A DNA stretch of 64,000 nt from Octopus vulgaris (GCA_951406725.2 OX597815.1:160828001-160892000), one strand, 5' to 3'. Counted from the stretch's first letter, positions 1 to 64,000 are shown. Notes: a model not told the origin generated them from the sequence alone. Numbers and translations are program-made.

Positions 1-99
1 TTTTCGCTCAATAAACACTCACAATGCCTGGTCTGGGAATCAAAACCATGATCCTACAGCCATGAGTCCACTGCCCTAACCACTAGGCCATTGCGCATC

Positions 100-103
<4 letters not shown>
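1..103 (-). mobile_element. tRNA-derived SINE family C, 5' head (cut by window edge)
   Basis: Reverse complement matches 187-289 with about 10 mismatches in 103 nt; Pol III A-box (TGGCCTAGTGG) and B-box-like motif. Confidence 0.85.

Positions 104-148
<45 letters not shown>
103..148. repeat. (TA)n microsatellite
   Basis: Perfect dinucleotide run. Confidence 0.95.
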
Positions 149-150
<2 letters not shown>

Positions 151-186
151 GAATCGAAACCATGATCCTACGACCACATATATATA

Positions 187-486
187 TGTGGAGGCACAAT
201 GGCCCAGTGGTTAGGGCAGCGGACTCGTGGTTGTAGGATCGCGGTTTCGATTCCCAGACCAGGCGTTGTGAGTGTTTATTGAGCGAAAACACCTAAAGCT
301 CCACGAGGCTCCTGCATGGGGTGGTGGCGATCCCTGCTGTACTCTTTCACCACAACTTTCTCTCACTCTTTCTTATGTTAGCCTGCTTGTTTAGCCAGCG
401 TCGTGACATCATTTGAAAAACAATGTGAAGTGCATTGTGACTAGTGTTATGTAGCAACATCTGATAGCCTGGTTGGTCACAGTGAT
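187..486 (+). mobile_element. tRNA-derived SINE family C (tRNA-Arg-like head)
   Basis: A-box TGGCCCAGTGG, B-box GTTTCGATTCC; head and body homologous to 10800-11104 and 47296-47597 but a different 3' tail. Confidence 0.85.
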
Positions 487-527
487 CTATATATATATAT
501 ACATATGTGTGTGTGTGAATGTGTGTC

Positions 528-978
528 AGGTGCAGGTATGGCAGTGTAGCTAAGAATTTCATTTTCCAACTAGATAGTTTTTGGTTCAGTTCTAGTATAG
601 GGCACCTTAGGCAAGTGTCAGTAATGTCTACTCTATCCCTGGACTAACTAAAATTTCTGTGAGTGGATTTTGTTAGCAGAAACTGCAAGAAGTCAACCAT
701 GTGTGTATATATATCTGTCTATGGATGTGTATGCGTGTATGTTTGTGTCTCCTCATGTTGACATCTCGCAAGTGTTGTAAATGAGCTTCCCTGTCATACA
801 AGCTGTTTCTTTTGTTTCCAATCTTCAATGGGAATATGTCTTGCTTGGAAACAAGTGAAAGTTAACAACAAGAAGGCCATCTGGTCATTGAAAGTTAACC
901 TCAGTGAAATTCATCTGAGCTAAGCAAGCATAGGAAAGTAGACATTAAAACAATCATCATGGCGATGGTGAGGATGAT
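528..978 (+). mobile_element. Decayed SINE family A head joined to an RTE-like 3' tail
   Basis: Head aligns to 49894-50060 (GGCACCTTAGGCAAGTGTC...GTGAGTGGATTT); tail CTTGGAAACAAGTG...GCAAGCATAGGAAAG...(GAT)n as at 14230-14480. Confidence 0.65.
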
Positions 979-979
979 A

Positions 980-1325
<346 letters not shown>

Positions 1326-1501
1326 ACACAGATTCATTGAATTTGGTTCAATTGAAATGGTCTTCTTTTAAATTTAGTACTCAATACATGATACAAGCGT
1401 AAAGTTTAATATTCTTTTATTCAAAACTTGGCATAGCTATTGGTCTGATTGACATGATCATTATCAGCTGCAAGAAATATTGTGCCAAGTTTTAAATAAC
1501 A

Positions 1502-1752
1502 GTGTGTGTATGTGTGCGTGTGTGTGTGTGTGTGCATGTGTGTTTAAATGTGTGTATATATAACTATAAATGTATATGTATGAATTTGTGAATGTGTGTA
1601 TATAAATTTATAAAGGTATTTATAAGTATGTATGAATTTGTGTGTGTGTGTATACACACACATATACACACACATACATACATAATGAATATGTGTGAGT
1701 GTATACGATATGAACATATATATATGTGCATATATATATATATATATATATA

Positions 1753-1783
<31 letters not shown>

Positions 1784-1815
1784 GAATGCATACAGTCATA
1801 CATTTATGTATGTAT
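1502..1815. repeat. Compound (TG)n/(TA)n/(CA)n low-complexity tract
   Basis: Direct inspection. Confidence 0.9.
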
Positions 1816-3774
1816 AAATACATTTTCAATCTCAAATTGTTCATTTTGAAATGAATTGTGTGTATGTATTTATGCTTGTGTGAGTGTATTTGTGTATGTG
1901 TACATGAATACATTAATGAATGAAGACAAAAGTCAGCTGTCTGTGAACCAAAATGCAAATGTCCTGATTCTACATAACCTAACAAAGTTTGCAGGGGAAA
2001 CTGAAGACAAAAGAAAATGAAATCTGTATAGAAATCATTCATAGTATTGTATTGCTATCGCTCTTAATAAATATTCATCATATATTTCTCGATAGCTATA
2101 ATTTTAAGTACATAAAAAAGATAAGTGTATATTTGTTTATATGTGTGTGTATATATCTATCATTAGCTGTACATTGTGAAGAAGGAAAAGAAAGGCAAAA
2201 ACAACAGAGAACAGAACAGATGCAAACATATATACACACATATACACATACACATGGTGTATAATATTATATTTGTGAGAATACCATAAAAATTATAATT
2301 TCCATTTTAATGTGAGTTTACTAATTTTTTAGACAAAATTCAGTCTTTATCATTCTAAAGATATATTAATCTGTTTATATTCAAAATATATTAATGTGCT
2401 TATATTGCAAAAAAATATTCATCAGGTCAGGATTATTGTATAAAATATCATCCTATCCATTATAATCCAGTTTATCATATTTCCAATGATGCATTGTATT
2501 GATTATTTAGATTATTTATGTATTTATTTTCTTTAATCTCTTAAAATGCTTATACTCTTTCTTATACTTTTTATCTGTTATATTATTAACAACTTTGTCA
2601 ACCGCAATAAGGTAGTATTATATATGTTCTCATCTAGATTGGAGTTAGCCTTCAAACTTTAAACATTATATAAAGTGAAAGCTGATGAACAGTTTAGGTG
2701 ACAGAGAGATCACAGCTGATATATATATATATATATATATATATAATAGGGTTCACAATCTCAAAGCGAAGCTATTACTATGTTGTACAGACTTGTTTAT
2801 GAGTAGATGCCAAGGTAATGTATCCAGTAAAGGTAATATAATGCATGCTATATTGTTCTGAATATAAGTTGCTACAAGATTTCACACAACATATGTACTA
2901 TATCTATTACTTATAGTGAAATAAATAGTGTCATAAAGCAGAAATGAGTCAAGATTTAATGTCTGGAGTCTGTTCTATCGATAGTAATGATATAGTTCTT
3001 GACACAAATTTTTCTGCAATGGTGCAATTTCCATGGCAATCACAGCCAGTCTGCCACATTTCTGCATTTCTTAACTATTTGTAAATTTGGACAAGCTAAG
3101 TTGAGTTTGGTAGAATTCATTACCTGTGTTCTAATTCAATCAGTATTTTAGTGAAAGCTTTATTAGCAGGCCTGTTTTAGATATGGTCTAATTATTTCCA
3201 GTAAAATGTAAAAAAAAAAATAACAAAAAATTAGCTAATGGTTAGTCCAAAGATACATTATTGTGCCAGTGATAGGATATGACTTCCAAAAAATTAACTT
3301 AACTTAACTTAACTTATGTACTGATCCTATGCAGATATCACAATCCAACAAGAGAGCTACTGTCTGTTGGCCCCTAGTGGAGATGGCAGTCAAAAACTTT
3401 CTTTAAATTACACCCTGAATAAGGGTGCATTAGATAGAGTATTCTATATCGTCAAAAAAAAAAAAAAAAATTACAGGGTGGTCACATCTGGAAAATTTTA
3501 GATTATATGTTTGCTTGATTAGTGCCAGATTGGGATTTAGCAGCAACAATAACTACTCAGTCACCATGAATCTACAAAATTATTTCCAGACAAAAATATT
3601 GCATATTCTTCATGTGTGACTTTGTGGCTAAAAAGCTTGCTTCCCAACAATATGGTCTTGGGTTCAGTCCCACTGCATGCTATCTTGGGCAAGTGTCTTC
3701 AATGAAAGCCCCAAGTTAATCAATGTCTTGTGAGTGGAACCTCAAAAAGCCCTTTGAATATATAGATATACATA

Positions 3775-3888
3775 TATAGAGATTTATTATTGTATAAAAT
3801 GCTGTTATAATTAAGGGCATAGGCATGGTTTCCTGTATACCCTTAATTATAATTGTATTTTACACTACTCTAAATCTCTCTCTATATC
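3775..3888. mobile_element. Fold-back (inverted repeat) element remnant
   Basis: AGAGATTTA...TTATAATTAAGGGCATAGG / CCTGTATACCCTTAATTATAA...TAAATCTCT arms, short loop, adjacent to a TA-rich tract. Confidence 0.6.
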
Positions 3889-3899
3889 AATTCACCTTA

Positions 3900-4290
3900 A
3901 CAGGTGTATTTTATGTCCTTATATTTTCAAATAGGGGAGATAAGCACGTCCACCCAGCAAAGCCAGCATTCAGAGACTAGTTTCAGAGTTATTGCTCTTC
4001 ATCAGTCTGGAGTAGCTTGGCTTGCTAGCTGTCAATGCTTATTTGCAATTGAAAATTTATAGAATTTCAAGCGAAATGAATTCTGGATGCTGGCTTTGCT
4101 GGGTGTAGGTGCTTATCTCCCCTGTTTGGAAACTTAAGGACACAGAATGCTTGTGTCACTTAGCCAACTGTAAACAGTGTTTCCTGAGGTTAAATAGCAG
4201 CAGCATTCTTCCCTTTCATGGGACTGCCACATTAAGTTGGCAACAAACCATCACTTTATCATGCTGCTACTGTTTAAGTCTCTCTGAGAG
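3900..4290. mobile_element. Fold-back Penelope-like element derivative containing a hammerhead ribozyme
   Basis: Inverted arms about 3900-3974 and 4082-4156; hammerhead core inside left arm; one-sided tail to about 4290. Confidence 0.7.
3935..4050 (-). ncRNA. Minimal type I hammerhead ribozyme, intact core, GUC cleavage triplet
   Basis: Minus strand CCAGA-CTGATGA-AGAG(CAATAA)CTCT-GAA-ACTAGT-C-TCTG; palindromic helix III; helix I extends through AGC/GCT, AAGCC/GGCTT, ATAAGCA/TGCTTAT. Confidence 0.8.
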
Positions 4291-4467
4291 ATTTAGAAAT
4301 GCAATATTTCTAATTATATATATGTATGTATGTAGGTATGTATATTTCTGTATGCATATAATTAGAAAATGGAGAAAACCACAGATTAACCAACACATTG
4401 ATTGAACCACATTTATAGCTTATTTTTTAATACAAAGCATGACATAACAAAATAGGTGATGCAACAT

Positions 4468-4615
4468 ACCTATGTATGTATATATTTATGTATGTATATA
4501 TATTTAAGTATGTATATGTGTGTGTATATGTATATGTGTGTGTGCATATGTATATGTGTGTATGTATATGTGTGTGTGTGTATGTATATGTGTGTGTGTG
4601 TGTATGTATGTATAT
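4468..4615. repeat. (TATG/TG)n compound microsatellite
   Basis: Direct inspection. Confidence 0.9.
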
Positions 4616-5040
4616 CATGGAAACCTAATATTTGGATAAACGTTCAAAGACTAGATATCATACAATTTACAGATGAAAGAAAGTTCAAGGCTTGCATATC
4701 AATCGTATAGAAATCTAAGAGTCATGAAACATGTATGCTGAAATGATATACCATCAACTAAAGTTATATGCACTTATATTATTGAACTGTATACTTTCGG
4801 AAGCAATTAAAGTAATATCAATAATTAAGAACATGCATATATACATATATATATAAGTTTGTACTTGGATTCTGTACTTTTGACTCAACCTTTCAATATT
4901 TTGTGTCTTGATAGAAAAAGCAATGATTTAATGATAAAAATCTGTAGGGCATTAATTTGATATGAAATGAAGCATAAAGCTTCTTTACATTGCAATCATG
5001 TAAGTATACATTTAAATATCATGTTGTTTGTCAGAATTTC

Positions 5041-5084
<44 letters not shown>

Positions 5085-5236
5085 ATTCCTTATTATTAAT
5101 TGCTGTATTGGCTAAGTTGTTACTAGTTCTTTATGCACTGCTGAAGCCAACTTTGCCTTTCTTGCCTCCAGAGTCAATAAAATAAAATGCCAATCAAATA
5201 CTTGGGTTGATGTCAACAACTTACTCCTCTCCTTAA

Positions 5237-5562
5237 CCCATTAGCATTCATGCTACTCTGTGAAAATGTAATGCCTATTTATTCACATTGTGTTGAATTA
5301 ATCATGCAATATCTTCTAGCTGTGAGATTTTGGTTATATGATTCCTTTATTCTTTTGCATGTTTCAATCATTTGACTGTGGCCATGCTGGAGCATGGCTT
5401 TAAAGGTTTTTAGTCAAAGAAATTGACCCCAGGACTTATTCTTTGTAAGCCTAGTGCTTCTTCTATCGGTCTCTTTTGCCGAAGTACTAAGTTACAGGGG
5501 TGTAAACACATCAACAATGATCATCAAGCGATGGTGGGGGGGACAAACAGACACAAAGACAT

Positions 5563-5609
<47 letters not shown>

Positions 5610-5850
5610 TGATGAGCTTCTTTCAGTTTCCATTTACCAAATCCACTCACAAAATTTTGGTTGGCATGAGACTATAGTAAAAGACACTTGCCCAACGTGC
5701 CATGCAGTGGGACTGAACCTGGAGCCATGTGGTTAGGAAGCAAGCTTGTTACCACACAGCCATGCTTGTACCTTTTTTTTTTAGAATGACTTTGTAGGGT
5801 AGGTGTGAGCATAAAACAGGTAGATTATTTGGGCCAGATATGTTAAAGGT
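5237..5850 (+). mobile_element. piggyBac-type MITE family 1 interrupted by SINE A
   Basis: TTAA|CCCATTAGCATT start; body homologous to 22905-23125; split at 5346-5772. Confidence 0.65.
5346..5772 (-). mobile_element. SINE family A, near full length
   Basis: Reverse complement aligns along 49894-50380, including the internal (CA)n tract. Confidence 0.85.
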
Positions 5851-5892
5851 TTAAAAATGATAGCCTTGTGTCTAAATCAAAAAAACCAAGAG

Positions 5893-6100
5893 TATTGGAT
5901 TAGCAGAAGTGTTAGAGCATCAGACAAAATGTCTTGCAGTACTTTATCCATCTCCTTACATTCTGAGTTCAAATCATGCTGAGGCAAAATTCAGCTTTTG
6001 TCCTGCAAGGGTCAGTGAAGTATAGAATCATTGAACTATTGGAGTCGATGAGACCAACTTAACCCTTTAAATTGCTGGCCTTGTGCCTAAATCAGAAATA
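5893..6100 (+). mobile_element. SINE family B, decayed
   Basis: TTCTGAGTTCAAAT B-box; GGCCTTGTGCCTAAATCAGAAA tail as at 57401-57615. Confidence 0.65.
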
Positions 6101-6114
6101 ATTATTACAGGTAT

Positions 6115-6311
6115 TACCTTTAGCATTCAGCTTAACCTGTTTTGTATTAGCCTTGCATTATCTCATGGCTTTGATATTATGGTGACGTGACTTCTTATTT
6201 GTCAAATGACATTGTAGGGTCAGATTGAGAGGCCAGATCTGGCCCATTTTTGTAAAGGACCGGTAGAGTATTTGGGTCTGATATGGATGTTTTAAAAGCT
6301 AAATGTTTTAA
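6115..6311 (+). mobile_element. piggyBac-type MITE family 1, decayed
   Basis: CCTTTAGCATTCAG...GACATTGTAGGGT...GCTAAATG homology. Confidence 0.6.
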
Positions 6312-6830
6312 CATTTGCAATTTTCAATACTCTGTATTATCATTTTTTCTTTCTCCACATTCCTATTCTCTCCTCCTCTCCCTTATTGTCCATTCTCCTA
6401 CTCTCTTACACTTTCTTTCTTGCTCTCCCTCTCTCTCTTTCTCTTTCTGTCTTTCTCCTTATTTCCTCTATTATTCTCCATCTCTTGTCTCTTATCCTTC
6501 AGTTCTCTTTCCTACTTCATATAGATGTATCCTTAAATTACTACTTTCCTTCTCCATACTTTCTTTGTTTTACACATGCACACACAATAATACACTAACA
6601 TTGCTTTTGTTTTGTTTTTTTTTGTTTTTTTTTTCAATTTTTAATATTTTTGATAAGAATTGTTACATTTCATTATGCTTAGTCAAATTTAGTTCATCAT
6701 CTTGAAACAAGAAAACAAGAAATGTAATAATGTTTATGTTCAGGAGTGTTTCTCTTCAAATAAATATTAATTTTCTGTACAATTTATAAGACATATTTGT
6801 CTTCAGTCTTTGTCAAATTAAAATTACATA

Positions 6831-6883
<53 letters not shown>

Positions 6884-6888
6884 GTACG

Positions 6889-6931
<43 letters not shown>

Positions 6932-7064
6932 ACATAATCATTTGGTTTTAAGAATGTGATTATTTATTGTCATTTCATAGCAATAAAGAATTAGAAATCT
7001 TTAGTCTCAGAGCTTATGTTATGAAAATTCCTTAACTGTCCTCTCCTTTCAACCTCATTACTCA

Positions 7065-7277
7065 TATCGATTTCAAATTTTGGCACAAGGCCAGTAATTT
7101 TGACAAAGGGGTTAAGTTCGATTACATCTACCCTCAATACTCAACTGGTACTTAGTTTATTGACCCAAAAAGGCAAAGTTGACCTTGGCATAATTTGAAC
7201 TCGGTACATAAAGCCAGATGAAATGCTGCTAAGCATTTTGCCTGGTGTGCTCACAATTCTGCCAGCTTGCCACCTTA
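7065..7277 (-). mobile_element. SINE family B
   Basis: Reverse complement aligns to 57401-57615. Confidence 0.8.
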
Positions 7278-7374
7278 CACCTCATCACTGCTTTTATCAG
7301 TTTATACTTTGTCAATAATCTACACAAATAACAATCTTGTTGGTCAGTTTCTTGTTCAAGATATTCAGTGATTA

Positions 7375-7645
7375 ATTATTTCATTCATTCATTCACTTAT
7401 TCTTTTATTCCTTTATTCATTCATTCACTTATTCTTTTATTCATCTATTCTTTCATTTCTTTCTTTATTCTTTTATTCCTTCTTTTGTATTTTCATTCAA
7501 TCACTTATTCATTCACTTATTCTTTTATTCATCTATTCTTTCATTTCTTTCTTTATTCTTTTATTCCTTCTTTTGTATTTTCATTCAATCACTTATTCAT
7601 TCACTTATTCTTTTATTCATCTATTTTTTCATTCATTCATTCATT
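7375..7645. repeat. Cryptic (TTCA/TTCTTTTA)n repeat with internal ~95-bp duplication
   Basis: Block CACTTATTCTTTTATTCATCTATTCTTTC...TTCAATCACTTATTC occurs twice. Confidence 0.85.
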
Positions 7646-9078
7646 GTTGTAGTTGTTACATCCCCTTGTTTTCTATACTGGCACAGTATGGATAAGACTT
7701 GGCAAGGCTGACAACCTTTTTGATGCCAATCCTTTCTTGTTTCTCAAGTAAGGAATTTTATTCTGCCATTGCATGAGCCATCAAGCTGCTTGACCTTTTA
7801 CTTATATGGAACCTAAACATTGCTGTGGTCCTTCAGTTTTTCTAAGCCCTGTAAAAGAACTCCGAAAGTTGGTCCTTCAACCAGGTCTTTCATGATACCC
7901 TTACAGCCAGGAACTTTTCAGCTCTCCCCCATACAAAACATATACATAGCAGGTTTCCACACAGTTTCCATCAACCAAATTTCTTTCACAAGGTATTGGT
8001 GACTATAATACTAGACACATGGCTGAGGTGCCATGCAATGGGGCTAAACTTAAAACCACATGGTTGTGAATCAAACCTTTTTACCCTGCAGCCATGCTTG
8101 CACTTTGTTATTATTCCATATTCAAGTTATAGTAAAAGACTTAAAGTGGATTTCTCTATCAGGTTGGCTTTTGAAATCACAACTATTCTACTTGTTTTCC
8201 TCTTAATATTTGTTGCAACATTTCAGATTTCCTCTTTTCTAAATTAGGTGCCATTCGTTTTCTTGTAATCATTCTATCCCCAATCAGAATCCAATCCAGG
8301 AATTACATTAAACAGAAAAGCTCTCAATTCACTGAATGAACTTCAAAAAAAACCCATTCAACAGACAAGTTTCTTATTCTCTCATCCACTAATAATAAAA
8401 GTGATTCAGTTGAAGATGCAGTCATACTGACTACACAGCAGCTACTACAACTACTAGACTGCTGGGTAATTAGAATGTTTGAATGAATGAAACTAAGTTG
8501 TTAGGAAGCTCACTACATCCCTATGATTAGTGCATGGCATCATTTCATTCTATATAAACTATACCATCAGATAGTAACCAACAGTTCTTTGTACATGTAA
8601 CTTCGGTTTGTTTGTTTGTTTGTTATTTTTTTTTTTTTAATGGTACAGTAATCACGTGCTTTTATGGTAAATAAATGAGAATATTGGAATGATTTATCAT
8701 TGTAAAGAAGCTGCTGAGAATAATACTAATTCTAAAATCAATAGGCAGCTATCTAAAGTGCTTCTCTCACTCTAAGGATTAGCATTCTAAAGTATTTGGT
8801 TTCAAAACTTAAATGCTGAACAGTGAAGAAATCTGGTTTGTTGTAATAGCAAAGTTGAAGCTGTTAAAGGTTTATTTAATTGACTGAAATGAAAACTCTT
8901 TAATGCTATCATACTGAGTTAAACTAATGTAGTGGAAAGAAAACGCATATTTGTATATGAGTATTTGAAAGAGATAAATTTATTGATATCATCATTATTA
9001 TTATTATTATTTTTGTCATTGTCATCATTTTTATATCTGGTTTTCAATGCTTGCATGGGTTGGACAGGTATTCCTTAA

Positions 9079-9301
9079 CCCTTTTGTTACCATATTTCTT
9101 TTGAGATGCTCTGTGTTTCTTTCAATTAATTTTAAATATAACAAAGAATTTAGTAAAATAATTTAGTTATCATTTAACTAGTGTTACAAACATAAATTGT
9201 GACTAAGGTTTGGTGTAAGATTTTAATTCAGAACTTTTGATAACTAGACATTTATACTACAGAGCCAGAAGTGGTTTCAGCTGGGTTGATATCAAAAAGG
9301 C
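9079..9301 (+). mobile_element. piggyBac-type MITE family 2
   Basis: TTAA|CCCTTTTGTTACC...GATATCAAAAAGG; homologous to 10284-10436 and inverted 33772-33991. Confidence 0.75.
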
Positions 9302-9304
9302 TAA

Positions 9305-9420
9305 CACAGTATCTTGTCATTTGTTGTAATCATTTGTCATCTCCATCACAAGGTTCATTTTCATGAGATTGGCTTTCATCACTTTTTTCTTTCCATGTCT
9401 TTCTTGGTTTTCTTCCCCTG
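9305..9420 (-). pseudogene. RTE LINE ORF C-terminal fragment
   Basis: Minus strand reads RGRKPRKTWKEK, then after a frameshift VMKANLMKMNLVMEMTND, matching the RTE terminal GRPRKTW...DL...EMT.DR pattern. Confidence 0.55.
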
Positions 9421-10283
9421 AGAAAGACATGGGGAAGAGAATCCCATAGTTGCAAGCAGGGGTATTAGTTCTCTAAAAATTTTCCACCGTGCTTTTATTC
9501 TTGTCTATATGTCTCCAGAACACTCATCTCTGTTGCTAGTTAAGTCACATGAGTAAGAGACTCTGTCAAGAGTACCCTCTAGGGAAAATACAATGAGAAT
9601 ATCAGAGCATCTTATGTGTTCTGGATGTCAAAGCAGTGTGTTAGTGAGAATCGAGACATCATTGCAGGAGGACTTAATATTCTTTCCAGTGAGTATAAAG
9701 TCTTTTGGATTGCATTGGTAGATGATCAGATGGTTGGCTGGTTTCCTGAAGTCAGTGTTGCCAAGTGTTAGTTAGTTGCATCACAGATCTTCACTAACCT
9801 TGATCCCACTTCACTTCCTCATACTATAGCCATAGCCTCCTATTGTCCATTTACTCATAAATCAATTGCTGTAGTGCTTTCTCTACATAATTTCCCATCC
9901 ATTTAGATACAGGAGCTTTTGATGAAAAGAACTAAATTTTCAGTGCTGTAGTGGAACAAACTTCTTGGAGTGAAACAAACTTCAAACAACCTATGCACCA
10001 CTGCATTTCAAGAGAAAAGAATTACAAAAACAATCATTTGATGAGTCAAGGGGTTTTCTCACTTGGACATATGTTCCCACCTAGTCATCCCACAATCATG
10101 TACAGCATTAACAAGGTAATTTTTAGTCCTGTTTATACAATTAGTATTTGGTTTTTCTATTGCATAATTTTAAGTATCAGTCTCACACCCCTTTACTGAT
10201 GAACTGGGTGCATTTCATTGTACCACCTGCTCTACAGAGTTTGTCTATCAAGATTAAAATCTTCCCTATACTATAAGTTTTAA

Positions 10284-10436
10284 CCCTTTTGAGATGCTCT
10301 GTGTTTCTTTCAATTTTAAATATAAGAATTTAGTAAAAGAACATAAATTGTGACCAAGGTTTGGAGGAAGATTTTAATTTAGAACTTTTGAAAACAAGAC
10401 ATTTGAGACATTTCAGTCAGGTTGGTATCAAAAGGA
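10284..10436 (+). mobile_element. piggyBac-type MITE family 2, internally deleted
   Basis: TTAA flanks; homology to 9079-9301. Confidence 0.7.
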
Positions 10437-10599
10437 TTAATCTGAGATAGTGCTCCCCTAATCAAGTTGTGAGATTTACTGCTCTCTTAATAAACCTTAA
10501 TTAACAACAGGTCCCTCAATTGATTAGTTGACCATACCACAGTATGCCACAAGAATGAATTTGACTACACTTATAAAATCCTGTACCCAATGAAAATAA

Positions 10600-11290
10600 T
10601 CTTATGATGTATATTGACTACCATAAGAACCAAATGCACCCAGGTTATTGAATGGATGAAAATATAATTAGAAAAAACTAACAAAGTAAAATACAAATAT
10701 CATACCTAACCACAAAGTCATAGTTGAAATATATTATAAAAGTATGAAAATGTAAAAGAGCCTTCATGATGAAACAAAACCATGAACTAAAACGCAGAAT
10801 GTGGAAGTACGTGGCTTAGTGGTTAGAGCAGTGGACTCGCGGTCGAGGGATCATGGGTTCGAATCTCAGACTGGCCGATGTGCGTGTTTATGATTGAAGC
10901 TCCTAAGCTCCATGCAGCTCTGGCAGATGATAATGGTGAACTTCTTCTGACTCTTTCGCCACAACTTTCTCTCACTTTTTCCTCCTGCATCTAGCAGCTC
11001 ACCTGTGACGGACCGGTGTCCTGTCCAGGTGGGGAAACTATATGCCAAAGAAACCGGGAAACTGGCCCTTATGAGCCAGGCGTGGCTTGATGAGGAACAA
11101 ACAAAACCTAGAAAATACTTTTAACAATTAATGTAGAATATAAATTTCAATGCAAACTTGACAGCTATAATGTTCATGAATCAAACTGCTGCAATGAGCA
11201 TACAATACACCTCTATTGTTTGACTGAGCCTTTGTACATTTTGAACAACGAGCTATCTCAACACTCTACAATGTAGTTCATGCAACAAAA
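10600..11290 (+). pseudogene. Decayed Penelope-like element ORF (RT-EN linker plus GIY-YIG endonuclease), split by a SINE
   Basis: YHKNQMHPGY*MDENIIRK / NHKVIVEIYYKSMK before the SINE and TINVEYKFQCKLDS...NEHTIHLYCLTE after it; these resemble the NQM..NY..DE...IYYK...NVVY.F.C....C...YIG.T...L..RL pattern of PLE ORFs as I recall it; stops and frameshifts. Confidence 0.55.
10800..11104 (+). mobile_element. SINE family C
   Basis: A-box TGGCTTAGTGG, B-box GGTTCGAATC; aligns end to end with 47296-47597. Confidence 0.9.
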
Positions 11291-11746
11291 ATTGATAAAG
11301 AAGCATCAGTTACACTGAATTTTACAAAAAAAAGAATGAGAAGAGTATCGATGGAAGGTTTAGTAATGGAAAACACAGGAATATCATGCGTATGTGTAAT
11401 TAAGTATGAAAACTACTGGATTTGACTTAAATAAATTTTAAGTTTGGCATTTAAAAGAAAAAAAGAGGGAAAATCACCATGATGCTTTGCAAACTATTGC
11501 AAGACACATGAAAATAATCCATTCCACACTAGTTTTATTCTGAGAATGAAGCTAAGATAGCTTTTAAATGTTAGTAGGCAAATGGCCTTCAGAACACTAA
11601 TGTTCTGAATCAAACATAAAGGCTGGATAAAGAAATATGAAAAATCCTTAGTAAAAATAAAAGCTCAGTCATAATTGTTCCTTTGACATAATACATACAT
11701 ACATGTACACATATACGCACAGATACACATGCACACATATATATAT

Positions 11747-11981
11747 ATAAGAATTTTTTGGTAATAAGATAAAAAACCAAGGCTGTATAGATCTATACAG
11801 CCTTGGTTTTTTATGTTATAACGCAAAAAAATTCTTATATACACATAGAACCAATGTTGAACCCTTTATTCGCAATATTACCCGAATCTGGAACTTAACT
11901 ATGGTCTGTCTATAGCACTTATTCAGCATTACCTGACACCTTTGGGTTTCAACAACACCATTATCTCTTATAACCTCAACT
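11747..11981. mobile_element. Fold-back element (hairpin plus tail) in (TA)n, centre deleted
   Basis: 46-bp perfect palindrome 11769-11814 within ~45-bp arms; tail homologous to 36473-36620 and 45028-45142. Confidence 0.8.
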
Positions 11982-12496
11982 TATATATATATATAGAGAT
12001 GTGTATGTATATATATATAAATATATATAATTTTGGCAGTTTGCTTCATGAAATTTTGACATATACATATGTGTTTGTATATGTGTAAATATACATATAT
12101 ATGTACATGTAAGTGTGTATGTGTATATATGGTGATAATTAGAAACGCATCAGGAAATGATGGTAATGTATATTTTAGACATCTCTTCTAAAGAATGGCT
12201 ATGCTAATAATGATATAAATTCTATTAGCAGTAAATGTAATAAAAGGGTCTCATAACATCTATAAAATAGAATATAGATAGCTGTATAATTTTTAGCGAT
12301 ATCAGAAGTAATAACATAAGGAAGGGCATCTAATAACATAATATCTGCTTCTAAAGCTTATGCAAATATCTTCATTTGCATACTTGTTTATTATCTGTGT
12401 TCAAGGAAAAACTAATATGAATGTAAATAGAAAAGAGTAAAGAAAGTATTTATAATTAAATGTAATTTAAATTCATGATCCTCTGTGAATACATTA

Positions 12497-12897
12497 CAGT
12501 GATACCTCGCAGTATGAGTTTAATTCATTCCATGACTGAGCTCGTCTTATGATTTACTCATTTTACAAATCAATTTTCTCCATTGAAATTAACTAAACTA
12601 TAATTAATCCATTCCAGACCCCAAAATCCACTGAAAATAATTTTTTACGAGTTTTAAATCAGAAAAGATGTAGTTACAAGTAAAATGACAATTATAAAAA
12701 AAAAGAGAATGCAAACTGTAATTATAAAAAAGAGAATGTAAACTGGTTTTATTAACTGAATTACGTTAAAGATGGGATGATTAGTGTGTTCGTACTGCAG
12801 ATTTCTGCTCATACTTCAAAACAAAAATTCGCATGAATCTCTGCTCATACAGAAAATTACTTGTACAATGGTGCACTTATACTGCATGGTATATATG
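12497..12897. mobile_element. Tigger/pogo-type non-autonomous DNA transposon
   Basis: TA|CAGTGATACCTCGCAGTATGAGT ... ACTTATACTGCATGGTATATATG|TA imperfect TIRs with TA target duplication. Confidence 0.6.
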
Positions 12898-12900
12898 TAA

Positions 12901-12971
<71 letters not shown>

Positions 12972-13427
12972 TAGATGTGTATGTATGTATATATATTTTT
13001 TCTTGTTTTTCTTTTACAAAGTATTATGTGTCTGTTATAGGTATAGACATTTTGTGTATAGGAATGTTGATACATCTACACGATTTTTCTAATATATAAA
13101 ATTAATAAAGAAATAATTTCTGAAAGTATCAAATATCCATTAACCCTTAACTTTTAAATCATTGTTAATCACATATTATATAATTGTTTCTCAAAGTGGA
13201 TTTCAAGTTATTCCTAGTGTTCTTTTTCTTTTTCCACTGCCTTGAAGAATCTTGGTCAAATGAATCGGCCCCAATACTTATTAATTTTTATTTTTGTAAG
13301 GCCTGGTACTTATTCTGTTGGTCTTAAGTTACAGGGACATAAACACACCAACACCAGTTGTCAAGTGGTGGTTGGGGACAAATGCATACACAAAGACACA
13401 CACACATAGATTCATAGATGTGTGTGT

Positions 13428-14190
13428 TTGGAGATATGCTGTGCTTGAGAAGACCCGACAAGCCAAGTGAGACCATAGCCCTGGCCTATGCCAGTGGGTG
13501 TAACCAGCCAACTTATGGATACCCCTCATTCATTGGACAATAAACTTTGCTTGTGAGGCAAGTGAAATCAAATCAAAATCAAAATCACTGACAGTACCAC
13601 CTGATTGGCACTCATGTCAGTGAAGCATTAAAAGCACATCCAAATGTGGGGTGTAACCAGCCCACTTATGAGTACCCCTCATTCATTGGACAATGAACTT
13701 TGCTTGTGAAGACCAATTGAGGCAAGTGTAAACAAATCAAAATCACTGACGTGGCCGATGACAGTACCATCTGATTGGCACTCGTGCCCGTGGAACGTTA
13801 AAAGCCCATCCAAGCATGATCGTTGCCAGGGTCACGGAGTGCTCTTGTGCCAGTGACACATGAAAAGCACCATTTGAGTCTGATCGTTGCCAGCGTCGCC
13901 TTACTGGCACATGTGCTTGTGGCATGTGAAAAAACAACATTCGAGCGTGGTCGTTGCCAATGCTGCTGGACTGGCTCCTGTACAGGTAGCACGTAAAAAC
14001 ATCTTTTGAGCATGGTCGTTGCCAGAACTGCCTGACTGGCTCTTGTGCCAGTCACACATAAAAGTACCTACTACACTCTCGGAGTGGTTGGCATTAGGTA
14101 GGGCATCCAGCTGTAGAAACTTTGCCAGATCAGACTGAGCCTGGTGCAGCATCTGGCTCACCAGTCCTCAGTCAAACCGTCCGGCCCATG
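13428..14190 (+). mobile_element. RTE LINE 3' end: ORF terminus plus 3' UTR with tandem repeats
   Basis: WRYAVLEKTRQAK* at about 13428-13470; internal duplication 13497-13815; ~65-bp units 13780-14070; GGTTGGCATTAGG.AGGGCATCCAGCTGTAGAAA terminal block. Confidence 0.75.
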
Positions 14191-14229
14191 CCACCATGTG
14201 TGTGTGTGTGTGTGTGTGTACATTTGTGA

Positions 14230-14480
14230 GTCCCCCTTATCTAGATGTCATATGAAGGTTATAAATGATCATCGCTGTTATACAAATGTGGTTGTCCATT
14301 TCTTGCCTTCAGTGAAAAACTTGTCTGACCAAGAGAAAATATAACTTTACTTGGAAACAAGTGAGGGATGGCAGCGGGAAGGGCATCTGACTGTAGAAAA
14401 AAAAAACATTCTGCCTCAAAGAATTCCAACTGACCCATGCAAGCATGGAAAAGAGAGCATTAAAGAATGATGATGATTAT
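14230..14480 (+). mobile_element. RTE-like SINE tail ending in (GAT)n
   Basis: Homologous to 740-978, 24140-24340, 62330-62483. Confidence 0.65.
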
Positions 14481-15016
14481 GAGTGAAGTATATTTTGAAA
14501 GCAATTTGGGTGCTATTTTTAGTAGGTGGAGCTGTTCAGAGACTTCTTCACAAATATCTCATCACAAATAGAATGTGATATGTTGTCTGTTGCTTGACTT
14601 TACACATGAAGATAAATATCTATACCAATGTAGTTATTATGTCTACTGACTTCAGGCCAGGGAATATCCATTATCTAGAAAAAGAAAAAAAAAATACTAA
14701 ATCAAATAATATCTAAAAGTCTGAGTGGAATTTTTATCATAAAGATTATAATTTTCTGGAGTATTAATTCACTTTTTGGATCTTTTACTGTGGTTAATGC
14801 TGGGACACCACCTTGAAGGGTTTTAGATAACAAAAAAAAAAAATAATAAAAATAATAAAGAAAGAAAGAAAATCGATTCTAGTACTTACGTTTTTCCTTT
14901 TAAAAGTCTGATATATATTCTATCAATCTCTTTTGCCAAAGTTATGGGAACATAAACAAGCCAACACCAGTTGTAAGTAGGGATATTGTGTGACAAACAC
15001 AGACAGACATATATAT

Positions 15017-15069
<53 letters not shown>

Positions 15070-15611
15070 ATGGCTGTGTGGTTAAGAAGCTTGCTTCCCA
15101 ACCATGGGGTCTTGGGTTCAGTTTCACTTCACAGTACCTCAAACTGAGAGTCCAGTGCACTGATTTTCCTATGGGCCTGTAATACCATTAAGACAGCCTT
15201 TATCAGGACTGATTTAGTTCCAAACAACAACAGTAGCAAACTTTATATCCTCCTTAATGTGGATGTATGTTAGAACATCATATTACTGTGGTTATTTGCT
15301 TTGGGAAATCCTCTCATATAGACATCTTCTGCAAAGAAGCACCAAAATATTGGTAGCAGATGAGAATCATGCAGCATGGGTGGTACGTTGGTGATCTGAC
15401 CTATGCTGGGTATACTTATTTATTGTAAGATAAACTTTGATATTAGGAGGCAAGTGAAGTAAGTGTCTTTATGATGGGCAATGTGATAACAGAAATAGGT
15501 TAAACCTGTGAAGTATTTCAGCTGGTATGGCACAATACTGTTAATTTAATGAGCTACAACTCTTATAAGCATGAAATAACAGGAAGCTAATAAGGGATGT
15601 CTCTATATCAT

Positions 15612-16078
15612 AATTCGACAAGTAAGAAATAACAGCAAAATGTCCCTCGTATCACACTTTGTATCTTATACAAAAGATACATTGGATTATCGAGCTCCAA
15701 AACTTGTAAGAAATAGCAGCCAGATCTCCCTCAAATCATGCTCTACTATTTTAATCATAGGAAACATTGAATAATTGTACTCCAGAAATTTTTAAGAAAT
15801 GGCAGCAAAATCGCCCTCAAATCACACTGTACCATCTTAATCAATGGGCACATTGGATAATCAGGCTCCAGAATGTGTCAGAAATAGCAACCAAATCACT
15901 CTCAAATGACATTCTGTGATCTTAAAGAAAGGATGTATTTGTCAATCTGGTTCTAAACATATTGTGTGGACCCCCCCCCACCTACAACCGAACTTGACTG
16001 CATGATTATAGCTGGACAACCATTGATCATAAGTCTACTTACTCAGAACTGACCTCTGTCAAAACACCTAAAACAAGA
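15612..16078 (+). repeat. Interspersed repeat family E with its ~85-bp head tandemised four times
   Basis: AGAAATAGCAGCCAAATCTCCCTCAAATCACAC...CATTGGATAAT unit x4; single copies at about 3360-3548, 28213-28410 (-), 38340-38520. Confidence 0.65.
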
Positions 16079-16569
16079 ACATGATATCACCACAAAAATC
16101 ATTAAAAAAAAGATGACATTTTTTGATGTGTAACACATATAAAACATACTTAGTTAAACATTGTTACTTTTCCTCACCATTTTATTAGGTATTTCACTTC
16201 CATTTTACTTATTTATTTATCTTTTTTTTTTTTTACCAAATTCCATACAGAGCTGGATTAGATTGTTTTGTAGAAATTGTTGAAGCATAGTTTGTTGGTT
16301 GATTAAACAAACTATCATTCTTGAACATTACTTGTTTCCTTTTCCTTGACATCATAAGAGTAGAGCTAAAAAGAACATATCAAATTAGACGTATGTTGTT
16401 TCCAGTTGTTTGCTTTCATAAATACCTACAAATAAAACACTTATTTCCAATGACATTTAAATGGACCAAATAATAAATAAATAAAAAATAATTTTTCATT
16501 TTCCTGAATAAAGTACAGGAACTTATATTCATTGCACAGATATGACTACACATCAACCTATACTCACAT

Positions 16570-16825
16570 ATGTGTTTGTGTCGTAAGAAGTTTGCTTCCC
16601 AAACACATGGTCCTGGGTTCAGTCCCACTGTGTGTACCTTGGGCAAGTGTCTTCTAATATGGTCTCAAGTTGACCAAAGCCTTGTGAATAGATTTGGTAG
16701 ACGGAAACTGAAAGAAGTCTGTTGTTTATATATATTTTATATATCTGTGTTTGTGTTTATATTTGTCCTCCTACCACCACTTGGCAACTGGTGTTGGTGT
16801 CTTTGTGTCTCCATAACTTAGCAAA
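16570..16825 (+). mobile_element. SINE family A, partial
   Basis: GGGTTCAGTCCCACTG...CCTTGGGCAAGTGTCTTCT...GGTAGACGGAAACTGAAAGAAG. Confidence 0.8.
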
Positions 16826-16829
16826 GATA

Positions 16830-16877
<48 letters not shown>

Positions 16878-16900
16878 ATATACAGTTCTATGTTTAAGAG

Positions 16901-17240
16901 TGAAGGCGCGTGGCTCAGTGGTTAGAGCGTCGAGCTTACGTCGTGAGGTTGTGAGTTCGAATCCCTGACCGGGCTGCGTGTTGTGTTCTTGAGCAAGACA
17001 CTTTATTTCATGTTACTCCAGTTCACTCAGCTGTAGAAATGAGTTGCGACCTCACTGGTGCCAAGCTGTATCGGCTGCTGCCTTTCCCTTGGATAACACT
17101 GGTGGCGTGGAGAGGGGAGGCCGGTATGCATGGGCGACTGCTGGCCTTCCATAAACCACTTTGCCCAGACTTGCGATTAGGAGGGTAACTTTCTAGGTGC
17201 AATCCCATGGTCAGTGTCATGACCGAAGGGGGTCCCCCCG
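16901..17240 (+). mobile_element. tRNA-derived SINE family D, young, with 11-bp TSD
   Basis: A-box TGGCTCAGTGG, B-box GAGTTCGAATCC; TSD ATGTTTAAGAG at 16890-16900 and 17241-17251; CpG-rich. Confidence 0.9.
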
Positions 17241-17251
17241 ATGTTTAAGAG

Positions 17252-17488
17252 ATGAGGAATTTTGTACATTATTTGGATTTGATGCATATTTGTTCTCATC
17301 TTGTTTGTTGTTAACACAACGTTTCGGCTGATATACATTCCAGCCTTCATCAGGTGTCTTGAGGAAATTTCGAAACTGGGCTCGAAATTTCCCCAAGATA
17401 CTTGATGAAGGCTGGAGGGTACATAAGCTGAAATGCTGTGTTAACAACAAACAAGATGAAAACAAATATCCGTCAAATGTAAATAATG

Positions 17489-17490
<2 letters not shown>
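17252..17490. mobile_element. Fold-back Penelope-like derivative with a hammerhead motif on each arm
   Basis: ~110-bp inverted arms around loop AACTGGGC (about 17374-17381); short tail continues at 16880-16900 across the inserted SINE. Confidence 0.8.
17313..17358 (-). ncRNA. Minimal type I hammerhead ribozyme, intact core, GUU triplet
   Basis: GACAC-CTGATGA-A-GGCTG(GAATGTATAT)CAGCC-GAA-ACGT-T-GTGTT; palindromic helix III ACGU. Confidence 0.75.
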
Positions 17491-17547
<57 letters not shown>

Positions 17548-17619
17548 GTATATGTATGTATATATGTATATATGTATATATGTATATGTATATATATATA
17601 TCTGTATATATATATATAC
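17490..17619. repeat. (TATG/TA)n microsatellite
   Basis: Direct inspection. Confidence 0.95.
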
Positions 17620-18357
17620 GTACCGCATCGACTGGCCTCCGTGCTGTGGGCACGCAACAAACACCATCCGATCGTGGCCGTTCGCCAGCCTCTGGCACCT
17701 GTGTCGGTGGCACATAAAAACACCATCCGAAGACCCGGCAAGACTAGTCAGGCCATAACCCGTGGCCCCTACCTGGGACGTAGTCAGTCCACCTGTGCAT
17801 ACCTTCCTTCTTGTGACACTTGTGAAGACCTGTTGAGGCAAGTGAAAATCAAATCAAATCAAAACAAATCAAAATAGATGAACATCAATGGAATTTGTAT
17901 CTTTGTGGTACCAGTGCCGGTGGCACACAAGAAAATCATCCGAACGTGGCCGTAGCCAGTACCGCATAGACTGGCCTCCGTGCTTTGGGGACGTAACAAA
18001 CACCATCCGATCGTGGCCGTCCGCCAGCCTCATCTGGCACCTGTGTCGGTGGCACATAAAAACACCATCCGAGCGTGGCCGTCTGCCAGCCTCGTCTGGC
18101 ACCTGTGTCGGTGGCACATAAAAACACCATCCGAGCGTGGCCGTTCGCCAGCCTCGTCTGGCACCTGTGTCGGTGGCACATAAAATCACCCACTACACTC
18201 TCGGAGTGGTTGGCGTTAGGAAGGGCATCCAGCTGTAGAAACACTGCCAGATCTGACTGGCCTGGTGCAGCCTTCGGGCTCCCCAGACCCCAGTTGAACC
18301 GTCCAACCCATGCTAGCATGGAAAACGGACGCTAAATGATGATGATGATGATGATGA
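17620..18357 (+). mobile_element. Young RTE LINE 3' UTR with 62-bp tandem array and (GAT)n tail
   Basis: GGCACATAAAA at 18051, 18113, 18175 (period 62); CpG-rich; ends CATGCTAGCATGGAAAACGGACGCTAAATGATGATG. Confidence 0.8.
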
Positions 18358-18371
18358 TATATATATATCTG

Positions 18372-18409
<38 letters not shown>

Positions 18410-18530
18410 CATGTATACATATATGTACATATATATGTATATATGTACATATGTATATATATGTATGTATATATGTACATGTGTATATATGTATGTATAT
18501 GTATGTAATATATAGATAGATAGAGAGATA
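18357..18530. repeat. (TA)n/(TATG)n microsatellite
   Basis: Direct inspection. Confidence 0.95.
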
Positions 18531-18544
18531 AACTGGTGATAGTC

Positions 18545-18722
18545 CAACATAAAAAGCACCCAGTACGCTCTGTAAAGTGGTTGGCATTAGGAAGAGCATC
18601 TGGCTATAGAAATGAAGCCAAACAGACTATGGAACCTTGTGCAGTCCCTGGCCTTGCCGATTCCTATCAAGGTGTCCAAATCATGCTAGCATAGAAAATA
18701 AACTTTAAATAATAATGATGAT
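18545..18722 (+). mobile_element. Older RTE 3' end
   Basis: AAAAAGCACCCAGTAC...GGTTGGCATTAGGAAG...CATGCTAGCAT. Confidence 0.7.
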
Positions 18723-19369
18723 ATATATATGAGAGAGAGAGTAAAAATCAACCCGAAGCTATATAGTGAAGTTTTATATATACATCAACATAACACATAA
18801 TCTCTATCACATATTACAATGGGTCAGTATTTTTTTTTGAAATCGCTAATTTTGAAAAGAATTGCACTATACTATGTAGACCAATGAGAACTACTTAAAA
18901 ATATATAGTACAGTGTTACTATTGTAGCTCGCGCCATATGTGCATATTAGTAATATATGCTATGCTTTAAATATCCTACAGGAATATTGATTGATTATTC
19001 CATTAAAAAACCTGTATACACATTAGATTGCAATTTTGCACCTTAGTGTTGCCTTTATGCATGTTAGCATGGATTCTACATGCAATAAACATTGAATATC
19101 TGCTCTTTAAAATGGTATTTTACACAATTTAAATCAATTTCACACTCTGCTGTATTGAATTTGCACACTGTGTGTTGCATTTTTACAGGTTTATGTCAAA
19201 CATTAAAGATTTAATTATTCTATAGTGTTGAACTTCATTGATGCTTTATGAAATCAACCTAATTTATAGTGTTGAATAAAAGTTCTTTGTAATGTTATGC
19301 AATTTAGTATGAAAGACACTACATGCTTGTTTGTCATGCCATGGTAATAAAGCAATTCTGATTATAATT

Positions 19370-19700
19370 TTTTCTGCTATATGCACAAGGCGCAAAATTT
19401 TTGAGGGGTGGGTCTAGTCAATTACATCTCACTCCCCCGGTACCTGACTCATACTTATTCTATCAACCTTGAAATGATGAAGGGCAAAGTTAACATCAGG
19501 GGCATTTGAACTCAGAATGCACAGATGGACAAAATGCTTAGCAGCATTTTGTGCAATCTGCTAACAATTCTTTGAGCTCACTGCCTTACAAAAGGCAAAG
19601 TAAACTTTGGTGGGATTTGAACTCAGAATTTGAAGTCTTTGAATATAGAAGTATGAAGTATTTTTTTCTGCTGCTTTAACATTTCTGCCAGCTCACTATC
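19370..19700 (-). mobile_element. SINE family B plus tandem partial copy
   Basis: GGCAAAGT...ATTTGAACTCAGAAT...GCTCACT twice. Confidence 0.65.
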
Positions 19701-19786
19701 TCAATTGTGATAATAATGAGTTATGAGGAAGATAACACTGATGATATGTATGATTATAATAACAATAGTTTACATGAGCTTACATG

Positions 19787-20090
19787 TGAAGGTGCATGGT
19801 TCCATTGTTAGAGCAACAGGCTCACACTCATGAAGTAGCAAGTTTGATTCCTGAACCAGGCAGTGTTGTGTTCTTGAGCAAGACACTATTTCAAGTTGCA
19901 CCAAGGAATTAATTGTGATGTCACTGGTGCCAAGCTGCATTGGCCTTTGCCTTTCTCAGTGGCATCAAGAGAGGAGGCTGGTATGCATGGGTGACTGCTG
20001 GTCTTCCATAAACAACCTTGCTCAGATTTGTGCCTTGGAGTGGAAATTTTTAAGTGCAATCTCATGGTCATTCATGACCAAAGGGGTTCT
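19787..20090 (+). mobile_element. SINE family D, older copy
   Basis: Aligns with 16901-17240 (TGTTGTGTTCTTGAGCAAGACACT...CACTGGTGCCAAGCTG). Confidence 0.85.
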
Positions 20091-20134
20091 TTGCCTTTAT
20101 TCATTACATGAACTATTATTAATTGGCAGGCTAG

Positions 20135-20345
20135 GGTGGTGAGATGGCAGGATCATTACTGCAACAGGCAAAATGCTTAGTGGCATTTCATCTGTCTTTG
20201 CATTCTGAGTTCAGATTCCACAGAGGTCAACTTCGCCTTTCATCAGAGTTGATAAAATAAGGACCAGCTGATCAACGGGTTTGATGTAATCAATTTACCC
20301 CTCCCCAAAAATTACTGGCCTTGCACCAAAATCAGAAACCATTAT
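20135..20345 (+). mobile_element. SINE family B
   Basis: Aligns with 57401-57615. Confidence 0.75.
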
Positions 20346-20934
20346 TAATTGGTAGACTTAGCATCTACTGCTTAGTTTGGCATCACCACCTGACACCTTG
20401 GGTGCCTTTTGTAAAGTCCATTGTTTTGCAAGCTTTTAGGCAAGGCTTCCAATTTGAGGATACATTCCTCTCTCCTTCCCTGTCACTAAATTTAAAAGGA
20501 ATGCCTATGAAGGATCATCTTGGCTAGAAAGCAAGATGATAAAATAAGTGAATAAATAAATGAATAAAATGAAAATTACTTTTGAAATTAGTGTTGAAAC
20601 TTTGTATCACTAATATAGTCCTGTGTGATGGTTTCTAATGTCTGTTTCTGCTTGTCCGACATGTCGGTTGAAAACATATCTGATAATCGTCGACTAACAG
20701 CTATTTCTTTGATGTTGATGATGCTGACTTAAACAAAGTTAATTACATTTATTAAAAGAAATGTAATTATAAATTTTGAAAAAATCATTTTAATTAAAAA
20801 AAAATGGAAAAAATAAATTGACACAAGATGACAGATTATTTTTGCAAATTAATTTACAAATAACAAGACATATTGGTTAGATCAATGGGTAGTTATTTCT
20901 GTTGAACTAAATTTCAATTTTTCTTAACTTATAC

Positions 20935-21705
20935 GGTGTGTGTGTGGTAAGAAGCTTACTTCCCAACCACATAGTTTTGGATTCAGTTCTGTTGTGTTGC
21001 ACCAAGGGCAAGTGGCTTCTACTATAGCTTCTTTCCAACCAAAACCTTCTGAGCGGATTTGGTAGACAGAAACTGAAAGAAACCTATTGTTTGTGTATTG
21101 ATGCACATATGTGTGTGTATGCTTGTAACTCCCCATCATTTGACAAGTGGTGTTAGTTTGTTTACATGCCTGCCTCTTAGCAGTTTGACAAAAGCAACTG
21201 ATTTTAAAAAAAGAAAAAGAACTGGGGTCGATTTGTTTGACTAAAACCCAGTATGGCCATAGTCCAATGACTGTAGCAAGCAAAAAATAAAGATAAAGAT
21301 AGTTGGTAATGCATTGCTCTATGGTAAGATGTTTGCTCCCCAACCATACAGTGTTGGATTCAGTCCCACTACATGCCACCTAGGGCAAGTGTCTTCTACT
21401 AGTCTTAGGTTAACCAGAGTTTTGTGAGTGGATTTGGTTGATGGAAAATAAAAGAAACCTGTCATATATCTATTTGGGTTTTTCTATCTGTATTTGTCCC
21501 CCTCCTCACCTCTTGACAATGTCTTTTTTTTTCCATCTGTGTAACTTAGCAGGTTAACAAAAGAGACCAATAGAAAAAGTACCAGGATCAAAAACATAAA
21601 AATGAAAATAAGTAGTGCAGCTGATTTGTTCAACTAAAATTCTTCAAGTCAGTGCCCCAGCATGGCCACAGTCAAATCACTGAAACAAGTAAAAGATCAA
21701 AGATA
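20935..21705 (+). mobile_element. Two tandem SINE family A copies (about 20935-21300 and 21305-21705)
   Basis: Each has head GGTAAGA...CCCAACCA...GGGCAAGTG and an A-rich tail after ATGGCCA.AGTC. Confidence 0.75.
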
Positions 21706-21725
21706 AACGATACATGTAATGCATC

Positions 21726-21771
<46 letters not shown>

Positions 21772-22186
21772 GATAAACGTGAAATTCTGTCTGTCCCTCT
21801 GTCCATCCAGGACTTTTGTATCTTGGTCTACATTTGTTCTACACAGACATATTATACCATTTTGGAATCATGATGATCCTAGGATTGAAAATCTGCCCTT
21901 CATTTGGTTCTTGAACATCCAGCATTGAGAACAAATCTAGATGAAGATTTGTTATATGCTAACAGTTGAAAGTTCAAATTTTAAAGGAACTCCAAAAACT
22001 TGTTAACTAACAAATTTTTCATTTAAACTGAATTTAAAGCAATACCATATTGGTAGGGTACCAATAAATGCTTTATTATCATTGCTTTCTTTAGTTTTGG
22101 GTTTCTGGCCCAATTAGCCCTCCACAGGAGCTAGCTTAAAAGTCTGCACTCCGTGCGAACTTTTAAGCTAGTATATATATTTATAT

Positions 22187-22386
22187 TTTTATTAAAGCTG
22201 AGAAAATCTTTAGAAAATCTTTACTCAGAGTTTCATGTTACCATTCATTGACAGTTACAACTAATCAACAAATGGTAATATGAATCACTAAATAACAGCT
22301 TGTGAATATTATTTTCAGCTTAATAAAAGCATATTAATCTACCTTCGGTAGTTGAGTATTATTTCTTCCACCTTGTTTTGCATTTA
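22187..22386. mobile_element. Fold-back remnant with degenerate hammerhead motif
   Basis: TTTTATTAAAGCTGAGAAAAT / ATTTTCAGCTTAATAAAA arms plus tail; minus strand 22221-22254 CAATGA-ATG(GTAA)CAT-GAA-ACTCTGAGT-A. Confidence 0.5.
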
Positions 22387-22397
22387 AGTGCTTAGTC

Positions 22398-22437
<40 letters not shown>

Positions 22438-22439
22438 CT

Positions 22440-22602
22440 TTTCCTTTTTTTCTTCTTTTTTTCTTTTTTTTGTTCTTTTTTCCCTTTTACGATCCCTTTT
22501 GATTGAAAACCTACGCCACCTTTTTTTTTTCTTCCCCAAAAGAAAAGCTCTACCTTGTAACTTGTCCCATCTGTGTGCAGCCCTGTGTGGCCAATAAAGA
22601 AA
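22440..22602 (+). mobile_element. Non-LTR retrotransposon 3' end inserted in (TCTA)n
   Basis: Ends CAGCCCTGTGTGGCCAATAAAGAAA; (TCTA)n on both sides; tail resembles young SINE B tail. Confidence 0.55.
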
Positions 22603-22904
22603 CTTATCTATCTATCTATCTATTTATCTATCTACACACACACATATATATACACACACACACATACAATGGCCTTTCTACAGTTTCTGTCTACGAAATT
22701 CTCTCCCAAGGTATTGGTTAGCTTGGAGTCAATGTAGAAGAGATCTACCCAATGTTTGCATGTGGTTGTAATGGAAACTACTGAACCATGCAGCCATATC
22801 TGCACTAGATAGATACAAATCCATGACTGCTTTCAGGAAAACAATTTATGTAATATATCTATAAGTTCTGCTTAGCTCTCCAATTTAAATTTGATTCTTT
22901 TTAA

Positions 22905-23125
22905 CCCTTTGATATTCAGATTATTCTGAATATATTAATACTTATTTATTCACATTGCTTTGAATTAATCCTGTACCACCTTGCATCTTTCAAAATTTCA
23001 ATGAAGTGATTGTATATTTTTAGAATGATTTTGTAGGGTAGTTGTGAGATGTCAGAATTGGCTTATTCAATTGTGAAACAAATAAGATATTTGGGTTGGA
23101 TGTGGCCGTTTTATATGCTAAAGTG
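22905..23125 (+). mobile_element. piggyBac-type MITE family 1
   Basis: TTAA|CCCTTTGATATT...ATGCTAAAGTG|TTAA. Confidence 0.75.
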
Positions 23126-24352
23126 TTAAATGTGACTTCATAAAGTGTTGAACTTTTAAAAATTTTATCTGGAGCCTGCTGAGATGTTGAAGACAGTAAC
23201 AGGTGAAAGGGTGATGTGAAAATTTCAGAATAGAAACTTACTTTTGAATAATGTATTTTAGTATTTTCTTTCAAAGCCGTTTATACTTGATGTTGAGTTG
23301 AGGGACAAGCAGAAAGATCTCTTTTGAAAACTATTTGACATTTGTTTGATCGATGTTTTTAATGTTTATAGTGAAACTTGATCAATAAAAGATAAAATGA
23401 TAACAAAATAAATCAATAATGAAATATGATGCTAAAAATTATAACCTTTGACATCTGTTTATTTACAGAGAAAGGATTATTAATGATAGATGAAAATATA
23501 AACACAAATACCATACCACTTTGTAAAGGAAGATTTTTAGCAAAGAACACATAACATCTGGCAATATATTGCAATATGTTGAAAGAATCTGTGATAAGGT
23601 TCTGTGTTTTACAGGCTTGTAAAATAGAAAAACAAGGCATTGATAAATGATTTGAGAGTATGTTCATACCATTTTTATGTCTTCAGAGGAGGAAGGAAAG
23701 TTTCTATAACCCTTTTAAAGATCTTCAAGAGATAGTGATCCTTAAAGAGAAGTCCTATGACCGTTATAATGGCTTCCAAGACTGAAAAGAAGAAAAGAGG
23801 GTGTTATCCATCTGCTTGAGACCTCATAGAAATAGCAGCCAAATTACCTTCAAATCTATAAAGTGGATGCTGTTAAAGGTAACCAAAGTCGAGCTGGTAG
23901 TGTGTTAAACTAGGCTACATATAAGGTCAAGAACCAAAGCATTGTGAATGAAAGAATTAAAAATAGGATCAATAGCTGAGGACATGAGTGTGTCAGTGGC
24001 TTCTTTTTTCTGTTTATTTTTTTCTGTCAGACAACCAAATATTTCATGACATGATGTTGAATGGAACATCAGCATTTTGTCAGTCTGGTTCTTAGTACAG
24101 AATCAATCAAAACACTATACATGACAATTAAAACTTGGAATAATGAGGGTGAAAATGAACATCACTGTCATTGTTTCCAGTCTTTCTTGAAAGACATGTC
24201 AAGTTGTGGGGAAAATATTACCTTGCTGGATAAAGGTGGGAGCTGGCAGCAGGAAGGGCATCTAACTAAAAAATCTACTACAACAAATTCCATCTCAGCC
24301 ATGCAAACATGATAAAGTAGACAATAAATGATGGTGATAATATATATATAAT

Positions 24353-24594
24353 GTATAAAAAGCACCATCCGTTCGTGGCCGTTTGCCAGCTCTGTCTGGC
24401 ACCTGTGCGGGTGGCACGTAAAAAGCACCCACTACACTCACGGAGTGGTTGGCGTTAGGAAGGGCATCCAGCCGTAGAAACACTGCCAGATTTGACTGGG
24501 CCTGATGAAGCCTTCTGGCTTCACAGACCCCAGTAGAACCGTCCAACCAATGCTAGCATGGAAAACGGACGCTAAACGACGATGATGATGATGA
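24353..24594 (+). mobile_element. Young RTE 3' end
   Basis: Highly similar to 18118-18357; (GAT)n tail. Confidence 0.85.
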
Positions 24595-24789
24595 TCCCTT
24601 GTGAAACAAATACCTCAAAAATTGTCAAACATATATACAAAATATACATTTAAGTGAAGAAGCTTGTCTTGAGAAATTCATTTCTTGATGAGGCCCAATT
24701 GCTCCACTGGTTGTGCACTGTGTAAGCATCTTGAGAGAAAAGTTGGGCAGAAGAAGTGTCAGATGTGGTGTGCAAGAGAGACGATTGCA

Positions 24790-24960
24790 CTGGTATGGTC
24801 ATTTGACAGAGTAATCTGAATGCTAAAGAGTTATAGATTCTCATCTTGAGTTGACTAGAGAGATTGTAAGTTGAGATATTCTTCATATCATCTAGCACTT
24901 TCTAAACAAGGCCATTATGCTTGATATCCTGGTCTGTAAACCTGCAATGAATTATCTGAT
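24790..24960 (-). pseudogene. Possible RTE reverse-transcriptase fragment
   Basis: NLSSQLKMRIYNSL resembles the RTE IS..TKLRIYNS motif; very decayed. Confidence 0.3.
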
Positions 24961-25199
24961 CTACTTGAAGTTTGTTTCACATTTTTTAAGGTAAATCTTA
25001 GGATAATCATTTTTTTGTTATTGTTCATTAGAACCTGGTTAGCACTAAGTATGCAGGACTTTGATCAAAGATATTTCAGCCATGGCCATCATGTTTTTTT
25101 AAAATTTATTTAATGTTTTCTTCACTGTTTTTTTATTATCTACTATAACAATACTCTTGTATTTTTCTCTGTCACAACATATGAATGAGAAAGGAAGGA

Positions 25200-25460
25200 A
25201 GGAAGGAGTGATGGCAAACTTGGTAGTGGGATGATGGAAATTCTATAGTGAAAACAAAAACAATCAAACAGCGTTTCAACTCTGTGTGAGTATATGTGTG
25301 TGTCTGTAAAAGGGAGGTATGTGAATATTTGTGTGTGTGTGTGTGTTCAATGGAAGTGAGATGGTGAACATTCAATGCTGAAAAGAAAAGTCAAACAGTG
25401 TTTCAACTCTGTGAGTATGTGTATGTGTGTACAAGAGAAGTATGTGAATGTATGTGTGAA
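25200..25460. repeat. Degenerate ~130-bp tandem duplication
   Basis: TCAAACAG.GTTTCAACTCTGTG...GTATGTGAAT twice. Confidence 0.7.
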
Positions 25461-26054
25461 CCAGCATTCTTTCAGTAACAAACGATGATAGATGTCACAT
25501 CTCAAAAGACAACCACTAGATAACATTGACAAGTGTATTAATTTGATTTACCATTCATATTCTATTTGTTTTCTTAAAAATAATTATTGCAATCACACAC
25601 ACCTACACAAACATATACATATACAAACTCATAAGAGAAAATAAGTATTGCCTGAGTGTATCAAACGACTGCAGTTGAGAGGTATATTGTAAATTCGGTA
25701 ATATGAGAATTAGGAAACTAAAAACTTGGTTTTGTACCTTATTTATATATAAAATACCTCAATTGGCCATCATTTTTTCTGGCACAGGGCCAGCTCGTAT
25801 TAATAATATTGTGAGATACACAGGATATTTCACTGCCAATATATCAGATAAAATGACAATATAGAGAATTTTTTGTTGATTCATATAACAAACAAGACAG
25901 ATCTGCGCATTTTCTTAATAAATATTTAGGCCTTTATTTTTGAGCCAAATGCTTTGGTCTTTTTGGTTTGTTTTTATTATTTGTAGTTAAATTAGAGGTA
26001 TGTCCACTTAATAAATAAGAGCTTCACCATTCAGATGAAAACCTGAAGTGTATA

Positions 26055-26452
26055 TTTATCTTTTATTCTTTTATTTGTTTCAGTCATTTGACTGTGGCCA
26101 CACTGGAACACTACGTTGATGGACTTTGGTCGAATAAATTGATCCCAGAACTTTTTTTAAGCCTAGTACTTATTCTATTGGTCTCTTTGCTGAACCATTA
26201 ATTTATGGGATGTAAGCACACATCAACACTGGTTGTCAGGTGATGATGGGGAACAAACAAAGGCACACACACAGACACACACATATACATGATGGGCTTC
26301 TTTCAGTTTCCATCTACCAAATCCACTCACAAGGCTTTGATTGGCCCAAGACTATAGTAGAAGACACTTGCTAAAGGTGCCACACAGTGGGACTGAACCC
26401 AGAACCATGTGGTTGGGAAGCAAAGTTCTTACCACACAGCCATGCCTGTGCC
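26055..26452 (-). mobile_element. SINE family A, full length
   Basis: Reverse complement aligns along 49894-50380. Confidence 0.9.
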
Positions 26453-26934
26453 TATTTGTGTTATTTGGTATTAAATTTTCTTCAGTTCTTTGATATTTCT
26501 GGATTTTGTAAAAGTTTTCTATAACTTATATGACTTATTGATTTCCTCTTGATTTATATAACTTATATTGATATAGGAGAGTTCATAACAGAGGTCAATA
26601 AGTTCAGTTGCCATGAGCAGTGAGTATTCTAATGTTCCAGACTCTTGCCCTGAGAAAGATAAAGTGTTGTCACTTTAATCACAAATGACTGACGCTCCCA
26701 CCCACACCCCACACCCATCCTCTCCATATCAGCTGAAGGCCTGAAATGTTAGATTATTCACCTCTCACAATAACTGAACTTATTTGACTCTACGGTTTCA
26801 TTTATTGACTAATTGTTGCTAACGCATACATCACCAATTTCTTTGAATTTTGTTCTTTACTTAGTTTTATATTAACTTCTTTAACGTTTTGGTTCTGAAT
26901 TAGAAATGAAAGCATAAGTACACCTGTACCATTA

Positions 26935-27205
26935 GTGTTCCATCCATCTTCTCAATTCACTGTTTCTGGGAGCATCATGGAAGTAGAGTTCTCAGGCACC
27001 TCCTCCATTGGGTCCTATCAGAAACAGCTGTCACTAGATTTTCTGATTGGATTCCCAAGCATGACCAACTGAAACTGTGGAAATTATCCACCCTTCTTGT
27101 TCTTGGTCTACTCCTAGGTCTCCTACCAGTTGGCTTGGCTTGAAGAATACATCTTGTGAATCTTTCCTGCAACATTCTAATAACATGTCCATAGTATTGG
27201 TATGG
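26935..27205 (-). pseudogene. RTE-clade LINE ORF C-terminus and 3' end
   Basis: QYYGHVIRMLQERFTRCILQAKPTGRRPRSRPRTRRVD...DRTQWRRCL: canonical GHV.RM, GRRPRGRP and DR..WR motifs. Confidence 0.85.
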
Positions 27206-28839
27206 AAATTTAATGTGAATGGTTGTAACCTATTTAATGAAGAAATTCTGTATTCTGATAGTGGGAGGTACCTGATAGTAGAAAGATCAAGGAAGATGTG
27301 GGTGTCACAGGTGATATTAAATAATATTAAGAATGTTCATAGTTATACTGCAGACCTGTCCAACTTATGGAAATCATAGAAAAGTAGGCATTGAAACTAT
27401 AATGAAGATAAAGTTTTATAAGTATTTCATCTATAATAATGATAGACTATAATGAGGAACTTGAGTTCAGATGAAAAAGAAAATCTAACAAGCAAATGAT
27501 ATTTCTTCAGACATTTTCCTGATTCCATTAATGAATATTCAAAAGAAGCAGATGGTTACAACCATTTCAATTATTTTCCAGCCACAGTTCAACAAATTTC
27601 AAATGTTAGGAAGTATTGAAAACGATGGCTACAGCAACAACAACACTAACTTTAGGAGTCTGTTTCTCTGTTCTGTGAAAGGAAATAGAAATTACTGGAA
27701 TATCACAGCAAACTCAGTGAATCTGCTGATTCCAAGTGACTGGTTTACTATCTATTGCTTTTGTTTGAATTTATTTATTTTTGTTTTCTTATAACTAAAA
27801 TCACTGGTGCACGATGAAATTTCATGTCTTATACAGACATTTAATATTTTTAACATCTACATGACTTTATTACACTGAAAGCTGCCTCTTACAAGAACCA
27901 ATTTCCTAAAGTATTGTTTGATATGTAGAATTTTAAAAAATATTTTTGATAACTTTTCTCAAAAAAAAAATAAATAGATAAAATAAAAAGGAAATAAATA
28001 AATAATTAAATAAAAATAAAATTTTCTTGCCAACACTAAAATTGCTAGGTTTTAACCAGCTGTTATATTACTTTACGCTTTGTTCATTTTTATTTTATTT
28101 ATTTATTTTTAATTTTAAAGAAATTAACCTATATTGACTGTGATCTAGGATTGTTTATCAAAAAATGATAAAATCAATATAATAGCTAGAAATCTTAAGA
28201 AATAAGAATTTGTGTTGTTGTTGTTTAGTTTCAGTTCTTTTGTCAAAGGCATTCCAACCATAGCCATCCTGTCTTTTCCTTTTTCATTTTTTTCCCAAAT
28301 TGAAGTATCTAGAATTACATTATCCAATATGAACTTAGCCTTGTTTTAAGACAGTAGGGTGTAATTTGAAAGTGATTTAGCTGCTCTTTCTAGAAAGCCT
28401 TGAGACTATTTTGATGTGTCCTTATTGTTTCGTATAAATTTATTTTTAAGTCTCAGACAGAAGAGTACATGTATTTAGATTAGAAACTAAAATTAAAGAA
28501 TCACAATGAACTGATGAATTGAGCCTGTATGAATAATTTAATAGCATTTCATTGAAAATATCTTACTGGTAATAAGATACCAGCTCTATGAACCCAAGCA
28601 TAAAATAGAATATTATCACATGGTCAAGACAAAACTGTATATATTAGTAGATTGATTCTACATGTCTGTTCTTGAAGACATGTTCAAAGACAACTGTTGG
28701 TACCATCAGTTTCTGTAAACCCTACATGAGCAACCTGCTTCTGTCCATGGTTACTTTATTGGTACTAGGTGCCCAGCTGAACAAGATCCTTAAGTTATAA
28801 CTGTTGTTAAGATATCAAACAATATGCTTTTATTGCTTT

Positions 28840-29390
28840 TCTTTATTCTTTTACTTGTTTCAGTCATTTGATTGCAGCTATGCTGGAGCACTGCCTTAAG
28901 GCACTAGCATAGCTAGTGTATGCTACCTGGGGTAGCTCTTCTGTTTGCCATTCCAGGACCCCACAGAAAACATATATTGCTTACAGTGGACTCAAAAATG
29001 GTGCCCCTTTAAAAGTGCTGTCCAGGGCAGATGCCCTACCACCTTCACCCCCACAAGCTATGCTGGTGCTTGAAGGGCTTTAGTCAATTGCATTGACCCC
29101 AATACTTATTTCTTTTATAAAGCCTAGTGCTTATTCTACTGGTGTCTTTCTGCTGAACCACTACTAAGTTACGGGTATTTAAACACATCAACACCAGTTG
29201 TCAAGCAATGATGGGGAACAAACAGACATATATATATATATATATATATATATCTGACAAGCTTCTTTCAGTTTCTGTCAACCAAATCCAAGGCTACTAT
29301 AGAAGACACTTTCCCAAGGTGTCACACAGTGGGACTGAACCCAGAGCCATGTGGTTGGAAAGCAAGTTTCTTACTACACAACCATGTCTG
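28840..29390 (-). mobile_element. SINE family A interrupted by hAT-type MITE
   Basis: SINE homology resumes after 29068. Confidence 0.8.
28902..29068. mobile_element. hAT-type MITE
   Basis: TIRs CACTAGCATAGCT / AGCTATGCTGGTG; near 8-bp TSD CCTTAAGG / CTTGAAGG. Confidence 0.65.
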
Positions 29391-30824
29391 CTTAGCTGCA
29401 TTTCAATCATCTTTCGAACACCTCAAGTTCAAATTCAGCCAGTGTTGACTTTGCTTTTCAGCTTTTTGGGGGTGGGACAGTGAAATAAGTACCAGTTGAG
29501 CATTGGGGCTGATGTAATTGACTGTCCCCTCTCCCAAAATTTCAGACTTTGTGCTTACAGTAGAAAGAATTATTTTGAGATGGTTTACTGTGATAGTATT
29601 ATTAGATCTATAAGTGTGGCACAGATGGTAAAACATTGACCAGTAATTAGTTTCATTGATTAACGATTGAGTTTAAATCCTGCCAGTCATCATCAACATT
29701 GCATTTTATCTCATTATTGGTCTGCAGGAAATATTTACTATATTCAGTTCAATAGGCTACAGTTGCTCCAATGCATCATCTGTGTATGTGTGTATGTATG
29801 TGTGTAAAGGTACAAATTATATTATGCAATAGAAATTCAAATAGAGTCAAGAGATCACCAATTGACCAAAGCACACCAAGACACAAGCAATGAGGTGGGC
29901 AGAGTAAACAACAACAACAACAATAGGACTTTTTGCATTGTAAATAGAGTATGTTTACAGTGATAATTTTCAATTCTCAATCTGGAAATATATTATTTAT
30001 CGGCAATGAACTGTGTCACAGTAGCAGGTACTTGTTGAGATAATTTAATTATGACAAGTGTGTAATTTACTCGTAAAAATCAATAAACTGTGATGCAATT
30101 TTTTTTTTGTTTTCCAGAGTAATTCTATATCGTATAAAATTAATTCTATGAATATATAAACAGGGCTTTTTAAAAAATTTATCATACAATGTAAACACTA
30201 ATAAGTTTAAATTAATTATGATTAACAAGCATCAAATATTGTTTAAAAAAAATTTTTTTATTGTTATTTATAAAATAGTAGCTAATTTTTATTACATAGA
30301 ATTGAGAATTCTTACCCTGTGGAATAATGGTTAAATTTATCCCTTCCTCCCCTTCAAAAAAGAAAACAAAAACACAGCAGATAACAGTTCTGTTGTAAAT
30401 AGTTGTAAAATTTGCAAGCAGTGACATGAAGTGGAAAATATGTTAAGCTGAAGAAACTGAAAAATCATACACACGCACAGACACACTGACACACACACAC
30501 ACACACACACACTAAAGAGGAAATGCAATGAATCTTTTTTCATAGTCTGGATTTGTTTTTGCTCTTAGGCATGAATATCACTGTCTGTCTATTCTTTTTA
30601 ATATGTAGTATATATTTGTTGAATGAAAGTATGAAGCTTGTTAAATTAAAAAATACATTTTGATACTAGACATGTTTCCTATACAAGGCAAATTTTCCCA
30701 TTTTATTGAAACATTGCTGAAATCTCTGGAAATTCGAAAATATGATGTTTCATTCTTAATTACAAAAGCTATAAAAAAATCTTGCACAGTCAATGACATA
30801 CATGTGTTGTTTGTAGCAAGTAGA

Positions 30825-31165
30825 AGCATTGTCGCCTTACTAACACTTATGCTGGAGGCACGTGAAAAAAACATTCGAGCGAGGTTGTTGCCAGTGCCAC
30901 TGGACTGGCTCCTGTGTGGGTAGCACATAAAAAGCACCATTTGAGCGTGGCCGTTGCCAGTACCGCCTTGACTGGCCCTCGTGCTGGTGGCACATAAAAG
31001 CACCCACTACACTCTCAGAGTGATTGGTATTAAGAAGGGCATCCAGCTGTAGAAACTCTGCCAGATCAGATTGGAGTCTGGTGCAGCCATCTGGTTCACC
31101 AGACCTCAGTCGAATCGTCCAACCCATGCTAGCATGGAAAGCGGACGTTAAACGATGATGATGAT
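30825..31165 (+). mobile_element. RTE 3' end with three repeat units
   Basis: GGCAC(G/A)T.AAAA..CA units; terminal block and (GAT)n. Confidence 0.85.
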
Positions 31166-31199
31166 GTAAATGGTATCAGAAAATGTAGGATTTCAAGTT

Positions 31200-32050
31200 A
31201 CAGATAAATCTACAAGCAGTGACCCTTCTACATGCAGCCATTGCATAATTTATCGAATGGTATTAGTACCTAAAAGAATTTATCAAAAGGTGTTAATGTC
31301 TAAAGAAAATTTTTTAAAGTTGAGGTGCACTAAATGTAGGATGCAATTAAAATTACTAATTTTATAAGAAGTTATGCATTGAACAGCAAATAACTCTCAT
31401 AGCAAATCTATACCAGGGTGTTAGATCTTGATTGATCAAAGGTATGAGGTTCCAGATGTCTAGTAGACTAAACCAAATAATGTCAGAAAAGAACTTCAAC
31501 CTTGCCAAATTATTTTATTTTTACAGCCAGAATTGGCTTTACAAATTTTACTATTTGTCAGACACATGTAGAAAGCTTCATGAATTTAATGTGTCTCTGC
31601 AAAGAGAGAACAAAAAAGTTTTCAATTTGGAAGTTAAACACAGATGTGTTCATAAATAAAATAAATCTATGGACACATGCTGTGGAAAATTATACTTAGA
31701 CACTTCAAATTTAAAATGTTCTCATGCACTAATGATTTTTGTTTGTGAAAATAATTTGCCTTAATTTGATTAAACCATTCATAATCTAGCATTTGGTATG
31801 TATGACAAAATGGTTATGAAAATATTTTCTAGACATTTTAAATTAGATTAGGAACAAATAATATTCTCTGCTGGAACAGAACTTGTGGTGTAGTTTTTAT
31901 TGAATGTTTAAGAAAAAATTTTTAGAGCTGTCTTGTAATTCAGATCTCAAACTTGAATTTTCAAAAATTAACTTAACCATTTAAAAAATTTTTGTTAAAT
32001 GTGTAATCAGAATTCCCTGTACTATCCAAATTACCAATATAAATATGGTT
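31200..32050 (+). pseudogene. hAT (Charlie/Buster-like) transposase fossil
   Basis: SHCIIYRMVL (cf. HCIIHREAL), WLYKFYYLSDTCRKLHEFNVSLQRENKKVF (cf. WL.KLAYLADIF.KLNELNLSLQG), LELSCNSDLKLEF; frameshifted. Confidence 0.75.
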
Positions 32051-32107
32051 CATGTTGAAATTTTAAATCTTTATCATTATTAATATTATTAGCAAATAAT
32101 GATAATT

Positions 32108-32450
32108 GTTTCTAATTTCGACACAAATTTTGAGGGAGGGGTTTGTCAGTACAATCAACCCAGTACTTGATGGGTGTTTTATTTTATTTTCTTGACTCTA
32201 AAAAGATAAAGGCAAAATTAACCTTGGCAGGATTTGAACTCAAATTGTAAAGACTTAAAACAAATATTGCAAAGGAATGTTTCAATCCTCTAGCAATTCT
32301 GGCCACTCACCACCTTATAATTATGTCTAATAATAACACTAGACCTGAAGTTTGTGGGGAAATAGTTAACTAATACCATTTACACCTATATAGTACTTTA
32401 TTTGTATCAACCCTGGAGGAATGAAAGGTAAAATTGAACTCAGAATATAA
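32108..32450 (-). mobile_element. SINE family B copies, decayed
   Basis: AAAGGCAAAATTAACCTTGGCAGGATTTGAACTC. Confidence 0.6.
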
Positions 32451-33554
32451 AGAGTTAACATTACAGTGAGTCAATCGGAAACATTTCAGTGAGCCAAGTT
32501 CATGACAAATTACGTTCATATTTGAAGCTATTTTTCCTTATTTGCTGTGAATGTTTTTTGTTTGCTTCTTAGAAAGACATTACTATTGCAAAAACCTTAT
32601 TTCCTCCTTCTCTTCCTCCTCCCTCCTCTTTGCTCTTTCTCTCCTTGTCATCATCCACCTTCTCATCCTCCTAGAAATGTAGGATCTGTATTTTTACTTA
32701 ATGTAACTAATATATGTTATTACTATTGTGACTAATGCTATAGTTGAGTTGGCTGCAGCTATATGCTCTAGGTAGACCTAGTATTGATTTGGTTTCATTT
32801 CCCAATTAAGCTGCAACGTTTATTTGCAAAGACTATTGGTTCCTATATTTTCTTTCTTTGCAGCATAAAATTCCAATAAATAATTGTCAGTATAAATAAA
32901 GGCAATTTTAGTGTATTTGACACCAGTTCTTTAATGTTTTAAATTCATAGATTTGGAGTGGAAACATGATTAGAATGAATCATATTTATAGCCACTTCTA
33001 TTTTTTTACTATTTCAAATCTCAGGTACATTTCAGTTTCTTTGTCCGTAGAGTACAGATGTCAAAGGGGAGGTCAACAAAGTACAGGATGAATCATTCCT
33101 CCACTAATACACTAATACATTCAATGAAATTGTTCTGTATTGAATTCTATTTTATTTCATTTTTTTGTCTTCAAGGCAGAGGTAAAAATAGTGAACTTTA
33201 GACAAACTACTTCTCAAATTACTAAATGATTGCTAATCAGAAAATATATTTGTTTACATTTGTATGCATATGTCAGTGAGTATGAAATTTTGAGAAAGCT
33301 TAAATGTGTATGTTTGTGTATGACCTGTTGAAAGTAACTATGTACTGGTGAATTCTTGTGTGTATTTATGTATGTACAGAAATGAACTCAGAATAATTAT
33401 GTGTGCATGTATCGATATATTTGTTTGCCCACCACTATGTATATAAATTAGTCAGAACTTATGTTTATGTATGTGTCATGTTATATGTGTCCAGTTTCCT
33501 AATCATATGTACTCTGTAGCATTGATACATGCTAGAGCCTTAAGAGTGTAATAT

Positions 33555-33767
33555 TAGTTTCAAATTTTGGCACAAAGCCAATAAGTCCAGGGGAGGGTGA
33601 AAGTTGATGAGATCAACCCTAGTGCACACAAGTATTTATTTTATCGACCCTGAAAAGATGAAAGCCAAAGTTGACCTTGGCTGAATTTGAACTGAGAACA
33701 TAAGGCTGGATGAAATGCTGCTAAGCACTTTGCTTGTTGTGCTTATGATTCTGCCAGCTCACTGTCT
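33555..33767 (-). mobile_element. SINE family B
   Basis: Reverse complement aligns to 57401-57615. Confidence 0.8.
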
Positions 33768-33771
33768 TTAA

Positions 33772-33991
33772 CCCTTTCGTTACCAAACTGGCTGAAACCG
33801 GCTCTGACTCTGAGTACAAATGTCTTGTTTTCATAAGTTTTGAATTAAAATCTTCCACCAAACCTTAGTCACAATTTATGCTCCTAACACTAGCTGAATG
33901 ATAACCAAATTATTTTACTAAGTTCTTCGTTATATTTAAAGTAATTGAAAGAAACACAGAGCATCTCAACAGAAATACAGCAATGAAAGGG
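33772..33991 (-). mobile_element. piggyBac-type MITE family 2
   Basis: TTAA|CCCTTTCGTTAC...GCAATGAAAGGG|TTAA. Confidence 0.8.
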
Positions 33992-34039
33992 TTAAAGATG
34001 TGGACACTGGGCTTCACTGAGGAAATGACAAGTGCCTGG

Positions 34040-34388
34040 GTGATGTGACAATTTGCTATACTTGATTAGATGCATAAGTAAAATCGCTGTCTTTCACACA
34101 TACAAGCTTATCCTTTCAGATGATAGTGCCACCTAAACAGCACCTATGCCAGTGCTTCATAAACATACCCATGTCTGTGCTGCATAAATGTACGCATCCC
34201 AGTGGCACATAGAAAGCACCCAGTACACTCTCTTAAGTGGTAGGCAGTAGGAAGGGCATCCAGCCATAGAAACCATGCCACAACAGACAATTGGAATCTG
34301 GATTGCTCCCAACAGGCCAGCTCCATGTCAAACTATTCAACCCATGCCAGCATGGAAAGCGGATGTTAAATGATGATGACGATGATGA
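34040..34388 (+). mobile_element. RTE 3' end, subfamily with short ~26-bp units
   Basis: Four degenerate GTG.CAC.TAAA..GCACC units then the terminal block and (GAT)n. Confidence 0.7.
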
Positions 34389-35189
34389 TTTCTAATTTTT
34401 GGTGTGAGGCCAATAATTTTGGAGGAGTGGCAAGTCTATTACTTCGACTCTAATACTCAACTGGTACTTGTTGAGGATGAAAGGCAGTTAGACTTGTTGG
34501 AATTTGAACTCAGAATGTAAAGATGGATGAAATGCCACTAAGCATCTTATAAGCATGCAAACAGTCCATCCAGCTTGCTGCCTTATCTTTGTTTAATATT
34601 AATATTGATGGAGGTATAGCAAATATTCCTTCAAAATGAGCAAACAAAACAGAGTAGCATTGTAATCCTTTTCAATAAACTTGTGTTTGTTTTTTTTGGT
34701 ACTCTATTTCATTCAGTATTTAATTTCTATATAGGAACCTACTTCGAGTAAAATACAGTCTAGCACTATGTAAATTGAATTTATAAATACATTCTATTAG
34801 CACCAACAGATATTTAGTTCTAGAATTTCTCTTATTGCATACACAATTGATTGAACAAATGTACATTTATTAGATAAATATTAAACACTCAGAAACATTT
34901 CCTTTCTATATTGGGTAAAATATTTTTTCTTTACTTTTATCATAGAAAAGTCATTTCACCATTTCAAAATTAAACAGCAACTCAGCCAAAGAGTTTCACT
35001 TCATATATTTTAAAACTTTAGAAATAATAAACTAACCTTTACCATTCAGTGACTATTTACAATTAAATAATTGTTTAATCTTTTTCCTGTTATTACTCAA
35101 TCCTATTACTAATTTTCCTATAATGCAGTAAACTAGTTACTAAAGTGCTAGCAAGCAATGGTGAATGTTGTACTTTTGCTGATGATCAC

Positions 35190-35371
35190 TGTGTGTGAGT
35201 GTGTTTATCTGTCTATCTGTTTATCATTCTGTCTATCTATTTATGTATCTATCTATCTGTCTGTCTATCTGTCTAGCTATTCATTTGTCTGTCTATCTGT
35301 TTTTCAATCTGTTTATCTATCCATCTATCTGTCTGTCTATCTATCCATCTATCTGTCTATCTATCTATCTA

Positions 35372-35409
<38 letters not shown>

Positions 35410-35445
35410 CATCCATCCATCCAGAAAGATAGATAGATAGATATA
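35190..35445. repeat. (TCTA/TCTG)n microsatellite
   Basis: Direct inspection. Confidence 0.95.
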
Positions 35446-35454
35446 GTACTGTAT

Positions 35455-35705
35455 CAACTACCCTATCAGATGTTGTTATACACCATTGGTCACTATGTGC
35501 TTCTTTGCATTTAATGGCTTTTAAATGATGCCATCCTGCTGATTATGCCATTCTGTCACAGGGTTACCAGTTTACAGCTGAATGGACTGGAGCAACATGA
35601 AATGAAGTGTTTTGCTCCAGAACACAATATCCCTACCAGTTGGGGTATTGAAACTACAATCTAATGATCATGTGTGTTTAACACCTTGTCCATTAGGCTA
35701 CATAC
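35455..35705 (-). mobile_element. Decayed SINE with family D-like core and the tail of the 187-486 SINE
   Basis: AGCTGAATGGACTGGAGCAACATGAAATGAAGTGTTTTGCTC core; CTATCAGATGTTG tail. Confidence 0.55.
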
Positions 35706-35719
35706 CATCACACACTATG

Positions 35720-36005
35720 TCATCATCATCATTGTCATCATCATCTAATGTCTGTTTTCCATGCTGGCAAGGGCTGGATGGTTTGACAGGATCTGGCAAG
35801 CTAGGGAGCTGAATCAGGGTCCAGTTGTCTGTTTTGGCATGGTTTCTACAGCTGGATGCCCTTTTCAGAGTGTACTGGGTGCTTTTTATGTGACACCAGC
35901 ATGGATGATTTTTACGTGGCATCACCACGGGTACATTTGACATAGCACCAGCATATGTGCTTATTATGAGGCATCACCATGGGTGCAGAGTATGTGACAC
36001 CAGTA
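35720..36005 (-). mobile_element. RTE 3' end with short tandem units
   Basis: (CAT)n tail, TTTCTACAGCTGGATGCCC, about five GTGCTTTTTATGTG.CACCAGCA-like units. Confidence 0.7.
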
Positions 36006-36195
36006 GCCGTGGGGTTGCCAAATAGGTTGCAAGACAAGGACCTCTCAGCTAAGAAAGGAAACTAAGAGAAGTGACTGAGTACCGAGTGAGAGGCTGGAAT
36101 ATGATAGGACAAGGTTAGCTGTCTTACTACAGAGGAGATACAGCACCAGCACATGTGCTTTATACATGGCACCATATATATACATATATACATAT

Positions 36196-36330
36196 ATCAT
36201 CATCATCATTGTTTAACATTTGCTTTCCATGCTAGCATGAGTTGGACGATTTGACTGAGGACTGGCGAACCAGATGGCTGCACCAGACTCCAATCTGATC
36301 TGGCGGATTTTCTACAGCTGGATGCCCTTC

Positions 36331-36331
<1 letters not shown>
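36196..36331 (-). mobile_element. Truncated RTE 3' end
   Basis: Reverse complement of 31030-31165. Confidence 0.8.
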
Positions 36332-36360
<29 letters not shown>

Positions 36361-36369
<9 letters not shown>

Positions 36370-36620
36370 TTTTTTGTGTAATGAGATTAAAAAAACCAAG
36401 GCTGTATAGATATGCTCTAATATCTATACAGCCTTGTTTTTTTTTTATCTCGTTACACAAAAAATTCATATATACACATACTGGCATAGAACCAACGTTG
36501 AACCTTTTATTCGCAACATTACCAAATCTAGAACTTAACTATGGTCTGTCAATAGCACTTATTCAGCATTACCTGACTCCTTTGGGTTTCAATGACACCA
36601 TTATCTCTTATAACCTCAAA
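36361..36620. mobile_element. Fold-back element (hairpin plus tail) in (TA)n
   Basis: ~52-bp arms around GCTCTA loop; tail nearly identical to 11840-11981. Confidence 0.85.
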
Positions 36621-38641
36621 TGTATATATATATATATATATATATGGATTGACCTTGTATATGCACCTATATGTACTGGCTTGAGCAAAGTATTTTTGTG
36701 GAACACAAACAGGTGGTCATAAAGAACTACTCTCTTTCCATGCCACAAATGTTGTCTTATGCAAAGGCTTTTCTAAAAAGCTACAATAGCTTGTTGCCAT
36801 TGTTACTGCAGGCATTGTCATCAAGATACAGAGAACCAATGTAGATTCTGCAAGGTATTTCACATGATGTTCTAACAGTCCCACAACCTCCTGCCCTGGC
36901 TTAGTTATTTTGAGATGAACCCCCAAAAGCTTGAAAGGCAATATTGATCTTGGCAACATTCAGAGCTTAGACAGTCAGAACAAATACTGCAAAGAAATTC
37001 TGCCCAATGTTCTGATGACCAGAGAAAAATGTTGTCTAACTCCTACTATGTTTTTCTAATTACCACATTTCCCACTGCTGTGGTTATTTTGGATGTTTGG
37101 AGAAATAAACACAAACTCACTGTTTTGATTATACATGGAAAAGTTAATAGCTGATAAAAAATCATGAAACAAATATTAATGCTGTTTCACATGAATATAC
37201 AATTAACAATATTAATCTTTGTATATTTTACTATTATTTTTATTTATCTCTATTCAAAAATTGATACATATTTATATGATTCTTTTATTATGATAACATT
37301 TGTGACAATGTTATTATATATATATTTGATATTTCCCAAACTTTCTGTATATATATATAGACAGCACCACTAATAACTGTTATCATTGTCTAATATCTAT
37401 TTACAATGATTGGATTGAAGCAAACATTAGAGTATTAGAATATTTGAATAAATACTCATTTATACACGTTTTTCTAGTAATTTCAAGCAATGTATTTCAC
37501 ATTTGTGCATATACGTATGAACACATACAAAAGCAAATACATATCATTAATTATATCTCTTATAGATTAACCATTGAAGTAGATATGTAGTAAATAAAAA
37601 TACATGCATAAAATAGTAACTACAGACATTTAGCTGTATGCATTCAGGCAGATGAAAATAATGTAGGAGAGCTTTCCTTTGAATTAGTAACCCCAAGATA
37701 ATAACATCAAACTAAAATAAATTACAAAAATCATAAAGCAACCACTTATAAATATGTCACATTGTCCCAAAGTGACTATAACGGTTAAGTTAGTTTACTA
37801 TCAGTAAAATGTAATCCCCTGTTAAATGTCCATTTCAAGCAGAAGTTATTGGCTTTTCTGTTTCATACCATTCCCAATCTCTCATATTCTTTAATACCAT
37901 GATGTCACAAGAGGATAGTAATTTTATGCTATTTTAATGCATATTTCAATTTTAACAAGCTAATTTTGTAGCTTTAAGTATCTTTTGCATGGGAAAGCAA
38001 TTATAGTTAGTTAAGCTCTTTGAAGTTAATATTACTTGATGTAGTCTTGTCACAAAGGAGGAACGAATAAAGAGAAAAAAAGGAAATGAGGAATGCATAA
38101 ATTTTTAAATGATTTTTGTCATATCATTTTCAACAGGTATCAGACTGAAATATATCGATGTCATTAGACAAATGTTAAAAACAAGATAATAATAACATCT
38201 TAAAAATTTAATAATGCAACTACTCTAATTTATTATCTCATGTACAAGAAAATAATTAATAAAAAATATTGCATAACTGGAATTTGTACCGGAGACATTC
38301 AGATTTAACTATAAAAATAACAAGCCATTGAGGGAGCATATACATAGTTATTCAACTGACTAGAAATAGCGACCAAATATTACTGACATCACAATGTACT
38401 GTCTCAAAAAAGGATGCCAATGCATTGGTTAATGTGATGTGAAGTGTCTGTGATCTCAGTTGGAATGCTTTTGATAATGTTTTTTTTTGGTCAGAGTTGG
38501 TGGGACGTCAACAAGATCAATTATTTAAATAACTTTATATTATAATAATTGACTCTATAGTAGAGTATGGCATGAAAAATCTTGAAGACTTAACTCAGAA
38601 TTTGTCAGTTTAACATATTTATAATAAATCTTGTTTGATAA

Positions 38642-38884
38642 TTTCGTTTTTGGATTTGGTTTGCAAGATTCTTTATGTGAGTTCGTGTGTTGAAGCATAT
38701 TCTGTTGTATCTGGGGAGAGTCATTTTCATTTTGTGCCTTATAATTTAACACATTCACTGGTAAAAATTCCACTTATTTCTTATTTCAGGAAAATAAAAA
38801 TAAGAAATAAGTGGAAATTTTACCAGTGAGTGTGTTAGATTATAAGGCACAAAAAGAAAATGACTCTCCCCAGACACAACAGAA
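38642..38884. mobile_element. Fold-back element with 12-bp TSD
   Basis: Arms 38701-38786 / 38797-38882; tail 38642-38700; CTTGTTTGATAA at 38630-38641 and 38885-38896. Confidence 0.8.
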
Positions 38885-38959
38885 CTTGTTTGATAAAGCA
38901 TTCATTAAATAATCTACAATATAAAAACCAATGCTTGAAAGACCAAACACTCAGGCTAC

Positions 38960-39534
38960 TGAATGTTATAATACTCTATCAAATCTAATGCTTATTTATT
39001 CACAGGGTTTTGAATTAATCACATAATATCTCATAGCTTTGAAATTTCTATGATGTAGTTTAGTTTTAGAATGACATTGTAAGGTAGGTGTGACAGGTTG
39101 GATCTGGTTGGTTTGAACATAAAACAGGTAAAGTATTCAGGCTCAATATTGCTCAATATGAAATGCTATAGGGTTAAGGATAAAATATGAAAATCAGCCT
39201 TAAAAGATATTTATTTACAGTTTTGAAAAAGAGTTCATTTGAGAAATGTTTAACGTTTACTTTTTTGCATTTTGCTTTATCAGAATAATTATAAAAAAAA
39301 AATTGTAGCTTTAACTTTTTAGCATTTAAACTAGCCATATCCAGCCCAAATATTCAACCTGTTATATATTGAAAACAGCTAAATCTAGCCTCTCACACCT
39401 ATCCTACAATGTAATTCTAAAAATAAACAGTCGTATCATCAAAATCTTGGTGATACAAGATAATGCCTGATTAATTCAAAGAAATGTGACTAAATAAGCT
39501 CTATATGTGACAGAGAAATCTAAATGTGATTGGG
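38960..39534. mobile_element. Two inverted piggyBac-type MITE family 1 copies (about 38960-39173 +, 39315-39534 -)
   Basis: GGG|TTAA ends; mutual reverse-complement homology. Confidence 0.7.
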
Positions 39535-41462
39535 TTAAGGTAGTTTATTTGAGAACTGTATTTGCTGTTTTTATTATGCTACATCAGAATTGCTATTTTA
39601 GGGTAAAAATAAGAAGTAAAATGGTCTTGAAAAAATTTATTTACAGCTTGAAAATGGGTTTTATTGAGAAACATATACCATTTACTTTTTTTTTCTTATC
39701 ACACTATCACAAAATAACAAAGCATGCAAGATATAAGTGTATTTGCTTACAAAAGTAATAAAGATGTATTTTAGGGAATAAAGACATACATAAAAACTTA
39801 AAATAGTTTCTTTACCAAATACAGTGTTTCTTAAATTCTCACATTATTTTTCCATTTCTGTCAACACAAACATAAACATTCCAAACAAAGAGTTGAAAAT
39901 TGGATAGTCATGCTTACCTCCCTTTTTTTGCCTTAACCCTTTTGCTTCACAAGACCAGCATGTAAAATCCAACCTTTCAATCCCTTGATTATTTAAGTTT
40001 ATACTAAAAAAAAAAAGAAGGAAACTATTCAATAATAAGAGAATTTAAAGAACGGAAGTATTCAATAAGCTATTTCACTTTTTTGCACATGTCTTCAATA
40101 TCATATCTCTGCAATACATTATTATCATTCTTTCTATTTACTTTACTGATTTGTCTGTGTCACATCCCAGCTCCATCTCGCAGCTTAGAGGTGCAACACT
40201 TTCTTCAACACATGAGTTGTTCTAAGTATTGCTGCCATCTGAATACTTCCTAAGAAATATTCACATGGCCAACTTTCCCCTATGAAAAATGCTCCCAGCA
40301 CTTCTATACCACCCTTTTCCTGAATAGCCACCTCAGGCACCAGCACCCTGCACACTCGTCAGGATGAAGAGGTTCAATCACTCATTACAGATTAGCTACT
40401 CAGATATGAGTTAATGCCATCCCTGCTGATGACTGGACTCAGACAAATGTTACTACTCTCAGTCAGTGTAGGCCTGGAAACAATAGTAGCTAAGGAGTGG
40501 TTCCACACTTCTCAAAACCATGGAATTCCTGAACCAGGGTCTCACAGCCAGAGGCAGTTTAAAATCATACCCAGCACACAAATACTAAATAATCTATGAA
40601 AATTACACTAATGTATAGCAACTGTTTTAAAACCACTGCCAAAATACATCTAACATGCCTCTGATATTCAAAAGTTAATTAAAAGACAAGTAGAATGTTA
40701 TATAATAATCAACATTATTATCTATAATATTATTTCTGTTATTTTGTAAAGAAATGGTTTCTAATTATTTGCTCTTATTATTCCTCATTGATTGGTGAAT
40801 TTCCCTTCTCGCTTTAACTTCCAAAGCATATTAGCTCACAGTTCAAGCTATTGATTTTGTAACCCCACTTAAATCATTATATTCTATTTATCAATTTATT
40901 TGCCATTGACAAATTAATCTTTCCCTCTAACCCCTTTATTTATCTCTCTCTGCTATTTTATTTCCTTCTTTCTCTCTCTCTCATTCTCTCTCTGTTCCCC
41001 CCTCTCTCTCTCTCTTTCTTTTCATCTCTTTCTAGAACTAACACTTTGACATTGTATTGTTGCAGTTAAAATATTAATGAATCAAACATAATGAAATCAT
41101 CATTATTACACTGAAAATATAAAAATCATCTTCTCTCCATGCTTCTCTATATGGACATCATCATTCTCATTATCATCATCATAGCAATCATTATGACTAT
41201 TATTGTTATCATAGCTTTTGAGTTTGTTTGTTTTTTTACCTTTTTCAACTATTCTCATCCTTTAATTCATTCTTATCTGTTTCCTCATCAGCAGGGTGAT
41301 GACATTAAATTAGGGGAGTATCCCTCACCACCTCCACTACCACCATCGTCATCATCATCATTATCACCATCGTCATCATCAATAAGTCCCCAGATCTTTA
41401 CTGGCATTAATATCAATATTAAGTATTAATTATGCAAGTAAGACTTGGTAAGGAAATGCAAA

Positions 41463-41465
<3 letters not shown>

Positions 41466-41508
<43 letters not shown>

Positions 41509-41770
41509 ATATATATATATATGTACATGTATATATATATATGTACATGTATATATATATATGTACATGTATATATATATATATATATGTACATGTATAT
41601 ATATATATGTACATGTATATATATATATGTACATGTATATATATATATGTACATGTATATATATATATGTACATGTATATATATATGTACATGAATATAT
41701 ATATATGTACATGTATATATATATATGTACATGTATATATATATGTACATGTATATATATATGTATATAT
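41466..41770. repeat. ~20-bp minisatellite (ATGTACATGTATATATATAT)n
   Basis: Almost pure purine-pyrimidine alternation, about a dozen units. Confidence 0.95.
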
Positions 41771-41777
41771 TATCATC

Positions 41778-41816
<39 letters not shown>

Positions 41817-41984
41817 ATTGTATATGTAATTGTATATATTTCCTTCCTTGTTCTTATCAACATGGAGGAACAAAATTGCTTTTAAACACTGCAGCAAAAA
41901 TATTTTTTATTTGTTTTATTGGTAGTCTAGTCTAGGTAACATTTTGAAATCTTATCTTATATTTATTTATTTTTATTTTTGTAG

Positions 41985-42092
41985 GACTGCATTCATCATT
42001 GGATGTTTTTTAAATTGATGACAAGATTCACATACCAATATGTTTCATATATTCTCCTTCCTCCTTCAACTGATGTGATCTAATAACATTAG
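41985..42092 (+). other. Candidate 108-nt non-coding exon (copy 1)
   Basis: Long T-rich tract + TGTAG| acceptor, AG|GTAAGT consensus donor; stops in all three frames. Confidence 0.4.
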
Positions 42093-42332
42093 GTAAGTAC
42101 TGCACTTACTTCTGATAGACACTGGGGGATTTTGTATTTTTGTTGTTGTTGTTGTTTCGCTTTATATATCATCTTTGATATTTCAGGCCTTAAAACTTAT
42201 ATCTAGAAATATTGAAACCTCCCAGCACCAACTATATATGTACATGTATATATATATGTACATGTATATATATATATATGTACATGTATATATATATGTA
42301 CATGTATATATATATATGTATATATTATCATC

Positions 42333-42364
<32 letters not shown>

Positions 42365-42536
42365 ATAATTGTATATGTAATTGTATATATTTCCTTCCTT
42401 GTTCTTATCAACATGGAGGAACAAAATTGCTTTTAAACACTGCAGCAAAAATATTTTTTATTTGTTTTATTGGTAGTCTAGTCTAGGTAACATTTTTGAA
42501 ATCTTATCTTATATTTATTTATTTTTATTTTTGTAG

Positions 42537-42644
42537 GACTGCATTCATCATTGGATGTTTTTTAAATTGATGACAAGATTCACATACCAATATGTTTCAT
42601 ATATTCTCCTTCCTCCTTCAACTGATGTGATCTAATACCATTAG
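42537..42644 (+). other. Candidate 108-nt non-coding exon (copy 2)
   Basis: Duplicate of 41985-42092 with both splice sites preserved. Confidence 0.4.
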
Positions 42645-42978
42645 GTAAGTACTGCACTTACTTCTGATAGACACTGGGGGATTTTGTATTTTTGTTGTTG
42701 TTGTTGTTTCGCTTTATACATCATCTTTGATATTTCAGGCCTTAAAACTTATATCTAGAAATATTGAAACCTCCCAGCACCAACTACACCATTATGAAGT
42801 GGTAGTAATAGCAGGAAGGGTAGTTGTGTTGTTGGTAAAAGAAGGTGTAGTTTTGTTGATCGATGAACTAATGGTAGTCTTTGTGGTATCATCACTATTG
42901 ATGAGGAATATAATCGACAATGTCTGCAACATCAGTCAAATATTTTCAACCCTATTCAGATCTCACTTACATATTTGA

Positions 42979-43301
42979 CCCTTTAGCATCCAGGTTACGC
43001 TGTCAAAATTAAACTCTGTCAAATTAAGCTCTGTCAAATTAAACTCTTTAGCATTCAGTTTACTCTGTCAAATTTAACCCTTTAACATTGAGATTACTGT
43101 GTCAAATGTAATGCATATTTATAAACAATGTTTTAAATTAATCATGCAATATCTCATAGATTTGTTTGTCATTTCGAAAATAGACAATCACATTATCAAA
43201 ATCTCAATGTAAAGGAGGTGTGAGAGGTCTAGTCTGGCTACTTTGAACATAAAGCCTGTAGAATATCAGTGCCAGATATGGCCAGTTTAGATGCTAAAGG
43301 G
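42979..43301 (+). mobile_element. piggyBac-type MITE family 1 with stuttered left end
   Basis: Complete unit 43078-43301 preceded by reiterated CTTTAGCAT...CTGTCAAA blocks. Confidence 0.7.
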
Positions 43302-43502
43302 TAAAAACATCTTCTTCCATCACTGAAAAGCTAATCCCAATAAAAAAAAAAATCGTTGCTACATTGTTCAGGTTACACCAGTAAAATTGTATCATGGTTT
43401 CTGGAATTGGAGGAGATTTTCCTCCTTATAAATATTTTCATTTATTTCCTTCATTCACAATCTTGCAATCAAGACAATGCCACTTCTGTATCCTCTATTT
43501 CT

Positions 43503-43912
43503 CTCTCTTGAGAGAGGGGCACATGTCATGGGTGTTAGCTTTTTTTTCATTCTTCATTGCATAGCAACTTTGTAAACATGTTTATGAACTCTTTTCAAAG
43601 GTCTGCTGTCAGCAACAAATCAGCTACAACAATGAAATTAGTTTTCCTGTTGCATCTCATTGTACAGCTTAGCAAGGGTTTGATTAGGAGAATTCTCAAT
43701 CATTGTTATATTTCAGAAGAGTCATGTAATTAAAACCCGTAAACAGGCTCACCAGCTGTTCTTTGCTCCCAACACTTTCCACTATGCTGTTTTTCTGTGG
43801 CCCTTTCAATGAGTAGAGATTTCTAAACCCAAATTATTTGAAAGCTTTTACTATTGAAAAGACCACAGAGTGGTATTGTAAAAAATTTGGTGTAAAGAGA
43901 TAGAATATAGAA
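43503..43912 (+). repeat. Dispersed ~410-bp direct duplication, copy 1
   Basis: Highly similar to 46640-47050. Confidence 0.95.
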
Positions 43913-44133
43913 AAACAACAACCAGTTTGGTTGTGTAAAGTTTCTAATCTTATAACTCCTCCAAAACATAACAATATTGGTTGCAACATATGGTGTCTAA
44001 GAAGTTTGCTTCCTAACCACTTGGTTCCAGGTTCAATTCCACTGCATGGTGCTTTGAGGGAGTGTCTTCAGCTATAGCACCAGGTTCACTAAAGCCCTGT
44101 GAGTGGATCTGGCCAATGGGAACTGAAAGAAAC

Positions 44134-44188
<55 letters not shown>

Positions 44189-44420
44189 AAAAGGGTTTTG
44201 TATGATTGTGTATAGCAGGATATATATCATTCAAAGAAATTCCAACTCTGTCTGTTTTCTATGTTTCTATGTTTTCTATGTTTATATTCTTTATAATATT
44301 AATATAAAATATATAGTATAAATAATATATATATAGTAAAATGAAATGAAGTATTGATTGTCTTATTGAATAGATGAAATATTGAATATAAAATATTAGG
44401 GGACTAGTATACTTTCTTGC

Positions 44421-44453
<33 letters not shown>

Positions 44454-44614
44454 CCAATTAAGGACTGAACACGAAAAAGTTGACAGTCAACATGCTAGAT
44501 ATAGACATCAAATCGCCACTCTCCACAAAAGATTATATATATATATATAAAAATTAACAGAATGAGATTAAAAAATCCAAGGCTGTAAATAGTTTTTAGA
44601 ACATTTATAAAGAG

Positions 44615-44662
44615 GTCTCACTGCTGTTTCCGGGATATTTTATATATCCTTTCATCTGAGAC
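44615..44662 (-). ncRNA. Decayed minimal hammerhead (left arm)
   Basis: GTCT-CAGATGA-A-AGGATAT(ATAAA)ATATCCC-G-GAA-ACAGCAGT-G-AGAC; U4>A and G17 are likely inactivating. Confidence 0.55.
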
Positions 44663-44896
44663 AGTGCAGGAAAATGGTTAAGTAATAGTCATTATAGAGA
44701 AGATATGAAATACAGAGTAAAGTGGAGGAATGAAAACAGAAATGAGGAAACTTATATATACACACCATTCTGCTTAAATAATGGAACTGCAAATATGTGA
44801 ATCCTTATGTAAATCACGTCTATTTTCATTCCTCCACTTCACTCTGTATTTTATATTTTCATTATAATAACTATCACTTAAACATTTTCCTGCATC

Positions 44897-44944
44897 GTCT
44901 CTGATGAAGGGATATATAAAATATCCCGGAAACAGCTGAAAGAC
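44897..44944 (+). ncRNA. Minimal type I hammerhead (right arm), U16.1 mutated
   Basis: GTCT-CTGATGA-A-GGGATAT(ATAAA)ATATCCC-G-GAA-ACAGCTGA-A-AGAC. Confidence 0.65.
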
Positions 44945-45464
44945 ATTCATTCTCTTTATAAATGTTCTGAAAACTATTCACAGCCTTGGATTTTTAATTT
45001 CATTCTGTTAATTTTTATATATATATACATGCTAATACACGACCTACATTGGACTCCTCATTCATATCACTATCGAACCTGGAGCTTAACTATAGTCTGT
45101 CCATAACACTTACTCTTCTTGACACCAATACCTCTCATGTCCTATATATATATATATATATATATAAGAATATATGAATCTATGAGTGTGTGCATGTGTT
45201 TTTTGTCCACTACTGCCTGCCTAACAACTGGTATTGGTTTGTATATGTCCCTATAACTTTGCTGTTCAGCAAAAGCGACCAATAGAATAAGTACCAGGCT
45301 GAAAAAAGTAATTGGTACTGGGGTCAATTTGCTTGACTAAATACTTGAAGGTGGTTTGGCATGGTCACAGTCTAATGAGTGAAGCAAGTTGAAGATGAAA
45401 GACGACTAGATTCAAAATATTCTAAATCACATATACCAAATATTCAGTAATCCTAGTTGGACTG

Positions 45465-45960
45465 TAACCACACACATGCATGCAAACATTCAAACATGCA
45501 CTCACTTACACACACACACACATGCTCAGATGCACATGCATTCACTCACATGCACTTGCACACACACAGACATACACATGCATGCAAACATTCAAACATG
45601 CATTCATGCACTCACACACATACACACATGCAAACATTCAAACATGCACTCATACACACACATGCACTCACACACACACATGCTCACATGCACTCACATA
45701 CACACACACACACATGCAAACATTCAAACATACACACACACATGTTCACATGCACTCACAGACACACACTCACACACACGCAAGCACTCAAACATGCACT
45801 CACATGCCTCTCACACACACATGTTCACATGCATATGCACTCACTCATACATGCACATGCTCACGCAAGCATTCAAACACACATTCACACACATTCCCAC
45901 ATGCACTCATTCACATCCATTAACATACACATGTGCATCTGTGCACACACACATGCACTA
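45465..45960. repeat. Cryptic (CA/CATG)n tract with recurring GCAAACATTCAAACATG
   Basis: Direct inspection. Confidence 0.9.
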
Positions 45961-46337
45961 AATAAGATAACCATGTACAAGTCACAGTTGGCTTGGCTGA
46001 GTTGATAAGACCACATTTTATCCCCATTTCTGCATTATATCATCATCATTCTGTGTTTTAAATCTGGATTTTGTCCCCATTAACAATAATAGCTGGAACT
46101 ACCTCAATGTCATAGCAACTGAAGCAGACAGGTGCAGCCCACCCCAACATTTGGGCTGGCTGATGCCTATTCTCCCTTTGCTATCATGAGGCTTTAAACC
46201 TCTCGGCCCTTCTGGTGATCTCTGAATCTTGCAGAACTATATCTTATTACTATATCATTCCGTTGTGGGGCAGGTGCAAGTGAACCACTCATCTCCAGGT
46301 TCAGGCTAATATAATTATCTAAATATTATCTAAAAAT

Positions 46338-46620
46338 GGGTGCAGGTGTGGCTGTGAGGTAAGAAGTTTACTGCCTAACCACATGGCTCTGTGTGGCACC
46401 ATGTGCAAATTTCTTCTCCTGTAGCCTTGGGCCAATCAAAACCTTGTGAGTGGATTTAGTAGATGAAACTGAAAAACTGAAAGAAGTCTGTCATGTATGT
46501 GTGTGTGTGTGTGTCTTTGTGTGTGTACCTTTGTGTGTATCTTTGTGCTCCACTACCTCTTGATAACTAGTGTTGGTGTGTTTACATCTCTGTAACCTAG
46601 TAATTCAGCAATAGAGACTG
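46338..46620 (+). mobile_element. SINE family A
   Basis: GGTGCAGGTGTGGCTGTGAGGTAAGAAG head. Confidence 0.75.
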
Positions 46621-46639
46621 ATATAAAATTCTTCATTAC

Positions 46640-47050
46640 TCTCTCATGAGAGAGGGGTACATGCCACAAGTGTTAGCTTCTTTCCATTCTTCATTGCATA
46701 GCAACTTTGTAAACATGTTTATGAACTCTTTTCAAAGGTCTGCTGTCAGCAACAAATCAGCTACAACAATAAAATTAGTTTTCCTGTTGCATCTCATTGT
46801 ACAGCTTAGCAAGGGTTTGATTAGGAGAATTCTAAATCATTGTTATATTTCAGAAGAGTCATGTAATTAAAACCTGTAAACAGGCTCACCAGCTGTTCTT
46901 TGCTCCCAACACTTTCCACTTTGCTGTTTTTCTGTGGCCCTTTCAATGAGTAGAGATTTCTAAACCCAAATTATTTGAAAGCTTTTACTATTGAAAAGAC
47001 CACAGAGAGGTATTGTAAAAAATTTGGTGTAAAGAGATAGAATATAGAAA
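46640..47050 (+). repeat. Dispersed ~410-bp direct duplication, copy 2
   Basis: Highly similar to 43503-43912; lies between two halves of a SINE A. Confidence 0.95.
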
Positions 47051-47295
47051 AAATACTTTTGTAAAGTACTTTACAAAACATAATAAGTACTGAAGTTGAT
47101 TCATTTGATTAAAATGATTTGAGGTGGTGCCCCCAGCATGGCCACAGTCTAATGACTGAAACAAGTACAAGATAAGAGATAAAAGATTTTTTTAAAAAAT
47201 TTCTTTTCAAATTAAACAACTAATACATAGTGGAGGCATCTTAATAAACGAAACCATCCATGGTTGAAATTCTGGTTCTGCCCATGTCCTTGTGT

Positions 47296-47597
47296 GTGGA
47301 GGCACATTGCCTAGTGGTTAGAGCAGTGGACTCACAGTCGAGGGATCGCGGGTTCGAATCTCAGACTGGGCGATGTGTGTGTTTGTGAGCGAAACATCTA
47401 AGCTCCATGCAGTTTCGGTAGAAGGTAATGGCGAACTTCTGCTGACTCTTTCGCCACAACTTTCTCTCACTCTTTCCTCCCGCATCTTGCAGCTCACCTA
47501 TGACGGACTGGGTGTCCTGTCCAGGTGGGGAACCTATACGCCAAGGTAACTGGGAAACCAGCCTTTATGAGCCAGGCATGGCTCGAGAAGGAAGGAA
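47296..47597 (+). mobile_element. SINE family C with 13-bp TSD
   Basis: CATGTCCTTGTGT at 47283-47295 and 47598-47610. Confidence 0.9.
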
Positions 47598-48114
47598 CAT
47601 GTCCTTGTGTAGGTTATATGACGACAACACTGGATTCAAATCTTACTGTACATGCAGCTTAGTGTGACTCTTTTCCCCAACAAAATAAATTTCTCATTAA
47701 TTGATGAATTTAACAGAGAAAATATTACAAGCATTTGTCACATTTATTATGAAATTCCCAGCCTTCCATTCAACATCCTTTTGATACTTTTTCAAAAATG
47801 AACCAACTTGAAATGGCCTAAGTCACTCCTCTCATGATACACCAGCTCATATTTCAGAAACGTTGTTATCTTTATTTCATAGACACAGACCTTCATTAAT
47901 CCCCTTACTTTAACTTTATCATACTTATGACACTGAACTGATTGACTGATAATGAATGTAGTGTAGCTGTAAGGACAAGCTTTATTCTATTTGGTCTTCT
48001 GTGTGTTTTATATATCTATATAATTGGTTGTTGGCCATTTTTGAAAAGTGAGAATTTATTAGCCCTTTAATTGAATTAAATTAGATTCCATGGTTATTCC
48101 TGTAATGATGCTAA

Positions 48115-48830
48115 ATCACTATATATAAAACAGAATTTGTGTGTGTGTGGTGTATGTTCCTTATAGATTTGAAAACTGAGCAGCTAATTTTGAAGTATGA
48201 GGTATCAAAAGACTCAGTAATCTTTCAGCTACCAAATGAAGTATATTTTTTGCACAACAACTCTTTTTTATTACAAAAATAAGCTCACAAACGAGGTGTG
48301 GTTGCACAATTTTGAGTTCATTTTGGGACAATATTTGGATTTGCTTCTAATCTACGTTGCCATGTTTTTAGTGTCAAAAATGGCAATATACTAGGAGTGT
48401 TATGAGTGCATTTGTGATGGACAAAACTCTATTTTTTTCAATGGAAAATGACCAAAACACATGCTTTTCTGGAACAATTATTGACACATTTTTCATTAAT
48501 AGTGGCCTTTATGCCACAACTAAACTCCCAATGTGAAGGTCTTCAGTATTCCATGATAAACAATGTCTTTGAAATATTATGATACCATTTCTTTGCACAA
48601 AGACCTATTTTTCAACAGAAAATTAACTAATGAACTATGTTCTGGCATAATTGTGATCGCTTCTGGCATTTCTACCAAAAGCTATGTGTCCATGTAAATT
48701 TTCTTGGTAGCAAACGACTCAGGAATGCCAAAGGAGCATTTACAGGTTTAAATTCAATAAAATTTCCCCAAGGATTATGCACAGTAAGAGCCTATATTCA
48801 TACAAGTGTGGTAAAGATGTGACGCAATGA
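48115..48830 (+). mobile_element. Possible non-autonomous Helitron 5' portion
   Basis: A|TCACTATATATAAAA followed by (TG)n, as in insect and mollusc Helitron-like repeats; no 3' CTAG found, extent uncertain. Confidence 0.3.
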
Positions 48831-49350
48831 CTAAAACCATTTGAGCCTTTTTGCTTTTAATATTCAACCCTAATTATGCAAAGTTGCTTATTGTTATTAC
48901 TATATATATATATCACGTATGAAACATAACAAAAATCAACGCTGGCTATAATCTCTATAAAATATCTGAAGAGATAACCTTAACAGGTATTTATAATGTT
49001 TACAAAATGGATGGGAAGGAATATTTTCTAGACAACAGTAAAATAGGATAGAAAAGTGTGTGTACTGGGTAACAAACATAACAAATGATTGAAATGAATA
49101 TTGTAATGAAGGTGTTAATTGCCCTCCACCATCATTTGATAACTGATGTTGGAGTGTTTACATTCCTGTAACTTAACAGTTTGGCAAAAGAGACCGATAG
49201 AATAAGTACCAAGTTTACAAAAAATAAGTCCTGAGGTCAATTTCTTTGAATAAAAACCCTTTAAGGCTGCAGTTAAATGACTGAAACAAGTAAGAGGGTA
49301 AAAGAATATATATATATTTAATGATGATATATATATTTAATAATGATGAT

Positions 49351-49581
49351 TGGCGGTGAGCTGGCAGAAACGTTAGCACGCCGGGCGAAATTCGTAGCCG
49401 TATTTCGTCTGTCATTGCGTTCCGAGTTCAAATTCCGCCGAGGTCGACTTTGCCTTTTATCCTTTCGGGGTCGATAAATTAAGTACCAGTTATGCGCTGG
49501 GGTCGATGTAATCGACTTAATCCCTTTGTCTGTCCTTGTTTGTCCTCTCTGTGTTTAGCCCCTTGTGGGTAGTAAAGAAAT
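49351..49581 (+). mobile_element. SINE family B, young full-length
   Basis: A-box GAGCTGGCAG, B-box GAGTTCAAATTCC, CpG-rich; closely matches reverse complement of 62054-62283. Confidence 0.9.
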
Positions 49582-49893
49582 ATATTTATTTAATGATGAA
49601 ATGGAAGTGTCAAGGATAGCAGACAGTAAAACAGATTTTTAGAAATCAAACTGAAAGACTGAATACTCTTGCATAGAAAATGAATAATGTTTTTCATCCA
49701 ACAGCCACCAAAGAAATATTACATCTCTGAATGGCAACTCACATATAAAATTTAGGAACAGTTTTGAAATAAAAGGAGATCAGTTAATGATTGTAAAGGA
49801 AGAGTAAAGGACAAAGTGAAAGAAGAGATACAAAAAAGGGTGTAAAAAATGCAGAGTTGTGTGTATACAAGGAACATGCTGTAATTATTGATA

Positions 49894-50380
49894 GGCACAG
49901 GAGTGGCTGTGTGGTAAGTAGCTTGCTTACCAACCACATGGTTCCGGGTTCAGTCCCACTCCGTGGCACTTTGGGCAAGTGTTTTCTACTATAGCCTTGG
50001 GCCAACCAAAGCCTTGTGAGTAGATTTGGTAGACAGAAATTGAAAGAAGCCTGTCGTATATATGTATATATATATATATGTGTGTTTGTGTGTCTGTGTT
50101 TGTCCCCCCAACTTTGCTTGACAACCAATGCTGGTGTGTTTACATCCCCGTAACTTAGTGCTTCGGCAGAAGAGACTGTTAGAATAAGTACTAGGCTTAC
50201 AAAGAATAAGTCCTGACACCGATGTTAGTGTGTTTATGTCCCCGTAATTTAGCGCTTCGGCAAAAGAGACCGATAGAATAAGTACTTGGCTTACAAAGAA
50301 TAAGTCCTGGGGTCAGTTTGCTCAACTAAATGTTGTGTTCCAGCATGGCCACAGTCAAATGACTGAAACAAGTAAAAGAG
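49894..50380 (+). mobile_element. SINE family A, young, with internal tail duplication
   Basis: TGGCTGTGTGG A-box, GGTTCAGTCCC B-box; ~95-bp tail segment repeated at 50120-50310. Confidence 0.9.
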
Positions 50381-50679
50381 CAACTATGCAACTGTATTGC
50401 CTTTGATGATAGAAAAATTTTAGTCATGTCTGAAGGGTGTTTGTTATTTTGTATAGAAATCAAAGGAACTGAAACCTCTGTATGAGAGACAAAGATAAAC
50501 AGATAAGAATCAGTTTCATTTATTTTTCTTTTTGTCTTGCTTTATATATTTTTTTATTTGTGTGTGTGTGTGTGTGTGTGCGCATGTATGTGTTTGTATA
50601 TGTGTGCACACACACAAGTATTCTAAAACTCTACAGGAGATGAATATGATAATTAACAAGATATTTTCTTTAAAAGTTA

Positions 50680-51170
50680 GGTGCGGGCATGACTCTGTGG
50701 GAAGCTGTTTGTTTCCTAATTACATGGTTCCAGGTTCAGTCTTGCTGCATGGCACTTTGAGCAAGTGCCTTTTACTATAGCCCCAAGCTAACCAAAGCCT
50801 TGTGAATGGATTTGATAAACTGAAAGAAGCCTGTTGTATGTATGTATGTATGTATGTATGTATGTATGTATGTATGTACGTACGTACATACGTGCGTGTG
50901 TGTATATATATATATATGCATGAAGATATATGTGTATGTGTCCCTGTGTGTTTGTCATCACCAATTGTCAAGTGATGGTGGGGACAGACACTACTTGACA
51001 ACTGGTTTCTTTATGTTCCCATAACTTAGCAGTTTGGCATAAGAAAATGATAGAATAAGTACCAGGTTTTAAAAAATATAAGTACTATGGTCAATTTGTT
51101 TGGCTAAAATCCTTCAAGGCAGTGCCCTAGTATGGCTACAGACAAAACCAGGTAAAAGCTGAAAGATAAA
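50680..51170 (+). mobile_element. SINE family A, older
   Basis: Aligns with 49894-50380. Confidence 0.8.
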
Positions 51171-51696
51171 ATACAGTAAAAGAAATGTGATATATGTCAA
51201 ACAAAAAGTTCTTGGTTGAATAAATAAGGTATTGTAAAGAAATAAATTATGTGCTGATTCAGTATAAATATGCACCTGTGCTTTTCATAAGTATTTCTGT
51301 TTTTTAATCTTATCCAACTACTGACAGATTTGTGTTTATCATTATACGAATTAGTAGCAGATTAACAGCCTTAATATGACTTCAGACTATTTTCTATCTG
51401 ATTTTACTGGCAAAGAGAAAGAGAGATATTTCAGCATTTTAGAATAGAGTGGTAGGTGGACAGATGAAGGAAGTCAGTATGCTTGAAAGAATTTGAAGAG
51501 CTGAACGTTTTGAATCAAAGCTACATTAGTTGTATTATTTGTACCATAGACTAAAAAAATTGCTTAATTTGATTCAACTTAAGACCATTTTCGCTTTCTT
51601 AGAAAATCAGTCACTCTGTATGGAAAATGCTTCCCCACTTCTCATTCCAAAAACCCATTGAAATATATCTGCAGAATGATTTAGCCATTAAAATTT

Positions 51697-51841
51697 TGGT
51701 TTCGAATTTTGGCACAAGGCCAGCAATTTGTAGGAGGGGCTAAGTTGATTACATCAACCCCAGTACTCAACTGGTACTTATTTTACTGGCACTGAAATGA
51801 TAAAAGACAAAGTCACCTCTGGCAGCATTTGAACCCAGAAT
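51697..51841 (-). mobile_element. SINE family B 3' part
   Basis: TTTTGGCACAAGGCCAGC...GATTACATCAACCCCAG. Confidence 0.75.
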
Positions 51842-51842
51842 A

Positions 51843-52180
51843 TGTACCAAATTTGTTGGTACATAGCCTAATGCACCTATCATGATAAGTACAAATTCAC
51901 AGTCAAAGTACAAGAGCTGTAAGTTCTTCATTAATTCACCGTAAATGTGCTCTTTTTCCTGGACTTTTGATTGTATTTTGACATCTATTGGGCAGCTGAC
52001 CTCTACAACAGTGCATAAGTTTTGTTTCCTGTCCCACAGAACAATATCAAGTCTGTTTTGTTTGCACCGAATTGATGTTTTTATTGGGGTATTCCACCAG
52101 TATTCCTTGTTTTTAGAGGTGTGAATACCTTCTGGTTCTGACATGCCTTTGATGTATACATCAGGAAAGTTCTTCCTCTG
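51843..52180 (-). pseudogene. Restriction-like endonuclease domain of an R4/Dong-type non-LTR retrotransposon
   Basis: YWWNTPIKT...NRLDIVLWDRKQNLCTVVEVSCPIDVKIQSKVQEKEHIYGEL...IMIGALGYVP matches the WD..I.T...RPDIV...IDV.CP.D....KE.EK..KY..L...IGALG pattern. Confidence 0.85.
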
Positions 52181-52540
52181 GATATGTATGTATGCATGCA
52201 TTTATCTGTGTGCATGTATCTGTATTTCTGTGTATATATATATATATATTGGTTTCATGTTAAGAAAAATATCTTATCTTAACAATTTTTCAAGCCAATC
52301 ACATAGAGGAATGGTGTTCATCTCCCTTTTATATTTGTGTGTGTGTGTGTATACTCACAAGATAAAGGTTGAAAGTGATTGCAAAGTTTTGCTGTGATTT
52401 TGTAAAAATATATCCCATGCATCTCTTAAATATGTGTTAATGTTTGTCTGTTTTAATCTTTGGCTTTACATAAAAAAAATTAATATATCTTTATTGAGAT
52501 AGTGAGAGAGTGAAGTGTAAGAGTATGAGTGCTTATATGC

Positions 52541-52880
52541 ATCATCATCATCGCTTAACATCTATTTTCCATGCTAGCATGGGTTGGACAGTTCAACTAG
52601 GGTCTGGGAAGCCAGGAGGCTGCACCAAGCTCCAGTCTGATCTAGCAGTGTTTCTACAGCTGGATGCCCTTCTTAACGCCAACCACTCTGTGAGTGTGGT
52701 GGGTGCTTTTTACGTTCCACCGGCACAGGGCCCAGAGGAGGCTGGCAAACGACCACGATCTGTTGGTGCTTTCATGTGTCACCGACATTGATGCCAGTCA
52801 GGCGGCACTGGCATCTGCCACGTTCGGACGGTGCTTTTAACGTGTCACCGGCACGGGTATCTTAACTACAATTTCCATTT
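52541..52880 (-). mobile_element. RTE 3' end with repeat units
   Basis: (CAT)n tail, reverse complement of terminal block and three units. Confidence 0.85.
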
Positions 52881-54552
52881 GATTTTCATTTTAACACACA
52901 CACACTTATGCTACACAGGCACATACACACACTCACATATATATATACACACACACACATATATAAAATTATACAAATGCACACATTTTATTCCCTTCCT
53001 GTTTTATCTCCAGCATTTACTGTTGTTTCTCCAACAAATATTCAACAAGTTCTGTCTCTGCTCTTTTTTTATTTTACACAAATATATTCTGTATGTACTT
53101 CACTACTATATTCTTTCTCTTTTCTCATTTTAATTCTTTAATCTTTCTCCCCCAGTTTATTTATCTCTTTTCTCTCATTAGTGTATTTTTATCATTTTTT
53201 TCTTAGTTCTAATTAGCGTTCAAAGTGAAAATCCAAATTTGTTCTTAAATGAATACATTAAAACTTATTTGTTTGTGTCTTTTTTTTTTTAACTTTTTCT
53301 TCTAGTTCCTGTTTTCATTGTCATTCTAGTTCTTGTTACTACAGTTGAACATATATATTTTTTTTATTCAATTTTTATTCATGTATCTTTCCAATTCTTT
53401 CTTTCGTTCCTTGTTCTCTTATTCTTTATTTTGTCTTTTGAATATACATTTATCTTTTGTAATTTAATTTGATTTTGGTTTTTGGTTGCCTTTTCTGTGT
53501 TTCACAAGAGAAACGCTAAATCAATATCTTAGTGAAAGTTAATTACAAGCTAATGTCAAAGACAAGAAAAGAAACTGTTTGAAATATAAAGGAATATGGT
53601 AAAACAGTATAAGCAGCTGTTTTGGACCCATTCTTGATCAATAAATACAAAGATTAATGAAAAAAAGTTTCAAGACTGTTTTTAATTCATTTCTTTTTTT
53701 CCTTTTGGTACCTTTTTTTTTTACATTTTGTATTTGTTTTCTTTGTGTGCCTGGATTTAATGATTCTGAAAACTTAACCTACTGTATAATTTATTGAAGC
53801 ATGTAATTTCCAGATAGATATATCCTTCTGTAACATTACTATTATAACTATAAGATGAAGCTACTATCTGAATTTCAGCTTGGTTTGAAGTAAATTCAGT
53901 AAGGCTAATTAATTTAGGATGCTAAGTAATATAATTGGTATGATTTATATCAGAAGTCCATTAGTTAATTTGCTTAATTATCATGACTCTTAATAATCAG
54001 CATATAAAATCAAAAAGGAGGAAAAGTGTATATAAATAAAAGGATAACTGTTTATAGATGTAGTGATGAAACAGGCAGTTTAAAAGCTGTTACATCACCA
54101 GACCAAAGTTTAGAGATTTATATCATGTTATGTATGTTGGACTGTGTTATGTATGTTGGACATTTAACTCTCAGACAGTCCAGTTAATTGTGTATAGTTA
54201 CTGTAGGCATCACTCACAGTATATGAACTTAAGAAATGTACTAGGTTGCCTCCATTCAATGTACTAGGTTATTACCAGTTTAAATATGCTTGGGGCTTAT
54301 TTGAACCCACAAGAAAGCCATTCACTGTGTTTTGTCATGGAGAAAATATTTCTCATGGTACCCAGAGTGTCTTTAAAATGGTATTAACCTTGTCTTTATA
54401 CACCTTACAGCTTAGTGCTGACACTCTGTCAATGTGCTAAGTTCAGTTCCTCCAAGAAATGAGACCTGTGCTGTTAATTTGTTTCAGTGAAGTAGCTTTC
54501 ATACTAATAAATACCAGGCACCCACCATCAAAATTAAATAAATAATGTAAAA

Positions 54553-54920
54553 TTATCTTTTATCTTTTACTTGTTTCCATGATCAGACTGCAGCCATGCT
54601 GGAACACTACCTCGAAGAATTTTTAGTCAAATGAGTTGACTGCAGTGCTTATATTCTTTAAAGTCTTATTCTATCAGTATTTTTTGCTGAACCACTAAGT
54701 TATGGAGATGTAAACACAACACAGTTTGTCAAGCAGTGGTGGAGGACAAACACACACACACACACACATATGATGGGCTTCTTTCAGTTTCTATGTACCA
54801 AATCCACTCACAAGGATTTGGTCAGCCTGAGCCTATAATAAAAGACACCTGCCCAGGGTGCTGCACAGTGGGACTGAACTCAGAACCATGTGGTTAGGAA
54901 GCAAACATTTTACCACACTT
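54553..54920 (-). mobile_element. SINE family A
   Basis: Reverse complement aligns with 49894-50380. Confidence 0.85.
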
Positions 54921-55137
54921 AAAAGAAATGCCATTAAGTTTTTTTGTCTGACTCACTAACAATCCAGCCAGCTTGCATCTTTTTTTTAAAATTGTTTTAT
55001 TAGCAAAATTTTTCTACCCTACTATGATTATTTTGCTAATTTGAAGACAAAACAGAATTTGAATCATTATAATTTTTGTTTCTTTGTCATGGAGTTGGAC
55101 AAGTTTATTAAGTGCAACGCCATTTTAATTTTATTGA

Positions 55138-55358
55138 TCCCTTAGCATTTAAGCTGGCCATTTCTTGCCCATATATTCTCCCTGTTATATGTTTAAACCA
55201 GCCAGATCTGACTCCTCACAGCTACCCTACAATGTCATTCTAAAAATAAACAATTGCATCATCAAAATCTTGAAGCTCTGAGATAATGCATGATTAACTC
55301 AAAACAATGAGTAAAAATAAACATTATATTTTACCAGAGTAATATGAATGCCAAAGAG
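55138..55358 (-). mobile_element. piggyBac-type MITE family 1
   Basis: Reverse complement of the 57927-58145 body; TTAA right flank. Confidence 0.7.
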
Positions 55359-56636
55359 TTAAACATGTCAATTTGTCTGCTTCCGTTTCAATCCTCACAA
55401 CCCTCCCCAGTTCCATGAGAAATACAACCTTACATTATTTATGTAGCAATATAGTTTTCTGTTGTGGCACTCACATATAATATTTACAGGTCTTAACAAT
55501 TGATTTTTATGTTGCTGGAGGTTTCACCTCCTTTGTGAGGAGAAAACTAAAAGAACTATAAAATTCTGTCTTGTGCTTATACATCTATGTTTCTGCATTT
55601 ACAAATATATGTATTGGAGTGGACGACATTAGCTGGAATTTACTTTTCCAGTGTACTAAATATCTTTCTTCTAAATTTAGCAAAAGAGATTAATTGTAGC
55701 AAAATAATGTTGAAAAGCTTGGCAAAATCTTATGTGGTATCAGTAATCTACAGAGCTGTGGTTTTGGTCGTAAACGCAGCAGAGTTATTGGTAGCATAAT
55801 TAGTTTACTGGTTGTAGAATTAGTGATATATTGACAGGAATAATGTTATCAGTGATGTTGCTGTCAATGGTGCAGTAGTGATAGTAATGAAAGAAGAATT
55901 GTGATGTTGGTGTAATTCTACTAATGGTAATGGTTTTATATTGAAGTTTTCCTGCAGAAGAAGACAATTAAGTTCTCTATAATATCATTTGCTTTATAAC
56001 CAAAACAATGAGATAATTCTTCATGTATCTCAGGTATTAAATATCTGTTGAATAAAACAAAGCAATATTAGATAATTCTTCTAACTGTATCATTTCAGAG
56101 ATTATTACCGCTATAGCTGAATACTTCTCCCTCATGCAGTGTAGTTAAGTAGTTCGAATCATAATAGGAAGATGTTACTGATATATTTAGAATTTTACTG
56201 AAAATGCCATAGATTTGATAAAGACTCTCTAATGATATTGAGCAAGCATTTTAATCTTTTAAGACATCGTAATTCGTCAGTCAATTATTTTAATGGAGAC
56301 TGTGGTGTAATTGCTTTGAAGTTTTTAGTAGATCATTCTCTGTGTGTTCCTATTTGTATTCATTCACAGAAAAAAAGAAGCTCAGACCATAATTTCACTT
56401 CAGCTTTTGTGGAACTAAGAGATTAAATTGTGGTTAATGTGATATTATGTATTGATCACATGTGGAGATAGGTGAGAAAATATCATGATGTAAGGTCTAG
56501 AAAAGATATGAACAAAAATAAGGGAGTTTTAGAAAGAAAATCTTTTAATGTAGTTCTCAGTTCTACTTAACCTTATAAATGACCTATGAATTGAGAGTGG
56601 AATTCTCTTCATGTTTCAGTTTTGAAAATTTTTATA

Positions 56637-57058
56637 TTGGGTCATCCCATAAATAATGCGGTTTTTTTCAATTGCATGAACTAAAAGTCAGAATGGGATG
56701 AGAGAAACTACCTGCATCAACTTGCTATAAAAGCAAGTAGTAATTTTACTTTCCTTATTCTTAGTGGAAGTTTTGAAGAGTGCAGTTCGATTTAAACAGT
56801 TATTTTTTCAAAGCTATAATGGAAGCCACAAAGGAGCATATTTGGCATATTTTGCTTTATGAGCTCAATAAAGGCAACAATGCCATTGGAAGTGTGAGGA
56901 ATAATAATGCAGTGTATGGGGATTGAACAATGAGTGTAAGCCAGTGTTAACGGTGGTTCCAGAAGTTCTGAGCCAGAAACTATAGCCTAAAAAACGAGTA
57001 TTGTCCTGGAAGATCTGCAGAGGTTGATGAGGATGTCCTGCAAACCCTGGTGGAACAA
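56637..57058 (+). pseudogene. Mariner transposon left end and decayed transposase N-terminus (ATG 56819)
   Basis: TA|TTGGGTCATCCCATAAATAATGCGG TIR-like end; MEATKEHIWHILLYELNKGNNA...AVYGD*TMSVSQC*RWFQKF*ARNYSL...PGR..EVDEDVL, the mariner HTH region. Confidence 0.9.
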
Positions 57059-57400
57059 GTTCAAAGTGCTTTCACAACTCACCCCTTGTATCTGGAATAA
57101 CAAAAGTTAGCACATCAGCTTATTAGATGTATAGTAATGATATACTAAAATCACAATCATCTTGGGTTGTTATAACTGCTTCTCCTAAAAAAATCTCAAA
57201 ACCTCTGGAATGCACCCTGTATATAGAATGCTAGGAATGATAATGATTTATAGTATAGGTACCAAGCAATACATCTTGGAGAGAATATAGATGATTATAT
57301 CAGCTGGTATGTTATTTTATTGGCCTTAAAAGAATGAATGGCAAAGTTAACCCTGACAAGATTTGAACTAAGTATGCAAAGAGATAATAATAATAATATA

Positions 57401-57615
57401 AGGCAGCGAGCTGGCAGAAACGTTAGCATGCTGGGTGAAATGCTTAGCGGTATTTCGTCTGCCTTTATGTTCTGAGTTAAAATTCCGCTGAGGTCGACTT
57501 TGCCTTTCATCCTTTTGGGGTCAATGAATTAAGTACCAGTTGCGAACTGGGGTCAATCTAATCGACTGGCCCTGCTCCCCAAAAAACTTTCAGGCTTTGT
57601 GCCTAGAGAAGAAAT
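57401..57615 (+). mobile_element. SINE family B (alternative tail)
   Basis: Head matches 49351; tail CAGGCTTTGTGCCTAGAGAAGAAA. Confidence 0.9.
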
Positions 57616-57824
57616 GAATAATAATATAAGTTGTTTACTGCTCTAGTGTTGAATTCTATCATAGTTTACAAGTTAATCTTTTTTTAAAACCAGCAATGGT
57701 TAAGCAGGAATAAAGTATCAGATGTTCTTGCAAAGCATAACTGTACAGTCTGGTTGAAAAATGTATTCACTGTGGATGTAAGATAACTGTAGTAAATGTA
57801 AACAAACAATGCCAAGATGAAGCA

Positions 57825-58450
57825 TCTTTTATTTGTTTCAGTCATTTGACTGTGGTCATGCTGGGGCACTGTCTTGAGGAAATTTTGATTGAATGAATCA
57901 ACCCCAGTACCTATATATTTTTTTAACCCTTTAATGTTCATATTATTCTATCAAACATAATACTTACTGATTCACATTGATTTGAATTGATCATGCATTA
58001 TCCCATATCTTCAAGATCTTGATGGTGTAACTACTTAATGTAGAATAACATTTTCGGGTAGGTGTGAGAGCCTAGATCTGGTCAGTTTGAACATAAAACA
58101 GATTAAATATTTTGGCTGGATATGGCCGGTTTAGATACTAAAGGGTTAAAGCCTGGTACTTATTCTATTGGTCTTTTTTGCCAAACTGTTAAGTTATGGA
58201 GATGTAAACAAACCAATACTGGTTGTCAACTGGTGGTGGAGGATCAATGCAGTTGCAAAGACAAACACACACAGAAACTTATACATACGATGGGCTTCTT
58301 TCAGTTTCCACCTACCAAATCCACTCACAGAGCTTTGGTTGGCCTGAGGCTACAGTGGAAGACACTTGCCCAAGGTGCCATGCAATAAGGCTTAGCCTGG
58401 GATCATGTAGCTGGGAAACAAGATTCTTACCACACAGCCATACCTGCATC
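57825..58450 (-). mobile_element. SINE family A split by MITE
   Basis: SINE homology at 57825-57915 and 58150-58450. Confidence 0.8.
57927..58145 (+). mobile_element. piggyBac-type MITE family 1
   Basis: TTAA|CCCTTTAATGTT...GATACTAAAGGG|TTAA nested in a SINE. Confidence 0.85.
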
Positions 58451-59484
58451 TAGCTTATTATCAAGAAACAGGCTGCATGAGACATGGCTCATCATCAGAT
58501 GGGCTGCACCACTAAAAAAATAAAAAATAATTTTTCATTAGGCATACCATTTAGAAAGTCCCATGGGTTGTAGTTTCCATATGAATGACCTAGACTAAAC
58601 TGATTTGGTAAAACCTGAGAATACTGGCTCTCACAGACATAATGAATGTAGAAGCAAGATAAGATATGTCGTGTTTCTGATCTATTCAACCACCACTAGT
58701 ATAGTGAAAGTAGACACTAAATTGATGACAAGGATAATGATGATGATGATGAGGAGGAGGATGGGGAGGCAAAGATGAAGGATGTATATTGTATGGAGGT
58801 TTTAGTTAATTCCCTAGTATTTGATGAGCTAACTCTAACTTTAACCGGCACATTATGATAATATAGAGAACAACAATAATAACATAAAACCTTGTAATGA
58901 AAAGCGATTCTTGTTAGCATACAAGAAAAATCCATCAAGGAAAGTAATGAATCCATATACTTTATACAGATATAATCTGAAAGAAGTGTCTGCGCTATGC
59001 TGCAGAGCTAAACTAAGACTCGAAGACTCCAGATCAAAAGAAAGTAATCTTCCTCTGTGCATCCAATGAGCACAGATTTCATGACACGTTTATTAAATAT
59101 TAACAGAATTATAAGCATTATAAGCAGGGGAACATCAATTACAGATTAAGAGAAGAATTTGCTGAAAGTCATAGATAAGATATTCCATTGTAGTAAGCTT
59201 ATGTGCATATTTATGCATATTTATAACTAATTACATTCACAGACACAGACACACATGCACACATACATACACAATGATCAACAAATGTAGACATATTTGT
59301 ATGTTTGTAGATTTTGATGTAATAGTGGATGTGACAGTGTGTAAGAGATGGATGGATATGCATAAGAGAGAGAGAGAGAGACACACAGAGTCAGACAGTA
59401 GTATTGTTATATGAGTGAACAAAGTGTGTAAGAAAATTAAGGAAGATGAAGCAAAGAAGCTGAAAAAGAAGATAAAATAAGAAA

Positions 59485-60018
59485 CACAGTGTGTGTGTGT
59501 GTGTGTTTGTATTTATCTTTGTATGTATGTATGTGTTTGTGTGAATATGTGCAAATGTAACAATATGAATGTGCATATTTATGTGTGTACAAGAGTGTGT
59601 GCATGCATGTGTGTAAATGTGTGTGTGTATGTGTGTGAATGTTTGTGAATGCGTGTGTGTGCATGTGCATATTTAGCTTTGTACATGTGTGTATGTGTGT
59701 GCTTGTGTTTGAGAATAAGTGTAAACATGTATCTCTGTATATATGCATATTTATCGTTACATATGTGTGCTTGTGCAAATATGTGTAAATGTGTGCATAT
59801 GTATATGCATATTTACGTGCATGCATACGTGTGTATGCATGTGTGTAAATGTGTGTGCATGCATGTGTGTGTCTGAATGTACGTGCATATTTATCTTTGT
59901 ATGTGTGTGTGCATTTGTGCAAATCTGTAAATGTGTGCATATATATATATGTATGCATATTTATGTGTATGCATATATGTGTCTGTATGCATGTGTGTGT
60001 GTGTGCGTGTGTGTGAAT
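59485..60018. repeat. Cryptic (TG/TGCA)n tract
   Basis: Direct inspection. Confidence 0.9.
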
Positions 60019-60354
60019 ATTGTATTTACTGAATTTTTTTTAAGTGGCAATCTGTAACAGCATCTTAAGAAAAATCTAGCAGCATCGCATTGATTATTTA
60101 TTTTTATCTTGACTTACTTTGACATATTGGTAGATTCAGACTCCACTGGTGTCTCTGCTATATGAATTTGATTTATTGTTTGGCACAAACTTCATCAGTG
60201 ATGATGGTGGGACACGGAACATTGGAATTGTTTTTCATATGCTAACAAATTCTAACTTAAATTGCTTCCTTTGTTTGGTTGTCTTTTTTTTCTGTTTTTG
60301 TTTTTCATATTCGATTGTAGGCCTGCCATTTGAAGCTTCTTTAAAGTTGTTGGC

Positions 60355-60372
60355 ATATATATGTATACATAC

Positions 60373-60421
<49 letters not shown>

Positions 60422-60620
60422 TATATATATATGTGTGTGTGTGTGTATATGCGCGTTCATATTTATATACACATGCTTCTTTTATATGTATGTGTGTATG
60501 TGTATATGCGCGTTCATATTTATATACACATGCTTCTTTTATATGTATGTGTGTGTGTATATGCGTGTTCATATTCATATACACATGCCTCTTTTATATG
60601 TGTGTGTATGTGTGTGTGTT
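60355..60620. repeat. (TA)n plus ~55-bp minisatellite x3
   Basis: TATATGCG.GTTCATATT.ATATACACATGC.TCTTTTATATG three times. Confidence 0.9.
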
Positions 60621-61212
60621 TGTCATTGTGTTTGTAAATGAAGGCATGTGTCATAATCATTAGCTTCCCCTTGATATTGATCATCATTATCAACATCATC
60701 ATCATTGCCCCCATACAATTATTACCAGCATCAGTATTCTCATCTATATATTTTCATCCTGCTACAACTATACTGAATTATGTTTGCAACGTATATATAT
60801 ATATATTTATATACATGTACACACATATACATGTATGTATATATATAGATACATACACACACACACATATGTATGTGTCTGTGTCTGTATGTGTGAGTTT
60901 GCATTTTTCTTCATTTATCTTTAGCTGTCAAGTGTCATGTGTAATTGTCTTGGCACAAAACAGCAGAGGATCCAAACTAAGTGCCTTGCCATATGTAATA
61001 TTTATTTATAGTGATTTCTGTTTAAAGTTCAGATACTTCCAGGGTTGCCTAAACCTTTCATCTACATGGGGATGTTGATGAAATAAATATTAATCATAGA
61101 TTGGTGTGGAATCAGCTGACTAAATCTCGTCTCCGCAAATATATGGTTGTGACAACCCATGCCAGCATGGAAAATGAATATAAAATTATGATGATGGTGG
61201 TGGTGGTGGTGG

Positions 61213-61650
61213 TTTCAAATTTTAGCACAAGACCAGCAATTTCAGGGAAGGTGGTAAATTAATTTCTTCAACCCCAGTACATGACTAGCACTTCGTTTTA
61301 TCTCAGCTTCCACCCCCACCCCTACCCCAAGAAAAATGGATTAAAGGCTAAGTCAATTTTGGCTGAGTTTGAATGTAGAGTTGGAAGAAATGCCACTAAG
61401 CATTTTGCCCGACATGCTAGCAATTCTGCCATCTTGCAGCCTTAATGATAACCTTAATAAGGGTTTTAAGTTATGGCACAAGGCCAGCAATTTTTAGAAA
61501 GAAGGGTTAAGTCAGTTGCATTAACACCAGTGCTTGACTGGGATTTATTTTATTGACCCAGAATAAATGAAAGGCAAAGTCAACTGTGGTAGGATTTGAA
61601 CTCAGAACATAAATAGTCAGAAGAAATGCTTAACAGTATTTTGTCTGATA
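61213..61650 (-). mobile_element. Two tandem SINE family B copies
   Basis: GCACAAG.CCAGCAAT...AAAGGC.AAGTCAA...TTTGAA twice. Confidence 0.7.
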
Positions 61651-62053
61651 TGATAATGAGATATATATTTATATATAACAATTCATCATGATAGTGGTAT
61701 TTGTAATGTTTAATTTTACTACTTGGAAGAATTTAACTAAAAGAAAGACCTTACATGTATCATAGATTATCTGAACTGTCATTTATTTCTTTAACTCTAG
61801 ACTCAGTAATTCTACTGAGGTAGTGGTTTAAGCCCAGATCAGTTTTAATTCAGCAATTCTGTGTAGTTAAAGACATTCTAGCCATGACCATCCTGTTTTG
61901 AATTCAGACATAATTTATCTAATTTATTTAGTTCTACATTAGTGAGTTTTTTTTAAAGATTGCATGATTATCCCCAGATCAGCTTTGGCTGAGTAGATCT
62001 ATAATCAAGGACATTCCTCCTATGATCTTTCAGTTTATTATTCATACATATGT

Positions 62054-62283
62054 ATTTCTTTACTACCCACAAGGGGCTAAACACAGAGGAGACAAACAAG
62101 GACAGACAAAGGGATTAAGTCGATTACATCGACCCCAGTGCGTAACTGGTATTTAATTTATCGACCCCAGAAGGATGAAAGGCAAAGTTGACCTCGGCGG
62201 AATTTGAACTCGGAACGTAATGGCAGACGAAATACGGCAACGCATTTCGCCCGCCGTGCTAACGTTTCTGCCAGCTCGCCGGC
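62054..62283 (-). mobile_element. SINE family B, young full-length
   Basis: Closely matches 49351-49581. Confidence 0.9.
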
Positions 62284-63029
62284 ATATGGTGTCCTTTACC
62301 ATCTACAAAAGCATGTCCAGGCTGTTCATTGTTGGACAGACTAAAGGAATTAGTACTTTGCTTGGAAACAAGTGAGGACTGACTACAGAAGGAGCATTCA
62401 GCCAAAGATGGACTTCAATAAGATCTTGTCTGACCCATGCAAGCATGGGAAAACAGATATTAAAATAATGATACAAGATGATGAATCTGTGTATGTGTGC
62501 ATATCTTGATTATTACTCCTTTTCTCAATGAACTTTAGATATCTGATGGTGTTTCACTGTTGTACATGGAAACATAACAGTATCAACAAAAAGATTTAGA
62601 TTCTTAATACTTACATGTAAGATAATACCAGCAAATATCGATCTGTTATTCCTTGATGAACAATTGTGGTAAACTATTCTCAGTATCTTAGAAATTCCAG
62701 ATGTTTTAACCAAATACGAAGATGCTGACATTTACATAAAACTGACTTTTACTTGGGTATACATGCATATGTATGTATTTTTGTGTGTTTATACATTCTA
62801 AAGCTTAATAATCTTGTCACACATTATGATGTTGATTCTGCCAGAGAATTAAGTTATGGGTACACATGTTTCTGCAATATTCAGCCATTTGCAAGCTAAT
62901 TTAAGGAAGAGCTTCTCATTTGATCAAATAACTGAATATTTATCATAGAAAACAATGAATCTCCGTTTACTTACTTTTTCTGTATTTGTGTTATACTCGT
63001 CAAAAATGATGGTTTATTTTTGCCTCCTT

Positions 63030-63680
63030 TCATAATTATTCTGCTTCAAGCATTGCTCTGTTTTCTTCTTGTATTTCATTTTGTCTTCTTTCAGTTATTT
63101 TAATACTTTTTATCTCAATCCTTACATCTGTTGCTTTCTGTGCTTCTTGTTGGTTTGCAGCATTTCTCTCCAGTTCATGCAGAACATTCACTTCTTGATA
63201 TATCTTTGTCTTCTTTTTCAAGTTCCAACTTGATCAGTTTCTGCAGGACTGTTTGGCTTGCAATTACCAGATATTTTCATTCAAAATTATACTTTTTTAT
63301 TCTTACACTCTTTTTCTCACTAATTTGTTCACATATTTTATTATTTCTTATAAGTCTGTCTTACCATTGTGAGTCAAAATCTATCTCCTATTATTTCTTT
63401 CCTCCCACTAAATTTCAATATCATTCTCAGTTTTCCTTCTCTCTTTCTCTGTCATTTTCTCTATCATTTATTCACTCTCTATACTCTCTATCAGATAATC
63501 TTTCTAATTTCTTCCCTCCACTGTTGAGCTCTAAGTTTCTTCTTTCCAGTTCTTTTTCTCTTACTTTATTACTTAATAATATTATCCCTTACATCCTCAC
63601 TCTTTCTTTCTGTATTTCAATGCTCATCTAACTGTTGGTAACTTTTTACTATTTCTTTAATCTCACTCTGTAGATTTTCA
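63030..63680 (-). pseudogene. Possible decayed E/K/R-rich coiled-coil coding relic
   Basis: Strong purine skew; VLHELERNAANQQEAQKATDVRIEIKSIKITERRQNEIQEENRAMLEAE with many upstream stops; no family recognised. Confidence 0.25.
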
Positions 63681-64000
63681 ACTTATTTATTCATATATCT
63701 ATCTAATTCTTCTCTTTTTATAATACTTTCTTTTTCTGTCTTCTGCTTGTCTCAGTACAGCTACTACTTCTTCCTCCTATATTCCTATACAACAATTCTT
63801 TAAGACCAACAAAGAAAATATGATAACACACGACTTGGCCTTTTATATGTAAAGATGATGCCTGATATTAGTGCTAATATTTTCATATATCAGTCAAATG
63901 AAAAATTTTCACTATTAATTTACAAGTATTCATACCCTTAGGGTTAATTCTCAGAATAATATTGAATGGAAATCTAATACTTAATGAAGTTAGATAGTAA

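What the first reader, a model, noticed from the sequence alone, without database searches (positions are those of the whole stretch)
3775..45142. Several families of fold-back, hammerhead-bearing elements that sit in microsatellites
Seen: about eight elements share a long inverted repeat, usually with a one-sided tail (3775-3888, 3900-4290, 11747-11981, 17252-17490, 22187-22386, 36361-36620, 38642-38884, 44547-45142). They belong to at least five unrelated sequence families and most lie in or beside (TA)n. Four carry CTGATGA-stem-GAAA-palindrome motifs, and each family has a different helix II and helix III (ACTAGT, ACGT, ACAGCTGT, ACTC-T-GAGT). Established: Penelope-like elements carry minimal type I hammerheads in their pseudo-LTRs, often insert with an inverted terminal copy and a tail, and such minimal ribozymes cleave as dimers. 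Inference: these are ORF-less fold-back PLE derivatives at about one per 8 kb, able to yield self-cleaving RNA and long dsRNA hairpins from either strand. Whether they are independently mobile, or already catalogued in this genome, cannot be seen here.
Basis: partly seen in the sequence, partly recalled or inferred. Interest (0 to 1): 0.8.

Follow-up and report, generated by a model that had tools for sequence, protein, structure and literature searches.

The report
Fold-back stubs of Penelope retrotransposons
The eight short hairpin-shaped repeats are real and are most likely the truncated, dead-on-arrival ends of Penelope-like jumping genes, a pattern already described for this class, and only two of them still carry a complete hammerhead ribozyme motif.

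Summary
All 8 inverted repeats are real (arms 74-94% alike). They fall into 6 unrelated families, 7 of 8 have a one-sided tail, and 6 of 8 abut (TA)n against 0.7 expected. Only 2 of 8 (B, D) have a complete minimal hammerhead. H's two copies are decayed, and E lacks CTGATGA. The anatomy (head-to-head inverted copy, tail, a 12-bp target duplication at G, TA targeting) is the published insertion pattern of Penelope-like elements (PLEs). The evidence points to one-off truncated insertions rather than a mobile hairpin family. Family B shows 13 different fold junctions among the rows listed from public assemblies. The C/F/H tails diverge mostly at synonymous sites, as expected for the start of a PLE ORF. 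No link to an RT/GIY-YIG protein was found. Folding predicts that the hairpin sequesters the ribozyme, so 'self-cleaving from either strand' is not supported. No RNA run was laid, so expression and editing are untested. This scan noted the same class before in two other genomes. New members of a known kind; low interest.

The parts
3772..3885 (.). Element A: fold-back, arms 50 nt, 78%, loop 14; no hammerhead, little or no tail; multi-copy family
   Evidence: (5-26 contigs per run at the listed variant places; X2 contig matches 3745-3978 with 0 differences)
3906..4304 (+). Element B: inverted copy 3906-4081 (minus sense, carries the hammerhead), direct copy from 4082, tail to about 4304, then TA-rich DNA
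3971..4009 (-). Complete minimal type I hammerhead of B: core at 4005, helix II 4 bp, palindromic helix III ACTAGT, GUC triplet, predicted cut between 3975 and 3974
   Evidence: no majority variant listed in the core among the 40 of 132 rows shown
11738..11981 (+). Element C: fold-back (centre 11791/11792) plus tail, between (TA)n tracts; same family as F (83%), related to H
11882..11980 (+). C tail, open frame after a 1-nt indel; likely the start of a PLE ORF
   Evidence: 5 synonymous and 1 non-synonymous difference to F over 32 codons, p 0.004
17248..17490 (-). Element D: arms 109 nt, 86%, loop 8; tail of about 17-20 nt on the left; right end runs into a TA-type microsatellite
17313..17358 (-). 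Complete minimal hammerhead of D: core at 17353, bulged A after the core, G10.1-C11.1, palindrome ACGT, GUU triplet; the right-arm copy (about 17400-17442, +) is decayed
22176..22386 (+). Element E: oldest-looking fold-back (74%), tail of about 45 nt, left end at (TA)n
22218..22251 (-). E half-motif: short helix II, GAAA and ACTC-T-GAGT, but no CTGATGA core
36354..36622 (+). Element F: fold-back (loop 36414-36419) plus tail, inside (TA)n; no hammerhead
36477..36620 (+). F tail, 48-codon open frame shared with C and H; likely the start of a PLE ORF
   Evidence: no protein homologue found
38642..38884 (-). Element G: arms 87 nt, 94%, loop 11; 58-nt tail on the left; no hammerhead; not in (TA)n
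38630..38641 (+). 12-bp target site duplication of G, left copy (right copy at 38885-38896)
44535..45142 (+). Element H: arms about 210 nt, 87%, loop 78, tail to 45142, inside (TA)n; longer relative of C/F that reaches the hammerhead
44897..44944 (+). H right-arm hammerhead remnant: core intact, U16.1 missing
44615..44662 (-). H left-arm hammerhead remnant: core changed, G at position 17
45028..45141 (+). H tail, open frame homologous to the C/F tail
   Evidence: pS 0.47, pN 0.20 against F over 23 codons, p 0.027

Best explanation
These are most likely one-off, 5'-truncated insertions of several families of autonomous Penelope-like retrotransposons, each made of a short direct copy of the element's end (pseudo-LTR plus tail) joined head-to-head to an inverted copy. 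Shown here: the hairpins, the one-sided tails, a 12-bp target duplication at G, TA-flanking, two complete minimal hammerheads, outer ends at homologous places in C, F and H, and variable fold points. Inferred mechanism: the RT/GIY-YIG protein nicks both strands of an AT-rich or (TA)n target. Each nick would prime reverse transcription at one of two preferred internal sites near the start of the ORF, which would give one short-tailed arm and one long-tailed arm. Both cDNAs would stop early and be joined at their 5'-truncated ends. The hammerhead is a passenger, present only when truncation spares it, and is predicted to be locked inside the hairpin. The copies then decay neutrally; any transcript through them would form dsRNA.
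For: Anatomy matches published PLE insertions: adjacent inverted pLTR, tail, 8-10 bp target duplications, head-to-head palindromes, and a tail that codes the first residues of the ORF (PMC3846280 passages). An inverted 5'-truncated copy, tail and (TA)n bias are described in PMC8557442 (passages). Opposite-strand pairs of minimal hammerheads 100-700 bp apart are described in the same passage of PMC4209133 that attributes scattered motifs to truncated PLEs. B, D, E and H, the four with an orienting motif, are all head-to-head. D meets three PLE min-HHR marks named in PMC4209133 (bulge after position 9, G10.1-C11.1, palindromic helix III). Family B is abundant in three organisms: 2184-3527 contigs laid per run on 3745-4460, a count that includes a second repeat at 4345-4460. 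In all 4 runs 24-37 contigs end at 4259 and continue into (TA)n. Of 32 listed pieces, 14 end at 4254-4260 and 6 run on to 4301-4304. Of the 27 joint rows shown (152 in all), 15 are fold-back type and give 13 distinct junctions. C, F and H end at homologous places, while the fold lies 5, about 8-14 and more than 160 nt upstream of a shared anchor. C vs F tail: 5 synonymous and 1 non-synonymous over 32 codons, p 0.004, with no excess in the two other forward frames. F vs H: pS 0.47, pN 0.20, p 0.027. Two-strand cleavage and two internal RT start sites about 111-118 nt into the ORF were shown in vitro for an anole PLE (PMC11167929).
Against: No arm or tail was linked to an RT or GIY-YIG protein: five protein searches with the C/F/H tail found nothing meaningful, and 0 of 106 window frames hit a relevant Pfam family. 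A and G have no hammerhead and no coding signal, so their PLE origin rests on anatomy alone. The codon signal covers only 23-32 codons. The 12 proximal C/F codons show 0 synonymous and 3 non-synonymous differences, and two reverse-strand frames of F/H also reach p about 0.04. The C and F fold points differ by only 12 nt, as a deletion in one shared master hairpin could also give. One B junction (4055 to 4181, run X4 only) has depth 264 against about 50 for single-copy contigs, so it may be multi-copy. 125 of 152 joint rows were hidden, joints at 80% likeness on a two-armed reference can be misread, and the 4304 end coincides with where the tool skips a repeat. The two-nick model is an inference; self-priming is the published alternative.
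Confidence: 0.8

Rival explanations
1. Some of the hairpins (C/F type above all) are independently mobile, non-autonomous fold-back retroelements, copied as whole units by PLE proteins in trans.
For: C and F have nearly the same fold point and identical distal ends. One B junction shows about 5-fold depth in one run. Non-autonomous PLE derivatives exist: MRC1 and tandem retrozymes. PLE termini can mobilise unrelated sequence in trans.
Against: 13 distinct B junctions among the rows shown, each in one contig per run where counted. The synonymous bias between C and F implies separate coding masters. H, of the same lineage, folds more than 150 nt further upstream.
Confidence: 0.12
2. Same PLE origin, but the inverted arm arises by self-priming (snap-back) of the cDNA or an antisense template, not by two target nicks.
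For: Proposed in print from palindromes at head-to-head junctions (PMC3846280 passage). Loops are short (2-14 nt) in 6 of 8 elements.
Against: B and H have loops of 107 and 78 nt, and several B junctions carry extra letters or gaps between the arms. In vitro a PLE protein cuts and extends both target strands. The two arms end at different distances into the tail in 7 of 8 elements.
Confidence: 0.35
3. They are MITE or Foldback-type DNA transposons with TA target sites.
For: Long inverted repeats, no ORF, and TA flanks.
Against: In 7 of 8 the element ends are not inverted repeats of each other (5-10 of 25 matching letters; A 18 of 25). The one-sided tail, the 12-bp duplication at G, the hammerheads and the variable fold points do not fit. 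A alone could still be one.
Confidence: 0.03
4. The palindromes are assembly or amplification artefacts.
For: Inverted PLE structures are known to trouble short-read assemblies. No listed contig spans the whole laid stretch.
Against: Arms differ by 5-22% substitutions per site, with 46 transitions and 32 transversions in all. The same hairpin occurs at two loci (C, F). G has a target duplication. A contig of run X2 spans palindrome A and B's left arm with 0 differences, though X2 may be the source sample.
Confidence: 0.01

Closest known systems
Complex insertions of endonuclease-positive Penelope-like elements: pLTR, adjacent inverted pLTR, tail, target duplication (PMC3846280; PMC8557442 Fig. 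2 legend)
   Same: Head-to-head inverted copy, one-sided tail that likely codes the first ORF residues, target duplication where the target is not a microsatellite, 5' truncation that varies per copy.
   Different: Here truncation is extreme (114-610 bp, no ORF body), and some tails are longer (up to about 140-155 nt) than the 30-40 bp usually quoted. No full-length parent was seen.
Minimal type I hammerheads of metazoan PLEs (PMC4209133)
   Same: CUGAUGA and GAAA core, helix I of 4-5 bp, palindromic helix III, a bulge after position 9 in D, and pairs on opposite strands a few hundred bp apart.
   Different: B lacks the bulge and has A-U at 10.1/11.1 in this copy. H has an extra A.G apposition and is decayed. 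These particular families matched no Rfam model.
(TA)n-targeting PLE clades Naiad, Hydra and Neptune (PMC8557442)
   Same: (TA)n at the ends. The 17 nt at C's fold point equal the first letters of two near-identical coral Naiad consensus sequences.
   Different: Naiads are reported to lack canonical hammerheads. The starts of the three Octopus Naiad consensus sequences, read by eye, do not resemble these elements, and 9 of 11 window motifs searched in that supplement had no match; the two that matched share the same string. The clade cannot be assigned without the ORF.
Non-LTR retrozymes (PMC7229834; bioRxiv 10.64898/2026.07.22.740005)
   Same: ORF-less, PLE-related, type I hammerhead, 170-400 nt size range.
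   Different: Retrozymes are head-to-tail tandem units with canonical hammerheads that give circular RNA. These elements are head-to-head, single, and carry minimal or decayed motifs.

Membership tests
EN+ Penelope-like element insertion | RT plus GIY-YIG endonuclease ORF in the parent element | tested here: inconclusive
   No ORF in the window. Tail peptide searches were empty. Whole genome not held. A codon signal in the C/F/H tail suggests an ORF start.
EN+ Penelope-like element insertion | Adjacent inverted 5'-truncated copy, head-to-head | tested here: met
   8 of 8 inverted; orientation can be read and is head-to-head in B, D, E and H.
EN+ Penelope-like element insertion | One-sided tail | tested here: met
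   7 of 8. Family B has a recurrent tail end at 4259.
EN+ Penelope-like element insertion | Target site duplication or microsatellite target | tested here: met
   12-bp duplication at G; (TA)n on both sides of C, F and H; none found for A, B, D or E at >=7 nt. TA adjacency 6 of 8.
EN+ Penelope-like element insertion | Hammerhead motif in the pLTR | tested here: met
   Complete in B and D, remnants in H and E, absent in A, C, F and G.
EN+ Penelope-like element insertion | Variable 5' truncation among copies | tested here: met
   13 distinct junctions among 27 of 152 joint rows for B; C, F and H differ. Not tested for A, D, E or G.
Minimal type I hammerhead ribozyme | Intact core, helices I-III and NUH triplet | tested here: met
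   B and D only.
Minimal type I hammerhead ribozyme | Self-cleavage as monomer or dimer | not testable with these tools
   Folding predicts sequestration in the D hairpin and mispairing in B. No raw RNA reads were listed.
Non-LTR retrozyme | Head-to-tail tandem units, each with a hammerhead | tested here: not met
   No tandem array at any of the eight elements.
MITE / Foldback DNA transposon | Terminal inverted repeats at both ends | tested here: not met
   7 of 8 fail; A is symmetrical.
Naiad clade | N-terminal GIY-YIG, CxC motif, RT | not testable with these tools
   No ORF available. Only a 17-nt terminal match of C to two coral Naiads.

The most novel reading that the evidence does not exclude
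A subset of these hairpins (C/F type, with fixed ends and a nearly fixed fold at a Naiad-like start motif, and the one high-depth B junction) has become a self-standing class of non-autonomous fold-back retroelements that PLE proteins copy as whole units. At about 3.6% of this window they would be a large built-in source of dsRNA for editing and small-RNA pathways, and their junctions would be a fossil record of two-site internal priming by PLEs.
Probability: 0.12. Interest if true: 0.55.

Novelty: new member of a known kind. Interest (0 to 1): 0.2.

Why it matters
As a class it is ordinary: the structure, the minimal hammerheads and the TA bias are all in print for PLEs. Three modest uses remain. 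(1) Annotation: such stubs are easily filed as MITEs, miRNA hairpins or unknown repeats. (2) Mechanism: how PLEs make the inverted copy and tail is still open, and a genome with many such fossils (fixed outer ends, variable fold) allows the two-nick and self-priming models to be compared by counting junctions. (3) The eight elements cover 2301 of 64000 bp, 3.6%, and would form dsRNA if transcribed, which could matter in an animal with heavy A-to-I editing; this is untested.

Tried and rejected
No whole genome is held, so no genome-wide scan was possible. Rfam: 0 hits at gathering level; only sub-threshold hits, mostly miRNA hairpin models, over B, D and H, rejected as generic hairpin matches. 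My first descriptor missed D because it allowed no bulge after the core; corrected. D-family patterns found 0 matches in metagenome, viral and prokaryote contigs. Tail peptide searches: no hits; one E 1e-4 hit to an unrelated repetitive protein, rejected; Atlas best score 0.78 with low recognition, rejected. Pfam on 106 frames (104 chosen by length and complexity, 2 added): 3 weak hits below cut-off. The idea that direct copies begin at the hammerhead cut site: true for this B copy (4082), but of 13 junctions shown only one other starts at 4082 (letters between unknown) and one starts 6 nt upstream, so it is not supported as a rule. No RNA holder was listed among the runs, which says nothing about expression. 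The 'ends' count was wrong through a script bug and was redone. No look-alike earlier findings by place or sequence. Literature: a search for octopus + Penelope + hammerhead listed 4 of 5 papers, none describing such elements by title or abstract. A search with 'twin priming' gave one unrelated review. The O. vulgaris repeat paper has 0 occurrences of hammerhead or ribozyme in its main text; its supplement was listed but not read and may bear on whether these families are catalogued. The paper on dimeric cleavage of small PLE hammerheads was not held, so that point rests on PMC4209133 and recall. The host being an octopus is recalled from the look of its SINEs and microsatellites and comes from no call.


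Full report
Setting. The window is AT-rich animal DNA (GC 29-39%), full of microsatellites and dispersed repeats. None of 106 tested frames hits a relevant Pfam family. No whole genome is held. That the host is an octopus is my recollection from the look of the repeats and comes from no call. Five coded organisms hold part of a test stretch.

Observation. All eight inverted repeats are real, with arm scores of 45-288 against shuffle maxima of 19-27 and identities of 74-94%. A scan with microsatellites masked recovers them, E only weakly. Seven have a one-sided extension. C and F are one family (83%), H is a more distant relative, and the other 25 of 28 pairs do not align above shuffles, so there are six families. 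Six of eight have an end at (TA)n, against 0.74 expected and 4 of 35 for other repeats; by ends, 9 of 16 against 0.77. The set was chosen by eye, so this is partly post hoc.

Hammerheads. A descriptor that allows the PLE bulge finds two complete motifs in the window, in B and D; 11 of 200 shuffles give one and none gives two. D shows the marks listed for PLE minimal hammerheads in PMC4209133: a bulged base after position 9, G10.1-C11.1, and a palindromic helix III (passages). H has a remnant in each arm, each broken differently, and the quoted ACAGCTGT is a composite of the two. E has the GAAA/helix III half but no CTGATGA. A, C, F and G have none. Rfam does not see any of them. Folding predicts long hairpins on both strands for all eight, but in the whole D transcript helix I and helix II drop from about 1.0 to 0.0. 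In B, helix I is at most 0.01 alone or in context, and the sense motif exists on one strand only. So dsRNA from either strand is plausible, but self-cleavage from either strand is not supported. Published in vitro activity of such motifs is nil as monomers and low as dimers, and the anole motif needed protein.

Not an artefact and not a MITE. Arms differ by 5-22% substitutions per site, the same hairpin occurs at two loci, and a contig of run X2 spans A and B's left arm with no difference (X2 may be the source sample). In 7 of 8 the ends are not inverted repeats of each other.

One-off insertions or mobile hairpins? Two tests favour one-off insertions. First, contigs of four runs from three organisms were laid on 3745-4460 at 80% likeness. 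Each run gave 2184-3527 contigs, a count that includes a second repeat at 4345-4460. In all four runs 24-37 contigs leave the B tail at 4259 and go on in (TA)n. Of 32 listed pieces, 14 end at 4254-4260 and 6 run on to 4301-4304, where the tool stops at the window's own TA tract. Of 27 joint rows shown, out of 152, 15 are of fold-back type and give 13 different junctions, one contig per run where counted. Against this reading: one junction has about five times single-copy depth in run X4, most rows are hidden, and joints on a two-armed reference at low likeness can mislead. No majority variant is listed in B's catalytic core among the 40 of 132 rows shown, and one listed variant (3970) would add a helix I pair.

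Second, the tails of C, F and H share one open frame. C and F differ by 5 synonymous changes and 1 non-synonymous change over 32 codons (p 0.004), with no excess in the other forward frames. F and H give pS 0.47 and pN 0.20 over 23 codons (p 0.027). The 12 proximal C/F codons show 0 synonymous and 3 non-synonymous changes plus a 1-nt indel, and two reverse frames of F/H also reach p about 0.04. This suggests that C and F came from different masters whose tail was under coding constraint, as it would be if the tail is the start of a PLE ORF. That arrangement is in print for rotifer and anole PLEs. No protein search linked this frame to an RT, so the link to an autonomous parent is inferred, not shown. 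The three copies end at homologous places, while the fold sits 5, about 8-14 and more than 160 nt upstream of a shared anchor.

Mechanism. Shown: hairpin, tail, target duplication or TA flanks, head-to-head orientation in B, D, E and H, fixed outer ends and a variable fold. Known from papers: a PLE protein nicks and extends both strands of AT-rich DNA and starts reverse transcription at two internal sites near the ORF start (PMC11167929). Inferred: two nicks prime at the two sites, both cDNAs stop early and are joined, which leaves a short-tailed inverted arm and a long-tailed direct arm. The published alternative is self-priming on an antisense template (PMC3846280); I rate it at about 0.35 given PLE origin. 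B's direct copy begins exactly at the predicted cut site, but the other junctions shown do not cluster there, so I do not claim in vivo cleavage.

Comparison. The pattern is the typical PLE insertion: inverted pLTR, tail and 8-10 bp duplication (PMC3846280, passages); inverted 5'-truncated copy, tail and (TA)n bias (PMC8557442, passages); opposite-strand pairs of minimal hammerheads 100-700 bp apart and scattered single motifs attributed to truncated PLEs (PMC4209133, part 1 of 4 of its main section); and a curation guide lists inverted pLTRs and extensions (PMC8969392, passages). They are not retrozymes, which are head-to-tail tandems (PMC7229834, passages; bioRxiv 10.64898/2026.07.22.740005, part 1 of 5). 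A lead on clade: 17 nt at C's fold point equal the start of two near-identical coral Naiad consensus sequences in the PMC8557442 supplement, while the Octopus Naiads there start differently and Naiads are said to lack canonical hammerheads. If the host is O. vulgaris or a relative, PLEs are already annotated in bulk: 31 families with 336 recent insertions and an old expansion (PMC13282606, part 1 of 3). That paper's main text does not mention hammerheads, and its supplement was not read. The searches showed no description of these particular families. Two earlier notes of this scan reached the same class verdict in other genomes. My reading was recorded before I saw them, and they are not independent support.

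Verdict. Real, partly overstated, and ordinary in kind: new members of a known class, interest 0.2. The boldest reading not excluded is that a subset has become independently mobile hairpin retroelements (probability about 0.12, interest 0.55 if true). Expression, editing and cleavage were not tested.

Noticed in passing
window 1-289: Two copies of a SINE-like repeat in inverted orientation around (AT)23, 91% complementary over 112 nt; further copies at 10799-11103 and 47295-47599. Would also form dsRNA.
   Followed up: no
window 38966-39523: Inverted pair of a dispersed repeat (arms about 96 and 56 nt at the best diagonals), not PLE-like by anatomy.
   Followed up: no
window 41680-42786; 43497-43915 and 46635-47052: A 560-bp tandem duplication at 97.7% and a 419-bp direct duplication at 96.4% about 3.1 kb apart; recent duplications or assembly haplotigs.
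   Followed up: no
window 11793-11809: The 17 nt at C's fold point equal the 5' start of coral Naiad_Amil and Naiad_Anas in the PMC8557442 supplement.
   Followed up: partly
window 4082 and 3974/3975: B's direct copy starts exactly at the predicted hammerhead cut site; not a rule among the other junctions shown.
   Followed up: partly
window 4191-4277: A second hairpin inside B's tail; the stretch 4201-4248 draws the highest summed contig depth in 3 of 4 runs and is among the highest in the fourth.
   Followed up: no
window 4283-4310 and 3874-3885: The end of B's tail shares 12 nt with A's outer arm, in inverted orientation; chance or a shared terminal motif.
   Followed up: no
window 4345-4460: Another abundant repeat begins right after B and continues beyond the laid stretch, with its own strand-switch joints near 4420-4460.
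   Followed up: no
window 22131-22171: A small 41-bp palindrome (arms 19 nt, loop 3) directly left of E, across a short TA run; possibly another very short stub.
   Followed up: no
window 44750-44790: H's loop, read on the plus strand, has a short frame ending in a stop just upstream of the right arm; it might be the last codons of the parent ORF, but this is by eye only.
   Followed up: no
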